From: Candidatus Poribacteria bacterium
Lineage (GTDB): Bacteria > Poribacteria > WGA-4E > WGA-3G
Assembly: GCA_965197475.1 (NCBI GenBank)
Contig: CBDANF010000002.1
Span: forward strand, 576,001-640,000
Length of the DNA stretch: 64,000 nt
Reading direction: 5' to 3'
The notes under the pieces are model-generated. The model was not told where the DNA came from, made no database searches, and worked only from the letters and a program-made list of their open reading frames with translations. Position 1 is the first letter of the stretch; every line of letters begins with the position of its first letter. The position numbers and the translations under genes were made by a program. Of this stretch, positions 1-64,000 are shown piece after piece.

Positions 1-1675
1 AAGGTTCCGAGTTTTCAGGTGGAGGTAAAACGGTGGCATCCTCAAGATTTGCCTCTTTAAGTTCAAGTGGTGGTTTCGGGTGCCGTTTTTGTGCAAACAT
101 TTGGGTTGCTTCACGTGTCAATCGACAGCTTATCTTCACCTCAAATGTCAGTTTCCGTTCATCACCAGTCACTGTGACCTCTCCTGCCTCAATGTTGTTA
201 AATAGTTTTGAACGACCAAGGACACCCAGCATAGAGTTTATAGCTGGATGTGAACTAGCTTGTAAGCTGAAGGAAATACGCGTTTTATCAAGTTCATCCA
301 AATTGTTGACCTCAAAAGATTTCCATGCAACTTTTGTTCTATCTTTAAAAAGTGTGCTGAGGACATGTAAGATGTCTAATGGAGAAATTTGATGTGTAAA
401 TTTATCCGCTAAAATGAGTTCAAGTGCAAGTTGGTTGTTAGCATCAGTTTGTAGTCTCTCAAAGGTGGCGATCTCTTTTTCTAAAAAGGCAACTTTGGAT
501 TTTTGCGATCTGTTCCATGTGATACCGCAGAGAGCAATTACGAAAAGCACAAAACCTACGACACCGGCCGCGATGAGTTGCTGATGTTTACGGGTAGATT
601 CTGCACGTTTTACCCCGATTTCTGTCGGTAATAGCGAAACAGGCTCTTCAGCATCTAAAAGATATATTCCAACTCCCAGAGGGACAGCGAAAGTGTCTCC
701 GTATGTTTCAAGATCAGAGGTGGTCGCAGTGCTTGTGTCTAAAGCAGCGTCATAGATCGGATTCCAAAGTCTGGTTGGAATTTGGAGTTGTTCCTGACAT
801 GTTTCTGCCAATTCTGGAACGCGGGCACCACCCCCACATAACCATATTTCCGCTATCTCTTCAGTCTCATCACCGTTAGCTTCGCGTTCAGCTGCTCTGA
901 TGGAACGTTCTAATTCTGCAATGAAACGTCTTGTCCATGTACGAGTAGGTACCTGATTTGCAGGAATATGTTGTTTTTCCTGTTCTGCTGTTTCGGCATC
1001 CAGTTGCATTTCTGTCATTAGTGTACGTGTCAACTGGTTCCCGCTGACAGAAAATCCACGAGAAAATTGCAAATTACTTCCTTGCATTATACAGAAACCT
1101 GTATGTACGGCTCCAATATCAACGATGATTGTACGACCTGTGGTATTGGATAGCGCGTTGCGAGCGACTGTCGTAATGGCCAACATGGACGGAACCACTG
1201 CTGAAGGTGTGGCACCTGTCTCCTTAAGTGCCTCCATATAGCGTGTCACAGTATCGCGTCGAGTCGAAACTAATTCGACCGAAAGAGTCTCTATTGTCCT
1301 TTTGACATCATGGTACGTAAAAACGGATTCTTCTGTTTGGAACGGCAGCTCAGTTTCCGCAGCCATTTCCACAATGGCAGGTAACTGTGCCTCTGTTGTC
1401 GCTAGCGGTAGGTTGGATAAACGTTTGGTAACGACGAATCCGCGAGGGATCGCGATCGCAACGTCTATCTTATGTTTATTGAAAAAGGTTCGCTTGATTC
1501 CGAGTTGATTCCACAACTGCCGTACAGCCTCAGATATCTGTTGTGGATTGTCAGGGTCCGTATAAGGGATAATGCCAGCGTTAATCAAACGCAGTACGCC
1601 TGAAATTTTCTCTATATATACTATTTTAGCTGTGGCAGAACCAATATCAATTGCTACAACCTGATTTTTTGCCAT
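1..1675 (-). CDS. PilM-like actin-fold domain fused to a TM + PilN-like domain (GspL equivalent); 3' end outside the window
   Basis: Absent from the ORF track because there is no stop in the window. Manual translation from ATG 1675 gives MAKNQVVAIDIGSATAKIV...IIVDIGA...IWLCGGGARVPEL, then a TM helix (LIAAGVVGFVLFVIALCGITW) and a periplasmic part. It follows gspK. Confidence 0.8.
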   Translation of the reverse strand, partial: MAKNQVVAIDIGSATAKIVYIEKISGVLRLINAGIIPYTDPDNPQQISEAVRQLWNQLGIKRTFFNKHKIDVAIAIPRGFVVTKRLSNLPLATTEAQLPAIVEMAAETELPFQTEESVFTYHDVKRTIETLSVELVSTRRDTVTRYMEALKETGATPSAVVPSMLAITTVARNALSNTTGRTIIVDIGAVHTGFCIMQGSNLQFSRGFSVSGNQLTRTLMTEMQLDAETAEQEKQHIPANQVPTRTWTRRFIAELERSIRAAEREANGDETEEIAEIWLCGGGARVPELAETCQEQLQIPTRLWNPIYDAALDTSTATTSDLETYGDTFAVPLGVGIYLLDAEEPVSLLPTEIGVKRAESTRKHQQLIAAGVVGFVLFVIALCGITWNRSQKSKVAFLEKEIATFERLQTDANNQLALELILADKFTHQISPLDILHVLSTLFKDRTKVAWKSFEVNNLDELDKTRISFSLQASSHPAINSMLGVLGRSKLFNNIEAGEVTVTGDERKLTFEVKISCRLTREATQMFAQKRHPKPPLELKEANLEDATVLPPPENSEP

Positions 1676-1714
1676 TTGTTAAAGCCTCATTTTCCCGTGG
1701 AGGTGTCTCTTTTG

Positions 1715-3343
1715 TTAGTCTTGTCGCCAATATGGAACACTCAGTTGGTTTCCTTCCCTCACAACGATGCCAACGCACATGGCAAGGATTTTTCCAGTTT
1801 CATCAACTCCAGAAGATTCAATACGATATCCGTGTGAGCGGTACGTGACCCAATCTACGACTTCTCTAAATGCCTGATCGTCAATATCTTCAAGATCCAA
1901 AATTTGCCCGATGTCGCTGAATGGGTTGCCTCGTATTTGCTCCTCTGATGCGTTTGCGTCTGGGTCTTCCTCTTCACGACGAGTGATAATTGCTTGTGCT
2001 TTCTGTTGATCCATCCCCGGTAACAGTTGTAATACTTCCACAGGTGCTGTGTTTATGTTTATTAATCCGTTTACAGACTGTCCATCATTTATTGTGATTG
2101 TATCAACAATGCCAGCGAACTCTTGTACTGTCAATATCTTAACATCTTTAATGGCATCAATATTTTGGAAGTCTCCCTGCGAGTCGCGATGTGCTATAAT
2201 CCGATCGGCAATTCCGTTATCAATTCCTTGAAGTTCTTGCAGTTCTCCTGAGTCAGCTGTATTGATATTAGTCAGTGGGTTGCTAAACTCTTGTGAGTTG
2301 TCAAACCCCTGTGAGTTGTCAAACTCTTGATTGCCATTTCTACCTCCACCTTCTTTATTCTCATCTTCGCCATCATCATTTTCATTATTTTGACTACTGG
2401 TATCTTCAACAGTGATTTGTTCACTTATATTATTAAAAACATCATCTGATATAGCTTGGACATCTAACAGCGAAGAAAGTTTGCTAAATTCGCGCTCTTG
2501 GATAATCGCATTTGCCTCACCTTGCGAGAAGACCGACTGATTATTTCCCCCTCGAATTTGTCTTAACTGTTGTTCTTGCGCAGTGTTAATATTGACCCGC
2601 TGCTGCCCGTTAGCATCGGTATTTCTGTCAACCGAATAGACTGTTGTCATGGTAACAAGACCGCCCGAACCTTGCGTTATTTGCGCTAATTGTGGCAATT
2701 GCGCTAATTCTGCTTGTGGTGGAGTCTTTTCAGATCCGCTTGCTGCTGCAGCCTGTTGTTGTATCCCATAAAGGATTTCTTGAGTCACCCCATTAATTCG
2801 GGCGAGGTCACGGACAGTGCGATATGGACGCCCTTCAACAATTCGATTTGCGAGGTCTTCAGATACATTGTTTTCTGGCTGAGCCCCCGCTAACGTGAGT
2901 AAATTACGGATGGTATCTTCCGGTGCGGAATTAATGTTGATTTTTGACGCTTCGTCTGTAATGGTTACCTGATAAGTTAAGAATCTACCTGTTTGGATCC
3001 CGTCTTCAATTTGTTCTTGAATTGGTTCCGCCCAGGTTTCACCGAGCGAATCAAAATTGGTTTCATCGGTTCGCAATGTGGCTAATCCTAACTCAAACCC
3101 TGATTTAGCTGCGTAGTGATACTTTACCCTATCTAAGTAGTTGCGTTTTGCGTTGTTTTCAAGCTGAAATGAGTAGAGCAGCTGCATTGCTAAGACAGAA
3201 AGTATGGTCAGAATCCAAAGCGTTGAGACAAGCGATAACCCGTTCGAATCGCAAAAGCAGAATGTTATCAAAACAGATTTTTTGCTCTGGCGATCAGTAG
3301 AGGTGTTTTCATATCCGAATAGATTGTTGTTATATTCTCTCAT
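1715..3343 (-). CDS. gspK: Type II secretion minor pseudopilin GspK-like, with multiple helix-hairpin-helix (ComEA-like) units
   Basis: N-terminal G|LSLVSTLWILTILSVLA, the GspK-like ITDEASKININSA motif, four IN(I)N(T/S)A-initiated units, and its position after gspJ. Confidence 0.8.
   Translation of the reverse strand: MREYNNNLFGYENTSTDRQSKKSVLITFCFCDSNGLSLVSTLWILTILSVLAMQLLYSFQLENNAKRNYLDRVKYHYAAKSGFELGLATLRTDETNFDSLGETWAEPIQEQIEDGIQTGRFLTYQVTITDEASKININSAPEDTIRNLLTLAGAQPENNVSEDLANRIVEGRPYRTVRDLARINGVTQEILYGIQQQAAAASGSEKTPPQAELAQLPQLAQITQGSGGLVTMTTVYSVDRNTDANGQQRVNINTAQEQQLRQIRGGNNQSVFSQGEANAIIQEREFSKLSSLLDVQAISDDVFNNISEQITVEDTSSQNNENDDGEDENKEGGGRNGNQEFDNSQGFDNSQEFSNPLTNINTADSGELQELQGIDNGIADRIIAHRDSQGDFQNIDAIKDVKILTVQEFAGIVDTITINDGQSVNGLININTAPVEVLQLLPGMDQQKAQAIITRREEEDPDANASEEQIRGNPFSDIGQILDLEDIDDQAFREVVDWVTYRSHGYRIESSGVDETGKILAMCVGIVVREGNQLSVPYWRQD
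2285..2329. repeat. 18-bp tandem repeat (~2.5 copies) in gspK encoding QEFDNS/QGFDNS
   Basis: aaactcttgtgagttgtc aaacccctgtgagttgtc aaactcttg is read directly. Confidence 0.85.
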
Positions 3344-3428
3344 CGGTTATCCCTACATTTTCTTTCTACAAGCGAAATGTGTTGGTAGCAGAAATGACCA
3401 CAATATCCTTATTGAAGTCTACCGTTTT

Positions 3429-4328
3429 TTACTGTTCAGCAGCGTTTGCACTTGCAGGCAGATATACCATAGTTGACTGTGTTAGGGTGCCTTGCGCTAT
3501 AACGCCTGGGTTCTGTGCAGAAGGTTGCATTGATGTCGTTTTTTGTCTGTTTTCATCTATCACAGTAATCAGTATTTGAACAGCGAGTGGAATTGCATCT
3601 GGCTGATCCCAAGATTCAAGAATCGATTCTGATTCTTGATCAAAATATTTCAGATCAAAGTTAGCGATTCCATCAATTAGCGCATTTACTTTAAAGTCAA
3701 TCTCCATACCACTTTCATCTACTGTCGGAATCGTTCCAGAATCCATAAATGCACTAATAACCAATTCTGGATCCAGTGCCGTAGTGACAACGCGATAGAG
3801 TGTGAGGTCTTCTTCTTGAACGGATATGTTGTTTTTTCCCGACTGTTGCGATTCGGTATAAGGTGGTGGTACAACAGTTTCGCTCCGCAATTCTTCTATT
3901 GGAATTTTCGGCCCGACATAATAGGCGACGCGACGTACATCGCTCAAAGGCGGTGTCGTTGATACGTTGGTTCCTTTCAACTGCAGCGAAAACAGATCAG
4001 GATCAGTGTTTACCAATGTTACAAAACTGAGGATATCCCTATCGCCTGCCGCGGTGGGAAGATCTTCGGAATAGAGAGATAGCATTTCGTCAGATGTATC
4101 TGCTTGTATCTGACTCAAATCTGTGACTAATTGGTCCATAGCAACGCGGCAGCGTTGTGATTGAATTAATTTGGATTGTGTCTGGTGATATGCTTTTATT
4201 GCGGTGTTAAAGACCGCGTAAGTAGAACCGCCCATAATTATGATAATACTGACAGCGGTTAGCATTTCAACGAGCGTAAGACCGCTTTCACACTGCTCCA
4301 TTGGATTTCTCATAATTCCGTGTCCCAC
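3429..4328 (-). CDS. gspJ: Pseudopilin GspJ-like
   Basis: Prepilin motif SG|LTLVEML; gene order in the operon. Confidence 0.75.
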   Translation of the reverse strand: MGHGIMRNPMEQCESGLTLVEMLTAVSIIIIMGGSTYAVFNTAIKAYHQTQSKLIQSQRCRVAMDQLVTDLSQIQADTSDEMLSLYSEDLPTAAGDRDILSFVTLVNTDPDLFSLQLKGTNVSTTPPLSDVRRVAYYVGPKIPIEELRSETVVPPPYTESQQSGKNNISVQEEDLTLYRVVTTALDPELVISAFMDSGTIPTVDESGMEIDFKVNALIDGIANFDLKYFDQESESILESWDQPDAIPLAVQILITVIDENRQKTTSMQPSAQNPGVIAQGTLTQSTMVYLPASANAAEQ

Positions 4329-4426
4329 ATCAACCGTTTTCTAATACAGCGAATGTTTACTTTTTTATAATCTGATGTTTCTTATGGTGAATAAACGGTA
4401 AGACTACCAATTTACTGGTTTGGTGC

Positions 4427-4822
4427 TTATTGGATTTCTCTGTCAGCCATATAGGTGTACATACTGATCGATTGTAACCTGCCTAAATGCTCCCAAGAGA
4501 CAGTTAACTCAATCCTTCGCAGTCCATCAATTTCATCAGATTTCACGTCGGCTACCACAGATTCCCACTGAAAGATAGAATTTTCCCCAAATTCACCACT
4601 ATTTGGCCCAACTTCTGGGTAACCTTCAAGTTCAATTTGCGCCATCTGAAATTTGAGTAGATAGAGTGCTGTCATCCGGTTATCTGAAAGACTCATATTG
4701 CGGGAGGTATCACTAAACACCTTCAAAAGTGCTGGTAGGACAGCAGCCATAATTGCTATAGTTACAAGGATTTCGGCAAAAGTGAAACCTTCTTCACGAT
4801 GGAAAATTGATCGTTTTATCAT
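4427..4822 (-). CDS. gspI: Pseudopilin GspI-like
   Basis: EG|FTFAEIL prepilin motif; 131 aa; gene order. Confidence 0.75.
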   Translation of the reverse strand: MIKRSIFHREEGFTFAEILVTIAIMAAVLPALLKVFSDTSRNMSLSDNRMTALYLLKFQMAQIELEGYPEVGPNSGEFGENSIFQWESVVADVKSDEIDGLRRIELTVSWEHLGRLQSISMYTYMADREIQ

Positions 4823-4843
4823 TTTACTATTTTTTCCCCAAAC

Positions 4844-5476
4844 TCAACGTTTATTTCCAAAACCTAACGTTTGCATCCGTTCAGATGACATATCTTCAAT
4901 GTTGGCTCGTCCGGTAGGTCCCTCAACAGTGATTGCGATAGTACTTTCTCTAAGGTTTTGGAGCAACACGACGGTATCTTCTGATGTTGAAGTCGGGGAG
5001 AAATAAACGTAATCCACGCCAGAAGTGATTTGTTGGGTTGCACCGTTGTGTGCTGTAATTAAAGCTGCTATCGTAATACCTTGGCTAAGCGGCTGCGGGA
5101 TTCCCATAATTCCGCTTGTTCGAGATACCGTGACTTGTCCGCCTGAAGTTGTGGCGTTAGCGGCTCTCCCTGCTGAAGCGACAGGATTTTGGACATCAAA
5201 AGTTTCACTGGAAGCCAGCCAATATCTATTGCTATCAACATCAAAGACTACAAGGTGCGTCGTTCGCTCAGTGATTGCCATATCTCGAGCAAATGCAAGG
5301 GTGTCAGCAATCGCCTGTGCGGACGTTTTTAACCGCCGCGATGCGGCAAAACCTCGCATCGCAGGCATAGATATTGATGATAAAACGGCAATGATAGTGA
5401 ATACCAGCATAATTTCCATCAGACTAAAACCATCTTCGGTGCCTGAGGTAATTCGGTTTCGGAAATTTTTCAACAT
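4844..5476 (-). CDS. gspH: Pseudopilin GspH/FimT-like
   Basis: DG|FSLMEIM motif. The start at ATG 5476 (MLKNF) avoids overlap with gspG. Confidence 0.75.
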   Translation of the reverse strand: MLKNFRNRITSGTEDGFSLMEIMLVFTIIAVLSSISMPAMRGFAASRRLKTSAQAIADTLAFARDMAITERTTHLVVFDVDSNRYWLASSETFDVQNPVASAGRAANATTSGGQVTVSRTSGIMGIPQPLSQGITIAALITAHNGATQQITSGVDYVYFSPTSTSEDTVVLLQNLRESTIAITVEGPTGRANIEDMSSERMQTLGFGNKR

Positions 5477-5507
5477 GCTGGGTTCCCTACCGCTAAAGAA
5501 TAAAAGT

Positions 5508-5963
5508 TTACTTGGTTGCAGTTGTTTCTTCAATCCAGTTGGTGATGTCTTTGTCAAGATCAACACCTCCCAGTTTGCCATCTTTGCCATAAGACATCAG
5601 GTCATAATCGTATCCATAATGAGTGCCCGGGTTACGATAGACGTAGGCATTACCCCACGGGTCGTTCGTAAGCTGTTGCTGAAGATAAGGACCACCCCAA
5701 TTGGGCGGTGCTGGACTCGGGGCACGCCACAAAGCTTCTAACCCCTGTTCAGTGGTAGGATACTCGCCAACTTCAGTTGCATAAAGTTGCAATGATGTTT
5801 CTAGGTTGCTAATTTCTATTTGCGCTTTTGAAACTTTTGCCTTTTGTGGAGCATTTACGATCCTCGGTGCAATGAACGCCGCTAAAATGCCCAAGATAAC
5901 GATAACAATCGTCAATTCGATCAGGGTTAAACCCGATTCGTCTGTTCTAAATTGTTTAAACAT
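5508..5963 (-). CDS. gspG: Major pseudopilin GspG
   Basis: G|LTLIEL, YPTTEQGLEAL, WGGPYL, DPWGNAYVY and SYGKDG motifs. Confidence 0.95.
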   Translation of the reverse strand: MFKQFRTDESGLTLIELTIVIVILGILAAFIAPRIVNAPQKAKVSKAQIEISNLETSLQLYATEVGEYPTTEQGLEALWRAPSPAPPNWGGPYLQQQLTNDPWGNAYVYRNPGTHYGYDYDLMSYGKDGKLGGVDLDKDITNWIEETTATK

Positions 5964-6106
5964 TTAGTTTCACTCCTTACTATAGTGTGCAGAACTTCGT
6001 GTTCTGGTGTTTTTTCCAATGTAAACGAAACTTGTGTCTATTTATTTAGACAAATATCTCTTGTGATAGTTTAGAAAAAATTGACTCTAAGAATGTGCGT
6101 TTGACA

Positions 6107-7336
6107 TTAACCACTTAATGCTTGTTGTGCTTCAAAAATAGGTAGAATCATCGCTACAGCGATAAATCCGATAAGTAGACCCATAATTAAAATTACTAAG
6201 GGGCTAATAGAACTCGTCAACCTTTCCAGGCTCTTCTTGATTTCCATGTCGTAGTATTCAGACAACTTTGTCAGCATCGTGACGGGTTCACCAGATTCCT
6301 CACCTACAGCGATCATGTGGGTTACGAGGGAAGGAAAGTCCTTGCTTTTTTCTAATTCATGTGAGAGTGTAGACCCTTGTTCTACCTCTTTTTCTGCTTC
6401 AGAGATAATATTACTGTAAACCTTATTTCCAATAGTATCTTTAACAACTTTCAAGGCAGGGAGCATGCGTACTCCGTTTTCTAAAAGAGTCGCCATGGTA
6501 CGTGTAAACCGAACGATAGCAAATGTGCTAAAGACGGGTCCGATGAGTGGGATTTTAAGCTTAATGCGATCAAGCCATACCTTTCCCGCTTCCGTACGAA
6601 AGTATTGTCGGAGAAATGTTGCAATAACGCTAATCACGAGCAATCCTAACCACCAAAAGTTTGCAAAAGCATCCGAAACTGAAATCAGGATTTGAGTCGG
6701 AAGCGGTAGATCACGACCGAACTCAAGGAACATCGCTGTGAATTTAGGGATAACGAGTACCATTAGAACTATGATCGCTGTTACCATCAATCCAAAGAGA
6801 ATTGCAGGATAGAAGAGTGCTGAAACAACTTGGTTTCTGAGGATACGTTGTCTCTCAGCGAACTCTGCAAGTCGTTCCAAAACTTCTCCTAATACACCGC
6901 CCGCTTCGCCTGCTTTGACCATGTTGACGTAGAGTTCGGAAAAGATTTTTGGATGTTGGTTCAACGCATCGTTAAACGTTGCGCCGTGTTCAACATCGTA
7001 TTTTATCTGCGAAATAATACGGTGTAATTCCGGATTCGTAATCTGTTTTAATGCTACCTCTAAGGCACGTGGTAGTGCAACGTGAGCACCTACTAACGCT
7101 GCGAGCTCATAGGTAAAAAATTCGACTTCAGTAGATTTAACTTTACGCGTTCCGAAACTAAACAATCGTTTCGCTTTGGTTTCAAGGACTTCACCCTCCT
7201 CCACAATTTGTGTCGGCCAGTATCCCATCTGTCGCAATTGCGCAATAAGCTCACCTTTAGAGTCTGCTTCTAAAGTGTTGCTGACTGTAGCACCCGTATA
7301 GGTGATAGCTTCATATTGAAATCTTGGCATGGTCAA
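6107..7336 (-). CDS. gspF: Type II secretion inner-membrane platform protein GspF
   Basis: NMVKAGEAGG and MIAVGEESG motifs; three TM helices. Confidence 0.93.
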   Translation of the reverse strand: MTMPRFQYEAITYTGATVSNTLEADSKGELIAQLRQMGYWPTQIVEEGEVLETKAKRLFSFGTRKVKSTEVEFFTYELAALVGAHVALPRALEVALKQITNPELHRIISQIKYDVEHGATFNDALNQHPKIFSELYVNMVKAGEAGGVLGEVLERLAEFAERQRILRNQVVSALFYPAILFGLMVTAIIVLMVLVIPKFTAMFLEFGRDLPLPTQILISVSDAFANFWWLGLLVISVIATFLRQYFRTEAGKVWLDRIKLKIPLIGPVFSTFAIVRFTRTMATLLENGVRMLPALKVVKDTIGNKVYSNIISEAEKEVEQGSTLSHELEKSKDFPSLVTHMIAVGEESGEPVTMLTKLSEYYDMEIKKSLERLTSSISPLVILIMGLLIGFIAVAMILPIFEAQQALSG

Positions 7337-7436
7337 TCTCTCATATTAATAGCGTAATGTATTCAGTTAATTACCTAAGCTGTGTGTAATAGTGTTATTC
7401 CTCAGTTTGAAACATGAAACCTTGTTTAGAATTACC

Positions 7437-9308
7437 TTAATCACCCGCCTCAAGATCTTTAGCAAAATCGAGAGCATCTTCTTGGGTGAGCCGCAGCACT
7501 TCATAAATAGTTGTTAATCCTTCAGTAACCTTTTTCCATCCATCTTCACGTAAACTTTTCATACCCAATTTCACTGCAAGCTTGCGTAGTTCACTGGTTG
7601 AGGCATGTTGAAGTGTCAGCGTCCGTAGTTCTTCATTCATAAAAATAACTTCAAACATTCCGATTCTTCCTCTGTAACCTTTACGACATTCTTTACACCC
7701 ATCATCGTTTGCGCGTGGAATTTCAAGATTTGCTTCCACATGGACACCGTTGTTTCCAAAGATTCCGGCAATTTCCTCTGCACTTGGCTGATACATTTCG
7801 CAGCAAGCTTTGCAGACACGTCGTGCTAATCGCTGTGCTATAATTCCTTCTACCGTAGAGGCAACCAAATACGGTTCAACCTTCATATCAATGAGGCGTG
7901 TGATAGCACCCGGCGCATCATTTGTGTGTAGTGTGCTGAAAACAATGTGTCCTGTAAGTGAAGTATGAATAGCCATTTCGGCTGTTTCGTAATCACGAAT
8001 CTCACCGACCAGTACCTTATCAGGGTCTTGCCGTAAAATATGTCTTAATCCGTCTGCAAATGTGAAATCAATATCAGGGTTAACTTGAATTTGGTTTATC
8101 CCTTCTAATTCATATTCAACTGGGTCTTCAAGCGTAATGATTTTAACTTCAGGCGTGTTGATCTCTTTCAAACAAGCATAAAGTGATGTGGTTTTACCGC
8201 TTCCAGTGGGACCTGTTGCCAGGATAATACCGTGCGGTTTGTAAATCATTCGCTGGAAGAGTTCATAATTATCATCGGTTAACCCGAGCTCCGCTAATCC
8301 GAATTCAATGGATTGGCGGTCAAGAATACGTAGCACAACACTTTCACTATGTTGGGTCGCCACGGTAGGGACTGTAGAAACACGAAGGTCGATCTGACGG
8401 TTGCCGAGACTACTAATTTCTTTATTAATTTTTCCATCTTGTGGACGGCGCCGCTCTGCTACGTCCATCTCAGCCATAATTTTGACACGAGAGATGATAG
8501 CTGATTGGAGATATGCAGGCGGTTGCTGCTGGTCCTCCAATACACCATCAATCCGATATCTAATTTTCAGTTCGGTGGGGTAAGGTTCAATGTGAATATC
8601 ACTTGCCCCTACCCGCACAGCATCAATGATCATCTGGTCAACTGCCTGAACAACTGTTGGGTCTTCACTGAGATCCTTTTCGTCAATACCAAAGTCTTCA
8701 ATCCGTTCACGTTCGATTGTTGCAGCCGCGCCAACTGGCCCCTTGATTCCCGCACTCAGGATAGAAGCAGCATCCTTACCGTAGGATCTGACAATTGTAT
8801 CCGATATTTCGTCTTCATCGGAAAGAAAAGGGTTAATCTCACAACCGGTGACATATTGGATTTCATCAATTAGCATTACATCTTGAACATCTGCAATTGC
8901 GACAGTGAGAACCTTATCTTCAAGATTCACGGGCACAATCTTTCTGCGATAGGCAAAACTTGCCGGCACCTTCTCAAGTGCTTCCTTTTCAGGGTCTACT
9001 TCTTCTAATTGTAGAATAGGTGTCCCGGATACGCGCCCTTTTTTGGCAAGTTCAAGAACTTTGGGGGACACATATTCGGAAATAATTGATTCTTCAGATT
9101 CGCCTGCCTTTTCAATTTCATCCAGAATTTGTCGATAACTTTGTGATTCGGACTCGGAAGCTCCGCCTGTCGTGTCCTCAGGTTGGATAGGTTTATTTGC
9201 CCAACTTTCAAGTATTTTCACATGAATTTCCTGATATTCTTGTTCTGAAATCAGGTCCGCTTCTCGTAGTACTTCAACGAGCGATTTTTTTCTGGGTGCA
9301 CCGTACAT
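7437..9308 (-). CDS. gspE: Type II secretion ATPase GspE/PilB
   Basis: ASDIHIEP, Walker A GPTGSGKT, TLEDPVE, LRQDPD, STLHTN and a Cys zinc motif. Start taken at ATG 9308 behind AAGGAA. Confidence 0.95.
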   Translation of the reverse strand: MYGAPRKKSLVEVLREADLISEQEYQEIHVKILESWANKPIQPEDTTGGASESESQSYRQILDEIEKAGESEESIISEYVSPKVLELAKKGRVSGTPILQLEEVDPEKEALEKVPASFAYRRKIVPVNLEDKVLTVAIADVQDVMLIDEIQYVTGCEINPFLSDEDEISDTIVRSYGKDAASILSAGIKGPVGAAATIERERIEDFGIDEKDLSEDPTVVQAVDQMIIDAVRVGASDIHIEPYPTELKIRYRIDGVLEDQQQPPAYLQSAIISRVKIMAEMDVAERRRPQDGKINKEISSLGNRQIDLRVSTVPTVATQHSESVVLRILDRQSIEFGLAELGLTDDNYELFQRMIYKPHGIILATGPTGSGKTTSLYACLKEINTPEVKIITLEDPVEYELEGINQIQVNPDIDFTFADGLRHILRQDPDKVLVGEIRDYETAEMAIHTSLTGHIVFSTLHTNDAPGAITRLIDMKVEPYLVASTVEGIIAQRLARRVCKACCEMYQPSAEEIAGIFGNNGVHVEANLEIPRANDDGCKECRKGYRGRIGMFEVIFMNEELRTLTLQHASTSELRKLAVKLGMKSLREDGWKKVTEGLTTIYEVLRLTQEDALDFAKDLEAGD

Positions 9309-9800
9309 AGTATAATAGTTCCTTATCAATTTTCAGATAACTAGCAATTTTTGACGCAGTATAACTTAATTTGGTTTAAATCAACTGCTCAAAACACTTT
9401 TATGGTTGTCCGTTTAACCAATGTATCTAATCTTTATCACCTACGGTGTGGTTTGCACAAAGAAATATAGTATCCGCAGGGTTTAATACCTTGATGGGAA
9501 TAGTTGAACTTTCTAAATCACAGTGTCTTGAAAGGGAAAATTATGATCGGTTTCACTTTTCTTATGTGTAACTGCCTCTTTAAGACGAAGCATATTGGTA
9601 AAAGTTTAATATACCTACCGAAACGTTTTCACCGCGTAGAATTAAATTTATCGCCTTATCCTATTTTCAATCCACAAACGCAAGAAAATTAACGTGCATT
9701 TCTTTCGAAATTGTAGCCATTTACCCAAAAATGCGTATCATATACTGATCAACGGTTTCGTAATTATTTCGTTTTACTATAAACCGTCGTATTATTCTAT

Positions 9801-10711
9801 TATAGTAGATCCTGAAAATAAGTTTACATTTTCTGTGATTTATGTTAGCCTTTATGATTATGGCATATTCAACAGATGGACGCAAACGCGTGCTTGATTT
9901 CATCAATAATGGTGGCAGTAAAGCCGCCGCAGAACGCACCTTCGGTGTCTCAAGAAGGACGATCTATAACTGGTTAGAAGCAGAAGACCCCTTTGCCTAT
10001 GAGAAGCCGGATACCAAAGGGCCCCGACACATTGATTATGATGCGCTTCAACAACATGTTGCCGATTTTCCCGATAGCACACTCGCCGAACGTGCCAAAC
10101 ACTTCGGTGTTTCAACAAACGGCATCTTTTATGCCTTGGCAAAACTCAATATCACGCGAAAAAAAAGACCACGACCTACAAAGAACAGTGTCCGGTAAAA
10201 CGCCAAGAGTATCTCTCGGCACTTCAACAAGAGACACACGAGCATGGCAAAAAACCGGTTTATCTTGACGAAAGTGGTTTCACCGAAACCGATTTCCGTC
10301 GGTATGCTTATGCCCGAAAGGTGTCCGTGTTGAAGATAAAGTGCCAAGTCATCGGTATACCACCACAACCTTGATTGCGGCACGTCTTGATGGATGTTTC
10401 ACAGTGCCTGTGCTTTTCGAAGGTAGTTGCGATGCGGTTGCCTTCAACGCATGGCTTTCGGAGATGTTATGTCCTTTGCTTGACGACAGCCACGTTGTGA
10501 TTATGGATAATGCCTCTTTCCACAAAGGTTCACAAACAGAAGCATTGATCCGGGAATGCGGTGCAAGTTTGTTGTTTTTACCGCCGTATTCACCGGAGTT
10601 GAATCCGATTGAGAAGGATTTCGCTAACATCAAGCGGATACGTCAATACAACGCTGAGACCTCTATTGATGATATTATAAAAGTGTATAAGTAATTACAG
10701 GTTTTACTATA
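9801..10711 (+). mobile_element. IS630-family insertion sequence
   Basis: Imperfect ~28-bp inverted ends tatagtagatcctgaaaataagtttaca / tgtataagtaattacaggttttactata with TA at both ends. HTH orfA, then YLDESG, MDNASFH and LPPYSPELNPIE motifs. Confidence 0.92.
9860..10694 (+). pseudogene. IS630 transposase spread over three reading frames (two -1 shifts)
   Basis: orfA runs from ATG 9860 to the A8 run (10159-10166). The -1 frame then gives KKTTTY...YLDESG...AYARK. A second -1 shift near 10315-10320 is needed to reach the frame holding the rest of the DDE domain. Confidence 0.75.
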
Positions 10712-10827
10712 AGACAAAAGTCTTATGTATAAGTTCGAATTTTCGGAAAAAAATGAGTGGTAGGTCGTTTATTCTGTGTTTTTCAGAAAATTTCACAGAT
10801 AAAGTCGTTTTTTTTTAAACAATTTGC

Positions 10828-10857
10828 TTGACAGAACGTTATAGTATAATGTATTAT
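10828..10857 (+). promoter_or_regulatory. Putative sigma-70 promoter for the sigma factor gene
   Basis: TTGACA-N18-TATTAT about 50 bp upstream of the ATG. Confidence 0.5.
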
Positions 10858-10906
10858 ATATCTTTGGTAGATTATGATAGAAATTTTTAATAAGGAGAGG
10901 AGACGA

Positions 10907-11875
10907 ATGGAAACCGAGTTTTTCGGTGAAACAGAAAACATCAATGGTGTTGACTCATATATAGATGAAGTGTATCCGTCGGAAGAAACGGAATATGTGA
11001 ACGACTACAAAGGTAGTGATCGGACTGCTTTAACGAGTTGGTTACGTAGTGTTGCGGGGCACCGTTTATTAACCCGCGAGGAAGAAGTTGAATTAGCGAA
11101 ACGGATTGAAGCGGGTGATACCTCTGCACGCGATGAGCTTGTTCAAGCTAATTTACGGCTTGTCATTTCTATTGCGGTCAGGTATCAGGGAAACAAGGTC
11201 CCGCTTGAAGACCTGATTCAGGAAGGAAATATTGGATTAATCAAGGCAGCAGGTAAGTTTGATTATCGGAAGGGTTTTAAGTTTAGCACATACGCGATTT
11301 GGTGGATTAAGCAATCAATTATGCGGACACTTGATAACTTTGCTCGGTCTATTCGGTTGCCGGCGTATATCGTCGCGAAGATGAACAAGTTTGACGCGAC
11401 CTATGCGGCACTTTGCCAAGAACTTCAGCGGGAACCGACACGTACCGAAATAGCGGAAGCACTTGACTTAACCGTCCAACAAGTAGAGGAAATCCTTACC
11501 TTTAATGCGGATACCATTTCAATGGATTTGCCTCTTGGGGATGAACGTACATCTCGTACGGCGGCGACGTTAGGTGATTTGATTGAAGACCCAACAACAG
11601 CTTCCGAAGATGGAGCGATTGAACAATTGATTACACATGATTTGGTAGAGCAATTTCTCAGCAAACTTTCTGAACGCGAGCAGCAGGTTTTGAAAATGCG
11701 TTTTGGTCTTGACGATGGAGAACGCAAAACACTTCGAGAAATCGGAGATGCCCTTGATGTAACCCGTGAACGTATACGACAGTTGGAAATCTATGCAATA
11801 TCTCAGTTAAGCAACCTTTACAACGAAATGGGTGAATTCCGCTCAGAATACAAGGCTGATCGAACGGCTGCTTGA
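10907..11875 (+). CDS. RNA polymerase sigma-70 factor, RpoD/RpoS-like (no region 1.1)
   Basis: LLTREEEVELA, ANLRLV, DLIQEGNIGL, KFSTYAIWWIKQ and VTRERIRQLE. AGGAG precedes ATG 10907. Confidence 0.95.
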   Translation: METEFFGETENINGVDSYIDEVYPSEETEYVNDYKGSDRTALTSWLRSVAGHRLLTREEEVELAKRIEAGDTSARDELVQANLRLVISIAVRYQGNKVPLEDLIQEGNIGLIKAAGKFDYRKGFKFSTYAIWWIKQSIMRTLDNFARSIRLPAYIVAKMNKFDATYAALCQELQREPTRTEIAEALDLTVQQVEEILTFNADTISMDLPLGDERTSRTAATLGDLIEDPTTASEDGAIEQLITHDLVEQFLSKLSEREQQVLKMRFGLDDGERKTLREIGDALDVTRERIRQLEIYAISQLSNLYNEMGEFRSEYKADRTAA

Positions 11876-11898
11876 GTTGGATTCGCCGAAAGGTATTT

Positions 11899-12513
11899 AT
11901 GAAGAATCTGTTTAAAAAACTCGCGGGATCTGAAGCATCTTTATTGGAAGTTACAAAAACCGCGCAAGAAAAGATTCAAGCTGTTATTGATGCTGAAGAG
12001 GTGGAAGTGGAAGGACTGCGGATTGGTATTGAGGGACGCACTGCTTCTGCTTTCCAATATAGCCTTGGCTTGGCTACCGAAGCTGAAGAGGGCGACATCG
12101 TCCTTGATATTGGAAGTTTTAAGGTCTTGGTCGATTCAAAAAGTGTTGAAGACCTTAAAGGGGCTATTATTGACTACGTTGAAGACCTCAATTCAAGCGG
12201 ATTTAAGATAGAAAATCCGAATACGCCAACATGGGATAGTCCGAAGGCACAGAAGATTCAAGAACTGATTGATGAACGAATTAACCCAGCTGTCGCAGCA
12301 CATGGCGGGCAGATTGAATTATTAAACGTCGAAGACGATGCTATTTATATCCACATGGGGGGTGGGTGCCAAGGATGTGGCATGGCAAATGTTACGCTCA
12401 AACATGGCATTGAAGCGATGATTCAAGAAGTGTTCCCAGAGATTAAGCAAGTCATTGATACAACTGACCATGCATCGGGGACTAATCCCTATTATTCTGC
12501 AGGAAAAGGGTAG
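11899..12513 (+). CDS. nfuA: Fe-S biogenesis protein NfuA
   Basis: Degenerate A-type carrier N-domain plus NifU C-domain (INPAVAAHGG, GGGCQGCGM, DTTDH). Confidence 0.9.
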   Translation: MKNLFKKLAGSEASLLEVTKTAQEKIQAVIDAEEVEVEGLRIGIEGRTASAFQYSLGLATEAEEGDIVLDIGSFKVLVDSKSVEDLKGAIIDYVEDLNSSGFKIENPNTPTWDSPKAQKIQELIDERINPAVAAHGGQIELLNVEDDAIYIHMGGGCQGCGMANVTLKHGIEAMIQEVFPEIKQVIDTTDHASGTNPYYSAGKG

Positions 12514-12588
12514 AAGAAATTCCCCTGATTTCATAAGTTCGTTCTTACGAAAAGATTGCAATTGAATTCGAGACTGATTCGTTTAATA

Positions 12589-12657
12589 TGTAACATAAAT
12601 TTGTAGCAAAAGTTCCACTATCGTCAACCATATTTTGCATAGAAGGATTTAAAAGTG
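12589..12657 (+). promoter_or_regulatory. Conserved leader element, copy 1
   Basis: Aligns with the reverse complement of 35812-35882; both lie upstream of paralogous cassettes. Confidence 0.75.
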
Positions 12658-12841
12658 TTTTAAAGAGAAAATTTAACTGCTTTCAACTAAGAAACTTCTT
12701 ATCGTCTTTTGTCTTTGCGGGTGCTGCTGTTTTGTGTGGTACTCAAGCGAATGGACGCAACACAGAAGCCACCCGCTTATCCAGACATTGGAGATTATCC
12801 CTGCATATACAACGCAGGAAACCAATAAAGGAGAAACGGAT

Positions 12842-14318
12842 ATGATGGAATTTGTAAAAGACTATTGGAAATCTTCTCTACTCGGTGCGCTTGGGGCACT
12901 CGTGTTACTCTATATCGGACTTTTTATTTACGATGGACTGACCCCGAGCGCAACACAAGAAGTAGTAGATACAGACACCCACAACGCCGCAAAACCACCT
13001 CCATCCGGTGCAAGACTTGCCGCGCGTATCTACCCCTCGAATCAAACGCGTGCGCACCAAGACAAATACCCGCCAAAACCGTGCACTGAAGAACATTGGA
13101 CCTATCCTCCCCATTACATGTGCCATTCCTGCACCACCACCACTCCCAACAGATGTCAAGACGCGCCTTATACAGCTACGGCGGAAAATGGTTATCGCAG
13201 GAACAATGTATGAAATACTGGATGGTGAAAAAGTTGTAACTGAGGCAGCACATAAAAGAAATTTTGAGATACTCGTTGGTGGTATGACTCCAGAGGATGC
13301 TGTCACCTTCCTTGAAACATATCAAATTTATAACCCTCTCATTTTAGACGAATTGGAACCTCGCCGTGCTATTGACTACCTCTATAAAGTAAGGGCGCGT
13401 TGGAAAGACAGAGAAACTTATGCAAGAGGTGTTCTTGCCAGAGCCCCAGACAACCCGGATGCCCAAATGGTGCTGCTGAGTGCTGAACCGGATAACACGA
13501 TAGCGGCTGCAGGATACCGAGATATCGTTAACAGAGATCCTGAGAATCTTCGTGCACTAAACGGTTTAGGATATCGGTTACATTACGATCAACCAGAGGA
13601 AGCGATTGAATACCTAAAGAAAGCGAACAGTCTTGACGCTACACGCGGGTTGTTTAATTTGGGATTGGCGTCCGAACGCCTCGGCGATGTCAAAACCGCA
13701 TGGCTTTACTACAGGAAGCAGCAAACGATACAGAACGGTGACCTCGTTGAACTACATAAACGCGCCATTGAAATGGGCAACCCGTTGTATAAACCGATTT
13801 CGCGCACACCTTCCTCAATATCTGAATCCGATGAAATGCTAATGGACATTGGAGAGATGACACACGAGCAAACGTTCGCACCGGTGGCAGAAGAAACTCC
13901 ATGGCTACCGGAACTTCCATCCCAGGAACGCCACCCATCGGAAAATCAACTGACAGACAAGGATAGCCAAAAAGCCACACGTGCAGAAGCCATACGTGCA
14001 GAATTTCAACGACAGCAAGCCACCGCACAACAGGAGCTTGACGATTTCCTCAAATGGGCAGAAAGCATCATGAATGCGGAAGATACTAATAACCTTGATG
14101 ACTTCCTATCCAAGGAATTCGCGGCACACCTCAACGGCGGTGATGCACAATTTGCCCCGGAACGCACCGTCCGCGCTTATGAAATGATTGAACGATACGG
14201 TCCCGAAAAAGGCTTGCAACGGCTTAAAACAAAGGACCCTGAACTTGCGGAACAGATGGAACGTCTCCTTGAAGCAAAACAACCATCTCGCCGTAATAAC
14301 TCGCAAAACAGAAAATGA
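12842..14318 (+). pseudogene. Membrane-anchored TPR-like protein with a conserved C-terminal helical domain; apparently frameshifted between 13008 and ~13130
   Basis: AAGGAG precedes ATG 12842, which gives a TM helix and KPPPSG. The TPR-like helices and the C-domain (QQELDDFLKW...DPELAEQM) are in another frame. Paralog 33579-34874 has both parts in one ORF. Confidence 0.65.
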
Positions 14319-14377
14319 AGAATGTCCCAGTGTTTTAGATTTAACCATAAACCCATCATTGAAAAAAGGAGATTCAA

Positions 14378-15979
14378 ATGAGATTTACATGTATTTTAAT
14401 CGGCATCTTGTGCCTTCTATGCCTTTTTAACCATGGAAACACCACCCTGGATGCGCAGCAAACAACATCCATCCAGATCGAACAACCATATCTTGACCCA
14501 AATTGGCGGCCAGAGGCGGGCTACTCACTGACTTTTGAGATAAGAGTCACCGTGCCTGCTGATTTCTCCAGTGGGACGCTGATCGCAGTACTCCAGAATG
14601 TGACTAATTATGCCGGTAAAAGTGGAAATGTGGCTGTCCCATCTGACGAAGGCGGCAATCTGGCTGCAGATCTGAAACTACATCAAACGACAGGCTGGTC
14701 GGGGAGCGAGAGTCAGCTCAGCTACACCCTCAGCGGGACAACAGCATCGCATACAGTGTCCCTCCAAGTTAACTGTAAAGATTATGCTGCCTATGGCGAA
14801 TTAAAATTGACAGCATCCGGATCCGGTTATACATCAAACGAGGTCGTTATAAAAATTCCCAAAGATGACAATGGGAATAAAATTGCCGATGGTTGGCAAA
14901 ACGATGTGGACGAGAACGACGAGAACAGAAGCGAAAATTATGACCCGGATGCCGATGCGGATAGTGGTCCCAATTCCAATTCTAATTTTGGTGATGGCAT
15001 CACTGTAATTAACGAATACAGAGGCCTCAATGTCAGCGGCACATGGACAGATACCGACCCAAACGGATGGGATGTCTTTATCCGATCCAAGGTTGGCAGC
15101 GGTGATGCAGGTGCCTTACCCATGACCGTCCATGATATGTCAGAAACGGAAGTATCGTGGATTACCGGGCGGGTCTATCCTTTTGGAATCGGAAGTCAAA
15201 AGGTTTACGCCATTAGACTTGGAGATACCGCAGATGAGAGATCTAGCGAAACAACACTTGGATCTATGAGACAAGGACCTACCCATAGCTACTCAACGGG
15301 GTGGGTAGATGTGGGGCGGATAGAGGAACATGTAGATAATACAGTTGTAAGTGTCAATGAACGCGATTTTTTAGATGGTGCCATTGCACATGAAATCGGG
15401 CACGCGGTTAATCTCTCCCACTGTCCGGATATTGACTGTCCGAACTGTTATATGTGGCGCCAACCTGATTGGCCAATGGCGTATGTAACCCAATTCGCAG
15501 CGCATCATAATTCAGACTACGATTTAACATACGACGGACACATTTATCTGAGTAGCAGTATTCTTACATTCCCTGATAGAGGGTATAGTAGTAATAGAGG
15601 TGTACATATCCGACAAGTTGAAGACGTTAATGGAGACGGTGTTATCAATATTTCGGACCTAACCATAGTTGCGTCAAAGCTGGGTAGTAGTTGGAGCAAC
15701 AACCATCCTACGGATGTTAACAGTGACAGTAGCACCGATATTTCAGATTTGATGCTTGTGGCACAAGAATTAGGCAATACGGCTACCGAATTTCCACATC
15801 TGCCTGAAGACGTTAATGATGACCGTGTTGTCAATATTTTGGATCTACTCGTGGTTAGTTCAAACCTTGGACAGAGCGGAGCACATGCTGCGGATGTTAA
15901 CTGTGACGGAACCGTTGATATTTTAGATTTAGTGCGGGTGGTATCGGCATTTGGGATGACGGTTGCCCCTGAAGAATAG
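14378..15979 (+). CDS. Secreted zinc metalloprotease-like protein with two dockerin-type domains
   Basis: Signal peptide; HEIGHAVNLSHC..DC..CYM metzincin-like motif; four DVNxDxxxxIxDL repeats. Confidence 0.75.
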   Translation: MRFTCILIGILCLLCLFNHGNTTLDAQQTTSIQIEQPYLDPNWRPEAGYSLTFEIRVTVPADFSSGTLIAVLQNVTNYAGKSGNVAVPSDEGGNLAADLKLHQTTGWSGSESQLSYTLSGTTASHTVSLQVNCKDYAAYGELKLTASGSGYTSNEVVIKIPKDDNGNKIADGWQNDVDENDENRSENYDPDADADSGPNSNSNFGDGITVINEYRGLNVSGTWTDTDPNGWDVFIRSKVGSGDAGALPMTVHDMSETEVSWITGRVYPFGIGSQKVYAIRLGDTADERSSETTLGSMRQGPTHSYSTGWVDVGRIEEHVDNTVVSVNERDFLDGAIAHEIGHAVNLSHCPDIDCPNCYMWRQPDWPMAYVTQFAAHHNSDYDLTYDGHIYLSSSILTFPDRGYSSNRGVHIRQVEDVNGDGVINISDLTIVASKLGSSWSNNHPTDVNSDSSTDISDLMLVAQELGNTATEFPHLPEDVNDDRVVNILDLLVVSSNLGQSGAHAADVNCDGTVDILDLVRVVSAFGMTVAPEE

Positions 15980-16006
15980 CACGTTTGATGCAAGGAGAAA
16001 CTGACA

Positions 16007-18121
16007 ATGAAGACTAAATTCCTTTTGATTTTAACCATTTTGTTTGCGGCACTTACATTTACTCCGAACATTTTTCCGCAAGATTCACCGCAATGGCAGC
16101 TACCCGAAGGTGCGAAAATGCGTTTCGGTAAAGGTAGGATATATGAGATAGCATACTCTCCAGATGGCACGCGTTTGGCGGTGGCAAGCTCCATCGGAGT
16201 TTGGCTCTACGATGCGGAGACTGGTGAGGAGCTTGACCTACTCACAGGGCATACAGGTAGAGTTATTAGTGTCGTATTTAGTCCGGATGGAAAAACAATC
16301 GCAAGTGGGAGTACGGACAGAACTATTCGTCTGTGGAATGTGGACACAGGACAACACATCCGCACGCTTACCGGGCATGGAGGGACGGTCCAGAGCGTAG
16401 CGTTCAGTCCGGACGGGAAAAAAATCGCAAGTGGCAGTAGGGATCATACCCTCCGTCTGTGGGATGCGGACACAGGCACACTCCTCCATAAATTAATAGG
16501 ACACCAGGGTGGAGGTGGTCGAGGCGATGTTTTAGCAACTTATGCCTATCTTAGCGTTGCGTTCAGTCCGGATGGGAAGACACTTGCAGGCGGTAATCAA
16601 ACAAGTTTTATCAACCTGTGGGATGTGGATACAGGCATGCTCCTCCGCACGCTCATAAGGAATTATGATCATGGTGATGTCCTTAGCGTGGTATTCAGTC
16701 CGGATGGCAATAAAATCGCAAGCGGCGGTAGCGACGGCACTATCCGTCTGTGGGATGCGGACACAGGCACACCTCTCTACAGGCTCAGCGGGATTACAGA
16801 GCATTTTGCTTTTGTTAGTAGCGTCGTTTTCAGTCCGGATGGAAAAACACTTGCAAGTAGCAGTAGCCACCTCGGTACTATCCATCTGTGGGATGCGGAC
16901 ACAGGCACACCTCTTCGTATACTCACGGGGCATGCGGAGAGTACTTATAGCGTAGTGTTCAGTCCGGATGGCAATAAAATCGCAAGTAGTGGGAGGGACA
17001 GCACTAGTGACAGCACTATCCGTTTGTGGGATGCCCACACAGGACAACCCATCCGCAAACTCGCTGAGCATTTGTTTTTATCCTCTAACGTTGAGTTTAG
17101 TCCGGATGGGGAAATAATCGCAAGCGGCAGCAACAAAGGTACTATCTATCTGTGGGATACTGACACAGGTAAGCTTCTTCGTCTCCTCACGGGACATGAT
17201 CGTCGGGTCCATAGCGTAGCGTTCAGCCCAGATAACAAAACAATCGCAAGTAGCAGTACGGACAGCACTATTCGTCTGTGGAATGCGGACACAGGCACAC
17301 ACATCCGCACAATCAGAGAGTATGGCGGTAGCGTCGTGTTCAGTCCGGATGGAAAAACAATTGTCAGTGGCAGGAATTACCGCACTATTCATCTGTGGGA
17401 TGCGGACACAGGCACACTCCTCCGCACAATCACATGGGATGCAGTTCGAGGCTTTTATAATGTGGTCCTTAGTCCGGATGGAAAAACAATCGCAAGTGGC
17501 AGTTGGGACGGACCTATCTATCTGTTGGATGCGGACACAGGCACACTCCTCCGCACAATCACAGTGCCTCTAAGTGCTGGCAGTACGCTCGCGTTTAGCC
17601 CGGATGGGAAAAAGCTCGTAAGTGACGGTGGTCGCAACCGCACTATACATCTTTGGGATGTGGACACAGGTACACTTCTCCAAACACTTACATGGAGTGG
17701 AGGTGCTGTCTTTAGCATCGCTTTCAGTCCGGATGGCAAGACAATCGCAAGTGGCAGTAGCGACCATACCATCCGTTTGTGGGATGCCCAAACAGGAGGA
17801 GAACCCCGCCGCGCACTTATAGGGCATACGTATTTTGTTACTAGCGTCGCTTTCAGTCCGGATAGCAAGACAATCGCAAGTGGCAGTAGCGATGGGACTG
17901 TGTTACTATGGGATATTGCACCATCACAACTGTCCGAAGATATTAATGGGGACGGTGTTGTGAATATTCAAGATTTAGTTGCTGTGGCACAGGCTTTTGG
18001 CGAAGCGGAACCCGATCTCAACGACGATGGTGTTGTGAATATTCAGGACTTGATCATTGTGGCATCGGCATTTGGGAATACGGTTGCTGCCCCTAAAGAC
18101 TCTGAAAACTCTGAAGAATAG
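16007..18121 (+). CDS. Secreted WD40-repeat protein (~14 repeats) with C-terminal dockerin, copy A
   Basis: Signal peptide; repeated SVAFSPDG..IASG....IRLWD; two D(I/L)NxDGVVNIQDL repeats. Confidence 0.93.
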   Translation: MKTKFLLILTILFAALTFTPNIFPQDSPQWQLPEGAKMRFGKGRIYEIAYSPDGTRLAVASSIGVWLYDAETGEELDLLTGHTGRVISVVFSPDGKTIASGSTDRTIRLWNVDTGQHIRTLTGHGGTVQSVAFSPDGKKIASGSRDHTLRLWDADTGTLLHKLIGHQGGGGRGDVLATYAYLSVAFSPDGKTLAGGNQTSFINLWDVDTGMLLRTLIRNYDHGDVLSVVFSPDGNKIASGGSDGTIRLWDADTGTPLYRLSGITEHFAFVSSVVFSPDGKTLASSSSHLGTIHLWDADTGTPLRILTGHAESTYSVVFSPDGNKIASSGRDSTSDSTIRLWDAHTGQPIRKLAEHLFLSSNVEFSPDGEIIASGSNKGTIYLWDTDTGKLLRLLTGHDRRVHSVAFSPDNKTIASSSTDSTIRLWNADTGTHIRTIREYGGSVVFSPDGKTIVSGRNYRTIHLWDADTGTLLRTITWDAVRGFYNVVLSPDGKTIASGSWDGPIYLLDADTGTLLRTITVPLSAGSTLAFSPDGKKLVSDGGRNRTIHLWDVDTGTLLQTLTWSGGAVFSIAFSPDGKTIASGSSDHTIRLWDAQTGGEPRRALIGHTYFVTSVAFSPDSKTIASGSSDGTVLLWDIAPSQLSEDINGDGVVNIQDLVAVAQAFGEAEPDLNDDGVVNIQDLIIVASAFGNTVAAPKDSENSEE

Positions 18122-18303
18122 CACGTTTGATTTACCCGAATGGTAGGACGGTTTTCCGCTAAATGCCAGATGCACATTTGGCGTTGATTCATTGTTCCGT
18201 ATCGTTCGCTAAGCCTTTCGTTGCACGAGAGCGGATGGAAAACGCGGAGCGTGCCTGCTACCATGTTCAAATCAATCTGCAAGGAAGTATAAGGAGACAC
18301 ACA

Positions 18304-19524
18304 ATGAAAAACAAGGTTTTTTTGATGTTGACACTATCCATTCTCGTTTTACCCCTCAACTCTCATAGCGACTTTCCTCCGGGGACCATATTTCCTAAGG
18401 ATGTACCGGGGGAGTACCCTGAACCTGTCGAAATACACATTGACGGTGCTGTAGATTACTTACAATATTCACTGGATGGCAAACTATTGGCAGTAGTGGC
18501 TTACCCTGGTTCTGGTCTACACCTCTACAATACACAAACTCTTGAAGAAATCTATCAGATCAAAGCAGAAGAAGGTTTTAATGGGGACTGTATAGCGTTT
18601 AGTCCGGATGGAAAAGTCCTCGCAAGTGGTGGACATCGGGGTAATATCAAGTTGTGGAATGTAGTGACAGGAACACACAAGCAGACGCTAAAAGCCCATT
18701 CAAGGGGTGTATACAGCGTAGCGTTCAGTCCGGATGGACAAACACTCGCAAGTGGCGGGGTAGAGGGATATGTCATCTCAGATGGTGAAAAATTGACTAC
18801 TGGGGCAATCTATTTATGGGATGCAAACACGGGACAACTTCTTCATCGCCTCACGGAGCATAAACGGGGTGTCGCCAGTGTAGCGTTCAGTCCGGATGGC
18901 ATCACACTCGCAAGTGGGAGTTGGGACAACACCGTCCGTCTGTGGGATATAGCAACAGGTACAAACACACAAACTTATATAACAAAGCATCGTAACATAT
19001 TGGGGGTATCGTTCAGTCCGGATGGAAAAATACTCGCAAGTTGGGGGTTGTGGGACAGTATCTATTTATGGGATGCAAGCACGGGTAGTCTTCTTCACAC
19101 GCTTATACGTAGGACAAGTGATACGGATGCCCTTTTTAGCGTTGCCTTCAACTCATATGGTAATACACTCGCCACTGCAAGCGGAGAAGGGGTCCGTATA
19201 TGGGATGTGAATACGGGTAGTTATCTTCACAACATGCCGGAATCTATGAATATACCTCCACGTAGCGTGGCATTCAGTCCAGATGGGCGGACACTCGCAA
19301 GTGGGATGTGGGGCAGCACTGTACGTTTGTGGAATATTGCACCATCACAACTGCCCGAAGATGTTAATGCGGACGGTGTTGTCAATATTCAAGATTTAGT
19401 TGCTGTGGCACAGGCTTTTGGCGAAGCAGAACCGGATTTTAACGGCGATGGTGTTGTTAATATTCAGGACTTGATCATTGTGGCATCGGCATTTGGGAGT
19501 ACGGTTTCTGCCACTGAAGAATAG
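18304..19524 (+). CDS. Secreted WD40-repeat protein (~7 repeats) with C-terminal dockerin
   Basis: AAGGAG precedes ATG 18304 (MKNKVF...); signal peptide; WD40 repeats; dockerin. Confidence 0.9.
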   Translation: MKNKVFLMLTLSILVLPLNSHSDFPPGTIFPKDVPGEYPEPVEIHIDGAVDYLQYSLDGKLLAVVAYPGSGLHLYNTQTLEEIYQIKAEEGFNGDCIAFSPDGKVLASGGHRGNIKLWNVVTGTHKQTLKAHSRGVYSVAFSPDGQTLASGGVEGYVISDGEKLTTGAIYLWDANTGQLLHRLTEHKRGVASVAFSPDGITLASGSWDNTVRLWDIATGTNTQTYITKHRNILGVSFSPDGKILASWGLWDSIYLWDASTGSLLHTLIRRTSDTDALFSVAFNSYGNTLATASGEGVRIWDVNTGSYLHNMPESMNIPPRSVAFSPDGRTLASGMWGSTVRLWNIAPSQLPEDVNADGVVNIQDLVAVAQAFGEAEPDFNGDGVVNIQDLIIVASAFGSTVSATEE

Positions 19525-19545
19525 CACGCTTAATGCCACATAAAC

Positions 19546-19630
19546 GGTAGGAGCGATTTTCAAATCATGACACATTCCGTAGGAGCGATCTCCGAATCGT
19601 GACCGGTCGGGAATCGGAATTCCCTCCTAC
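19546..19630. repeat. Cluster of GTAG-type REP-like hairpins
   Basis: gtaggagcgat...aatc(a/g)tgac twice, plus an inverted gggaatcggaattccctcctac. Confidence 0.6.
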
Positions 19631-19678
19631 CTTTGTCCTGGGTTTGTAATGATTTCCATAAAAAGGAGATATTGGACA

Positions 19679-21778
19679 ATGAAGACTAAATTCCTTTTGA
19701 TTTTAACCATTTTGTTTGCGGCACTTACATTTACTCCGAACATTTTTCCGCAAGATTCACCGCAATGGCATCTACCCGAAGGTGCGAAAATGCGTTTCGG
19801 TAAAGGTAGGATATATGAGATAGCATACTCTCCAGATGGCACGCGTTTGGCGGTGGCAAGCTCCATCGGAGTTTGGCTCTACGATGCGGAGACTGGTGAG
19901 GAGCTTGACCTACTCACAGGGCATACAGGTAGAGTTATTAGTGTCGTATTTAGTCCGGATGGAAAAACAATCGCAAGTGGGAGTACGGACAGAACTATTC
20001 GTCTGTGGAATGTGGACACAGGACAACACATCCGCACGCTTACCGGGCATGGAGGGACGGTCCAGAGCGTAGCGTTCAGTCCGGATGGGAAAAAAATCGC
20101 AAGTGGCAGTAGTGATCATACCCTCCGTCTGTGGGATGCGGACACAGGCACACTCCTCCATAAATTAATAGGACACCAGGGTGGAGGTGGTCGCGGCGAT
20201 GTTTTAGCAACTTATGCCTATCTTAGCGTTGCGTTCAGTCCGGATGGGAAGACACTTGCAGGCGGTAATCAAACAAGTTTTATCAACCTGTGGGATGTGG
20301 ATACAGGCATGCTCCTCCGCACGCTCATAAGGAATTATGATCATGGTGATGTCCTTAGCGTGGTATTCAGTCCGGATGGGAAAAAAATCGCAAGCGGCGG
20401 TAGCGACGGCACTATCCGTCTGTGGGATGCGGACACAGGCACACCTCTCTACAGGCTCAGCGGGATTACAGAGCATTTTGCTTCTGTTCATAGCGTCGTT
20501 TTCAGTCCGGATGGAAAAACACTTGCAAGTAGCAGTAGCCACCTCGGTACTATCCATCTGTGGGATGCGGACACAGGCACACCTCTTCGTATACTCACGG
20601 GGCATGCGGAGGGTGCTTATAGCGTAGTGTTCAGTCCGGATGGCAATAAAATCGCAAGTAGTGGGAATGACAGGACTAGTGACAGCACTATCCGTTTGTG
20701 GGATGCCCACACAGGACAACCCATCCGCAAACTCGCTGAGCATTTGTTTTTATCCTCTAACGTTGAGTTTAGTCCGGATGGGGAAATAATCGCAAGCGGC
20801 AGCAACAAAGGTACTATCTATCTGTGGGATACTGACACAGGTAAGCTTCTTCGTCTCCTCACGGGACATGATCGTCGGGTCCATAGCGTAGCGTTCAGCC
20901 CAGATAACAAAACAATCGCAAGTGGCAGTGCGGACAGCACTATCTGTCTATGGAATGCGGACACAGGCACACACATCCGCACAATCAGAGAGTATGGCAA
21001 TAGCGTCGTGTTCAGTCCGGATGGAAAAACAATTGTCAGTGGCAGGAATTACCGCACTATTCATCTGTGGGATACGGACACAGGCACACTCCTCCGCACA
21101 ATCACATGGGATGCAGTTCGTGGCTTTCTTATTAGTATGGACCTTAGTCCGGATGGAAAAACAATCGCAAATAGCAGTTGGGACGGACCTATCTATCTGT
21201 TGGATGCGGACACAGGCACACTCCTCCGCACAATCACAGTGCCTATAAGTGCTGGCATTCCGCTCGCGTTTAGCCCGGATGGGAAAAAGCTCGTAAGTGA
21301 CGGTGGTCGCAGCCGCACTATACATCTTTGGGATGTGGACACAGGTACACTTCTCCAAACACTCACAGGGAGTGGAGGTGGTGTCTTTAGCATCGCTTTC
21401 AGTCCGGATGGCAAGACAATCGCAAGTGGCAGTAGCGACCATACCATCCGTTTGTGGGATGCCCAAACAGGAGGAGAACCCCGCCGCGCACTTATAGGGC
21501 ATACGTATTTTGTTACTAGCATCGCTTTCAGTCCGGATAGCAAGACAATCGCAAGTGGCAGTAGGGATGGGACTGTGTTACTATGGGATATTGCACCATC
21601 ACAACTGTCCGAAGATATTAATGGGGACGGTGTTGTGAATATTCAAGATTTAGTTGCTGTCGCGAATGCTTTTGGGGAAGCAGAACCGGATCTCAACGAC
21701 GATGGTGTTGTTAATATTCAGGACTTGATCATTGTGGCATCGGCATTTGGGAATACGGTTTCTGCCACTGAAGAATAG
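19679..21778 (+). CDS. Secreted WD40-repeat protein with dockerin, copy B (near-identical to 16007-18121)
   Basis: Long identical nucleotide stretches shared with copy A; AAGGAG precedes ATG 19679. Confidence 0.93.
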   Translation: MKTKFLLILTILFAALTFTPNIFPQDSPQWHLPEGAKMRFGKGRIYEIAYSPDGTRLAVASSIGVWLYDAETGEELDLLTGHTGRVISVVFSPDGKTIASGSTDRTIRLWNVDTGQHIRTLTGHGGTVQSVAFSPDGKKIASGSSDHTLRLWDADTGTLLHKLIGHQGGGGRGDVLATYAYLSVAFSPDGKTLAGGNQTSFINLWDVDTGMLLRTLIRNYDHGDVLSVVFSPDGKKIASGGSDGTIRLWDADTGTPLYRLSGITEHFASVHSVVFSPDGKTLASSSSHLGTIHLWDADTGTPLRILTGHAEGAYSVVFSPDGNKIASSGNDRTSDSTIRLWDAHTGQPIRKLAEHLFLSSNVEFSPDGEIIASGSNKGTIYLWDTDTGKLLRLLTGHDRRVHSVAFSPDNKTIASGSADSTICLWNADTGTHIRTIREYGNSVVFSPDGKTIVSGRNYRTIHLWDTDTGTLLRTITWDAVRGFLISMDLSPDGKTIANSSWDGPIYLLDADTGTLLRTITVPISAGIPLAFSPDGKKLVSDGGRSRTIHLWDVDTGTLLQTLTGSGGGVFSIAFSPDGKTIASGSSDHTIRLWDAQTGGEPRRALIGHTYFVTSIAFSPDSKTIASGSRDGTVLLWDIAPSQLSEDINGDGVVNIQDLVAVANAFGEAEPDLNDDGVVNIQDLIIVASAFGNTVSATEE

Positions 21779-21879
21779 CACGCTTAATGCCACATAAACG
21801 GTAGGATCAATTTAAGAAAATGGTTTGTTTTTGTGTGAGTTAGGCGATATGTGTTGTCTGAATCTCGAATTTTCTCGGA

Positions 21880-22893
21880 TTACGCCAAATCAACGCCAGA
21901 GTCAACTTTTTCAATTTGCGCACCTATGTTGTTGGCATAAGTAATAAAGCAGGTGCCACCATTTGGCAATGTCGTTAGGAATTCTTCTGTTTTCTGTTTC
22001 AAGGTGTTGATATCCTCACTAATAGCACAAATTGCCGGTCCCCAACTACTTACACCAGCACCTAATGCTCCGTTAGTTTGCAAAAAATCAAGCGTTTGTT
22101 GCAATTCAGCACCTTGCGCATCAATCTCCACCTTTTTCCAACCGAACGTTTGAATCTTGTTTAAAGCTTTACCGAAACTATGCGAATTGTTTTCAAGAAG
22201 TGCAGGTAATACTTGTAGCAGAAGAAGATGTGACAACTTTGGAGCAACAGACGGAGGTTGCGGACATAGTGTTCGGAACAGTTCCAATTCTGCCTCACCG
22301 TAAATTCGTGAACAATTAGGCAGGACAATTAGGAGAGGCCATTTTGGAAACGTGTGCCGGAATAAAATCGGGGGTGGTGAAATATCGTCTGCGGCAGCAG
22401 AAGGGAGAAAAGAGGATTTTTGTTCGGGATAACGATGCCCTCCATCTACAATGAAGCCTCCAGTATCAAACGCTGCGACACCGATGCCGGACGTGCCACC
22501 ACGACCCACAGCGTTGGCGAGTTCCAAGACGCTTAAATTCAGATCATAAAGGGTGTTTACAGCAGCAGCTATACTGAGGGAGAGTTGTGTTCCTGAACCA
22601 AAACCACTATGCGTTGGAATTTCAGAGATAAATTTTAGTTTAATTCCGGGAAACTGATAAGTTGTTTGAAGTTGTGCCAGAATAGCACATGCACGTTCAT
22701 GGTACGCTGAAGATTCAACGTGAATTTCTGTTGACGGTTGGGCAATGATCTCAAAATTCGGCTCAGTGATGGCTAACCCGAATCCGCCATCAATTCGACC
22801 AAGTTGACCGTTCAAATCTATCAACGAAAAGTGCAGTCGAGCGGGGGTGGTAATTCTGATTTGGTTTATTTCGGTATTAGTTTCGCCTTTCAT
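21880..22893 (-). CDS. Beta-ribofuranosylaminobenzene 5'-phosphate (beta-RFAP) synthase family, GHMP fold
   Basis: [48 protein letters not shown] and SSWGP motifs. The start is uncertain; ATG 22893 overlaps the upstream gene. Confidence 0.88.
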
Positions 22894-23557
22894 CTTGCTC
22901 AATGAGACCGTCCCGAATATGGAGTACGCGTCTTGCATGTTCAGCAACCGTTGGTTCATGTGTAACCATGATGATGGTATTCCCTTCCTCATTAAGGCGG
23001 TCAAAAATAGCCAAAATTTCGGCACCGGAGCGCGTATCCAAGTTACCAGTCGGTTCGTCTGCGAAAAGGAGCGATGGCTTGTTCACAAGGGCGCGCGCAA
23101 TCGCGACACGTTGAACCTGCCCACCGGAAAGTTCAGTTGATTTGTGGTCAACTCGATCAGCTAATCCAACTGCCTCCAAAGATTCAAATGCTCTCCGTTT
23201 ACGTTCTTTTCGTCCTAAGCCAGAATAGATAAGTGGAAGTTCAACGTTGTGGAGTGCGCTTGTTCTCGGTAGAAGATTGAATGACTGGAATACGAAACCG
23301 ATCTTTTTATTCCGGATGTCTGCTAAGCGGTTATCCGAAAGTTTACCTACTTCTTCACCTTCAAGGTAATATTCACCATCTGTTGGGGTTGCAAGGCAGC
23401 CTAAAATATCCATCATGGTTGATTTTCCGGAACCGGAAGGCCCCATAATTGCAATGAACTCACCTGGTTCCACTGTGAAACTCACGCCTCGCAGTGCATG
23501 CACCTGCACATCACCCATCTCATAGATTTTTGTTATGTCTTTGACATCTATTAACAT
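22877..23557 (-). CDS. ABC transporter ATP-binding protein, MacB/LolD-like
   Basis: [25 protein letters not shown] and ADEPTGNLD. Confidence 0.95.
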
Positions 23558-23860
23558 ATTTGTTGTTCCTCACGTTTTGATCATAGATGGTATTTCAATT
23601 TATCACTTGTATGTGATTTATGAAGTGATCTCTGACCAAATTCACCTATTATTGCGATTATATTTTCTCAAGAATCACTTCGATTTTCTTTCTTCTGTGG
23701 TTAAGATTTGCCTTATGTCTTCCTAATTCGTCGTCCAACATTTCTTGGTGGTGCTAAGATAGTTTCGTATGTTCGCTTCTTTAAAAACAGACAAATAAAT
23801 CAAGACTTCCATTTATCCCTCCAGTACATTTGTTTGACTTGGGCACAGGGGGCGGTCTGA

Positions 23861-24946
23861 TTATTGTGCGGACTTCTCCCTGTTACACCTTTTACAAAGC
23901 ATCTGGCAGTTATCCTCGTTGGTCTTGCCGCCCTCGGACCAGGGTGTGATATGGTCTGCTTCCATATCTTTGATTGCGAATTCGTCGTCACACTTGACAC
24001 AAATTCCTGACTGTTCTTCGTAGACCTTTTGCTTCATGCTGTCTGAAAAGGCGCGTATGTTCAGGTGTTTCTCCTCGCGAGTCAGAATGTACGGGTATAT
24101 ACCCGCTTTCCGTTGCACATCATCGTCAAGGACAAGGCGGGCGGTTTCCTGCTCAATCTCATTAGCGTCAAGGTCGGCATCTCCAAAGTCGTTGTGCAGC
24201 GAACCCCAATCTACGCCCCTCATCATTTTTGGTCTTGTGTTCGTGAAAGTGGATTCAACCCAATTGATCACCGATTGAAAATACCCCCATAGGGGCAACG
24301 CGTTTTCGTCGTGCTGATGCTTCCCCATGTAGTCTTCAATCGAGTCTTTGCTGACCCACTTAATCACTGTCTCCAAGTACTCTTGTCGGATTGGCGAACC
24401 ATTGACATAGGCATTGCCGATTTTGTATGCAGCGCAACCAGTCCGACTAAAATATCGCTTGGCATTTGACAACCAGGTTCCGGCGTAAACAGCATTACGC
24501 AACTCTTGATTGGTCAACTTCTTTCCCGCAATGTTTATAGTCTTGAACCACTCTAACTTTTCGCTGTCTGTCCCGGTACAGACGTAGACCGTCAACTCGT
24601 AATCCAATATCAATTCTTGTTTGTCTGATGGGAGATTGTGGAAGTATTTACCTTCGATCGAGAAATCGCCATCCACATACTGAGCAACGGAGATTGTACG
24701 CTGCTGTCCGTCAATGATCTCGAACGTACCGTCTTCCCGGTCTGCCCAGTACATCACGTTCAACGGGAATCCTTTCAGGATGGAGTCAATGACGGCGTTG
24801 CGTTCCTTGTCGTTGTAGATAAACTCCCGTTGAAATGGCGGACGTATATCCAATTTGCCGCCATACCCGGTTACACCGTCCTCGCGAGCGTCCTCGTAAT
24901 CCTCGACAATCTCTTCCACCGTGAGGTCTAACAACTCGATTTTCAT
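23861..24946 (-). CDS. DUF262 (GmrS/ParB-like) + HNH endonuclease
   Basis: IRPPFQREF, IIDGQQR and F..IN..G motifs; C-terminal CxxC...DHITPWSEGG..N...LC..CN. ATGA overlap with the methyltransferase stop. Confidence 0.9.
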   Translation of the reverse strand: MKIELLDLTVEEIVEDYEDAREDGVTGYGGKLDIRPPFQREFIYNDKERNAVIDSILKGFPLNVMYWADREDGTFEIIDGQQRTISVAQYVDGDFSIEGKYFHNLPSDKQELILDYELTVYVCTGTDSEKLEWFKTINIAGKKLTNQELRNAVYAGTWLSNAKRYFSRTGCAAYKIGNAYVNGSPIRQEYLETVIKWVSKDSIEDYMGKHQHDENALPLWGYFQSVINWVESTFTNTRPKMMRGVDWGSLHNDFGDADLDANEIEQETARLVLDDDVQRKAGIYPYILTREEKHLNIRAFSDSMKQKVYEEQSGICVKCDDEFAIKDMEADHITPWSEGGKTNEDNCQMLCKRCNREKSAQ

Positions 24947-25908
24947 TGCTGTATCCTCCTGTTGCGGATAACGATTCTGAAATAGGGACATTTGCCGTTT
25001 ATGCTCAAATCCTTATCGTCGTTTCCTTTTCTAAACCGAATTATCTGGAATTGATCAGGGTTGTGCTTGTCCAAGAAGGTAATCGGCACGCCCATTTCTC
25101 CAGCATAATCTACTGGGATATCAGACGTTTTACCCACGTTGATCGCATCGTAATTATCGTACTTCGGATATTCATCAGGAGAGTATTTCTTGTAAAGGAT
25201 TAGGTCTTCGTGCCGCTTCTTATGGTCGAGGTTGGTAAACCAAACAGCATTCCCCAATCTGCCCTTGACGACATCATCCACCAGTCGGTAGGCACTGCCC
25301 TCCTTCTTGTTTCTAACCAATTCTCTTGCATAGTCTTTCGGCACATCAAAAAGCATATCTTTGCCAGCCGGACCATGACCAAGCCACAACCTGTCACTCT
25401 TGATTAGGGGAAATACCTCTTTGTATGTTATCGCGTTCATGCTCCCAATGACGACAAATTTTTTGTCGTATTCGACCAGTTGCGTGATATACTCCCTGAA
25501 CAATGAAAACGGCGGATTTGTAACCACAATGTCTGCCTGTTTAAGCAACTCAATACATTCGCGGCTCCTGAAATCGCCGTCTTCCTTGAGTTGAAATTTG
25601 GTGGATTCTGTTCCATTGCCGACATACTCAAGTCCGGCAGCGGTTTCCATGTCGTGTTTACTGAACATATCTATCTGCCGATTTTTGTAGCAGGTTGTGA
25701 TCAGTTTTTTGAGTCCAAGTTTCGCGAAATTCCGCTCAAAGTAGTGAGAGAAATTGCTGATGGTGGGATCGTCGCAATTGCAGTAAACAGTCTTGCCGCG
25801 AAAATGCTTCCTGTAATGCTTTAGCTCTTTCTCGATGTCCGGGAGTTGTGTGTAAAATTCATCTTGCTTTGCTCTATTCGCAGCGTGCAGAGACTGATTC
25901 TTTGCCAT
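24943..25908 (-). CDS. Adenine-specific DNA methyltransferase, EcoRI family
   Basis: DEFYT, VYCNCDDP, GDFRS.EC, IVVTNPPFSLFREY, YDNYDAI and MGVPITFL. Confidence 0.92.
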   Translation of the reverse strand: MAKNQSLHAANRAKQDEFYTQLPDIEKELKHYRKHFRGKTVYCNCDDPTISNFSHYFERNFAKLGLKKLITTCYKNRQIDMFSKHDMETAAGLEYVGNGTESTKFQLKEDGDFRSRECIELLKQADIVVTNPPFSLFREYITQLVEYDKKFVVIGSMNAITYKEVFPLIKSDRLWLGHGPAGKDMLFDVPKDYARELVRNKKEGSAYRLVDDVVKGRLGNAVWFTNLDHKKRHEDLILYKKYSPDEYPKYDNYDAINVGKTSDIPVDYAGEMGVPITFLDKHNPDQFQIIRFRKGNDDKDLSINGKCPYFRIVIRNRRIQQ

Positions 25909-25916
25909 GATATAGT

Positions 25917-26225
25917 TTATCCATTTCGGAATTTTGTGCGGAAATATTCAAAGCGAGCAACCATTTCGTCAATAGGTACGATATCCCAATGCCCCCTGAC
26001 TGAATTATCAGCGAACCGCAGGCGTTTCAAAGCATCAAGAGCCTCAGTTATCTCCCATTGGTTTTTTTTAGCAGAAGGGAGTCCTCCTCTCTTACTGTGT
26101 ATTCCCTCAATTGTCTCGCCGATGAGATTGCGTCGAATACGCTGCTTCCCCTGAAATATTTCTATAATCAGTTCTACTGCTATAGGGGCATCAAGCGGTT
26201 TGCCTTTATATTCATATTTGTCCAT
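25917..26225 (-). CDS. Small winged-helix protein, Mrr N-terminal-like (tentative)
   Basis: AAGGAG precedes ATG 26225. The segment ALDALKRLRFADNSVRGHWDI resembles the Mrr_N L...G......RG.W.I pattern. Confidence 0.45.
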   Translation of the reverse strand: MDKYEYKGKPLDAPIAVELIIEIFQGKQRIRRNLIGETIEGIHSKRGGLPSAKKNQWEITEALDALKRLRFADNSVRGHWDIVPIDEMVARFEYFRTKFRNG

Positions 26226-26252
26226 GATATAACCTGCTCCTTCGCTCCAGAA

Positions 26253-27011
26253 AATAAAATAGGGGCGGAACATTGCTGCTCTGTCTGTTTAGAGTTATGA
26301 GCGAGGTTAGGGAACCTCGCTTACTTATCACCTTCAGGCTTGAGTGACACATGTATGCTAAATGTATCAGCATTTAACGGTATGCCTTTTTTTTTTCTAA
26401 TAGACATCTCAATGTTATGTATTAAGGTTCCTATCTTATTTACTAAATTTCTTAAACGATTTAAACGATCTTCATGTTCAATCAAATATCTTGCAACCTT
26501 TTCCAACTCTTTCTGAGTAGCCTCATATCTTTTGTGTGAGGAGTGGATATGGGCAACGGTCTCATCCCTAGCCTTTTTAAGTACCCCATAAATGTCAATG
26601 TTTCCGATGTTTTCTAATTCACTTTTAAACTTGTCTATATCCTCATGGTGACAAGATTCAAGACGTGTAGATATACAGAAGGTCCTCTTTTTATCATACT
26701 CACTTCTAGGTTCATGTACTAATTTACAAATGTTGGTAATTACAGGCACAATGTTATTTAATACATCAAAGGGATTAACTTCTTCTTCAGCGGTGTGCAA
26801 TGCTAACAAATTTTCTATATTATAATCTACATGCCGCAAACAAGAATCGAAATCCAAGTTTAGAATTCTAATGCTCGCTGGTATAAAATCCTCTTTGTCT
26901 TGTTTTGTTTCCTTTTCGGACATTTCAAGTTCCTCCGAAGATGTCAGATGCCCAACGAATTGCGCGACTACAAACGCTAATAAAATAGGGGCGGAGTATT
27001 GCTGCCCTGTC
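26253..27011. repeat. 33-bp direct repeats (26253-26285 and 26979-27011) flanking one gene
   Basis: aataaaataggggcgga(ac/gt)attgctgc(t/c)ctgtc, 30 of 33 identical. Confidence 0.85.
26321..26923 (-). CDS. Helical hypothetical protein, HEPN-like
   Basis: AT-rich, predicted all-alpha, LKKARDETVAH (R-x5-H) motif; GGAGG RBS. Confidence 0.5.
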   Translation of the reverse strand: MSEKETKQDKEDFIPASIRILNLDFDSCLRHVDYNIENLLALHTAEEEVNPFDVLNNIVPVITNICKLVHEPRSEYDKKRTFCISTRLESCHHEDIDKFKSELENIGNIDIYGVLKKARDETVAHIHSSHKRYEATQKELEKVARYLIEHEDRLNRLRNLVNKIGTLIHNIEMSIRKKKGIPLNADTFSIHVSLKPEGDK

Positions 27012-27533
27012 CCTATTTTGTGAAATCCCGTTAGTTGTTAGGGAGGGTAATGCGATCTTAAATCTCTCTTTCAAATATAGATAAGATTAACTATACGATT
27101 AAAATTAGCATAAAGTCAAGTTAAAACATTTCACCCGATCCCCACAGATTCATCACAATTCCAAACCACCCACCACACCATAACTTTCCAAACAATTCCG
27201 ATAACGACTATAGATGCAACAGATTTTACGAAGTAACGTTCACTAAATAACACTGAAACTAATGCTTGAACTTCAGTTGCTTCTTTGTCTGCAATTATTA
27301 ACCATTTTTTCATCTTTTATGAATGGATAGTAGTTAATAAAAGCAGATAAAATGAATTCATAATAAGGATTATCTGAAAAATATAATCCTTTTTTAATTG
27401 TATGCTGTTCTATGATAAAGTGCTCTATTTTATGGTAGTAATTCCCTAAGTTAGATTTCATAGTATTGTGGTTTCAGACTTGGTTGAAGCGATTTTTTCA
27501 AACTTTTTTTAAATCACAAAACTACTTATTGCG

Positions 27534-29492
27534 CTATCTGTTATTTTTATTTTCTTCTCCCCTTGTCAATTCCATCATAGAAGGCACAAAAACGCGATCG
27601 CCTTCTTTTAAGCCGCTAATAATTTCAAAGTGTGTGTTGTTACGCCTGCCAACTTTAATATGCGTTTTGACACCTTTCTCCTCACCTTTTTTAGGTGGTT
27701 CACCTGTGTCCAGTTTAACAAAATGCTGACGCTCACTTCTAATTTCCGCTTCTATACCGGATAATCGTTTGTTTTCAGAGATTACGATAGCGATTTCTGT
27801 CGGACCAGGACGCATACCCTTCGGGGGTTCGTCAAACAAAATTTCAAGATTTCGGCGGGTTTCCGAAGGGGCAATTTTTGTAACTTGTCCAGGAAACTGT
27901 TTGCCAATAAGGTTTTGAACTTTTATTTTTTGTCCTTGCTGAAACTGCCCAAGATCGTTTGAATTTACTGTGGCTTTTACAGTAAACACCTCTGGGCTTA
28001 ACACCGCTGCTATCGGAATCTGAAGGATATCAGGTTTTTCAAAAACGATAATGTCTACGTCTGCTGACATTCCGGGTAATAATTGAAATTCTTGATCTGA
28101 TATATCTACCTCTATATCAACCTCAAAGGTAATCACAGCATTTCCGCCACCTTGTGGACGTTGCGTGGAACTGGGTGAAATTTCGCTGACTCTACCATTA
28201 AAAATTTTATGGCGATAACTATCAACCCGTATTTCTACGCGTTGTCCCTCTTTTATTCTGCCGATCTCAACCTGATTGATTTGGGTTTTGACAATCATCT
28301 GTGAAAGGTCGGCGATCCGCATGATCGCCTCGCCACGTGAAAATGCAGACCTTCCTGAGGTGATAATCTCACCTTCTTCTACAGAAAGGCGTGTAATGGT
28401 GCCGGACATTGATGCCTTAACCGTTGTCCATTCGTAGCGTTCCTGCTGAGATTTGAGGCGGCTTTCTGCTTGAAATAAATTCGCTTGTGCGCTAACTTTC
28501 GCATGTTTTGTGAGTGCTTTCTCTTCCTCGGTTGTTTCTTCAGCTTGTTTGAGTCGGGTGCGTGCGTTTTCCAAATCCGCTATTTGCTGCTTTTCCTGTG
28601 CATCTTGAGATTCTTTAACCGTTTGAACGTTCTTTTTATTAAGGGCAAGGGTTGCTTCTCGACTCTGAATAGCTTCCTTCATTGCCTTGATGTTTTCTTC
28701 TTGTGATTTAATCGTTTCCTTTTGGGATTCAACCTCTTTCTGGGCAGTTTCGTATTGCGAGGTATTCAAAGCGAGTTGTCTTTGGGATTGCTCCAATGTC
28801 TGCTTCGAAATTAATTCTTTTTCAAATAATTCTTCGTTGCGTTTGTGTTCAGATTGAGTTGTTTCAAAGGTAATTTTTGCGGATTCAACACTTGCTTTCG
28901 CTCGATCAAGTGTTAAATTTGCTTGCGTTAAAGCGATTTCAGCCTGCTTCATTGAGATTTTATCTCGGTTCAGCAAGTTCTGCGTTGTTGCAACGAGAGT
29001 TTCCGCTTCAGTAATCCGTTGTTGCTTGTTTGCAGCAAAGGATTGAAGGTATGCTTCAGACTTAGCAACAGCATTTTGTGCCTGATGTAGGTCGCTTTTT
29101 TCCCGTTTTTCAGCGATCTGAATTCGGAGCTCTGCTTGTTCAAATTCTGCGTTCCGAGCATCTCGGTTTGCTTCTGCCTGTTTCTTTTCCTCAAGAATCT
29201 GCTCGTCGTCGATTCTGAGCAACGGATCGTCCTCTTTAACAAGGTCTCCCTCTTCAACGAGAATTTCCTTTATTTCGCCCTCAACGTTTGATCGGACATC
29301 TACCTCAATAAAGGAACGGAGGGTGCCAGATTCTTGAACTTTTACGAGAAATTCCCCGCGGCGTACAACCTCACGTTTGTCTTCGTCCTCATCCTTTTTT
29401 TGACCAAAATTGATTTGGGTTGCGCCTATCACCGCTACAGCAACAACAATAGCAGCTGTGCCGATAATAATCCATTTTTTACCGATCTTCAT
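27534..29492 (-). CDS. Efflux periplasmic adaptor (MacA/HlyD-like) with an extended coiled coil
   Basis: N-terminal TM, lipoyl-like halves (VEEGDLVK; MSGTITRLSVEEGE), long coiled coil, LLPGMSADV and EIISGLKEGD. Confidence 0.88.
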   Translation of the reverse strand: MKIGKKWIIIGTAAIVVAVAVIGATQINFGQKKDEDEDKREVVRRGEFLVKVQESGTLRSFIEVDVRSNVEGEIKEILVEEGDLVKEDDPLLRIDDEQILEEKKQAEANRDARNAEFEQAELRIQIAEKREKSDLHQAQNAVAKSEAYLQSFAANKQQRITEAETLVATTQNLLNRDKISMKQAEIALTQANLTLDRAKASVESAKITFETTQSEHKRNEELFEKELISKQTLEQSQRQLALNTSQYETAQKEVESQKETIKSQEENIKAMKEAIQSREATLALNKKNVQTVKESQDAQEKQQIADLENARTRLKQAEETTEEEKALTKHAKVSAQANLFQAESRLKSQQERYEWTTVKASMSGTITRLSVEEGEIITSGRSAFSRGEAIMRIADLSQMIVKTQINQVEIGRIKEGQRVEIRVDSYRHKIFNGRVSEISPSSTQRPQGGGNAVITFEVDIEVDISDQEFQLLPGMSADVDIIVFEKPDILQIPIAAVLSPEVFTVKATVNSNDLGQFQQGQKIKVQNLIGKQFPGQVTKIAPSETRRNLEILFDEPPKGMRPGPTEIAIVISENKRLSGIEAEIRSERQHFVKLDTGEPPKKGEEKGVKTHIKVGRRNNTHFEIISGLKEGDRVFVPSMMELTRGEENKNNR

Positions 29493-29494
29493 GA

Positions 29495-30835
29495 CTACTG
29501 TAAGACTCCCATTGCATCTTGTAATCGTGCGCGCGCAATTATGTAATCGTAAAATGCGTTGACTTGATTTGTCAATGCTTGCGCGTAGCTTGTTTGCGAA
29601 TCAAGTACCTCAAGTAGAATCGCTTTTCCTACCTTATAGCGTCCCTGAATGACATCTAAACTCAGCTGTGCGTTTACGACCTGTGTATTAGAGATTTCTA
29701 CTGCGGTTTCGCTTCGTTTTAGGTTTAGATAACTTTGTCGTACGTCAAGCGCAACGGAGCGTTCAAGGTCGCTTGCATTTTCGCGTGCTTGTTCTAACTG
29801 CATATTAAGTTCCTTGACGCGATTCCCCAAAACGCCGCCATCAAAAAGTGTAAAGTTAAGTGATGCGCCAACACTCCAACTCCGAAAATCAGAGAAAATT
29901 TGACGTTCGCGAAGATAATTATCAAGGTCTACGTTATAGTTTGCGTCTGCGCTCAATCGGGGCCAACGTTGCAATTTTGAAAGCGTCAGACTCCATTCCT
30001 GTTGTTTAATTTGTGCTTCAGTTTCCTTGAATTCTGGTCGGTTTTCAAGGGCTAACTGCATCGCTTCTTCAACAGTAATCTCTATCTTCTCAATAGTCCC
30101 ACGCTCCAGATATAATTGGAAGGATTCATCAACTGCGACGGTAATTAACAATCCAGGGTCCAATCCCATGAGTCGTGGTAAAGTTGCTTGTGAAATTTGT
30201 AGCGAAATTTGATTATTTAGCATCCCTAGTTCACTATTTGCTTCACGGACTCTCGCTGTAGCGACATCCGCAGGGATAAGGACACCTGCTTCTTTCAAAG
30301 CGATGGTTTGTGCTGTGTTTTCTTTTGAGCGCGCCAACACATCTTCACTAACCTTAACCAGTTCTGTGTCTTTAAGGACATCGTAATAGGCTTGTGTAAT
30401 CTGTAGGATTACACCTTGTTTAATGCCTTCATTTCGGTTAGTGGTAGCCTTCAATCCCTCTTTTGCTTGTGCGTAATTTGCTTCACGTTGTCCATTATCC
30501 CAAAGCGTATAACGTCCTGTCAATCCTAAATCGTAATTCTGTGGTTCAAATCCGAAATCCAGTCGATCATTAAAATCGTATCGTCCAGTGGAGGAAATTG
30601 TTGGAAAATAACCGGCACGTGCATTCTTCAATCGTAGTTCCTGAATAGCAAGACTCAACCGTGCATTTCGCATAGTCGTTGCTTTCTCTAACCCCAGCTG
30701 GATACACTGTTCAAGCGTTAGCGGTTGCGACAGGTCAATTTCTTGTGGTTCTTGTGCGCTCACACAGAGAATTACCCAAACCTGAAAACCCGTCAGGATA
30801 AGAGTTAACGCAATTTTCCATCGAAGCATTAGCAT
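29495..30835 (-). CDS. TolC-family outer-membrane protein
   Basis: Signal peptide, LTLEQCI, YFPTIS, AYYDVL, ALENRPE and WPRLS; adjacent to the adaptor gene. Confidence 0.9.
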   Translation of the reverse strand: MLMLRWKIALTLILTGFQVWVILCVSAQEPQEIDLSQPLTLEQCIQLGLEKATTMRNARLSLAIQELRLKNARAGYFPTISSTGRYDFNDRLDFGFEPQNYDLGLTGRYTLWDNGQREANYAQAKEGLKATTNRNEGIKQGVILQITQAYYDVLKDTELVKVSEDVLARSKENTAQTIALKEAGVLIPADVATARVREANSELGMLNNQISLQISQATLPRLMGLDPGLLITVAVDESFQLYLERGTIEKIEITVEEAMQLALENRPEFKETEAQIKQQEWSLTLSKLQRWPRLSADANYNVDLDNYLRERQIFSDFRSWSVGASLNFTLFDGGVLGNRVKELNMQLEQARENASDLERSVALDVRQSYLNLKRSETAVEISNTQVVNAQLSLDVIQGRYKVGKAILLEVLDSQTSYAQALTNQVNAFYDYIIARARLQDAMGVLQ

Positions 30836-30854
30836 CTCCTTAAACCTAAAACTT

Positions 30855-30976
30855 CAGGACTTACGCAAACTGAACAGAAAAAGGGAATATTGGACTTAAA
30901 AAGTCGTTATTTCGGCATTTTAACCCCCTAAATCCCCCTTATCAAGGGGACTTTAAGAGAAAATGCGTAAGTCCTG
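30855..30976. mobile_element. MITE family A, copy 1
   Basis: TIR caggacttacgca / tgcgtaagtcctg; 5-bp TSD aactt. Confidence 0.8.
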
Positions 30977-31267
30977 AACTTATAATGCGAAAGATTGTAA
31001 TTTTAGGTAATAAGCCTTTTTTATTTTGACAATAATCAGTTTTAAAAGTTCAGAACAAATTCTGAGTGCAAGTTTATTGATAAAGTATATTGAAAATTTT
31101 GACGCAATTCAAGTATAAAAGTTTAGTATTTAACGTGAGTGATGGGCAGAATCATTCAGTTATCGGGTTTCTTAGCGTTTAAGAGAGAGGTGCGATTTGG
31201 AGGTCACACTATGCGAAAAACTTTTGAACAAGAGATAAAACGACTAAAGAAGGAAAGGTGCGTAAAA

Positions 31268-31302
31268 AAACAGGCAAGTAACCGTTGGTTACTTGCCTGT
31301 TT
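31268..31302 (-). terminator. Intrinsic terminator hairpin
   Basis: Perfect 16-bp stem aaacaggcaagtaacc / ggttacttgcctgttt with a T-run on the minus strand. Confidence 0.75.
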
Positions 31303-31311
31303 CATTTGTTT

Positions 31312-31404
31312 TATACCGAATTAACGGGATTTGTCTTGTTTTTCTGGGCAGAGAGAGCGCTTACAAAGCGCGCCTACAAGAATAATCGAGTTAATATGGT
31401 ATTA
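31312..31404. mobile_element. MITE family B, copy 1 (REP-containing)
   Basis: Ends tataccgaattaac / gttaatatggtat; inverted homolog of 54666-54758. Confidence 0.7.
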
Positions 31405-31555
31405 GACACTCAACATAAGTACTGAACTTGTAGCGAGTAAGAGCTAAGAATTCAAAGTAAATAGGGTGTCTGAAGTAGAAAGAATGGGGCATAAAGTCCA
31501 CCCTTCTCTTTCCCTATTTTAACACATCCTTATGTTTCACTCAATATGACTTCAC

Positions 31556-33565
31556 TTAATAACTGTGGATATGAGAAGGTCCATAAGATGGTACATTTGG
31601 ATGTACACACCGCCAGAACAGATACGTGCATCGATCACCGTTGGCGTTGGTATTCGTGCATTGCTCCTCTTGGTGCGTCAGACTATCGCAGGCGTAAATA
31701 GTATGGGAAGGACAGTTCCCTGTCGAGATGTGATTGCTTGACTGACACGCGTAGAATGAATGGGAGGTGCAATACAGAGACCAACTGTTGGCGGCTACCA
31801 ACTGATGGTCTGTGCCATTACACTTATATTGATAACATTGACCGCAATACGCGTGCAGGGCAGCCGATGCCGCATCGTTCGGATCATACGGTGTCGTCAG
31901 CGTACACCCCTGAATATCACACGTTACCAGTGTCGGTGAAGGCGTGGGTGTCGTCACGGGTGTGGTTGTCTGTGTGGTCTGTTCTGTGTCTATTCCGAGC
32001 ATTTCAAGCGTGATTTCTCCGAATGAAATGCCCGAGTAATTGCATGCAGTCACACCCGCATTCGTGTGCCCTGTTATCGCTAAAGTTTTCTTGTGTAAAC
32101 TGTCTAACGATAGCGACTTTACCTTAGAACCCGGGATTTTTATCACAAGGTTACCCGTATCCGGATCAATTTGATAATGCTTACTGGTTCCGCTTGGGTT
32201 TTTCATGAAACACGTTAGGTGAGTACAGTGGCGGTTGATGTTGTGATCATGCAAGACTTCGTGTGCGATCGTGTTATTGATCCGAAATTTTTTGCCGGCA
32301 TCTATCTTGGCCTGTGTTCCCAATTTCCACTTATAATTTTTCGCCCTATTCTCATAAGCTGTCCTCTCTCCGGGAGTTTTAGCTTTTTCAGCATATTTTA
32401 AATATTGTGCCTTACCCTGCGCATCGTATGCGTTCTTCGCCTTTACGTACGCCTCGTCAACTTTACGCTCTATACTATCAACAAAAACCTTTATTTTTGT
32501 GTATCGCGATGGAGAACCGCCCGATGTCTGTCCGAATCGGTTGCGTGGGTTGTCATCTTGTTTACCGCGTGTGATTCGTATTGCCCAGACAGGGTTGGCA
32601 CCAGGGAAATCTGAGTTGAAGTTTACCCTGCCCGTGTCTTCACTAACACTCTCTGCGAGTAAATTACCGTTAAAGACTTCCCCCCACGGTTCGTTAACAA
32701 TAGACCAACCACTGTTTTCAATTTCAAAAGGTGTCAGCTTGTAATATAGATGCTTATTGATCGATGGGGTGTTACCAAGCTCATAGTCTTCCATACTACT
32801 ATCGGAGCAATACATGACATCTTTTTGTGTGGGGTCAAGTCGTGTGACCGCTGCGTCGGTGCTTTTGGTGAAAATGCCGCGGTATTCATCGTATATAATC
32901 CACCCGTCACCAATGTTCTTGTTCTTGTCGTCGGGGGCAACTTCATCGTCAAGTGTCGGGTCATAGCCGTTTTTACCATTGGCGAGAGGGGTGTTTTGGT
33001 TTATATCAAATTTCGATTCATCTACGTTACCATTTTCGTCCATAAGTTTCGGCCAGTTATCTGCAATCCCGTTCTCATTTTCATCAAACGGGATACACTT
33101 TGTATCCGTCATTGCCATGCCACCGTCCCTTGGTGTCACCGTGACAGTGACGCTGCCAGAAGCAGCCCAGTCATAACAACGGCTTGTGATCGTGGCAGGG
33201 ACGTTCTGAGAGTTGGCATCGGTCCCATATACATAGCTGAGTTGGGATTCCCCAACATAAGTCCACCCATCATTGTCGTCCGGGTGAAACTTTAGGTCAT
33301 TTTCAGTTGTCACGCCAAAATTTGCAGCGTACCCTTTATAGTTCGTTGGATCAAGATCAACAACAATATCGTAGTATTTATTTCCTGCCAAACCATCTAC
33401 CTGCAGCGAAAATGAAAACGTGTTGTAATGGTCTTCATTTTGGGGGTGTCCCCCTTCGGGATATTTATCGCCATCAAAGTTTTGCGTCAGTGTGACAGTA
33501 ACCGCATGAGCCGACAGTGCAATAGACAATAGAAGTGTCAGTGTGAAAAAAGTCAAACGTCTCAT
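31556..33565 (-). CDS. Secreted zinc metalloprotease-like protein with a Thr/Pro linker and Cys/His-rich tail; paralog of 14378-15979
   Basis: AAGGAG precedes ATG 33565; signal peptide; HEVLHDHNINRHC....CFM. Shares NY.G..., ESQLSY, IP.D.N.N.IAD.W and GDG.....EYRG motifs with the paralog. Confidence 0.75.
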   Translation of the reverse strand: MRRLTFFTLTLLLSIALSAHAVTVTLTQNFDGDKYPEGGHPQNEDHYNTFSFSLQVDGLAGNKYYDIVVDLDPTNYKGYAANFGVTTENDLKFHPDDNDGWTYVGESQLSYVYGTDANSQNVPATITSRCYDWAASGSVTVTVTPRDGGMAMTDTKCIPFDENENGIADNWPKLMDENGNVDESKFDINQNTPLANGKNGYDPTLDDEVAPDDKNKNIGDGWIIYDEYRGIFTKSTDAAVTRLDPTQKDVMYCSDSSMEDYELGNTPSINKHLYYKLTPFEIENSGWSIVNEPWGEVFNGNLLAESVSEDTGRVNFNSDFPGANPVWAIRITRGKQDDNPRNRFGQTSGGSPSRYTKIKVFVDSIERKVDEAYVKAKNAYDAQGKAQYLKYAEKAKTPGERTAYENRAKNYKWKLGTQAKIDAGKKFRINNTIAHEVLHDHNINRHCTHLTCFMKNPSGTSKHYQIDPDTGNLVIKIPGSKVKSLSLDSLHKKTLAITGHTNAGVTACNYSGISFGEITLEMLGIDTEQTTQTTTPVTTPTPSPTLVTCDIQGCTLTTPYDPNDAASAALHAYCGQCYQYKCNGTDHQLVAANSWSLYCTSHSFYACQSSNHISTGNCPSHTIYACDSLTHQEEQCTNTNANGDRCTYLFWRCVHPNVPSYGPSHIHSY

Positions 33566-33578
33566 CAGTATATCTCCT

Positions 33579-34874
33579 TTATTTAGTGGTGCGTCGTGGA
33601 CGCTGTGAGCGTTGTTTCGACATCGCTTTCGCGAGGTCCGGGTCAATCTTTTGTAGATGCGGGATCGCATCTGTCTTGCCATGGCGCTGCATCGTTTCAA
33701 ACGCACGGATCAACCGATCCGAACTAAAATCGGGACTTTCGCCACGTAGCTGCTTTGCCATCTCACGCATCAAAAAATCTTCTAAATCCGCAGGAGATTT
33801 GGCATTCTCTATCGTTTCCATCCATTGTAGAAAATCTTCAAACTCCTGCTGTTGGCGTTGCACAAAGGCATCGCGCATTTGCTGCGCAGCAACAGCACGC
33901 GGTGCATCGGCAGCAGGAGAACCACCCGGAGCAGATACAGTGTCAACAGGCATAGCCTGCGGATCAAACGCACCATCTACATCCGCATCAGGCGATGTAT
34001 CAACAGGAAAATCGGGTAAGAGCGGTAAATTAAAAGGATCCGATAACGACTCGTCAAACGCCTCCACTTCAGACGGAGGACCATATACCGGAAAACCTCT
34101 TTCAATGGCTTCAATATGGGCAACGATTGTGTCATCGTTTTCCCAGTATCTACCGGGGTTCGCGTTTACCAGGGTTTGTGCCGCTTTGAGATGCACAAGT
34201 GCAGAGTCGTAATCACCGACCCTTTGATATGCCATCCCTAAATTCGTATGAATTTCTTCAGGTTCCGTCCAAAGACCATACCAGGAATTCGATGCATACA
34301 AATCAACGTATTTGAGGGCTTCTTTCGCGTAGACGATAGATTCTTCCGGGGAGTCTGCCTGTGTCAACTGTGCTAAATCTTGAAGCAGACGGGGAGAATC
34401 CGGATGGTATTTCAGCATCTCTTTATACTGGGGCAGTTCATTCCGGCTGCCCCAAGGAATACGTTTATTATTTTTGTCATACTTTGTAAAGTCATATCTC
34501 GCCTCAAGTGCTAATTCGGAATACGGATATGCTTCTATAAGACGCAAGTTGGCTTTACGTCTATCCTCTGGAGGGCCATGCATTATTTTCCTTTCGAGGT
34601 CTGCGTAGGTCCACATTTCACCGTCTACGGAGACGGCTTCCGGTTCGGGGGGCACCGTGCGATGCCACTCGTCACCATGCCAGTGACCTGTCGCATACGT
34701 TTCGCCGTCGGGCGGGGGTTTGAGAACCACTTTTTTGACATCTTGTGTCGCAATATCTGGCACTTTGTAGATTTTAATCGGTTCGGTGTCTCTATCCCGT
34801 ATTAACAAAACTGCGATAACACCGATGAGTCCGATGATGAGGGAACAAAACCCCCATATCATTTTTTTAGACAT
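33579..34874 (-). CDS. Membrane-anchored TPR-like protein with a conserved C-terminal helical domain
   Basis: N-terminal TM, KPPP...GHWHGDEWH, TPR-like NLGMAYQRVGDYDSA, and C-domain QQEFEDFLQW...DPDLAKAM. Confidence 0.8.
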   Translation of the reverse strand: MSKKMIWGFCSLIIGLIGVIAVLLIRDRDTEPIKIYKVPDIATQDVKKVVLKPPPDGETYATGHWHGDEWHRTVPPEPEAVSVDGEMWTYADLERKIMHGPPEDRRKANLRLIEAYPYSELALEARYDFTKYDKNNKRIPWGSRNELPQYKEMLKYHPDSPRLLQDLAQLTQADSPEESIVYAKEALKYVDLYASNSWYGLWTEPEEIHTNLGMAYQRVGDYDSALVHLKAAQTLVNANPGRYWENDDTIVAHIEAIERGFPVYGPPSEVEAFDESLSDPFNLPLLPDFPVDTSPDADVDGAFDPQAMPVDTVSAPGGSPAADAPRAVAAQQMRDAFVQRQQQEFEDFLQWMETIENAKSPADLEDFLMREMAKQLRGESPDFSSDRLIRAFETMQRHGKTDAIPHLQKIDPDLAKAMSKQRSQRPRRTTK

Positions 34875-34906
34875 GTCAGTTCTCCTTATTATAGAGCGTT
34901 AGCCTG

Positions 34907-35368
34907 TTATTTCGCTGCGTCCAGCGAGCAGGGCGGTATGGTTGATTTTGGACAAGGCGTTTCCTGTTTTTCCAATATGATACTGTCAGATCGGGGTTGT
35001 TCTGTGCAGTCAAGTTTATCCATCTGTGTTGCGCGTGTCATTTTAATAGCACCGGACAGAATAACCCCGCTAATCAAAACGAGAACCACTGCAGTGATGA
35101 GTCTCCGCCTGTTTTTCCGGTGTTGTAGTTTGTGGAAAACAGACGAGGTTTTTTCAACCTGTTGTGTATCAAGTTGTTTTAAGGACAAGAATCCCCACAG
35201 CGAGATAGCGAGTGCAACGATACTGAGGCGGATTCCGTGATCCTCAAAAAAGAGTGCAAAGAACGAGATAACGATGAGTCCGCCAAATGCAGCCATAGCT
35301 GCCAAATTAACGTTTGCTGTAAAAAATTTCTTTTTCACAATTATATCTCCTCTGTTAAAATTTTTCAA
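34907..35368 (-). CDS. Hypothetical membrane protein (3 TM)
   Basis: Three hydrophobic segments; lies directly upstream of the cassette. The start is uncertain. Confidence 0.55.
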   Translation of the reverse strand: MKNFNRGDIIVKKKFFTANVNLAAMAAFGGLIVISFFALFFEDHGIRLSIVALAISLWGFLSLKQLDTQQVEKTSSVFHKLQHRKNRRRLITAVVLVLISGVILSGAIKMTRATQMDKLDCTEQPRSDSIILEKQETPCPKSTIPPCSLDAAK

Positions 35369-35430
35369 GTAAAATCAGACAAATATTCAAACGCGATTCA
35401 GCATAAATAGCGTCTATTTCCATAAACAAC

Positions 35431-35561
35431 CAGGACTTACGCAATGTATTCAAAAGTCCCACTGATAAGGGGATTTAGGGGGTTAAATCACTGAAATAAC
35501 GACTTTTTAACCCCCCTAACCCCCCTAACCCCCCTTATCAAGGGGGAATGCGTAAGTCCTG
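35431..35561. mobile_element. MITE family A, copy 2
   Basis: TIR caggacttacgca / tgcgtaagtcctg; 6-bp TSD aacaac. Confidence 0.8.
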
Positions 35562-35643
35562 AACAACAAAAGCCCGCGACGAGACACTCCGTATGAAATG
35601 AAGTGCGGGCGCGAAGATATCGCAGCTGCTAACGTCTGCGATA
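35562..35643 (-). terminator. Two hairpins, the second a terminator-like GC stem with a U-tract, in the cassette leader
   Basis: On the minus strand: tatcgcag / ctgcgata, then gcccgc...gcgggc followed by ttttgttgtt. Confidence 0.55.
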
Positions 35644-35670
35644 AGACTTTGTCCAATAAATTGATTGAAA

Positions 35671-35814
35671 TTAACGAATGTGAAGTGGGGGGGGTATTAA
35701 CTTATAGTTAAAATTCGCCAACCGACGTATGCCGCGTGGACGAATCCTGCTCAGGTGGCAGATGTCCGATGTGGTCACTTTCTGGATTGTGGTATAAATA
35801 TGTCGGTCCTTCAT
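35671..35814 (-). CDS. Putative 47-aa leader peptide ending IPPPLHIR
   Basis: AGGGGA precedes the ATG at the end of the conserved leader; open for 47 codons; includes a C8 tract. Confidence 0.4.
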   Translation of the reverse strand: MKDRHIYTTIQKVTTSDICHLSRIRPRGIRRLANFNYKLIPPPLHIR

Positions 35815-35882
35815 TGTTAAATCCCCTAATGCAAAATATGGTTAACGACGGTGTAACTTCCTCACTACAAATTTGTGTTACA
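35812..35882 (-). promoter_or_regulatory. Conserved leader element, copy 2
   Basis: The reverse complement aligns with 12589-12657. Confidence 0.75.
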
Positions 35883-36084
35883 CGCGCATAATTCCCATAT
35901 ATACCCTATTCAACGTATGTATTGCAAGATAGAGTACAGAAAATTTCAACTTTTTCTAAAAACTCGGAAAATTTTAGGTATTTACATCATTGCAATTTTC
36001 CTTGCAATTTTCTTCTCTTTTTGGCAAAATAAGCACAACGACAGAAAAATCTTGATATTGAATCCTCAACTTAGGTATAAGTAA

Positions 36085-37716
36085 ATGGCTACACAAAAAA
36101 TCGTCGTAATCATACTTTTTGTCTGTTTTTCAACCGTAGGAATTTTGAGCGTTTCAGCTGAAACTGCCGATTCAGGGACGCATTGGCTTATGGTTGATGC
36201 TACGCCGGATGGGCGTGCGAGTTCCCTGTTAAATACGTTGGGCGATCTGTTAATGAAAAAGGGAAAGGTGCCGCAAGAACATATTCATCGTCTTGAAGGC
36301 GAGGCGGCAACTCATGATGAAATACATGCGGCGTTAGTTGAGATTGGGAACAATCTTGCTGAAAAACAGACATTCGTTTTTCTTTACCACGGTGAAGTGT
36401 CCAAGCCGCGTGGTGTCAACGCGATGCATCTTTCAACGCAATCAGAAGAAACTATTGAAGACTCTGTTCTGAATAAATGGTTCAAAGATGCAGGTATAGG
36501 TCGCGCGCTTGTCCTCATTGATGGTTATGCAAACGATGAGCATCTTTCCGTCTACTATGCGAACAGAGAAACTCTCGGCAGTGCTGCACTAAACGTAATC
36601 CAACCGCCTGAGGCAACAGGTAAGAATGCTTTTCTTCAGGGGCTAATTGATGCCTTATCTGAAGAAAAAATAGATGCAGACGATAACAGACATATTAGTA
36701 TTATCGAAATATATCAGCAATTAGAGACAAACAGTGCTTTTCAACAAGCAATTTTTGCTCCCACAGGGGATGTTGAGGAAACGGTAATGAAAATCAGTCC
36801 TGCCATTAAAGTTACTACGTTTCCAGAGGGTGCACAGATTCTGCTAAATGAAAAAGAAAGCGGATTGACACCGAAGCTTTTCACGGAAAACTTACAGCCA
36901 GGGACCTATACTGTTTCTGTTAGAAAAGCTGGCTATAATAGTCCAGAGGCTAAAACTGCTGAATTGAAGTTAGCGCAGGGCGAAGTTATAAATTTTGCGT
37001 GGGCACTCAATCCGATTTCTGTTTTCGGCACTGTTACCGGTCCCTTCAATGTATCAGTTGTTGGTACGCAGATTTCAATAGAGGGAACTGAATATGTCGC
37101 GCTCGTAGGAGAAGATGGCACCTATTCATTTCAAGACTGGAAGGTCCAATATCCGCTAACCCCTGGTGTGGAGTACACGCTTTACGCAAAGCAAGGGGAC
37201 TTCTATTACGGTTCAGTAACTTTCACCTTCGGTGGTTACACTGCAATAGAGCAACCGATCCAGTTGGTCAAAAAAACATGGTTTGAGATTGCGGAATTTG
37301 AATTTAGTCGGAATGACCATCAAAAAGCGGTATTAGCCTTTCAAAAAGGGATTGAGGTGACGACAGATTTTCCACAGATGTCAGAAGATTTAACAGTTTT
37401 GCTGTTTACTACCTTCGCTGATGCTATTGACCGTTCAGAAATTCAGGACGTTAACTATATTGTTGTCACAGCAAAGTTAGCGGAAGCATATCAACCGGAA
37501 CTCGCCAAAAAGTATTGGCAACAGGTGAAATTAAAAGCAGAAAAGGGAAGTTCCGCTGCGAAATTAGCTGGGCAGCGTTTGTGGCAGATGAATCCCTGGC
37601 GCAATATTATGAATATCGGCATCGTCTGTCTGTTGATTCTTATCATTGCCTCTGGTGTATGGACATTCTACCGATATCGAAAATCAAAGCAAACAGAGGC
37701 AGAAAAAGATGCGTGA
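36085..37716 (+). CDS. Exported PEGA-domain protein with a caspase-like N-domain and a C-terminal TM
   Basis: Signal peptide; VTTFPEGAQI...G.TP...PGTYTVSVRKAGY (PEGA); C14-like topology; C-terminal TM helix. Confidence 0.7.
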   Translation: MATQKIVVIILFVCFSTVGILSVSAETADSGTHWLMVDATPDGRASSLLNTLGDLLMKKGKVPQEHIHRLEGEAATHDEIHAALVEIGNNLAEKQTFVFLYHGEVSKPRGVNAMHLSTQSEETIEDSVLNKWFKDAGIGRALVLIDGYANDEHLSVYYANRETLGSAALNVIQPPEATGKNAFLQGLIDALSEEKIDADDNRHISIIEIYQQLETNSAFQQAIFAPTGDVEETVMKISPAIKVTTFPEGAQILLNEKESGLTPKLFTENLQPGTYTVSVRKAGYNSPEAKTAELKLAQGEVINFAWALNPISVFGTVTGPFNVSVVGTQISIEGTEYVALVGEDGTYSFQDWKVQYPLTPGVEYTLYAKQGDFYYGSVTFTFGGYTAIEQPIQLVKKTWFEIAEFEFSRNDHQKAVLAFQKGIEVTTDFPQMSEDLTVLLFTTFADAIDRSEIQDVNYIVVTAKLAEAYQPELAKKYWQQVKLKAEKGSSAAKLAGQRLWQMNPWRNIMNIGIVCLLILIIASGVWTFYRYRKSKQTEAEKDA

Positions 37717-39157
37717 AAACCCACCCAACATACTCTGGATATGTAGCGACCAACAACGATTTGATACTTTAGGTTGCTACGGAAATCCTTATGTCCAAAC
37801 ACCGAATTTAGACAATTTAGCGCAGGAAGGCGTGCTTTTTGAACATGCTTACTCGCAAAGTCCTGTTTGCACACCGAGCAGGGCAAGTTTCCTCACTGGA
37901 CGATACCCACGCACGACACGATGTCGGCAAAATGGGCAGGCGATTCCACCAGATGAAATGCTGGTGACGAAACTGCTCCAGGACGCTGGCTACGTATGTG
38001 GATTGGCAGGCAAACTTCACCTTGCCCCGTGCAACCCTCGCGTCTGCAAAGGCACAGAACAACGGATTGATGATGACTATGACCAGTTTTTCTGGTCACA
38101 TGATCCAAGCGATGCCTGGTTCACACACGATTATATTCAGTGGCTCAGGGACAAAGGGCTGCGCCGAGACAGCACACCGTTTGCCGATTCGAAATATGTC
38201 CGAGTGATTCCATCAGAGAAACATAGTCAAACGACATGGAGTATTGAACGGGCAATGTCGTTCATTAGCGGCGCAGAACGATTTAAGCAACCGTGGCTTT
38301 TTTCGGTGAATATGTTTGACCCGCACCATGCGTTTGATCCGCCAGTAGAAGCGTTAGAGCGGTATCGCGATATGTTAGGCGATATCCCGTTGCCGAACTA
38401 TGTTGAAGGTGAACTTGAAAATAAACCAATTTGGCAGCAAATTGACAACGACGGTGCTTATGGCGGAAAATCGGGATATCCTTACAGAGAAATGAGCGAA
38501 ACAGACCACCGTTGGGTGACCGCTGCGTATTGGGCAATGATTGACGTAATTGACACGCAAGTTGGAAGACTGCTTGACTTTTTGGAAGAAACAGGACAGA
38601 GAGAAAACACGATTGTTATCTTCACATCTGACCACGGGGAGATGCTTGGCGATCATGGAATCTATCTGAAGGGACCTTATTTTTATGAACCTGCCATCCG
38701 CGTGCCGCTGATTATCTCAGGGCCAGGGATGTTGAATAACGGTGCACGTTCGGATGCTCTCGTGGAATTGGTGGATTTAGCACCGACACTTCTGGAAGCG
38801 AGCAATTTGGAGCGTTACCCCGGCATGCAAGGGCAAAGTCTGCTACCGATGCTGACAGGTGAAAAAAGTCTGGATTCGCATCGCGACGATGTCTACTGTG
38901 AGTATTATAACGCGATGGGATGGCATCGTGAACCCGCTGCAAACGCGACAATGGTGCGGAACGAACGGTATAAGTTAGTCGTGGCACACGGCACAGATGG
39001 CAGTGAACTCTATGATCTGGTAGAAGATCCAAAAGAGACACACAACCTCTAGGATCATTCAGGTTACACGGATGTTAAACTGGAAATGCAAGAGCGGTTA
39101 ATCCATCGGATGGCATGGACAGTGGATCCGCTACCAGAACGTCAAGCACCTTGGTAG
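37709..39157 (+). pseudogene. Cys-type sulfatase with an in-frame TAG at 39050-39052
   Basis: PNILWICSDQ, CTPSRAS, GKLH and TSDHG. The frame continues for 34 sense codons after the TAG (HNL*DHSGY...APW). Confidence 0.85.
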
Positions 39158-39198
39158 ATCGGATAGCAGATACAATGTAAAAGAGGTGAAAGTTAAAA

Positions 39199-39837
39199 TT
39201 GAAGTATCTTCAGCCATTATCCAGGTTTGCATCAACACAATTCATGCTGCTACGGTTAAAACAAGCATTACTAATCTACGTCTTGTTTTTCTGCTGGTTT
39301 GTAGTTGGTTTAGATGCGAATGCTGATAATATTTTAGCACAATGGGATCAGCAGCTCTTTGATCGTTTCTACGACGCGCCTCCGCATAGCGAGTCGATGT
39401 GGACCGTTATGGAAGGGATCTCAGAGGTTGGGCATTATCGCTCAGTCATGGGATTATCAATTTTACTCATGGCGTACGGAGATGAGGATCATCAGAGGAC
39501 AGGACGATTGTTATCCTCAGCATACATAAGCGCGGGGGTTATGACGTACGGAATAAAACGGTTGACTCGTAGGAAACGACCACTTGATGAAACCCTTGGG
39601 AATCCGTCCCTGCCATCAGGACATGCGACTATCGCTTTTAGCGCGGCAACGATTTTAGGCTATCGGTATCCGAAATGGCGAATTCCACTGTATATTGGGG
39701 CAGGATTAGTGGGTTTTTCGCGAATTTATCTTGGACGGCACTATACTTCAGATGTGTTAACTGGTGCAGCGATAGGTACTGTGATGGGAGTGATTGTCTG
39801 GAATAACCGCGTAACGTTGTTGCAGTGGGAGTTTTAG
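39199..39837 (+). CDS. PAP2-family phosphatase
   Basis: K-x6-RP, PSGH and SRIYLGRHYTSDV. The start is uncertain. Confidence 0.9.
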   Translation: MKYLQPLSRFASTQFMLLRLKQALLIYVLFFCWFVVGLDANADNILAQWDQQLFDRFYDAPPHSESMWTVMEGISEVGHYRSVMGLSILLMAYGDEDHQRTGRLLSSAYISAGVMTYGIKRLTRRKRPLDETLGNPSLPSGHATIAFSAATILGYRYPKWRIPLYIGAGLVGFSRIYLGRHYTSDVLTGAAIGTVMGVIVWNNRVTLLQWEF

Positions 39838-39896
39838 ATTATAGGTATAAATTTAGCTAATCTCTAAGCACGGTAGGTTTGGTTAGGAAACTGCTC

Positions 39897-40164
39897 CATA
39901 GGTGTCAATTTAGGGATATATTTTCTTGTGGGAGGGAAACCTTCTAAGCCAGATTTTTACATCTTGAGTTCCGTAGGAACGAAATGTTTATAGCAAACGT
40001 GATAAATTAATCTCTTGAGCTCCGTAGGAGCGACATAGATTCTATAAACATTCCACCTCTACGAGGTTCAAGAGCGTGTTTGCCGTGTTTTCTATAAACA
40101 TTCCGCCTCTACGAGACTATACACATTCACAAAATAGATTCATTTTCTTAAATTGATGCCTATG
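39897..40164. mobile_element. MITE family C, copy 1, with a 20-bp target duplication
   Basis: TIR cataggtgtcaattta / taaattgatgcctatg; flanks gtt(t/c)ggttaggaaactgctc. Confidence 0.8.
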
Positions 40165-40191
40165 GTTCGGTTAGGAAACTGCTCCTACCGG

Positions 40192-41673
40192 TCATGGGTT
40201 GTCAAGCGTGTTCACGTTGTTCTCAGGTTTGGTATAGTCCACAAATGCTGTTGGATCGGTTCCGTTGAGGTATTCCTCAATGTTGGTGTATCCGTCTCTG
40301 TCCTTGTCCTTTGCGGCATTGGAAGCATCATGAGGATCAAAGCCGTACCGCTTTTCCCATTCGTCGGGCATACCATCACTATCACTATCAAGGGGCGCAG
40401 GTAGACTCTTGAGTTCCGGCCACCCTCCGACATCTTTCTGTGAATCAATAATACCGCATTTTTTTGATTTATCCGGCACACGCACTTTCTTTTTGTATGT
40501 TTCCCCTTCATAAGTTGCATAGCCGTTACGGGTTTCGTCAACAATGCGCGTATCTATTGCATCGCGTTTGGGCAGTGATGCACCTACACTGTCAAGAACA
40601 GAATGATATGCCTCTTCAGCGGTTTGCTGGTTGATAGGCATAGCGTCAAAAGGTTCGTGAAGTTTTAATCCGGCAATATGTGAACTGCCACCTTCAGGCT
40701 GCACGCCCCTGTCCCAGTTATTCGCAGTAACTGCTGTGTTGCCATGAACAACATTCTCTGCTACATACCATTTGCCAAAACCATCGTCCGAACCACGCGA
40801 TGACGGATTAACGATACGGTGTGTATTCTTGCCCGGAGAAGTTGCAGGTCCAGGCTTAAAATAGTTTGCCACCATGTTGACAACGGTAAAGTTTAATTTC
40901 TCATTGCCTGGTTGCTCTTTTTCACCGCCGTAAGCACTGTTATAACCCCAGTTATATATCACGTTATTTCTGAAATCGTTATATCCGCAACCTGAAGCAA
41001 AACGGGGATTGCGACTGCTGTGATGCGCCAACAGGTTATGATGGTACGTGCTACGGTTTGATCCCCATATTCCACCAAACCCATGTGTGCCTTTAGGATG
41101 ATTAGATTTGTACATACTTTCCGATACCAGACACCATTGAATGGTGACATTTTCGCAATGGTAAATAGACACTGTTTCATCAACACTCCAACTTGCCGAT
41201 ACATGGTCAAGGATAATGTTCTTCTGATACCTGCCCCCTATGGTATCTTTATCATCACCCGCCACATCTCCTACTCTCACCCTTATATACCTGATAATAA
41301 CCTCGCTGGCAATAATTGAGAGAGGATGTTTCTTAATGCAGATGCCATCTCCAGGGGCTGTCTGCCCGGCGATAGTGATATAGGGCTTGGATATTCTCAA
41401 CGCTTTTTCAAGGGTGATAGTGCCCGAAACCTTGAACACGACTATCCGTGGACCTTCAGCTTCGCATGCCTCGCGCAAGCTGCCTGGTCCGGAGTCGTTC
41501 AGATTCGTCACCAATATCACTTTTCCGCCCCTGCCGCCGCGAGTCATTGCGCCATAACCTTCCGCACCCGGAAAGGCAGGAACAAACGGCATATCTGCAG
41601 CAAATCCGTTTGGAATGAGTGTGAGGATGCCAAGACATATAAGGAGTAGGTATTTTATGATGTTGTATTTCAT
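40192..41673 (-). CDS. Pectate lyase-like protein (PL1-type beta-helix) with C-terminal Ca-binding DxDxDG repeats
   Basis: AFPGAEGYG, GGRGG, TIAGQTAPGDG, DHVSASWSVDE, RNPRF and DSDSDGMPDEWE. Confidence 0.9.
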   Translation of the reverse strand: MKYNIIKYLLLICLGILTLIPNGFAADMPFVPAFPGAEGYGAMTRGGRGGKVILVTNLNDSGPGSLREACEAEGPRIVVFKVSGTITLEKALRISKPYITIAGQTAPGDGICIKKHPLSIIASEVIIRYIRVRVGDVAGDDKDTIGGRYQKNIILDHVSASWSVDETVSIYHCENVTIQWCLVSESMYKSNHPKGTHGFGGIWGSNRSTYHHNLLAHHSSRNPRFASGCGYNDFRNNVIYNWGYNSAYGGEKEQPGNEKLNFTVVNMVANYFKPGPATSPGKNTHRIVNPSSRGSDDGFGKWYVAENVVHGNTAVTANNWDRGVQPEGGSSHIAGLKLHEPFDAMPINQQTAEEAYHSVLDSVGASLPKRDAIDTRIVDETRNGYATYEGETYKKKVRVPDKSKKCGIIDSQKDVGGWPELKSLPAPLDSDSDGMPDEWEKRYGFDPHDASNAAKDKDRDGYTNIEEYLNGTDPTAFVDYTKPENNVNTLDNP

Positions 41674-41756
41674 TGTAATTTGTTCCTTTCAGTTTTAGAG
41701 TGCAGATTTTACCTCTCCGCGCAGGATTTCAAGGTTGTTACCAAAGTATAGTTTCT

Positions 41757-42131
41757 TCATGATTGTTCTTTGTTGCATTCGGGTTTATGTTCAATCCTTA
41801 TATCTTTTTCAATTCTTAGTCGTTCAGATTTAGAGGAATCTTTTAATTCAAGTACACATATATGGGTCACCTTATGGTCAAGTGCACATTCCCATTTTTC
41901 ATGTTCTTCAACAACTCTTTCCTCAAATGAATGAGATTCCCCTACGTACAGAACTTTCGGTAAATCATTTCCATACTCATCAATACGAGAAATATCAGCA
42001 AATATGTAAACGCCTGAACTATCGGGGAATTTGGGGAAGGGTTTAAAAGGGTCATTCGCTCGGTAACATTTAAATGAATACGATCTGCCAGAACTTCCTT
42101 CAATTGATTGCTGGTCAACTTTTCCAGCCAT
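41757..42131 (-). CDS. Small GIY-YIG nuclease-like protein
   Basis: GVYIF...VLYVGES...RV..H...E.......P.CN pattern. Confidence 0.65.
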   Translation of the reverse strand: MAGKVDQQSIEGSSGRSYSFKCYRANDPFKPFPKFPDSSGVYIFADISRIDEYGNDLPKVLYVGESHSFEERVVEEHEKWECALDHKVTHICVLELKDSSKSERLRIEKDIRIEHKPECNKEQS

Positions 42132-42197
42132 AGTTTTTATCTCCTTTGTGTTAAAGCGCAGATTTCGCCTCCGCGCAGGACATGGATATCAGCGTTT

Positions 42198-42779
42198 TCA
42201 CTCAATATGCAGATATTGGTTTTCTTTTACTAAGGACACAACTTGATTTGCAAAATCATCACGAACCATCAAGTCAGAAATTTTAACGGCTATTCGGTTA
42301 GCGCGTCTATCATGATTAATACTGTTGACAAATTCCAAAACGTCTTTGCCAGCCTGTTCTGCTGCAATATCAAGTGCTTTATTAGCACCAAACGTTTTTA
42401 CCATTTCTAACAACTCTGAATCTGATTTGTTCCCAAGCTCCGAATCATGTTCAACAATAAAACCAGTGGCGACACGCACCGCAAGTGGCGACAAGGCTGC
42501 AGCTATTTTCTCCTTGCGTATTCTTTCTTTCCTTTCTTTCCAGAGTCTTTCCGCCATCATAATCCCAGACATTACAAATCCTCCCAATTCTATGAAAAGT
42601 GTTGATAATAGTAGAAAGAGCGGAATTAAAGCACTTATGTTGATCAGAGTGGATTGTAATGAGTTCTTTTCGTCTATCCATAGCCAGTATGGGGCAATCA
42701 TTACTGCTGCAATCCATATTGCTATAGGCATCCACTTCTTTATGATTTCTCTCGCGTTCTTACTATCTTCTTTATCCAT
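42198..42779 (-). CDS. Hypothetical membrane protein
   Basis: 193-aa ORF with two N-terminal TM segments. Confidence 0.6.
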   Translation of the reverse strand: MDKEDSKNAREIIKKWMPIAIWIAAVMIAPYWLWIDEKNSLQSTLINISALIPLFLLLSTLFIELGGFVMSGIMMAERLWKERKERIRKEKIAAALSPLAVRVATGFIVEHDSELGNKSDSELLEMVKTFGANKALDIAAEQAGKDVLEFVNSINHDRRANRIAVKISDLMVRDDFANQVVSLVKENQYLHIE

Positions 42780-42894
42780 TTGCTTAGGTGTTCAATTTTA
42801 ACGGTTGCAACCCAGTGGGTGGAATCTCATCGTTCCACTCACGTATTATACCATATCTAATTGACAAAATATCATAATAGCTTGTTTTATACCA

Positions 42895-43104
42895 TACACC
42901 TTTCGCACTGCTGGTGCTTGGTTTCTTGTGGTATACTTTTCTTCTATACACCTTTCGCACCGCTGGTGCTGAGATACGATTGACTATAGCCTCGGAGAGG
43001 CAGCATGCGCGTATGGCATGCTGCATGAGGTGTCCAGCAGCTGATGTCTGTGTTTACCAAGCCCCAGAGGGGCAGCATGCGCGTATGGCATGCTGCATGA
43101 GGTG
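42895..43104. repeat. Paired palindromic REP-like repeats
   Basis: tacacctttcgcac(t/c)gctggtgct twice, and the 34-bp ggcagcatgcgcgtatggcatgctgcatgaggtg twice. Confidence 0.8.
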
Positions 43105-43244
43105 CATATTTTTTCCACCGCATAACACTAAAATTGACGCATAAGGGTATAGCAAGCTCTACCCGACGGACGAAATAATGCAATACAATCTCTTAGAAAT
43201 GGTATTACTATATCACAAAAAGGACTAAAACCTCAAGTTAAAAT

Positions 43245-43489
43245 GGGTGTGTAAGTTTTTGTCATTGTATATAGGACGTTTTGCACGTCCCACGGACGTG
43301 CTAATGTCAAGCGGTACAAGAAATGGGACGTGTTTTTCGTTTTTTTTTGCCCCTCGTTTTGTTTACTGTGGATTTTTGCGATAAATTGACACCATTATAT
43401 TTACTATGTAATAATTATATTAACATAAACAGATATGTTTGTCAAGTAAAAATTTCTATAGGTGTTTAATGACATAACTTTACACACCC
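43245..43489. mobile_element. Possible MITE or IS remnant
   Basis: Imperfect inverted ends gggtgtgtaagtttttgtcatt / aatgacataactttacacaccc; no TSD seen. Confidence 0.4.
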
Positions 43490-43616
43490 TATTATGATAA
43501 ATATACAATTGACGGACACCGTTGCCCGGCGCGCTTACAAAGCGCGCCTACCAATGAATGTAAGAGGCGCGTGAATTGCGCGACTACAAACGACACAACT
43601 CCCAAAATATAGTCTA

Positions 43617-44576
43617 TCAACGCTTAAGTGCTTTACTATCTTTGAGATATTTGTAGAGTTCGCTATCGGTTGTCAAGATAAGTTTCGTACTTGCGTTGCT
43701 TGTTTTGCGATAGGTTTCAAGGGTTTGGAGGAAGGCGAAGAACTCTGGGTCTTTGCCGTGCGCTTCAGCATAAATCTGGATGGCTTGTGCATCAGCATCC
43801 CCTTTAAGCTGTTCAGCTTCCTTGTATGCCTCCGATTGGATACGTTCTAATTCCTTCTGTTTTTGCCCCATGATATTCGCCGCTTCACCTTCGCCTTCCG
43901 ATTTGTATTTCTCGGAGATACGCTGCCGTTCCGAAATCATGCGGTCAAAGACTTTCTGTCGGACTTCCTCTACATAGTTAATCCGTTTCACTTGAACATC
44001 AACGAGTTCAATCCCAAATCTTGGAAGTGCTTCTTGTGCCTTTTCACGGATCATCTGTGTAATTTTTTCTCTGCCAATCTTAATTTCTTCCAACGGTTCG
44101 TCTGACTGTCCTTCCTCATCTTCAAGGATTTCTCTATTAGGGTCTAACACCCGGTTTGAATTTCTGACAACTTCAATCAGCAGCTGCGCTGTCACTAAAT
44201 CACGCGCTGCAGAGTCAATAATATCATCTAAACGTGATTGTGCAAGCTCTTCTGTTCCGAGTGCCTGATAGAATTGGAGTGCATCTTTAATCCGCCAACG
44301 CGCTGTAGTATCAAGCCAGATAAATTTCTTGTCCTTAGTGGGAATCTGGTTTGGAGAACCATCCCATTCAAGGATGCGCTTCTCAAAGCGATGGACATCC
44401 TGAATAAATGGTGTCTTTATTTTTAATCCCGCATCAACAATAGGTTGTCCAATAGGACGACCGAATTCAGTAAGGACAACTTGTTCGCCTTCTTTCACAA
44501 TGTAGAACGCACCTGAGGCAAATATAACCCCCAGAATGACAACGATAATCAAGGGTATCAGTATCTTGGATTTCAT
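43617..44576 (-). CDS. hflC: FtsH protease modulator HflC
   Basis: SPFH domain, TKDKK, RMISER and DPEFFAF; paired with hflK. Confidence 0.92.
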   Translation of the reverse strand: MKSKILIPLIIVVILGVIFASGAFYIVKEGEQVVLTEFGRPIGQPIVDAGLKIKTPFIQDVHRFEKRILEWDGSPNQIPTKDKKFIWLDTTARWRIKDALQFYQALGTEELAQSRLDDIIDSAARDLVTAQLLIEVVRNSNRVLDPNREILEDEEGQSDEPLEEIKIGREKITQMIREKAQEALPRFGIELVDVQVKRINYVEEVRQKVFDRMISERQRISEKYKSEGEGEAANIMGQKQKELERIQSEAYKEAEQLKGDADAQAIQIYAEAHGKDPEFFAFLQTLETYRKTSNASTKLILTTDSELYKYLKDSKALKR

Positions 44577-44599
44577 CGGGAAACTCCTTTTGTTGTAAA

Positions 44600-45547
44600 T
44601 TACTCTTTCAGCTGCAGAATCGGAATGGGTGAGTTGGCTTTATCGTCAATGATATAAATTTCCTTAACCAGAGGCAAAACTTCCTGCATTGTTTCCAGGT
44701 AAAGCCGTTGGCGAGTCACCTCTTTCGCTTTTTGATACTCCGATCGTATTGAATTGAATCTATCCGCGTCCCCTTTTGCTTGGTTAACACGTTTCAGGGC
44801 ATAACCTTGTGCTTCTGAAATTTGTTGTAATGCTAACCCTTTGGATTTCGGAACAGATTGGTTGTAATCACGCCACGCTTCGTTGATGAGACGTTCTTTT
44901 TCCTGCTTTGCCTCGTTAACCGCGTTAAAGGCAGATTTCACCTTTTCTGGCGGATTCACATCCTGCAGCGTCACGTTAGCTACATCCAAGCCAGTTTCAT
45001 ACAAATCAAGCAGTGTCTGCAGATGTTTTTCAACTTCCGCTGCAATTTCTATACGTCCAACGGTTAGAACTTCGGTTACAGTACGGTCTCCAATTATTCG
45101 ACTCGTCACTGATTCTGATAGGTCTCGCAAAGCTTGCCGCGGGGCCCTTACAGAGAATAGATATTTTTCGGGATCATTAATCTTGTACTGAACGACCCAT
45201 TCAACGTCGGCAATGTTAAGGTCTCCCGTTAGCAGCAGAGATTCCTCCCCGTAATCTCCGGGGTCATATTGAGTACGGACACCCGCTTTAAGTGTTCGAA
45301 ACCCGAATTCTTCTTTGAAGACCTTACGAACCTGAACATTTTCGGCTTTTTCTATGCCAAATGGTAACTTGAAGTGGAGTCCAGGTTCGGCTTGTCGGAC
45401 AACTTTTCCGAACATCAGGACAACAGCGATTTCGTCTGCTTCAACAGTATAAAAACTGGTTGCTAAACTCACCAAGACTGCCACACCCAGAATTATAAAC
45501 AAAATGCGTTTTGGGGTGATAAGACGCAAGTATGGATTTAGTTCCAT
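44600..45547 (-). CDS. hflK: FtsH protease modulator HflK
   Basis: PGLHFKLP, LLTGDLNI, LQDVNPP and VTRQRLYLETM. GGAG precedes ATG 45547. Confidence 0.92.
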   Translation of the reverse strand: MELNPYLRLITPKRILFIILGVAVLVSLATSFYTVEADEIAVVLMFGKVVRQAEPGLHFKLPFGIEKAENVQVRKVFKEEFGFRTLKAGVRTQYDPGDYGEESLLLTGDLNIADVEWVVQYKINDPEKYLFSVRAPRQALRDLSESVTSRIIGDRTVTEVLTVGRIEIAAEVEKHLQTLLDLYETGLDVANVTLQDVNPPEKVKSAFNAVNEAKQEKERLINEAWRDYNQSVPKSKGLALQQISEAQGYALKRVNQAKGDADRFNSIRSEYQKAKEVTRQRLYLETMQEVLPLVKEIYIIDDKANSPIPILQLKE

Positions 45548-45605
45548 GATAATTTCTCCTTCATTTTCACTATTACTTTTAGGCGATTGCCCAAGATTAA
45601 ACATT

Positions 45606-46589
45606 TCAAATTTCATATCTGACCAACTTCCGAGCAGCATCAACAATCTGTTCTGTATCTGGAATAACAAAGTTCTCCATCACGGGTGCGAAAGGGACAG
45701 GTACTGGCGCAGCAGTAACACGTTCAATTGGTGCATCAAGATAATCAAACGCTTCACGAACAACGAGCGCAGCAATCTCTGCACCGAACCCTGCTCTACC
45801 AACCGCTTCATGCGCAATTAACAGCCGATTGGTTTTCTTGACAGAGTCAAAAATGGCTTCTTTGTCAAGCGGCATTAATGTTCTCGGATCAACGACCTCG
45901 GCTGAAATACCTTCTTCAGCAAGTTCATCCGCAGCATCAAGTGCTTTCAATACCATGCGCGATGTCGCGAAAATCGTTATATCTTCACCTTCACGTTTAA
46001 CATCTGCCATCCCTAACGGAATCGTATACTCCTCATCGGGAATTTCACCCTCTTCAGTATAGAGCAGTTTATGTTCAATAAACATAATCGGGTTATCGTT
46101 TCGGATAGCGGTTTTTAGCAAACCTTTTACGTCATAAGGGGTAGCGGGCATCACAACGAGGAGTCCTGGAATATGCACAAACCACGCCTCAAGACTTTGT
46201 GCGTGCTGTGCAGCGGACGAACGTCCCGCACCTCCTTGTGTGCGAATAACAAGCGGTACATCTAACTGTCCACCCACCATATATCGGATTTTTGCAACTT
46301 GATTGACAATCTGATCCATACCGACCGCTGTGAAGTCGATGTACATCAGTTCGGCGACAGGACGCATGCCTGTAACAGCGGCACCGAGTGCTGTGCCGAT
46401 GATAGCAGCTTCAGAAATCGGAGTGTTTCGGATACGATCCTTCCCAAATTGCTTGAAAAGACCGTCCGTGACCTTGTATGCCCCGCCATACTCAGCAATA
46501 TCTTCCCCCATGAGAAAGACTGCATCGTCGCGTTCCATCTCCTCTATCAGTGCCTCTTTCAGAGCATCACGATAGGTAATTGTTTTCAT
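45606..46589 (-). CDS. 2-oxoacid/acetoin dehydrogenase E1 beta subunit
   Basis: MGEDIAEYGG, NTPISE, QHAQSLE and YLDAPIER. Confidence 0.93.
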   Translation of the reverse strand: MKTITYRDALKEALIEEMERDDAVFLMGEDIAEYGGAYKVTDGLFKQFGKDRIRNTPISEAAIIGTALGAAVTGMRPVAELMYIDFTAVGMDQIVNQVAKIRYMVGGQLDVPLVIRTQGGAGRSSAAQHAQSLEAWFVHIPGLLVVMPATPYDVKGLLKTAIRNDNPIMFIEHKLLYTEEGEIPDEEYTIPLGMADVKREGEDITIFATSRMVLKALDAADELAEEGISAEVVDPRTLMPLDKEAIFDSVKKTNRLLIAHEAVGRAGFGAEIAALVVREAFDYLDAPIERVTAAPVPVPFAPVMENFVIPDTEQIVDAARKLVRYEI

Positions 46590-46647
46590 TTTTCGTTTGT
46601 TCCTTTCATAACGTTGTTTTCGGTATCTCTATGGGACAGGTGCTTCT

Positions 46648-46740
46648 TATACCAAATTAACTTGACTCCAATCTATCGGTGCGGTTAGGAAACCGCACCT
46701 ACCGTCCGGAAAATAGGAAAAATCCCATTAATTTGGTATT
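46648..46740. mobile_element. MITE family B, copy 2
   Basis: tataccaaattaa / ttaatttggtat ends with an internal ggtgcggtt...aaccgcacctac hairpin. Confidence 0.7.
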
Positions 46741-46757
46741 GTTCCTTGCTCTTTCGT

Positions 46758-49326
46758 CTAAACTGATGAAGGACGTTCTTGCACTACAGGAATGACGTAA
46801 CTCCGAATTGTCACACCGTCCACTGTTTCTGTCTCTGCCAACGGTTGTGGCTTCTCGCGATGATCAAACACAACATAATAGCCCTCCATAGTTTCTTCTA
46901 ATTCCATATATACAGCGAGTTGCTTTTTACCTGCGGCGTAGCGGTTACTTCCTTCCCAAATCTTGGTTTCAACGATGTATTTTTGCTGATTGTGGATGAG
47001 GAGAAGATCCATCCTGCCTCGTCCTGTCTGCACTTCAAGGTACATGTTTCCGCCTACGCTGCGGACAAACTGCTCAAGGTAGGCATAAAGCAGATGCTGT
47101 CCAACATACTCCTTCGGTGTATCCGGAACTTGCAAGATGCGAAAACCCACACGAGCGATAAAATCCCGGAAGTTATCAAGTAGGGTTACCATATCAATCT
47201 GTCCCGTGGACGTGAGGTAATCCAAAAAACATTCATCGCGCTCTTCAGAGAAATACGCATTCTCCAACCCATTGACTGTCGGTTTGAAAGTCCTTATGAT
47301 ACGGTAGAGATAAATTGGATTGACGATTTCACACATACCGTCAGGTGCCTCTCGGATAACACCGTACGTGGCGAGTTCACTGATGATGTCGTCATCAAGG
47401 TTGAAATCCACACCTTCCTCACGCGCCATTATTTTCATCAACATACTTTCAAATCGACGGTCTCTACGGATATTAGTGTTCCGTCCGCGAAGGAGCTGCG
47501 TATGTGCTTCTGAAAAGTGTAAGGGTGTAATGGTTTCGGTTTTGGGAATATTCATCTCCTCAGTGAGTATCTGCGCGAAGCGGTTCACAAGCACAAGTTG
47601 CCCCGCAGGCTGCCTATGAATAGATGCGATCACCTCCGGTGCAAAATCTTGGCCTACTTCGTCCGTATACTGACAAAGTAGTTCCGCTCATGTCAAGAGT
47701 AAGTGCTTTTGACGAGTTTTGCTATAAAATCAACACTGACAGCTTTTAGATTCATGACGAACTCACAGATTGCGACGTAACCGGCGAGGAACTTTTTATG
47801 AACGCCACGAAAGGGACGAAGGAAGTTTCGCAGCGTCGTCCAGGCACCTTCAATCGTCCTTGTATGGATCTCGTAAAGACCATCACCGTCTGCGTCTCTT
47901 GCCCACTCGCCATCCTTATGGAGAACAATCTCACGGGCGCGCTGAATACGGTTATAGCCACGCCAACCATCCGTATACACCGTTGAAGTCGGCAACGTCC
48001 ACTGATGAACGTGTGTTGAAAGCGTCGCAGAATCGGTGTGCCGCACAACACGTAATCTCAGGAGACCGCTTTCGCGACCTTTCGTCCCAACAATAGGCGG
48101 ACGATCATTGTCATAAGTCCCATGTCCCCTGCGTTTATTGCCACGCCGACGCGGCGGATCCGAAGCATCAACGTGCTTATCGCCTTTTTCACCGGCGTTT
48201 TGAAACATCTCATCTGTTTCGACTTCAGCATCAGGTAAAGCAGCTTCGGGTTGTATCTGCTCTGCCGAAGTTTGGAGTTTACGTCTTATAGAAAGAACGG
48301 TTTGACGACTTAGACCCAGTTCACACCCGAGTTGTGCACTTGAAACACCTTGACAGACACCGCGCAAAAGCAGAACGACCTGTGAGGGACGAAACTGCGT
48401 GCCAGCAAAGACCGTCCCGGTATAGAGGTTGTAGATGCTCTCACAGTGTTTGCAGCGATACACTTGTAGACCACTTGTTTCAGTCGGACGGAACTTGCGT
48501 GCCTCCGCCACGCTCGCTTGGCATTTTGGGCAACACAGCCCTTGAAGGTGGAAATGATCCAACACCCACGCTTGAGTTTTTTCTTCATCCATGAGAGATT
48601 GTATTGGAAAGTCCATAGGTAACACGCTAACATAACTTTGAAAAAATAGCACTTACTTTTTACATGAGCCAGTAGTTCTTGGACCTGTTGTAACGTAAAG
48701 TTTGGTAACCGGAACTCATCTTGGATATTAAACGGTGAAACAGATCGGTCATAGTTAAGTTGACTGATACTCTTAACCCCTACAATCCCAACACTGTGTG
48801 GGCATTGAAGTTCATCAGAAAGATAAATGTGGCGGAGTGTATATAGAAAATCACTCACAACAACATCTTGCGGGATGCCATCAAATTCGTCAATGAGTAA
48901 CACAACTTTCTGATTGCCGAGCAAACTCACTAATTCTTCAAAGAACGCTAACATCGAAAAATGATCGCTTAACTGTGCATCCTCCAAAAATTGCGTTAAG
49001 TCCTCGGTCTGCTTCATTTCCCTTTTTTGGAGGACATACTCAATTTGCCTACGTATCATTTGAGAGAGTCTATCATAAAAAATAGGAGGCGAGGAATTAC
49101 GCATTATTTGGAAATCCAACTGAATAGGGAAATAGGTCGGATCTTCTGTGGTGAGGACATCAAGAGCAAACCGGAAGAAAGTGGTCTTTCCGGTCTGACG
49201 TGGCGCAAAGAGAACGATATACCGTCCATCTTTCACACGGGTGATGAAGTCAGCAATTTCTTCGGTGCGTGGGACAACATAGTGCCGGTCAGGATACACG
49301 CGACCTTGAGTTCCAAAACGCCTCAT
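46758..49326 (-). pseudogene. AAA-like ATPase with a C-terminal PD-(D/E)XK-like domain, interrupted by IS1595
   Basis: APRQTGKTT, LLIDEFD, SPFNI and GRMDL...IVETK. Removing the IS and one TSD restores the frame (VQELL|CQYTDE). Confidence 0.88.
47685..48670 (-). mobile_element. IS1595-family element (transposase 47693-48616)
   Basis: TIRs (c/g)gctcatgt(c/a)aa(g/a)agtaagtgc; perfect 8-bp TSD agtagttc; zinc ribbon, VETDE, YTDG and IEGAW. Confidence 0.95.
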
Positions 49327-49397
49327 TTTTTCTCCTTATTGTGAAAGTGCCTCGTCATCAATTGTCCTACATCAGACAGATGGAAGACATGTGCCAA

Positions 49398-50639
49398 TTA
49401 AACAGTCAAGCAAGTGTTGCCTTCAAAAATTACTTCTGGACTATTTTCTCCACGAATTAGTACTATCTCGCCATCGGTTTTAAAGGTATTGTTGTAGAAG
49501 TGAATGTTGTGAATTCCTTCACTCATGCAGTCAACTGCAGCGGGATTACCGACATCAGATTTTCCCGTGAGGATCGTATTCCGATAAATAGTCGTATTTC
49601 TGATACCACCATTCGCACCAGTAGACCAGAGGTGAATACCGCCATAGGTATTCCTTCTACCGTCGTTCTCACTCAAATTGTAGCGAATAATGTTACTATG
49701 GAATGTCCTTGCGCCTTCAAACTGTGCTAACAGATATCCGGCTCCATCGTTATCGTGTGAATAGTTATACTGCACAATTGCGTTCCGCACACCCCCATCC
49801 AAATCAAATCCTCCGCCGTCTTTAGTGCTTCCGGTCCGGTTGTGGTGTGATTCGTTGAACTGAATGAGAACGCGATTTGAATCCCACGTCCAGATACCAA
49901 CAGGACCGCCGTTTTCGTAATCGTTTAACCGACCATTTTGATATGCCTCACAATGCTCAATCGTGGCACCATCTACCTGTGCAAGGACAATACCGTTCCC
50001 CGAATGACTCCCCTTACCGGGAATACCAAAGTTTCTATAGGCACGACTGTTCCCAACATAGATGTCAGTATGAGAATATCCCTCTTCTTCCGGATTCCAT
50101 GCACCTATGCTATTTATGCCGACATCTCCGTTGTCATGAACGTTGGCGTGTGTAATTTTCACATCGCTGAACCCACACCAACCGCCATCAATTGGCTGCG
50201 CGGTGATACCGATCCCAGCCTGCTTAAAACCGCTGACATCAACCTTATCAATGCGGATATATGTCAGTTTTCTGTGTTCCGGCAGCGTATTCAGAAACCA
50301 GATCCCAGAACTGTTATTCTGATCTGTTCCTGCTCCTACGAAGTTGAGGTCTATTATTCGCACACATCCCCGGTTTTTTGCGAAAAAACCGGCACCGATG
50401 CCAGCATCAATTGTTGCCCTACTATCTCCGTATGAACCGAACGTTATCGGTTTCTCTGCGACACCTGTATCCACATCAGACAACGTGAGGTTTCCCCGGA
50501 AGGTCTGATTCGCTTGAAACCACACCGAATCCCCAGGTTGTAATTGAGTAGCATTTACCCGGTCAATGCTCTGCCACGGTTGCTTTTGGGAAATACCTGA
50601 GTTTGAGTCGTCACCGAATGGGCTGATATAGTAATCCAT
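49398..50639 (-). CDS. Right-handed parallel beta-helix protein
   Basis: YYISP.G.D.NSG.....PW, LQPGD, DGGGFDLD and YNYSHDN. Confidence 0.8.
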   Translation of the reverse strand: MDYYISPFGDDSNSGISQKQPWQSIDRVNATQLQPGDSVWFQANQTFRGNLTLSDVDTGVAEKPITFGSYGDSRATIDAGIGAGFFAKNRGCVRIIDLNFVGAGTDQNNSSGIWFLNTLPEHRKLTYIRIDKVDVSGFKQAGIGITAQPIDGGWCGFSDVKITHANVHDNGDVGINSIGAWNPEEEGYSHTDIYVGNSRAYRNFGIPGKGSHSGNGIVLAQVDGATIEHCEAYQNGRLNDYENGGPVGIWTWDSNRVLIQFNESHHNRTGSTKDGGGFDLDGGVRNAIVQYNYSHDNDGAGYLLAQFEGARTFHSNIIRYNLSENDGRRNTYGGIHLWSTGANGGIRNTTIYRNTILTGKSDVGNPAAVDCMSEGIHNIHFYNNTFKTDGEIVLIRGENSPEVIFEGNTCLTV

Positions 50640-50679
50640 TGCAACTGATAAAACGCAAGGAACACCTTCGCTTGAATTA

Positions 50680-52035
50680 TTATGACTTCAGGATTAACTC
50701 ATCCGCCTTCATCCACTCAATCGTCTGCTCAAAAGCATGCACCGTTTTTGTGATGTCTGCTTCTGTATGTGCCGAGGTTGTCATGCCACCGTTCATAGCA
50801 AGGTCAACGCCATTGAGCAGCAACCCACATCGGAGATGCGTAAGCAATTGGTCATCGTTGCCGCCCTTGAGTTTTCGGTAATCCCAAGTGTAAGGATCAA
50901 AATCGGCAGCACACATATCCTTCTCACCGTGTCCTACCAGGAGCCTAATACCTGAGAATTCTCCGTAAATCACCCAGTCTAATCCATACCCATCAATAAC
51001 GTTATTGAGTTTATCGCGAAGTTTTTGTGCGATACGATTTGCCTGTTCATGCGGTTTACCGGTCTTGACAATGTTGAGCATTGCTATGCCTGCAGATGCG
51101 GAGAGTGGATTGGCATTAAATGTGCCGGGATGTGGCATTTTCAACCCCTGTTCCTCTGCCTGCATTGAAATTAACTCAAGAATTTCTTTTTTGCCGACGA
51201 GGGCACCACCGGGAAGTCCCCCTGCTAAAATCTTCGCGAGTGTAGTCAGATCAGGTGTAACGCTATAGTACGCTTGTGCGCCACCGGGTGCAACACGGAA
51301 TCCTGTGATCACTTCGTCGAAAATGAGTAGCACCCCATACTCATGTGTAAGTTGACGAAGTTGTTGTAAAAACACGCCATCAGTCGGAACGATCCCAAAG
51401 GACGCACCTGTCGGCTCCAGAATAACACAAGCGATGTCTTTATCCGTTTTCAAAAGGTTTTCAACAGCATCAATAGCGTTCGGTGGACAGAGAAGGGTTG
51501 TCCCGCGCACCTCTTGCGGAATGCCCGGCACAGACGCATCAAAGGGTGGATATGCTCCTAAAATTAGGCTGTCGTGCCAACCGTGAAAATGCCCGGCAAA
51601 CTTCAACACCTTATTCTTGCGCGTGTAGGTGCGAGCAAGACGAATCGCCATGAGTGTCGCCTCAGTGCCAGAACTAACAAACCTTACTCGTTCTGCTGAA
51701 GGAATCAGCTGGGTTACGAGACTACCCCATTCCAATTCAAGCGGATGACATGCGCCGTAATGCGTGCCGCGATGCATCTGTGCAGTTACGGCTTCTACAA
51801 TATCAGGTGGATTATGACCAAGTAGCAATGCCCCGTGCCCTGCCCAATAGTCTATGAACGTTTTGTTTTCAAGTCCCCATTTTTTCGCACCATCAGCACG
51901 AGTAATATAAATCGGAAATGGGGACATATAACGGCTATCATGCGTTACACCGTCAGGGAAGAGTTGATTTGCTGCCTGCGCCAATTCTCTGTCTTTTGCA
52001 AAGGTTTTTTGATACCGCTCCAAAATTGTTGGCAT
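50680..52035 (-). CDS. Class III aminotransferase (glutamate-1-semialdehyde aminomutase-like)
   Basis: SSGTEAT, LIFDEVITGFR, DLTTLAKILAGG and GTFNANP. Confidence 0.9.
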   Translation of the reverse strand: MPTILERYQKTFAKDRELAQAANQLFPDGVTHDSRYMSPFPIYITRADGAKKWGLENKTFIDYWAGHGALLLGHNPPDIVEAVTAQMHRGTHYGACHPLELEWGSLVTQLIPSAERVRFVSSGTEATLMAIRLARTYTRKNKVLKFAGHFHGWHDSLILGAYPPFDASVPGIPQEVRGTTLLCPPNAIDAVENLLKTDKDIACVILEPTGASFGIVPTDGVFLQQLRQLTHEYGVLLIFDEVITGFRVAPGGAQAYYSVTPDLTTLAKILAGGLPGGALVGKKEILELISMQAEEQGLKMPHPGTFNANPLSASAGIAMLNIVKTGKPHEQANRIAQKLRDKLNNVIDGYGLDWVIYGEFSGIRLLVGHGEKDMCAADFDPYTWDYRKLKGGNDDQLLTHLRCGLLLNGVDLAMNGGMTTSAHTEADITKTVHAFEQTIEWMKADELILKS

Positions 52036-52294
52036 TTTTATCCTCTATTTATTGTGTATATTTTTGACGTTATTTAGGCTTCGGCAAAAGAATTTTATTC
52101 CTATGATACACTAACACAAAGGAAATGTCAATCAAAATGATGGAACGTTTTAGGTTGGAAGGATGAAATGGGATAACGCTGATATCTATTGAGATCAGGA
52201 AGATTTTGAGAAATATCAACGGAATTATTCTTGCGTTATTTTTTTTAATCTGTTATTCTGCACACATGAAAAACACTAAACATAAGGGGAAAAT

Positions 52295-53344
52295 ATGAAA
52301 GGAATTTATGTCGTAAGAAAGTTCATTCTTTTAGTACTGGGATTACTATTAATTTATGGTTGTGAAGCAGTTAGGGAGGTAATGCCTCCTGAATCTCCAG
52401 ATGAAATGGGAATGGTTCCACTTCGCGTAACAATGATCTATCCAAGCGATTGCGTCGGCGACGCAGCTTACTGTGACACTTTCCATATCGGTGTAAAGAC
52501 TGCTGAAGCAGAACTCGGGATTGATCTCAACGAAGTCAACGGCATGGAAAACGATCCGACAGGGACAGAGATGCTCATAAGAGAGGCTGCGCAAAATTCC
52601 GACCTTGTTTTAACAGCAGGCTACCAAATGGGAGACGTGCTTGCTCGTGTTGCACCAGAATTCCCCGATGTCAAGTTTGCAATTTTTGATGTTGTTCTTG
52701 ATATTCCGAATATAGCTTCTATCAATTATAAGGCAAACGAGGGATCATTTCTGGTCGGGGCCGTCGCAGCTCTAAAAACGGAAAGCGGCAAAATCGGCTA
52801 TATCGGCGGAGCGGATGTTCCTTTATTACACGAATTTGAGGCAGGGTACGTCGCAGGGATTCACGCTATCAACCCAGATGCGAAAGTTACTATAGAATAC
52901 ATCAGCAAAGATGCAACCGGTTTCGGTCAACCGGAAAAAGCGAAAGAACTGGCGTTAGCACAATACGCAAACGGAGTTGATGTGATTTACACCGCTGCTG
53001 GCGGATCCGGTCAGGGAGTACTGGAAGCAGCACAAGAACAGCAAAAATATATCATCTGGGTTGACTCCAACGGCAACGATCTTGCACCAGGAATAGTCTT
53101 GACGAGCATGGTCAAAGAGCTCTCAGATTCTGTGGAGAAAATCATCCAGGAAACCGTTGACGGCAATTTTACGACAGGGACCCGTTATTTCGGGTTAGAA
53201 GATGGCGGTGTCAGTTATGCTGTTGATGAACACAATCAACCGCTGCTTTCGGATGACATCATTGCTAAAGTTGAATCTTTAAAAGCAAAGATTATTGCTG
53301 GCGAAATTGTCGTTCCAAACACGGTTTCACTTCCACGCGAATAG
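52295..53344 (+). CDS. BMP-family ABC substrate-binding lipoprotein
   Basis: Lipobox IYGC, EGSFLVG, IGYIGG, GVDVIY.AAG and LTSMVK. Confidence 0.9.
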   Translation: MKGIYVVRKFILLVLGLLLIYGCEAVREVMPPESPDEMGMVPLRVTMIYPSDCVGDAAYCDTFHIGVKTAEAELGIDLNEVNGMENDPTGTEMLIREAAQNSDLVLTAGYQMGDVLARVAPEFPDVKFAIFDVVLDIPNIASINYKANEGSFLVGAVAALKTESGKIGYIGGADVPLLHEFEAGYVAGIHAINPDAKVTIEYISKDATGFGQPEKAKELALAQYANGVDVIYTAAGGSGQGVLEAAQEQQKYIIWVDSNGNDLAPGIVLTSMVKELSDSVEKIIQETVDGNFTTGTRYFGLEDGGVSYAVDEHNQPLLSDDIIAKVESLKAKIIAGEIVVPNTVSLPRE

Positions 53345-53586
53345 TTTTGCATACGGTAGGTTTTCATGTTTGTACTTCGGTGGGCATAGATGATAAATAT
53401 AATCCATCCGAAAACGATTACTTATACCATTTCTAATAAATTATCTTTCATTAGGGATTTGTCCGTGGAAGAAACCCCCTTATCAGGGGGACTTCTAAAG
53501 AATAAACGATACAAACCACTTACATAAACGACTTGTACCAGTTAACTAATTGTTTTTGTTATTTTCACAGATATTAGGTGTTGTCA

Positions 53587-53665
53587 TATAAACATATCGT
53601 CCCTACGGGACTAAAGAGGGCGTTATTGCCGTACTTCTATAAACATATCGTCCCTACGGGACTGA
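53587..53665. repeat. Duplicated 26-bp REP-like unit
   Basis: tataaacatatcgtccctacgggact twice; related units at 40043-40117. Confidence 0.7.
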
Positions 53666-53769
53666 AGAGCATATCAACCAATAGGAAACACGGACAAAAC
53701 GTTCTGCTTATGTGAAATAATATTTTACAAAAAGTTATTTAGCACAACTCGTTACATAAAGGAGAATTT

Positions 53770-54156
53770 ATGTTGAATCAATATCCCTATCCCGAGTACG
53801 AAGGCAAACGTAGTATCGCGGTTGGAATTTTACTATCTTTGATCACATGCGGAATTTATAGTCTCTACTGGCAATACAAACAGATGGACACACTTAATAC
53901 TTGGTTGGGAAGAAATGATTACTCTTTTTGGCTATGGCTTTTACTATCCTTTCTCACCTGTGGCATCTTCGGAATATACTATGAGTACAAGATGGCATGC
54001 GGCATCAATGAAGTACAAACTAAGAACGATATGCAGGCTGATCCAAATTTGCCAATTATTTGCGTACTGTTAGCAATTTTCGGTGTTGGCATTGCATCAT
54101 TAGCCATTCAGCAGTACCAGATTAATAAACTCTACGGGGATACCTCTGATGGTTAA
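53770..54156 (+). CDS. DUF4234-like membrane protein
   Basis: Repeated LS.(I/L)TCGI(Y/F)..Y(W/Y).YK; QQYQIN. Confidence 0.8.
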   Translation: MLNQYPYPEYEGKRSIAVGILLSLITCGIYSLYWQYKQMDTLNTWLGRNDYSFWLWLLLSFLTCGIFGIYYEYKMACGINEVQTKNDMQADPNLPIICVLLAIFGVGIASLAIQQYQINKLYGDTSDG

Positions 54157-54532
54157 TTATATTTTTCTGGCTCGTGTGTTCCTGATTGGGTTAGCAGTAG
54201 TAGCAATCTACACAGCTGTGTCGGAAAAATCTCCGGACGATGTTTCGTTGATTCCATGTATATTTCATTCAGTGACGGATGTTCCGTGTCCTGGATGTGG
54301 AATGACGCGTGGATGTCTCGCCTTAACACACGGGCATTTCGCAACAGCATGGCGTTACCACCCGTTCTCATTTCTTATTGTAGGTCTGGCTATTGGGATC
54401 GCATTCTTCCCGTTGCAGATAAAAAACGCTTGGTTCAATTATTCCAAAAATACTCGCAATTTCATCATTATTTTCGGTATTATGCTTTGCTTGTCTGTTT
54501 GGATGCTGAAAGTTAAAAATATATTTTCGTAA
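54149..54532 (+). CDS. DUF2752-like membrane protein
   Basis: PCIF...T..PCPGCGMTRG...A..YHP. Confidence 0.85.
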   Translation: MVNYIFLARVFLIGLAVVAIYTAVSEKSPDDVSLIPCIFHSVTDVPCPGCGMTRGCLALTHGHFATAWRYHPFSFLIVGLAIGIAFFPLQIKNAWFNYSKNTRNFIIIFGIMLCLSVWMLKVKNIFS

Positions 54533-54665
54533 TATACGCTTTCATCATTTAACCTTGATTAGATGTCTTCTGATAAAGTCAGCATTGCGAGGCACCGAAT
54601 CAACACCGAATACGCGTATGGTATTCGGCGGGGACCTCGCGCTACAAATCGGGTTAATTGGGTAT

Positions 54666-54758
54666 AATACCAAATTAACTTGATCCCACTCGGTAGGCGC
54701 GCTTTGTAAGCGCGCAGTCTGCCCAGAAAAATAAGACTAATCCCGTTAATTTGGTATA
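54666..54758. mobile_element. MITE family B, copy 3
   Basis: ataccaaattaac / gttaatttggtat ends with an internal gtaggcgcgctttgtaagcgcgc. Confidence 0.7.
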
Positions 54759-54839
54759 AGAGAAAGGAATTGCAGCAAACAGTATTAGTAGAACTGCAAT
54801 AATCTTTTAATTCTCATTACAATCAAAGTTGGGAGTCAA

Positions 54840-55225
54840 ATGCACAGTCAATTTCCTTATCCAGAATATAGTGGTGTCCAGAATATCGGACTAAACATTT
54901 TGCTCTCTTTACTTACTTTAGGCATCTTTGGATTGTACTGGCAATATAAACAGATGTCAATATTGAATGCGTGGCTTGGAACAAACCAATACTCTTTTTG
55001 GAGATGGTTTTTTCTGACCATTATTACGTGTGGAATTTATGAGATATATGAGGAATACAAGATGGCGGAGAGTATTAATTGGGTTTATTACAAATACAAT
55101 TCTATGTGCAGCGAAACCTACCCATAATTTGTGTTCTTTTGACATTATTCGGTTTAGGACTCGTCACAACTGCGATCCAACAACATCATATTAACAACTT
55201 TTACGCTGAAAGTCCGAATGTTTAG
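54840..55225 (+). pseudogene. Second DUF4234-like gene, frameshifted near 55110
   Basis: Paralog of 53770-54156. The C-terminus NLPIICVLL...AIQQHHIN is in another frame, ending at 55225. Confidence 0.8.
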
Positions 55226-55231
55226 AAGATG

Positions 55232-56197
55232 TTAGTTTTTCAGAAGAATAGTCCCTTTTGCACCTACGATCCAACCCGAATTTTTTGAGAGATGAATATC
55301 CTGCAAATGGTTTGTCGTAGGAGATGCAAAACGATCCCAAGTAGTGCCTCCATCCAATGTGTGAAGGATTAACCCTTCCTCACCGACTGCCCAACCCTCT
55401 TTTTCATTTTGGAATACTACATCTCGTAAACTCTGCTTCATCGGATTTTTTTGCCGCTGCCACGTTTGTCCTCCATCAGCTGTATGCAAAATCAGTCCGT
55501 TTGTTCCTACGATCCAACCTTGCGTTAGATTCGCAAAGTGGACAGCGAATAAAGGCTGTTCAGCATCGCTAATTTGACGCACCCACTGTTTCCCGCCATC
55601 TTTTGTATGGAGAATCTCACCCGCTTCACCAACAACCCATCCATGTTCAGAATCAACAAAATAGACACCCCACAAGTGTTTCTCAGAGGGATTTCTGACT
55701 TTTTCCCATTTGACACCACCGTTCTGTGTATAGAGAATGGTGGCAATTTCCCGGGTGCCAACTCCCCCAACTGCCCAACCTTCTGTCGTATTAACAAAAT
55801 GCAAATCCAAAATACCAGGTGGTCTCCCACCCTCATTTCGTATTTGATGCTGGACATGCCACGAATTACCACCGCTACCCGTATAAAACACTTTTCCTAT
55901 GCCAACAAGCCAACCGTTCGTTGGTGTTGCAAAACTGACTTGTGTCAGAGTGTCTGTAGAAGGGGGTTTCGCTTGCGATTTCCTCCAAGTTTTTCCGCCA
56001 TCTTTACTTGATAGCACTTCACTATTTGTACCGACTGCCCACCCATTCTTTGCATCCGCGAAATGGATGCCATATAGATGCTCGTTAGTGACACTTTTCA
56101 CCTGTTCCCACCCAATTTGAGGTGTATCCTGAGAACAAGCGAGATACGCAAGACTTCCGATTAGGATGTATAGAAGTAGATATTTTGTTTTGATCAT
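55232..56197 (-). CDS. YCF48/BNR-repeat beta-propeller lipoprotein
   Basis: Lipobox YLAC; repeated GWxVG..G.IL.T.DGG.TW. Confidence 0.88.
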   Translation of the reverse strand: MIKTKYLLLYILIGSLAYLACSQDTPQIGWEQVKSVTNEHLYGIHFADAKNGWAVGTNSEVLSSKDGGKTWRKSQAKPPSTDTLTQVSFATPTNGWLVGIGKVFYTGSGGNSWHVQHQIRNEGGRPPGILDLHFVNTTEGWAVGGVGTREIATILYTQNGGVKWEKVRNPSEKHLWGVYFVDSEHGWVVGEAGEILHTKDGGKQWVRQISDAEQPLFAVHFANLTQGWIVGTNGLILHTADGGQTWQRQKNPMKQSLRDVVFQNEKEGWAVGEEGLILHTLDGGTTWDRFASPTTNHLQDIHLSKNSGWIVGAKGTILLKN

Positions 56198-56386
56198 GTG
56201 GAGGCTCCAGATAAATTTGATTGCATTTTCAACAGAATTGTGATAAATTACTTTAATCTATTTTGTCAATGTTGTCAATAGAATTTTCGTTTTCTTCTGA
56301 ACATTTAATTCTCGTGAAGTACTCTTGTGGGAGGGTTTTCTAAGCCCGATTTACCGAAAATTGGATGAGTCTGCGTTTTATCTGAA

Positions 56387-56701
56387 TAGGACTTACGCAT
56401 TTTTCACGCTTTCAAGCGTTACAGCATTTGTAGTAGCACAATTCGTTGTGCGTTCTTTAGCAATTAGACTTAACTAAGGATGTGCATAAATAATTCAATG
56501 TTAATGTGCGATTAAAGGTAGTAGGCACGCTCCGCGTGCCGTAACCAGATTCGAAGAGGCGCGTAAATTGCGCGACGACAAACAACACTTCTACGAATGA
56601 AGCTGCACCTGAAGTGTGCAACTGTCTGTGTTGCTGCACCAAATAATTATGTACACCCCTCACTTAACTATGTTGTGTCCTTATAATTTGCGTAAGTCCC
56701 G
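56387..56701. mobile_element. MITE family A, copy 3
   Basis: taggacttacgca / tgcgtaagtcccg; TSD ctgaa; contains REP hairpins. Confidence 0.75.
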
Positions 56702-56793
56702 CTGAAGTAATTTACTTCGTATTTTATTAAATTCGATCACAATTTAGGATTGAAATCGTACAATCTCTCATAAAGATCATTTTACAACAAAAA

Positions 56794-57711
56794 ATGAAAC
56801 GAATGAACTATATCATCGGTATTGATGGGGGTGGGACTAAAACCTTTGGTCTGTTAACAACGGAGACTGGTGAACATATTGCAAAAGTCCAGGCAGGACC
56901 ATCAAATTACCACGTAGTGGGAATGGAACGAACACATGATGTCCTGAGAGAGATCATTTCCGAACTCTCCGCGCACGTTGGTAACACCACAATAGATTCT
57001 ATCCATTTCTGTCTGGGCATGGCAGGTTTGGGACGCGAAGAAGATAAAAAAGTCATTGGACAGATTTGTGATAAACTCGGTATAAACCAAAATCGGATTC
57101 TGACACATGATGCACATATCGCATTAGTAGGTGGAATCGGAAAACATGAGGGTGTAATTGTCATATCAGGCACCGGTTCTATTGTCTACGGCATAGACTC
57201 GCGAGGTATAGAAGCGCGTGCTGGTGGATGGGGATATCTGCTCGGAGATGAAGGGAGCGGTTACGATATTGCTCTAAAAGGACTTCAAGCAGTCGCACGT
57301 GCCGCAGATAAACGTGAACCGCTGACCCAATTGACAAACCTAATTCTGGATAGCCTTGAACTGAATGAACCGAATGGCTTGATTCGATGGACACATGCTG
57401 CGAGCCGTGACGAAATTTCTCAATTGGCAGCGGTCGTGTTTAAGGCGACAGAAATGGGGGATACAAGAGCAAAACAGATAATAGATTCCGCTGTTGATGA
57501 ACTTGCATGTGCAGTAGAGACAGTGGTATTGCAATTAGAATTCACACATCCGTTCGAGATTGTTTTTTGTGGTGGGAATTTATTACACCAACCTATTTTG
57601 GCAGATAAACTGCAAAGATGGGTTGAAAAGATAATACTGGGTGGTTCCGTAATATTTCCGAAACACGAACCGGCGTATGGCGCGGTGTTGTTGGCAAAGG
57701 CACATCTATAG
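56794..57711 (+). CDS. BadF/BadG-family N-acetylglucosamine/N-acetylmuramic acid kinase
   Basis: GIDGGGTKT, ISGTGS and GGWGYLLGDEGSG; next to murQ. Confidence 0.88.
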   Translation: MKRMNYIIGIDGGGTKTFGLLTTETGEHIAKVQAGPSNYHVVGMERTHDVLREIISELSAHVGNTTIDSIHFCLGMAGLGREEDKKVIGQICDKLGINQNRILTHDAHIALVGGIGKHEGVIVISGTGSIVYGIDSRGIEARAGGWGYLLGDEGSGYDIALKGLQAVARAADKREPLTQLTNLILDSLELNEPNGLIRWTHAASRDEISQLAAVVFKATEMGDTRAKQIIDSAVDELACAVETVVLQLEFTHPFEIVFCGGNLLHQPILADKLQRWVEKIILGGSVIFPKHEPAYGAVLLAKAHL

Positions 57712-57764
57712 TATAAGTCTATGGCTAAAAAACCAAACGAGATCGCTATACTTTATATTTCATT

Positions 57765-58661
57765 GTGATTACAGAACAACGAAACCCAAATTCAACCGAC
57801 ATTGACCTAAAGTCAACGTCAGAAATCGTTCAAATTTTTCATGATGAAGACCGAAAAGCTGTAGAAGCGGTTGCAGCTGAATCAGATGCTATCACGCATG
57901 CTGTTGAGATGATCGTTGATGCTTTTCGTCACGGAGGGAGGCTGTTTTACATAGGTGCTGGAACGAGCGGCAGACTTAGCGTATTAGACGCATCTGAATG
58001 TCCACCGACTTTTAGCACTTCTCCAGAGATGGTACAGGGTATTATCGCAGGTGGGGATGTTGCTTTACGCCGATCAATAGAAGGAGAAGAAGATAAACCT
58101 GAACGCGGTGCCGAAGTTGTCCGAGAGCATCAATTAACACCACAAGACGTACTCGTTGGAATTGCAAGTAGTGGGCGAACCCCTTATGTATTAGGGGCTC
58201 TGAAGGCAGCGCACGCCATCGGCGTAAAAACTGTTTTCCTCTCTTGTGTTCCACCGGCAGAAGAATTGAACGAGTTTGTCCATCACTTTATCACCCCGAT
58301 TGTTGGCCCTGAAATAATAACAGGTTCAACCCGTTTGAAAGCAGGAACAGCGACAAAATTGGTCCTCAATATGCTCACAACTATATCTATGGTAAAGTTG
58401 GGTAAGGTTTACAATAACCTTATGGTGGATGTGCACGCTTCCAACACAAAACTTGTTGAGCGAAGCATCCGAATTGTTCAAACGGTTACAGGCGTTGATA
58501 CCGCTATTGCCAACTCCACTTTAAAACAAGCTGGTGGAAGTGCGAAGATAGCAATAGTGATGTTAGCAAAAGGAATTAACCGAACTGATGCGGAAAAACT
58601 TTTAGATAAACATGGTGGCTTCCTACGTCCGATTTTAGCGGATGTCGGGGTAAGCGCGTAA
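57765..58661 (+). CDS. murQ: N-acetylmuramic acid 6-phosphate etherase
   Basis: TEQRNP, GAGTSGRL, DASECPPTF and TGSTRLKAGTATKLVLN. Confidence 0.96.
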   Translation: MITEQRNPNSTDIDLKSTSEIVQIFHDEDRKAVEAVAAESDAITHAVEMIVDAFRHGGRLFYIGAGTSGRLSVLDASECPPTFSTSPEMVQGIIAGGDVALRRSIEGEEDKPERGAEVVREHQLTPQDVLVGIASSGRTPYVLGALKAAHAIGVKTVFLSCVPPAEELNEFVHHFITPIVGPEIITGSTRLKAGTATKLVLNMLTTISMVKLGKVYNNLMVDVHASNTKLVERSIRIVQTVTGVDTAIANSTLKQAGGSAKIAIVMLAKGINRTDAEKLLDKHGGFLRPILADVGVSA

Positions 58662-58693
58662 TACTCGCAAACATAATTCGCTTTTAGATTTAA

Positions 58694-58814
58694 TAGGACT
58701 TACGCAATTGTCATGATTTTTCAATAATTACGACTAAAATGGTGTAATTTTCAGCAGAATTCTGAGTTTCCAGCGCGCTTACAAAGCGCGCCTACCACTT
58801 GGACGTTAGTCCTG
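58694..58814. mobile_element. MITE family A, copy 4
   Basis: taggacttacg / cgttagtcctg; TSD tttaa. Confidence 0.7.
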
Positions 58815-58932
58815 TTTAAAAAAGGAGAAACTTTGGCTCATGTAAAGAATGAGTGCAAATGAAAATTTAACCCGTGTGGCCATTGCCTTCATGAAAATAA
58901 CCGCACACACCTTTTACATGAGCGGAAACTTT

Positions 58933-59892
58933 ATGGGTACGAATGCTACAAAAGTTGGTCTTGCCAAAACCAGTAGAAGACGTTCTAACGTTTTTGAGGC
59001 ACTAAACAATATACGAGATAACATCACACCGAAAGTTCGTGAGCAAGTTCTGTTAAAACCGAATTTTCTTTCCAGCACGAATCAACTCGCTTCATCTCAT
59101 GTGGATGCGATGCGTGGCGCGCTGGATTTCCTACTAAGCACACCACAACCGCCTAAAGAAGTTATTATCGCTGAAGGTGCAAACGAATCTTTTTCTGGCG
59201 AGGCGTTTCAAATTTTCGGATATGAAGCACTGCAGTCGGAATACGATATACCTATTCAACTCGTTGATTTACACCAAGAAACTGAATGGGTGGAAACAAC
59301 CGTGTTTCTTGCTGGTCGGGAGACAGATACGGTGCGGATGCCGAAAACGGTACTTGACTGTCCATGCACAATTTCTGTCGCTATTGCAAAAACGCATGAT
59401 GCTGGGGTTGTGACGCTTGCTATGAAAAATATGGTTATGGGTACTCTACATAAAGCTGACCGGATTAAAATGCACGGGTATCATAGTCACGGTGACCGTC
59501 TGTTACCTCGCGAAGCACAGACGCTCAATATCAATTTACTTCGACTCTCGCGCTATCTAAAACCCGATATTGAAATCGTTGATGGCACTGTTGGATTACA
59601 AGGCAACGGTCCTGGTGGTAATAATTCTGTTCCGCTCGGTATTGCTGTTGCGAGTGGTGATGTGTTTGCCGCTGACGCTGTTACATCAAAAGTGATGGGG
59701 TTTGAGCCGTTAGAGATTGGACTTTTCAATTATGCAAATGAATTGGGGGACGGTACTGCAGATATGAACGAGATTGAGATTATCGGTCCTGATGTTGAGA
59801 CAGTTACCATTCCGTTCAAACCGCATGAAACCACTGAACTTCAGTTCCAATGGCAGGATACTGAGTCTGGCGAATATCTTGCCGCTGACTAA
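58933..59892 (+). CDS. DUF362-domain protein
   Basis: VLLKPN, IAEG, KTH....TLAMKN..G, IVDG..G.QGNGP and D.FAAD. The start is uncertain (58849-58933). Confidence 0.85.
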   Translation: MGTNATKVGLAKTSRRRSNVFEALNNIRDNITPKVREQVLLKPNFLSSTNQLASSHVDAMRGALDFLLSTPQPPKEVIIAEGANESFSGEAFQIFGYEALQSEYDIPIQLVDLHQETEWVETTVFLAGRETDTVRMPKTVLDCPCTISVAIAKTHDAGVVTLAMKNMVMGTLHKADRIKMHGYHSHGDRLLPREAQTLNINLLRLSRYLKPDIEIVDGTVGLQGNGPGGNNSVPLGIAVASGDVFAADAVTSKVMGFEPLEIGLFNYANELGDGTADMNEIEIIGPDVETVTIPFKPHETTELQFQWQDTESGEYLAAD

Positions 59893-59913
59893 ATCTATCT
59901 TTACTGTACTTTA

Positions 59914-60389
59914 ACGTGAGTTCGAAAAATGCCGTAGGGAATCAACGCCGAATGCGCTTTGGGCATCCAGCGGGGTAGAACAACGTGAAACCCAACTATT
60001 TTTCACACCCCAACGGTTGAATTGTTGGGTTTCGCTGCGCTCTACCCATAGCTGTCAATTTAGTGTGCTATATGCAAAAAAGATGCTGATTTGTGATGAA
60101 AGCAGCACCAACGGTGATAGAAAACAGCCTCAAACAAATGCCATACGCGCATTTGGCGTTGATTCGCGGGGCAGCATGCTGCATGAGGTGTCTGACAACA
60201 TGTGCACATATACACCTTTCGCCCCTCTGGGGCTTGAATTTGGTAGGGGTCGCGTGTCTGGACACCTTTCGCCCCTCTGGGGCTTAGATATCCAAAATAT
60301 AGGTTTATTTCCTTAAATTGACACCTATGGGTTTCGCTGCGCTCTACCCAACCTACATCTACATTTGGATCTTATTATCGAACTCACGT
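59914..60389. mobile_element. Outer MITE (family D) containing a nested family C element
   Basis: TIR acgtgagttcga / tcgaactcacgt; flanking duplication gtacttta. Confidence 0.75.
60047..60329. mobile_element. MITE family C, copy 2, with a 19-bp target duplication
   Basis: catagctgtcaattta / taaattgacacctatg; flanks ggtttcgctgcgctctacc. Confidence 0.8.
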
Positions 60390-60462
60390 GTACTTTAAGG
60401 CGTAACAAGATTACTAATTTCTGTGTTGCTTCAATTCAAGAAATTACTTTGAAAGGAGAATT

Positions 60463-61332
60463 ATGAAACGTATCCAGAATGCATTGGTTCTATTTTTACT
60501 CATCCTCACTGCACCCGCGTGGGCATGGTGGGGCGGCGGACATGACATCCTTACCCAAGCATCGGTAAAAACGCTACCGGAAGAGATGCCCGAATTTTTC
60601 CGTTCAGCTTCAGCCGAGAAAATGATTGCGCATTGCGCTTACGACCCTGATGTATCTAAGAATCGCGATATGCCGCACGCTCGGGTAGCCGAACACGGGG
60701 AACACTACTTTGATCTTGAACTCATCAAAGAAAATCCGATACCAGCGGATCGAGATGCTTTTATGAAATTATGTGCAGAAATGAGGCTTGAACCGAGTAA
60801 AGTTGGATTTCTACCCTATACAGTGGCAGAATGGACAGAACGTCTTGCAATTGCTTTTGCTGAGTATCGGAAATGGCCCGATAATCCCATAATCCAGTAT
60901 AAGTGTTATGTATATGCTGGTTTTCTCGGACACTACGCGGAAGATATGTGCCAACCCTTGCACCTGACAGTACATTTCGACGGAATCGTTCAGAAAGATG
61001 GAACAAAATTACATGACGGTATCCATGAAAAAGTTGATGCTGCAATTGAAACCTTGAAACTGGATCCGGCTGAACTTGCAAAAAACCAAAAAATTGAACC
61101 TGTTGACGATTTGATGCAGGCAATTGTCAAACAGATTAAAGCAGGACACAGTTTGGTAGACAGCGTTTACGATCTTGCGCAGGACTTCCAAAGCCTTGGT
61201 AACCCTACACCTGCATTGCAAGATTTTACAAAAGACCGCTCGCGAGAATCCGTGCGTTGGACTGCATCACTGTTTCTCACAGCGTGGAAATTATCTGAAG
61301 ACTTGAAACTACCAGGATGGCTTGAACGCTAA
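60463..61332 (+). CDS. S1/P1 nuclease / zinc phospholipase C superfamily exported protein
   Basis: Signal peptide followed by WWGGGH; HYFDL, GHYAED..QPLH and IHEKVD. Confidence 0.82.
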   Translation: MKRIQNALVLFLLILTAPAWAWWGGGHDILTQASVKTLPEEMPEFFRSASAEKMIAHCAYDPDVSKNRDMPHARVAEHGEHYFDLELIKENPIPADRDAFMKLCAEMRLEPSKVGFLPYTVAEWTERLAIAFAEYRKWPDNPIIQYKCYVYAGFLGHYAEDMCQPLHLTVHFDGIVQKDGTKLHDGIHEKVDAAIETLKLDPAELAKNQKIEPVDDLMQAIVKQIKAGHSLVDSVYDLAQDFQSLGNPTPALQDFTKDRSRESVRWTASLFLTAWKLSEDLKLPGWLER

Positions 61333-61487
61333 TAATCCAAGTTGCTATTTAGAAAATTTCAAGTGGGAAGACATTGTTTCAATTGGAAAATTCAAGGATT
61401 TTCCTCTGATTCTGATGTTTCCGCTGTCCATCGGGGTTAGAAACCCCTCCTACAAGAAGATTCGGGAAAAGGTGGCAACTTGGATTA
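61333..61487. repeat. Element bounded by 13-bp perfect inverted repeats (MITE-like)
   Basis: taatccaagttgc / gcaacttggatta with an internal REP-like hairpin. Confidence 0.55.
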
Positions 61488-61513
61488 AATATTAAATGTT
61501 CAGAAAATTTGGA

Positions 61514-61542
61514 TTGACACAAGATAGATTTTGTGGTATCTT
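61514..61542 (+). promoter_or_regulatory. Sigma-70 promoter upstream of the tusA-like gene
   Basis: TTGACA-N17-TATCTT with an extended TG. Confidence 0.6.
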
Positions 61543-61548
61543 ATTTTT

Positions 61549-61812
61549 ATGAAAGAAAAGAATAAATTACCAGATATTACTCCAGATGCTGTTTTCGATT
61601 TAGGAGAACTCGGATGCGGTGACTTGATTATCGCACTATTGAAATCTATGAGAACTCTTGATTCGGGGCAGATAGCACAAGTTCGTGCAGTCGACCCAGG
61701 CGCACCTGTGGACATCGCGGCATGGTGTAATATGATAGGCAATGAACTTCTCGCTGATTGTTGCGGTGAAGACAATGCCTATTTTTATATTAAAAAAGGA
61801 GATAATTCTTAA
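61549..61812 (+). CDS. TusA/SirA-family sulfur carrier-like protein
   Basis: DLGELGCG, DPGAPVDIAAWC...GN.L. Confidence 0.8.
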   Translation: MKEKNKLPDITPDAVFDLGELGCGDLIIALLKSMRTLDSGQIAQVRAVDPGAPVDIAAWCNMIGNELLADCCGEDNAYFYIKKGDNS

Positions 61813-62171
61813 TGGCAAAGTTGATGATAAGCATTACGCACGCGAAAGATAATACCGACAAAGCCACTGTCGGTTTTGTTGTTGCGAATGCTTCTGTTGC
61901 GTCCGGTGTTGAAACCGTTGTATTTCTTAGCACAGAGGGCGTACACCTTTCACAGAACGGTTACGCAGATGATATACACGAAGAAGGTTTTGCACCGCTG
62001 AAACAACTGATGGCGGATTTCGCCGAAGTAGGTGGAACAATTTGGATTTGTTCACCTTGCTTCAAAAAACGTAATCTTGCTGAAGATAATTTAGTGGATA
62101 GTGCCCTAATTGTTGGTGGTGCTAAGGCTGTTGAGTTCTTAATCACTGGCGGTTCTTGTATTACCTATTGA
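61812..62171 (+). CDS. DsrE/DsrF-family protein
   Basis: VFLSTEGV and WICSPCFKKR; translationally coupled to the tusA-like gene. Confidence 0.85.
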   Translation: MAKLMISITHAKDNTDKATVGFVVANASVASGVETVVFLSTEGVHLSQNGYADDIHEEGFAPLKQLMADFAEVGGTIWICSPCFKKRNLAEDNLVDSALIVGGAKAVEFLITGGSCITY

Positions 62172-62354
62172 CATTGGGAGAAGGAGTTCCTGCTGACTCC
62201 AGCAGAAACATCCATAAGGGATCGGTTGAATCCCCAGCGTAATAAAAGAGACTCCCTTCCATTGTGGAATAGGTTTCCTACCCAAAGTTTCTCAAGCATT
62301 TTCACGACTTTGTAGGCACAACTTCCTTGGAAGGGATTCTCATTTCAGATACCC
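62172..62354. ncRNA. Candidate structured RNA, family unknown
   Basis: A long interrupted hairpin (62248-62341), two short hairpins and an alternative pairing; strand undetermined. Confidence 0.4.
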
Positions 62355-62377
62355 TAAAATATCATATCAAAATATAA

Positions 62378-63516
62378 CGCAATAAGTCGTTTTGGACTTG
62401 GAAGTTTTTATTTTTCAGATTTCTCACGTTATACTTTCGGTGAGAAGCTTCTCAAAGATGTTGGTTTCTCGGTAGTTATATTTATAGCCTGCCTCTGCGA
62501 GATACAGGGGCGTGTATCTTGTTGAGTAGTGGTGTTGTTGTCCATACCATGCCCTCTTGACGAAAGACCAAAAGCCTTCCATCGTATTGGTATGGATGTC
62601 GCCAGCCTCCCATTTCTCACTACGGTTAAGTGTCTCATGTTTCATTTCCTTACCGATTTCGTTGTAGCTTCTATACTGATCGGTAATGAGTTCAGAATCT
62701 TCGGTATTGACGAATCTGTTGATGAAGTCGGAGATCGTCTCACCAGTGGCGTTGGATACGAGTTGTGCGATGGCGTGTCCACCACGTGCGACTGCGCCCA
62801 GCACGGCATCTTTAGCGGTGCCGCGTCCGCGTTTACGGGGTTCACCATCCTCCCGGTCATAGTCTTTGCGACGCTTACCACCGATATAGGTTTCATCTGC
62901 TTCAATGACCCCTTGTAGTAGGACATTATCCTTTCCCATCTCTGTGCGTATAGCCATCATTAGACACCAAGCAGCTTTCTGTTTCATCCCTAAATCGCGC
63001 GCAAGTTGATGGGAGGACAAACTTTTCTTTGCGTTTGCCATGAGAGCGATAGCGAGAAACCACTTTTGGAGCGGTATCTTCGTGCCGTGAAATATTGTGC
63101 CGTGTGTCACCTTGAATGTAGCACGGCAATCGTGGCAGTTCCAGCGTCCGACACGCCCAACCTCGTGTTCGTTCCGCCTTCGGACGTTTAGACTTGGACA
63201 ATGCGGGCATTCTGGCGATTCTTTCCATCGGAGCCGCTCCAGATATTCGATGCAATCCTCTTGCGTTGAGAACGTCTTCATCACCTTGATTAAATCCATC
63301 AGAAAACACTCCTGTTTTTTGGAGTTGCATTTTTCTGATAGTTTCTGATACAATATCAGATAAGTGTGAACCAGAAAAGCAACTCGCTTTTTTGAGTTTC
63401 AAATAGGGGGTTGATACCCCCTATTTTCTTACTGATATTATACTATGAAAACCCTTTATTTACAAGGGTTTAGCGCACTTTTCCAACTTTTGTCAAGTCC
63501 AAAACGACTTATTCCG
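62378..63516 (-). mobile_element. IS1595-family element (transposase 62424-63299)
   Basis: TIR cg(c/g)aataagtcgttttggacttg; CPHC zinc ribbon, IEADETYIGG, ITD and TNTMEGFWS; no TSD. Confidence 0.93.
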
Positions 63517-63523
63517 TAAAGAA

Positions 63524-64000
63524 ATGGTTATAGCAGGAACAATGTACGAAATACGAGATAGCGAAAAAGTTGTAACTGAGGCAGCATACAAAAGAAGGTA
63601 TGACGCGCTTGTCGGCGATATGTACCCAGAGGACGCTGTCGCCTTCCTTGAAATATATCAAATTTATAACCCACTCATTTTAGCCGAACTGAAACCTCGC
63701 CGCGCCATTGACTATCTCTATAAAGTGAGGGCGCGTCAGAAAAACAGAGAAACCTACGCAAAAAGTGTCCTTGCCAGAGACCCAGGCAATCCGAATGCCC
63801 AAATGGTGCTGCTGAGTGCAGAACCGAATAACGCGACAGCGGCTGCGGGATACCGAGATATCGTCAACAGAGAACCTGAGAACATCGGTGCACTCAACGC
63901 ATTAGGATATCGTTTACATTACGACCATCCAGAGGAGGCAATTGGATACCTAAAGAAAGCAAACGGTCTTGACTCCACACTTGGGTATTTTAGTTTAGGA
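63524..64000 (+). pseudogene. 5'-truncated paralog of the TPR-like gene at 12842-14318; runs off the window
   Basis: Manual translation MVIAGTMYEIRDSEKVVTEAA...LHYDHPEEAI matches 13188-13666 and starts right at the IS end. Confidence 0.85.

Follow-up and report, generated by a model that had tools for sequence, protein, structure and literature searches.

The membrane-bound chaperones of the T2SS carry a TM domain at the N terminus, and their genes adjoin those of the effectors, which depend on them for secretion (PMC4713064). One of them, CpaB, acts as the chaperone of the metzincin CpaA and blocks the catalytic site of this protease with its C-terminal tail, as described in PMC7542363, and the cpaAB genes are separated by 22 bp (Table 1 in PMC4713064). 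Among zinc proteases, the archaemetzincins (MEROPS M54, Pfam PF07998) are defined by the motif HEXXHXXGXXHCX4CXMX17CXXC, as given in PMC3427221.

Here we describe a two-gene unit that occurs in many copies in the genome of a sponge-symbiont bacterium, Candidatus Poribacteria, in which a gene for an anchored TPR protein (the partner) is followed by a gene for a secreted zinc protease. The window analysed is a 64,000-nucleotide stretch of this genome, and the cassette parts described in the initial annotation were found at all three of its places. That annotation regarded the unit as a candidate undescribed system, which is overstated, as a class of membrane-anchored, effector-adjacent T2SS chaperones that includes CpaB/CpaA is in print (PMC4713064 and PMC7542363). 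We favour a Poribacteria-specific operon in which the anchored periplasmic TPR protein is the likely chaperone, and possibly the latency keeper, of a metzincin-like protease, a reading to which we assign a probability of about 0.5.

Organization of the cassettes in the window

Copy 2 (31556..35991, minus strand) is the only complete copy in the window, comprising leader, small membrane protein gene, anchored TPR partner and protease. Its full leader of ~430 nt (35562..35991), of which ten copies were aligned, has an AT-rich, promoter-like start, a uORF of 47 aa (35814..35671) that crosses a C8 run and ends in PPPLHIR, and a terminator hairpin predicted by folding at ~35615..35562; no Rfam family matched it. 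Complete cassettes are preceded by this leader. An interspersed repeat of ~130 nt (35431..35561), with ~100 matches genome-wide, is inserted between the leader terminator and the small gene, and is absent from the cassette elsewhere. The small gene (34907..35368) encodes a 153-aa membrane protein with three hydrophobic helices and a Cys-bearing tail; its final 207 nt are 93–97% identical at four other loci, and the protein matched no family in Pfam or NCBIfam. Partner 2 (33579..34874) is intact and consists of a TM helix (residues 3–26), the PPDGETYATGHWHGDEWH hairpin motif, a TPR domain, a disordered linker and a four-helix C-terminal domain (C-domain). Its stop is followed after 13 nt by the most likely start of protease 2 (31556..33565), the ATG at 33565 (MRRLTFF...) rather than the GTG at 33706. 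Protease 2 has a signal peptide, the same N-terminal modules as protease 1, the zinc motif HEVLHDHNINRHC-x4-C-x-M and, as initially annotated, a Cys/His-rich tail, which has no Pfam match and is shared with other cargo genes in the genome; a dockerin is absent from this protein.

The leader is indeed repeated in copy 1 (12589..15979, plus strand), as a degenerate remnant (12589..12740) whose segment 12589–12652 aligns with 35882..35817 over 66 nt at 80% identity. Read directly, the remnant retains the 5′ hairpin, the Shine–Dalgarno region and a trace of the terminator 3′ arm, and lacks the uORF, the poly-C run and the 5′ arm of the terminator; no terminator-like site was detected at it. The small membrane protein gene is missing from copy 1. 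Partner 1 departs from the annotated architecture of TM helix, KPPP segment, TPR region, linker and C-domain. Paralogue DNA alignment and three-frame translation place its N-terminal piece, with the TM helix and KPPP segment, at 12842..13213, and its body, formed by the TPR region, the low-complexity linker and the helical C-domain, at 13188..14318, where it can be read from an internal ATG (13188) without the anchor. The two pieces are out of frame with each other because of a 35-nt deletion at ~13013, which, in the DNA alignment with intact paralogues, also removes the GGHWHGDEWH motif. These 35 nt are kept in three paralogues: the full-length C3:989704 and C3:2799846, whose partner genes read through the site in a single frame, and the orphan fragment C3:3932093. 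At C3:3719520 the motif is gone through an in-frame 39-nt deletion, and the frameshifted partner of copy 1 has a likewise frameshifted twin.

Protease 1 (14378..15979) begins after a gap of 59 nt. It comprises a signal peptide, a β-sandwich, calcium-binding repeats that we take to be TSP3-like and that gave no Pfam match on protease 1, a metzincin-like catalytic domain (HEIGHAVNLSHC..C.M) and the two terminal dockerins that had been annotated (Pfam Dockerin_1, PF00404; E 5.7e-18, 65.3 bits against a cut-off of 22.9, two stretches). Downstream on the same strand lie genes for three WD40 propeller proteins, each of which ends in a dockerin (16007–18121, 18163–19524 and 19649–21778; Pfam), and several sister copies are trailed by like genes, as indicated by tblastn dockerin matches downstream of them.

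Partner 3 (63524..64000, plus strand) runs off the window. The third partner gene is real insofar as the partner body is present, but it starts at an internal Met and lacks the anchor and TM part, and it is adjoined directly upstream by an IS1595-family transposase gene (62424..63353, minus strand; Pfam DDE_Tnp_IS1595, E 1.5e-34). The 5′ end of copy 3 is cut off by this IS1595 element, and the same element also trails the orphan anchor fragment at C3:3932093.

Partners 1 and 2 are 29% identical (E 3e-29), and proteases 1 and 2 are 28% identical in the N-terminal half (E 2e-15), a resemblance between cassette copies that, by sequence comparison, is well above chance. The claim that both cassettes have the same arrangement applies to the homologous partner and protease genes, whereas the leader, the small gene and the partner reading frame differ. 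We infer that copy 1, which has lost the leader switch and the partner anchor, and copy 3, which has lost the anchor, are decayed or rewired versions.

Linkage of partner and protease

The genome contains 15 loci with the protease catalytic domain and ~21 partner genes. A partner with the C-domain lies directly upstream on the same strand at 11 of the 15 loci, the other 4 have no adjacent partner, and ~10 genes with the C-domain are not followed by an intact protease gene. Across 60 other genomes of the phylum, the partner was directly upstream in 19 of 36 protease-domain loci, was absent from 16, which are mostly weak or partial-profile matches, and could be placed in neither group at one contig edge; among the strongest of these loci (E<=1e-50) it was upstream in 12 of 13. 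In all 12 loci retrieved from 11 other genomes, a gene with TPR and C-domain regions precedes, on the same strand, a protease with the modules pN, pTSP and pCat in that order; at locus L024, the C-domain match is weak (E 1e-4). These counts agree with the proposed consistent adjacency, and the conserved order with a protease tied to a dedicated upstream partner. Partner and protease identities are correlated over 22 pairs (Mantel r 0.81), a value that none of 2000 permutations reached. The named relatives are Candidatus Poribacteria throughout.

A metzincin-like protease family with variable tails

In an alignment of 22 family members, six residues do not vary (H338, E339, H342, H348, C349 and C357), and conservation at M359 is at least 90%. 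The ligand residues of the extended metzincin motif HExxHxxGxxH/D are present, and the Gly position is occupied by N, S, H or R in the 22 sequences. M359 belongs to the C-x-M element, and the Met-turn region of the structural model has pLDDT values below 40. The catalytic model (residues ~195/210–367) was matched by VIA-align to ADAM10 (Z 7.8, rmsd 3.6, 131 aligned), proMMP-2 (Z 7.8) and MMP-9 (Z 7.6), and further matched the archaemetzincin AmzA (2x7m; Z 7.4, rmsd 4.3, 136 aligned) and EcxA (Z 7.3, rmsd 2.7, 96 aligned, 22% identity). Outside the N-terminal domain, the fold matches listed are metzincins throughout, with middling Z values, and the language-model neighbours of the protease are EcxA-, reprolysin- and M66-type clusters (score ~0.9). 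The catalytic domain is therefore predicted to adopt a metzincin-like fold, in line with the site that the initial annotation had recognized.

Of the more specific archaemetzincin assignment, only the likeness of the motif is supported. The HExxH...HC...C.M pattern is closest to that of archaemetzincins, with which the family shares HExxH, the third His and adjoining Cys, a further Cys, x-Met and a small catalytic domain; protease 2 has the exact HC-x4-C-x-M form, whereas most members combine the invariant HC with a longer spacing, HC-x7-C-x-M. Membership by profile was rejected, with scores of 16.5 against 24.4 bits for Pfam PF07998 and 18.8 against 145 bits for NCBIfam NF033823; the match was confined to 19 residues around the motif, and protease 2 matched no archaemetzincin profile. 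The conserved CxxC of archaemetzincins, which completes a second metal site of four Cys in these enzymes, was not found in the 22-member alignment. In its place, protease 1 has a conserved HHxxD 16 residues past the Met, at the distance equivalent to that of CxxC, which may complete a Cys2-His/Asp site. Moreover, archaemetzincins are small and cytoplasmic, whereas the Poribacteria protease is secreted and multidomain.

The description of a polymorphic secreted metalloprotease family is apt, as a conserved N-terminal and catalytic part is joined to changing C-termini, among them dockerins and Cys-rich repeats. C133 and D135 are invariant in the N-terminal β-sandwich, which could be the protease's own latency domain. 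Dockerins occur in 23 of the 40 closest protease homologues, and 20 cohesin matches in the genome exceed the Pfam cut-off. This combination resembles the cellulosome in that the enzyme, like the WD40 proteins encoded beside it, ends in a pair of type I dockerins. It differs in that the cargo consists of a protease and propeller proteins rather than glycoside hydrolases, that the host is a Gram-negative-type sponge symbiont and that only part of the protease family carries dockerins.

Architecture of the partner

The AlphaFold2 model of the partner (pLDDT 80 overall) consists of the TM helix, hairpins (63–89) packed against TPR helices (90–258; pLDDT >90), a disordered segment (270–319) and four helices (320–423). 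Partner 2 and 45 aligned relatives are predicted to span the membrane once, by an N-terminal helix, and to lie mostly in the periplasm, with a cytoplasmic segment of ~2–5 residues. The partner profile matches consensus TPR at E 2.8e-32 and the Foldseek search matches CTPR at E 4.9e-4, and single-sequence Pfam TPR matches are below the cut-off. The top fold matches are three-TPR chaperone modules, namely the T3SS chaperone complex 3wxx (Z 12.0, rmsd 3.5, 137 aligned), Sti1 TPR2AB (Z 11.6) and IpgC (Z 10.9), and no non-TPR fold relative is among the matches listed. The likeness to the T3SS class II chaperones (IpgC and AcrH) and Hop/Sti1 extends over a three-TPR module of ~140 residues (Z 10.9–12.0); at Z below 13, it may reflect the general helical arrangement alone. 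These proteins are cytoplasmic and soluble, whereas the partner is anchored.

By analogy, the likely best match of the partner is the membrane-bound T2SS chaperone class (Lif/LipB and CpaB), with an unrelated fold. As in CpaA/CpaB, a metzincin-type zinc protease is encoded beside a protein that lies mainly in the periplasm and has a single membrane helix at its N terminus, within one operon of short spacing (22 bp in PMC4713064, against 13 and 59 nt here), in a genome with a T2SS. The differences are that cpaB lies downstream of cpaA, whereas the partner precedes the protease; that the partner combines a β-hairpin, TPR and a tethered four-helix domain, whereas CpaB is an SRPBCC and Lif a Lif-fold protein; and that in Poribacteria the pair recurs (15 protease loci), its protease tails vary and a switch-like leader is present. 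Only TPR families, and no homology to Lif or the CpaB SRPBCC domain, emerged when the partners were scanned against Pfam and NCBIfam, which does not exclude a similar mode of action because the chaperone class is functional rather than homologous. T2SS E and F genes are present at a single locus, near only 1 of the 15 protease loci. The proposed export link through an adjacent T2SS is therefore not sustained, this adjacency being incidental.

Possible functions of the partner

If the partner is a chaperone, the protease would pass the inner membrane via Sec and be bound in the periplasm by the partner, which its N-terminal helix holds at the membrane. The bound protease would stay folding-competent, and perhaps inactive, until the partner hands it over for export across the outer membrane, for which the sole T2SS of the genome is a possible route. 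The tail would then position the enzyme, with dockerins plugging into cohesin scaffolds at the cell surface. In the leader, a uORF crosses a poly-C run ahead of a terminator, an arrangement that would control whether transcription of a complete cassette such as copy 2 takes place at all.

The partner might instead be mainly a periplasmic inhibitor or immunity protein that guards the producer's envelope and is unneeded for folding or export, which we consider unlikely. Inh and AprI act as such inhibitors for serralysins; the known periplasmic metzincin inhibitors are, to our knowledge, small soluble β-proteins, whereas the partner is an anchored helical repeat protein of 430 aa. Inhibition would suit pairs that are adjacent and co-diverging and a predicted topology in which the periplasm is the sole place where partner and secreted protease can meet, and even the chaperone CpaB blocks the CpaA active site (PMC7542363). 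Against it, anchored relatives of the partner that share its N-terminal module precede secreted cargo other than proteases.

This N-module (TM helix plus PPPGETxxTGHWxGDxWH) heads other anchored proteins of 255–310 aa, each encoded beside an unrelated secreted protein within an array of 5–6 such pairs, and the leader and small membrane protein gene also precede other anchored-plus-secreted pairs. The C-domain, initially presented as a feature of the protease cassette, proved to be more widespread: the final ~45 residues, the most conserved portion of the partner, also end many other anchored Poribacteria proteins, and this motif is C-terminal in every one of 258 cluster representatives. No protease lies downstream of the other C-motif proteins at any of 77 loci (75 titled Poribacteria), and the C-domain therefore probably meets something common rather than the protease. 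Such sharing would fit a generic envelope adaptor that couples adjacent cargo to a shared machine of the Poribacteria for sorting, export or surface assembly, with cargo specificity confined to the TPR middle. We regard this as a minority possibility, as no candidate for the shared machine was found and the small membrane protein matches no family; it also overlaps with, and does not exclude, a chaperone role.

Least credible is that the genes are functionally uncoupled, lineage-specific neighbours that segmental duplication copied together in a decaying symbiont genome rich in repeats: neighbours can be common to kin by descent and several copies are broken (frameshifted partners, split proteases at C3:2801416 and C3:3092286, the IS-truncated copy 3 and the inverted stretch at C3:3704-3719 kb), but the order holds between subfamilies at 28–29% identity and across at least three genera, and therefore outlasts by far the expected neutral linkage of unrelated genes.

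Implications

The locus defines a family of secreted metzincin-like proteases that is restricted to this lineage and whose targeting tails are exchangeable, and it links protease and partner to a switch-like leader. The partner represents a new structural type of effector-adjacent anchored protein, which would extend the small T2SS chaperone class (Lif and CpaB) to a TPR form. With 15 protease and ~21 partner genes in one genome, cognate versus non-cognate specificity is directly testable, and should the proteases need the partner to fold, the partner would also be the practical key to their laboratory expression.

Poribacteria are dominant, uncultivated sponge symbionts. More speculatively, the protease cassette may be a branch of an 'anchor plus cargo' secretion module found across this phylum, in which a shared anchor (β-hairpin N-module and tethered C-terminal docking bundle) would pass cargo to one envelope machine and a poly-C/poly-proline uORF attenuator would switch the operons. 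If so, these bacteria would possess phase-variable, plug-in surface enzymes, including proteases on cohesin–dockerin scaffolds, that act on the sponge matrix.

Cassette copies in the window

The initial annotation placed a cassette of leader, TPR-like partner and secreted metalloprotease at two sites and the start of a third partner gene at 63524; ORF listing and translation confirmed all three places, but the copies are unequal. Copy 2 (31556-35991, minus strand) is complete. On that strand, it comprises a leader of ~430 nt that is conserved and non-coding (35991..35562), a ~130-nt interspersed repeat that has inserted at 35561..35431, a gene encoding a 153-aa small membrane protein (34907-35368), the gene for the membrane-anchored TPR partner (33579-34874, 431 aa) and the protease gene, which likely starts at ATG 33565 (MRRLTFF...), 13 nt past the partner gene, and ends at 31556. 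The inserted repeat, which lies between the leader terminator and the small membrane gene, is MITE-like and has ~100 matches genome-wide, part of them arranged in tandem (as at 2691-2692 kb of contig C3), and pieces of it occur in sponge metatranscriptome contigs.

Copy 1 (12589-15979, plus strand) has no small membrane gene, and its leader is a 150-nt remnant (12589-12740) that has lost the upstream ORF (uORF) and the 5′ arm. Partner 1 is broken: its TM/KPPP part (12842-13213) and its TPR body (13188-14318) are read in different frames. A DNA alignment with paralogs revealed a 35-nt deletion that removes the GGHWHGDEWH motif; the same deletion is present in a 90%-identical twin (C2:1092902). 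Three paralogs keep the motif, namely the full-length C3:989704 and C3:2799846, which read through in a single frame, and an orphan fragment at C3:3932093, and a fourth paralogous gene carries an in-frame 39-nt deletion at the same spot.

Copy 3 (63524 onward, plus strand) starts at an internal Met, directly downstream of an IS1595 transposase gene (62424-63353; Pfam E 1.5e-34). The anchor fragment missing from partner 3 lies on another contig, as the orphan at C3:3932093, and is followed there by the same IS1595 element, which points to an IS-mediated rearrangement. The window holds two IS1595-family transposase genes (62424-63353 and 47693-48652), the first of which cut off this anchor.

Partners 1 and 2 are 29% identical (E 3e-29) and proteases 1 and 2 are 28% identical (E 2e-15), likenesses that are far above chance.

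Linkage of partner and protease across the phylum

We counted the family in the window's genome (5.7 Mb, three contigs) with HMMs built from alignments and run on the six-frame translation. This search yielded 15 catalytic-domain loci, 11 of which have a gene for a partner with the helical C-terminal domain (C-domain) directly 5′ on the same strand. C-domain genes number ~21, some in tandem, some orphaned and some preceding a truncated protease, and frameshifts or splits are present in several copies. Among the four unpaired proteases, C3:3704484 has been parted from its partner, C3:3718048, by an inversion, with junction sequence in common. The two genes (3704484-3705893, plus strand; 3718048-3719598, minus strand) lie ~12 kb apart and inverted, and a 50-aa reading, MFIFKSVIRMLSHAIKVKENGHSKNAF..., is present at both junctions, consistent with an inversion between the genes.

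Sequence searches recovered 58 relatives of the partner and ~40 full-length relatives of the protease, the other protease matches being to dockerins only; all three informative source names are Candidatus Poribacteria. In a sample of 61 genomes from the phylum, the partner profile matched 32, including 23 of the 24 in the window's genus, and the protease domain, with a match defined by a profile start <=200, was found in 17, the window's genome counted in. Comparing the coordinates of both searches by eye at the 36 protease-domain loci outside the window's genome, we found a partner match directly 5′ on the same strand at 19, none at 16 and a contig edge at one. Among the strongest of these loci (E<=1e-50), 12 of 13 have the partner directly upstream. 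The unpaired loci of the whole set of 36 are mostly weak or part-profile matches, several within proteins of far greater length. In each of 12 loci fetched from 11 other genomes, a TPR and C-domain protein is followed by a protease with N-terminal, TSP3-like and catalytic domains, the C-domain match at one locus (L024) being weak (E 1e-4). The leader is matched at three of these 12 (L017, L025 and L027) and the small membrane gene at L017 and L025.

Across 22 pairs, partner and protease identities correlate (Mantel r 0.81; 0 of 2,000 permutations as high), which shows the two genes to travel and diverge as a unit, although such a correlation is no proof of binding. The pairing is real and extends well beyond the window, and the idea of an exoprotease family that is polymorphic and has its own partner is supported.

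A metzincin-like protease with variable tails

The protease consists of a signal peptide, a beta-sandwich, two TSP3-like repeats, a small catalytic domain and a variable tail. We take the repeats to be calcium-binding and of the TSP3 type; Pfam does not match them in this protein. Among 22 aligned proteases, H338, E339, H342, H348, C349 and C357 are invariant, and M359, H376 and H377 are at least 90% conserved. PMC3427221 gives the archaemetzincin consensus as HEXXHXXGXXHCX4CXMX17CXXC. The family shares with archaemetzincins the HExxH...HC...CxM pattern. However, the Gly position is replaced, the x4 spacing is x7 in most members (protease 2 has x4), and the CxxC is absent, with protease 1 carrying a conserved HHxxD at the equivalent place, 16 residues past the Met. 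We infer that two Cys and His/Asp stand in for the four-Cys site of archaemetzincins. The scores of the protease against archaemetzincin profiles fall far under the cut-offs (Pfam, 16.5 versus 24.4 bits; NCBIfam, 18.8 versus 145 bits).

A PDB sequence search gave a motif-level match only (2x7m, E 0.02). The AlphaFold2 model of protease residues 20-400 (pLDDT 69.5) is confident in the beta-sandwich, fair in the catalytic part, where the HExxH-bearing helix spans model residues 309-324, and poor in the Met-turn region (pLDDT <40). Foldseek matched only the N-terminal beta-sandwich (pilins, CLIPPER domain and reeler). With VIA-align, run against 48,161 chains, the catalytic part matched metzincins only: ADAM10 (Z 7.8), proMMP-2 (7.8), MMP-9 (7.6), the archaemetzincin AmzA (7.4) and EcxA (7.3, 22% identity). 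These Z values are middling, yet the matches are consistent with one another, and the Atlas neighbours point in the same direction. We therefore class the proteases as a new family, metzincin-like and with a motif resembling that of archaemetzincins, rather than as archaemetzincins.

Dockerins are present in 23 of the 40 closest protease homologs and absent from the other 17. Tails in the protease alignment include pairs of dockerins, Cys-rich modules (…CGHRWCCCA) and beta-type modules, both in repeated form, and the Cys/His-rich region that ends protease 2. Part of this last tail recurs in unrelated cargo genes (C3:582183 and C3:589115, 30% identity; C3:2716621, 62%). Protease 1 is followed by three WD40 proteins, each with a dockerin at its end, and the window's genome has 20 cohesin matches above the Pfam cut-off. 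The dockerin tails and genomic cohesins together make surface docking of the dockerin-bearing proteases plausible.

Architecture of the anchored partner

In the model of partner 2 (pLDDT 80.2), a membrane helix (3-26) is joined by a disordered spacer to two beta-hairpins (63-89), which the PPxGETxxTGHWxGDxW motif makes up and which pack against TPR helices (90-258; pLDDT >90). An acidic/Pro-rich linker (270-319), also disordered, then leads to a four-helix end domain (320-423). The partner profile matches consensus TPR proteins (E 2.8e-32), and its best fold matches, which span residues 78-261 only, are three-TPR chaperone modules (type III secretion chaperone complex 3wxx, Z 12.0; Sti1, 11.6; IpgC, 10.9); with Z values of this size, the match may be one that TPR folds show in general. 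The C-domain (residues 325-431) gave no usable match in the Atlas. An anti-sigma or signalling role was rejected, as the cytoplasmic part amounts to only a few residues, and so was metal binding by GHWHGDEWH, whose His residues are not among the conserved G, E, T, G, W, G and W.

A switch-like leader

Ten leader copies align. Each opens with an AT-rich stretch that resembles a promoter, continues with a hairpin and then a Shine-Dalgarno sequence with a uORF, and closes with two conserved hairpins, of which the second precedes a U-run; the last 87 nt fold at -29 to -39 kcal/mol. The uORF crosses a poly-C tract of 8-14 C. It is 47-49 aa long in seven of the ten copies, ending in PPP(P)LH(I/V)R with its stop 95-104 nt ahead of the terminator arm; copy 2 has C8 and a short uORF, and in the copy with C13 the uORF extends to 92 aa, across the terminator. 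The same uORF end, here with C16, is present in a relative from another genome. The end FNYKL(I/T)PPPP(P)LHIR-stop is kept as amino acids between genomes (window 35671-35814; L027:60-186), and the first half is variable. It is conceivable that this end is a poly-proline arrest peptide, beside frame switching at the C-run.

Rfam gave nothing at gathering thresholds in the window, and two chance-level miRNA matches only in 34800-36100. In a sponge metatranscriptome run, two low-depth contigs (34759-34971 and 34985-35142), identical to the window, lie where the small membrane gene meets partner 2; no other part of the copy 2 cassette is covered, and the library may contain DNA, so that this is no proof of transcription.

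Over its final 207 nt (window 34915-35121), the small membrane gene is 93-97% identical to sister loci at C2:365925-366131, C3:1159794-1160000, C3:3670106-3670319 and C3:3672017-3672230, and the partners encoded directly downstream are only ~35% identical as proteins. So abrupt a drop in identity suggests that the cassettes have undergone gene conversion or recombination at their head.

A wider pattern of anchor plus cargo

The C-domain profile matched 258 cluster representatives, always at the C terminus. In a weaker group, the likeness is confined to the final ~45 residues (FSPERxxRAxxxLNRYGPEEGLRRLKESDPExA); its proteins are also anchored and differ in the middle part. Scanning one genome per species (185,579 species) for this C-terminal motif, we obtained 77 loci, 75 titled Poribacteria and two 'uncultured bacterium'; none of the 77 has the cassette's protease downstream of the anchored gene, and one (L066) has it upstream.

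The N-module (membrane helix plus hairpin motif), located by HMM, also heads anchored proteins of 255-310 aa. Each of these has another secreted protein as its mate, and 5-6 such pairs are arrayed at C3:1752-1770 kb. The secreted members of this minus-strand tandem array (C3:1752000-1770500) are 430-526 aa long and end in ..LLMQRGICSGERLTTLRDYHSDLYR, and a 215-aa ORF, sigma-factor-like by eye, heads the array. The leader and small membrane gene likewise lie 5′ of other anchored-plus-secreted pairs, which gave no Pfam match. Between two anchor-plus-cargo units, a 169-aa anchored protein (L002:3831-4340; C3:582930-583439) weakly matches type II secretion system (T2SS) protein C (PF11356, E 9.6e-5, under the cut-off).

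The protease cassette therefore represents one branch of a wider scheme of 'anchor plus cargo'. The partner is probably generic at its conserved ends, and its cargo-specific piece is likely the middle. A rival reading takes the partner as a generic sorting adaptor.

Relation to membrane-bound T2SS chaperones

PMC4713064 defines membrane-bound T2SS chaperones by an N-terminal transmembrane domain, an effector-adjacent gene and loss of secretion on deletion, with LipB for lipase and CpaB for the metallopeptidase CpaA as examples. The Poribacteria partner likewise has an N-terminal TM helix and a gene beside the protease; its fold is unrelated to Lif or SRPBCC, and the gene order is reversed relative to CpaA/CpaB. 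According to PMC7542363, CpaB binds CpaA 1:1 through its periplasmic domain, and the catalytic site is blocked by the C-terminal tail of CpaB. The other rival reading makes the Poribacteria partner an inhibitor only. On architecture, linkage and precedent, we give roughly even odds (about 0.5) that the partner would act as a chaperone of the protease.

Linkage to a T2SS did not hold as a conserved feature: the genome's sole locus with the E and F genes of a T2SS, 3-6 kb upstream of copy 1, is near just one of the 15 protease loci. Of all the protease loci, only copy 2 has TolC-like and HlyD-like genes nearby, on its downstream side, and these were discarded as a cassette feature. On the minus strand at 23861-25908, an EcoRI-type adenine methyltransferase (E 8.8e-128) adjoins a GmrSD_N/HNH endonuclease. 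The pair is flanked by the HlyD/TolC-like genes (27534-30835) and an ABC ATPase (22877-23557) and looks like an insertion into an efflux or export operon.

No description of the cassette was found in the literature searched (subscription journals lay outside its scope), and the text of PMC3909097 has no match for dockerin, cohesin, peptidase or protease. The suggestion of an undescribed system goes too far: the arrangement of effector and membrane-anchored chaperone is known, and what is new is the TPR-based variant. The cassette should be read as a TPR-based variant of a known arrangement, within a lineage-specific superfamily and behind a switch-like leader.

Follow-up and report, generated by a model that had tools for sequence, protein, structure and literature searches.

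The genomes of sponge symbionts are marked above all by eukaryote-like repeat proteins, and a full-text search of the literature (subscription-only papers and PDF supplements aside) did not link WD40 proteins of these symbionts to dockerins or to diversifying selection. In Poribacteria, the text of Kamke et al. (2014; PMC3909097) describes WD40 domains as highly abundant, many of them in proteins that also have a signal peptide and, at the C-terminus, a Por-secretion sorting domain. Another type of WD40 protein is the HNWD family of Podospora anserina (HET-E, HET-D), cytoplasmic HET/NACHT-WD40 receptors with blades that are shuffled within and between genes; the accessible portion of Paoletti et al. 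(2007; PMC1805685) reports positive selection at codons 7, 9, 25 and 27 of the repeats, which are up to 100% identical. The closest solved structure to the proteins considered here belongs to WRAP (Npun_R6612, PDB 2ymu), which according to the available part of PMC9218822 forms the C-terminus of a STAND ATPase located in the cytoplasm and has blades that are nearly identical to each other. The genes A, B and D described below are real, recently duplicated genes of Candidatus Poribacteria, and the most likely cause of their divergence is diversifying selection for different binding specificities, acting on the ligand face.

Genes A and B lie in a window of 64,000 nucleotides (the whole stretch analysed; positions 576,001 to 640,000 of contig CBDANF010000002.1) of a Candidatus Poribacteria assembly of 3 contigs and 5.7 Mb, a metagenome-assembled genome (MAG) that is 92.7% complete with 6.97% estimated contamination. 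The third copy, D, is located on another contig, downstream of the paralog E2. Two further near-identical paralog groups (E1/E2/E3 and F1/F2) were found in addition to A/B/D, and genome-wide 131 ORFs carry at least three SPDG-type motifs. Five loci harbor a repeated module that consists of a gene with a weak TPR signal, a HExxH dockerin gene and WD40 propeller genes (Table 1). The first gene of the module has paralogs at C2:1093071 and elsewhere. The HExxH protein shows a weak Pfam match to M54; its sequence matches in the PDB are dockerins plus an archaemetzincin at E=0.54, and the Atlas reprolysin/M43 clusters at 0.80-0.82 serve as leads only. Gene C, which separates A from B, is 75% identical to its counterpart at a sister locus (C2:647515).

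Table 1. Features of the WD40-dockerin locus (positions in the window).
Feature	Position	Strand	Evidence
First gene of the repeated module, 436 aa	13008..14318	+	Pfam TPR_8 19.9 bits, below its cut-off
HExxH (HEIGHAVNLSH) protein with dockerin repeats, putative secreted metzincin-like protease	14378..15979	+	Pfam dockerin 65.3 bits
Copy A, 704 aa: signal peptide, 14 WD40 blades (two 7-bladed propellers), type I dockerin	16007..18121	+	ORF, Pfam, AlphaFold2 model
Predicted Sec-type signal peptide of A: MKTK, 14-residue hydrophobic core, then ...NIFPQ	16007..16081	+	Read from translation
Propeller region of A, residues 36-636; 31 residues amino-acid-variable among A, B and D	16112..17914	+	Alignment, AlphaFold model
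Type I dockerin of A, two Ca-binding repeats	17936..18064	+	PF00404 29.1 bits
Gene C, shorter WD40 protein with dockerin, between A and B	18304..19524	+	ORF; Pfam WD40 156 bits, dockerin 37.2 bits
Copy B, 699 aa from MKTK start, architecture as A	19679..21778	+	ORF, codon alignment, Pfam
B-specific patch LISMD (YNVV in A and D), one inserted codon, start of strand A of blade 11	21128..21142	+	Alignment
Type I dockerin of B	21611..21739	+	PF00404 29.0 bits

The sequence-only reading had proposed that these proteins are secreted. They do begin with a signal-peptide-like segment, which in the model of A forms a helix (2-18) followed by a low-confidence linker (15-29), and no Pfam family matched the N-terminal 48 residues; secretion is predicted from the translations. 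Both proteins belong to the WD40 beta-propellers by profile (PF00400: 383.9 bits in 11 stretches for A, 382.9 bits in 10 stretches for B, with 14 SPDG anchors per protein) and by closed four-stranded blades, since the AlphaFold2 model (mean pLDDT 81.9) contains 56 strands, that is 14 blades. Its best Foldseek match is 2ymu_A (E=5e-57, 42% identity); the double 7-bladed propellers 1nr0 and UTP proteins are also matched. Like 2ymu, the family belongs to the SPDG-type WD40 branch, common in cyanobacteria, and the best sequence matches include many NB-ARC/NACHT-WD40 proteins.

The C-terminal modules of A, B and C all score above the gathering cut-off of the Pfam dockerin family (22.9 bits), which identifies them as type I dockerins. 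A, B and D end 10-20 residues past this module; the TIGR04183 C-terminal sorting domain was not found in the three of them, and an NCBIfam search with the tail of A returned only a weak dockerin match. TIGR04183 does occur elsewhere in the genome, at 33.7-34.2 bits, on other WD40 proteins and on cohesin proteins. Cohesin matches above cut-off number 20, and cohesin modules abound on proteins whose C-terminus is a T9SS type A sorting domain; one protein of 698 aa combines three cohesins, a dockerin and TIGR04183. Judging from these domains, the dockerins may bind the cohesins and the propellers may be displayed at the surface.

Before the dockerin, 28 codons are substituted and 7 differ silently in the codon alignment of A and B, and B has one extra codon, which agrees with an earlier manual count of roughly 28 amino-acid and about 7 silent changes; every change listed at that time (FVS/SVH, ST/GA, G/N, YNVV/LISMD, ST/IP, W..A/G..G, R/S, RDS/NDR, SST/GSA, SGS/NSS and S/R) is present in the alignment. 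Of the three copies B has diverged most, its propeller having 24 non-silent and 4 silent codons specific to it, and the 42-nt and 36-nt words around its LISMD patch each occur once in the genome. The changes had also been said to cluster around the start of SVxFSPDG and around ASG, and mapping them on a structure model had been proposed. On the strands and loops assigned by DSSP to the AlphaFold model, the clustering goes beyond chance: 17 of the 31 variable propeller residues fall in the D-A or B-C loops, which make up 24% of the propeller (binomial p=0.0003), another 5 are found where strand A or B ends on the top side, and a single replaced patch in blade 11 (strand A) accounts for 4. Whole-gene dN/dS (Nei-Gojobori) is 0.89 for A-B, 0.97 for B-D and 0.28 for A-D. 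No whole-gene ratio exceeds 1; the signal is site-specific, with a non-silent excess at four top-face positions.

These four hot positions per blade (S-7, S-5, W-7 and W-5) were mapped after the A/B data had been seen; two are neighbours of the conserved V found at the start of strand A, the other two of the conserved D in the B-C turn, "top face" being assigned from strand order and textbook WD40 topology rather than from 3-D coordinates. Pooled over the three independent groups (A/B/D, E1/E2/E3 and F1/F2), 25 of the 168 hot columns are amino-acid-variable and 0 silent-only, against a neutral expectation of 0.78 at kappa 1 (binomial p=0.0018) or 0.73 at kappa 3 (p=0.0004). The counts are small, and the 25 columns may represent ~22 independent events since neighbouring changes may be single mutations. 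The excess is distributed over the groups as 11:0, 9:0 and 5:0, so that 14:0 remains for E and F when A/B/D is left out (p of about 0.03 by hand arithmetic, 0.78 to the 14th power). By register, S-5 (9/42), W-7 (7/42) and S-7 (6/42) rank as the top three of 40, and two S-5 sites hold three different residues across the three copies (S/H/N and G/N/D). The top loops as a whole show 46 amino-acid-variable and 4 silent-only columns of 523, compared to 37 and 22 of 1254 in the rest of the propeller (Fisher p=4e-7 for density, p=3e-4 for N:S). Strands give 23:14 and bottom loops, which are likewise exposed, 14:8 (top versus bottom loops, N:S p=0.005).

An account by relaxed constraint only, in which drift after duplication leaves amino-acid changes wherever the fold tolerates them (surface loops) and specificity is not selected for, is possible but considered rather unlikely. 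It fits whole-gene ratios below 1, it fits the top-loop positions outside the four hot ones (21:4, p=0.38, no departure from neutrality), and comparisons of very similar bacterial sequences are known to yield inflated dN/dS values. Omega at the hot positions of deeper paralog pairs also stays near 1, being 1.72 in F1-F3, 1.25 in A-E1 and 1.12 in H1-H2, and lower in the non-dockerin pair G1-G2 (0.72) and the C/C2 pair (0.32); strand omega is 0.27-0.38 in the first three pairs and 0.07-0.38 over all five. The first three pairs, near or above 1 at the hot positions and far lower in the strands, also count in favor of selection, and G1-G2 and C/C2 count against it. However, relaxation would not predict the 25:0 ratio above neutral expectation, nor the 14:8 of equally exposed bottom loops. 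Additionally, near-identical homologs of similar divergence across Poribacteria MAGs (L039/L055, two genes, and L047/L048) show 7:7 at the hot positions (Fisher p=0.0002 against the paralogs) in a control that is incomplete, the motif rule having recognised just 6-12 blades per foreign protein; this indicates that the hot sites are not simply unconstrained. In L051/L052 (97% identical), the sole recent paralog pair examined in another Poribacteria genome, 0 changes occur at hot positions and the few propeller changes are located in bottom turns and strand ends, so that hot positions do not behave as free-running sites; the same pair also counts against the selection reading, whose site pattern it does not repeat. 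The proposal of selection at predicted top-face positions is supported by the contrast between paralogs and between-genome homologs. It is very improbable that the copies are an assembly artefact, with strain variants of one gene set in tandem or on another contig by the metagenome assembler. The estimated contamination of the MAG would allow it, some short-read contigs combine copy-specific letters in ways absent from the assembly; at place 20194, for example, the only covering contigs (runs X1 and X3) read the nucleotide A where copy B has C. Against this, a different gene stands between A and B, whose 5' flanks are not alike, D stands behind E2, and near-identity is confined to cassettes of 2.1-2.6 kb, ending at their edges with differing flanks. 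All four junctions of the A-C-B locus are crossed, those of the HExxH gene with A, of A with C and of B with the downstream gene by short-read contigs of X1 and X3, and that of C with B only by a contig from the RNA library X5. Moreover, the genome size lies within the 4.3-6.1 Mb of same-genus genomes, so no large strain duplicate is present, and the two other paralog groups have the same site pattern.

Regarding the origin of the variation, the repeats had been described as highly similar to each other in DNA and as diversified by repeat conversion. The former was overstated and the latter is not supported: the 14 blade cores of A share a mean of 63% nucleotide identity (39-79%; third positions 55%) and 53% amino-acid identity, which is high for WD40 proteins in general and far from HNWD near-identity, a blade of A reaches at most 0.89 identity with its best partner in E1 or F1, and, with three flanking codons included, none of the 15 B-specific and none of the 5 D-specific variant patches has an exact second copy in the genome. 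An HNWD-like mechanism, with blades shuffled and homogenised within and between genes and hypervariable sites drawn from a common pool, is consequently hard to credit; it would also involve NACHT or HET domains, for which there is no place since the propeller begins at residue 36, behind the signal peptide. In its favor are the same four variable positions per blade, the exchange of tracts between whole paralogs, and one of the 4 A-specific patches that does have an exact copy elsewhere, codons 234-235 (GGC AAT) of A being identical to blade 7 of the same gene in what could be a micro-conversion. Targeted hypermutation by a diversity-generating retroelement or similar device might account for clustered, mostly non-silent changes in a binding face, and its probability is close to nil: the 92.7%-complete genome yielded 0 reverse transcriptase (PF00078) matches and no template copy of the variant patches, so the reverse transcriptase and template repeat that define such targets are missing from it, and all substitution types occur rather than adenine-limited ones. 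Conversion or recombination instead acts between whole paralogs. Along A, B and D the variable sites are arranged as a mosaic (runs test p=0.0009), the two ends that encode the signal peptide and the dockerin have been homogenised (dS 0.16 versus 0.5-1.3, A vs E1), and 7 A-specific nucleotide sites of the A dockerin lie in a 28-nt run that matches the gene C dockerin and constitutes a conversion tract. The 3' ends of B and A are 87% and 77% identical to that of gene C, respectively.

After duplication the scaffold (strands and bottom turns) was conserved, and amino acids changed mainly at canonical ligand-contacting top-face positions, the neighbours of the strand A V and of the B-C turn D; in the favored reading, diversifying selection for different binding specificities would amount to neofunctionalisation of the paralogs. 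Segments are also exchanged between copies by gene conversion, and the signal-peptide and dockerin ends remain homogenised. The dockerin would plug each propeller into cohesin modules of T9SS type A sorting-domain proteins, and an assembly outside the cell or on its surface may present the propeller variants alongside the dockerin-tagged HExxH protein encoded with them. A selective agent acting on the propeller face would be implied. More speculatively, the family might form an extracellular double-propeller "receptor" repertoire assembled by cohesin-dockerin contacts, with specificities that arise via duplication, inter-copy conversion and positive selection at the four residues used by fungal immune receptors; propellers co-encoded at five loci with a dockerin-tagged metzincin-like protein could then bring host (sponge), phage or prey surface molecules to the protease as exchangeable target-recognition modules on a common scaffold. 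If true, this would be a secreted bacterial counterpart of a variable receptor repertoire. The locus offers a concrete, testable case for whether repeat proteins of sponge symbionts adapt to targets, and as three natural variants differ at ~30 residues, mainly on one face, their partners should be findable by direct comparison.

Compared to HNWD proteins, as far as the accessible portion of PMC1805685 describes them, the variation is likewise focused on four positions per blade with a non-silent excess, S-7, S-5, W-7 and W-5 corresponding to HNWD codons 7, 9, 25 and 27, with one pair on either side of a conserved residue in the D-A loop and the other next to the conserved D in the B-C turn, both at the top interaction face. 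Unlike HNWD, A and B carry a predicted signal peptide and a dockerin without an NTPase domain, duplication and conversion involve whole genes, and near-identical concerted blades and HET/NACHT domains are absent; lacking a NACHT/STAND domain, the family falls outside the HNWD and NLR proteins. Blade homogenisation is not required for the hypervariable-site pattern seen in WD40 domains of fungal NLRs, which is found here in predicted exported bacterial proteins with cellulosome-type docking modules. The 14 blades in two 7-bladed propellers are shared with WRAP, at least as the available part of PMC9218822 presents it, whereas A and B are stand-alone propellers, predicted to be exported, with a dockerin and differentiated blades. 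The poribacterial WD40 proteins of Kamke et al. (2014) share the phylum and general class; the terms dockerin and cohesin have 0 occurrences in the text of that paper (PDF supplements aside), which does not treat selection either, and unlike its sorting-domain proteins A, B and D terminate at the dockerin. As in the cellulosomes of Clostridia, the predicted system would combine type I dockerins on the cargo with multi-cohesin scaffold-like proteins that bear an anchoring domain, but its cargo consists of WD40 propellers, LRR proteins and the HExxH protein instead of glycoside hydrolases, and its anchors are T9SS type A sorting domains instead of SLH or sortase signals.

The paralogs A and B each consist of an N-terminus MKTK followed by a hydrophobic stretch of 14 residues, probably a Sec signal peptide judging from the sequence, a WD40 region and a C-terminal type I dockerin, and the shorter gene C that separates them has the same two domains. 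PF00400 scores in Pfam are 383.9, 156 and 382.9 bits for A, C and B respectively, and the dockerins score 29.1, 37.2 and 29.0 bits (gathering score 22.9). The AlphaFold2 model of A, built from an alignment (A1) of 19 rows, has a mean pLDDT of 81.9 and a pTM of 0.75; its 56 strands form 14 blades of four strands each, and two dockerin helices come after them. Its top Foldseek match is 2ymu_A (42% identity) and the next ranks are double seven-bladed propellers; 2ymu is the Nostoc WRAP propeller, whose 14 blades fold as two 7-bladed propellers according to the part of PMC9218822 available to us. Long open frames are also present on the strand opposite the WD40 genes; both copies have them, and they look less like genes than like a side effect of repeat codon composition.

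Features of the A-C-B locus, its genomic copies and its neighbours (positions are in the window unless a contig, C2 or C3, is named)
Feature	Position	Strand	Description
Gene A	16007-18121	+	WD40-dockerin gene, ORF of 704 aa
Gene C	18304-19524	+	ORF of shorter WD40 protein
Gene B	19649-21778	+	WD40-dockerin ORF; A-homologous start MKTK at 19679, giving 699 aa
Gene D	C3:3709632-3711722		Third copy; protein identity 98.4% to A, 95.6% to B
Antisense open frames	16532-17071, 17078-17392, 20204-20743, 20948-21502	-	104-184 aa
Module locus	13008-21778
Module locus	C2:639524-648918
Module locus	C2:1093071-1098821
Module locus	C3:2799849-2805905
Module locus	C3:3704337-3711722
Cohesin protein L127	C3:51953-54049		698 aa
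IS-like element	9796-10712		16 full-length genome copies, 92.6-100%
IS-like element	47675-48671		32 genome copies, at least 99.5% identity; ORF matches IS1595/ISXO2 transposase family
IS-like element	62378-63517		7 genome copies, at least 99.5%; ORF matches IS1595/ISXO2 transposase family
Gene pair	23861-25908	-	GmrSD_N + HNH endonuclease-like gene and EcoRI-type adenine methyltransferase gene (73 and 427 bits in Pfam); likely to act in restriction-modification or defence

The paralogs A, B and D are real. Near-identity is limited to cassettes of 2.1-2.6 kb with differing flanks, and contigs from public sequencing runs (X-numbers) span all four junctions of the locus: from the upstream HExxH gene to A (X3 record 10), from A to C (X1 record 4), from C to B (X5 record 22) and from B to the downstream sequence (X1 record 8, X3 record 15). 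These assembled short contigs confirm the junctions and the copy-specific letters but are unable to phase variants; runs X4 and X7-X23, whose word shares are small, carry no weight here. When the contigs are read against copy-specific sites, the other letters found on copy A are mostly states of D or B; a few letter combinations in X1 and X3 (at place 20194, and also 17504) match none of the three assembled copies, for example the silent state of A at B codon 172 together with the B states at codons 234-235. Such combinations may represent further haplotypes or ongoing conversion. Pieces identical to the window are also found in X5 and X6, two metatranscriptome libraries from sponges, within their contigs, with DNA carry-over possible.

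The genome (5.70 Mb in 3 contigs, completeness 92.7%, contamination 6.97%), of which the window is C2:576001-640000, contains 131 ORFs with at least three SPDG-type motifs, 28 of which have a dockerin motif. It has two further groups of near-identical 14-blade dockerin paralogs, namely E1, E2 and E3 (93-97%) and F1 and F2 (97%; F3, 86%), which serve as independent replicates. Candidatus Poribacteria MAGs supply nearly all of the closest homologs in the species collection, with a top identity of 71% (L044). Orthologs of the A/B group sought in 12 same-genus genomes gave no match above 57% identity, which indicates that the group is specific to this lineage and leaves the A/B/D changes without polarisation by a close outgroup.

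Codon alignment of A and B before the dockerin recovers the 28 substituted and 7 silent codons counted by eye, along with every individual change then listed, and adds one inserted codon in B. Whole-gene omega (Nei-Gojobori) is 0.89 for A-B, 0.97 for B-D and 0.28 for A-D. The changes cluster on the top face of the propeller, and this clustering is real and replicated inside the genome. Alignment columns of the pooled set (A/B/D, E1-3 and F1/F2) were sorted into structural classes, each blade being anchored at the S of SPDG and at the W of LW[DN] in strand C. The top loops (D-A and B-C) comprise 523 columns, with 46 amino-acid-variable and 4 silent-only, compared to 37 and 22 among the 1254 columns of the remaining propeller (Fisher p=4e-7 for density and p=3e-4 for the ratio of variable to silent-only columns, N:S). 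A finer split gives 14:8 for bottom loops and 23:14 for strands, and N:S differs between top and bottom loops (p=0.005). Four hot positions, S-7, S-5, W-7 and W-5 counted from the anchors, together hold 25 variable and no silent-only columns out of 168 (11:0, 9:0 and 5:0 in the separate groups), and among 40 registers variability is highest at S-5 (9/42), W-7 (7/42) and S-7 (6/42). At two S-5 sites the three copies carry three residues (S/H/N and G/N/D). These positions form two pairs, one on either side of the conserved V where strand A starts and the other on either side of the D conserved in the B-C turn; such hot spots are named R1, R1-2 and D-1, and match the arginine pocket of WDR5. In an independent classification by DSSP strands of the model, 17 of the 31 variable propeller residues of A/B/D lie in D-A or B-C loops, which make up 24% of residues (p=0.0003), with 2 in bottom loops and 12 in strands. 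Five of the latter are at top-side ends of strand A or B (313, 402, 416, 497, 498) and four make up the YNVV/LISMD patch.

The neutral non-silent share calculated from the codons at hot sites is 0.78 (kappa 1) or 0.73 (kappa 3), so that 25:0 exceeds it (binomial p=0.0018 and p=0.0004 respectively). Loci from other genomes provided four pairs at 88-99% identity; in their proteins the motif rule picked up no more than 6-12 blades, the remaining columns being classed as other. In the three between-genome pairs (L039/L055, two genes, and L047/L048) the N:S is 7:7 for hot positions, 17:24 for top loops and 39:82 for the other propeller columns; the hot positions of the paralogs differ from those of the between-genome pairs (Fisher p=0.0002). 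The hot positions are unchanged in L051/L052, a within-genome pair of another MAG at 97% identity, which differs in the propeller at a few places in bottom turns, strand ends and one long D-A insertion. Thus the hot-site pattern does not occur everywhere, and the hot sites are not mutational hot spots. In deeper pairs of the present genome, omega at hot positions is 1.72 for F1-F3, 1.12 for H1-H2, 1.25 for A-E1 (saturated), 0.72 for G1-G2 and 0.32 for the gene pair C-C2, and strand omega across the five is 0.07-0.38. In view of the non-silent excess at the four predefined positions and the constraint on them between genomes, diversifying selection on binding specificity accounts best for the site pattern and is fairly probable; simple relaxation of constraint is the main rival and appears unlikely.

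Regarding the way in which the copies change, the odd copy out varies along the gene: B equals D in the first third, A equals D in the middle, where B-specific codons number 24 non-silent and 4 silent, and B equals D again in the first dockerin repeat, where 7 A-specific sites fall inside 28 nt. A runs test over 49 A/B/D sites gives p=0.0009, and the dockerin tract of A is identical to that of gene C. Taken together, this shifting pattern, the runs test and the shared A/C tract indicate that the copies exchange tracts. Moreover, comparison of A (16007-16130 and 17930-18121) with E1 (L132) yields a dS of 0.16 at the ends and 0.5-1.3 in the propeller, and the low value at the ends of otherwise diverged paralogs points to homogenisation of the signal-peptide and dockerin cassette ends. 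Conversion between blades, the previously proposed route of diversification, was not seen: in a whole-genome search for donors of variant patches by exact words with three flanking codons, none of 15 B-specific and none of 5 D-specific patches had a donor, and of the 4 A-specific patches a single one, at codons 234-235, matched blade 7 of A itself; one generic 15-mer was also matched. The repeats had been described as highly similar to each other in DNA, which is only partly true, as the blade cores of A average 63% (range 39-79%; third positions 55%). A genome-wide search for the reverse transcriptase of a DGR returned no PF00078 match, and the A/B/D substitutions are of all types.

The WD40-dockerin genes belong to a module found at five loci, comprising a protein with a weak TPR signal, a secreted HExxH protein that carries dockerin repeats and between one and four WD40-dockerin genes, the upstream genes sharing 85-91% DNA identity across loci. 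The gene pair at 23861-25908 sits directly downstream of the A-C-B locus, and the last IS-like element of the window adjoins the start of the next module. For the upstream HExxH protein, sequence searches of Pfam, NCBIfam and PDB returned nothing beyond the dockerin and a metzincin motif below threshold, and leads in the Atlas to reprolysin/M43 clusters scored 0.80-0.82, under the level that counts. There are 20 cohesin matches above the cut-off in the genome, several within WD40 or LRR proteins. Three cohesin-bearing proteins (L127, L128 and L129) have a C-terminal T9SS type A sorting domain: L127 combines three cohesins, a dockerin and the sorting domain (TIGR04183, 33.7 bits), and of the other two, one has LRRs, a cohesin and a dockerin and the other a cohesin, Ig-like domains and Spondin_N. 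The dockerin is present but the sorting domain absent in A, B, C and D. These four would be exported and dock onto envelope-attached cohesin-bearing proteins, so that propellers of differing specificity might be shown beside the HExxH protein. The predicted complex of the first L127 cohesin with the A dockerin scored 0.05 (mark 0.34), which weighs neither way.

In Poribacteria, WD40 proteins are highly abundant and many have a Por-secretion sorting tail, as described in the available portions of PMC3909097 and PMC8163846; the text of these portions on Poribacteria WD40 proteins contains neither dockerin nor cohesin. The analogy with the fungal HET-E/HET-D (HNWD) repeats drawn by the sequence-only reading does not extend to the mode of generation or to family membership, and holds for the site of variation: the hot positions correspond to codons 7, 9, 25 and 27 of the HNWD repeats, which are under positive selection and located on the propeller top (Paoletti et al., 2007; PMC1805685, in the part accessible to us).
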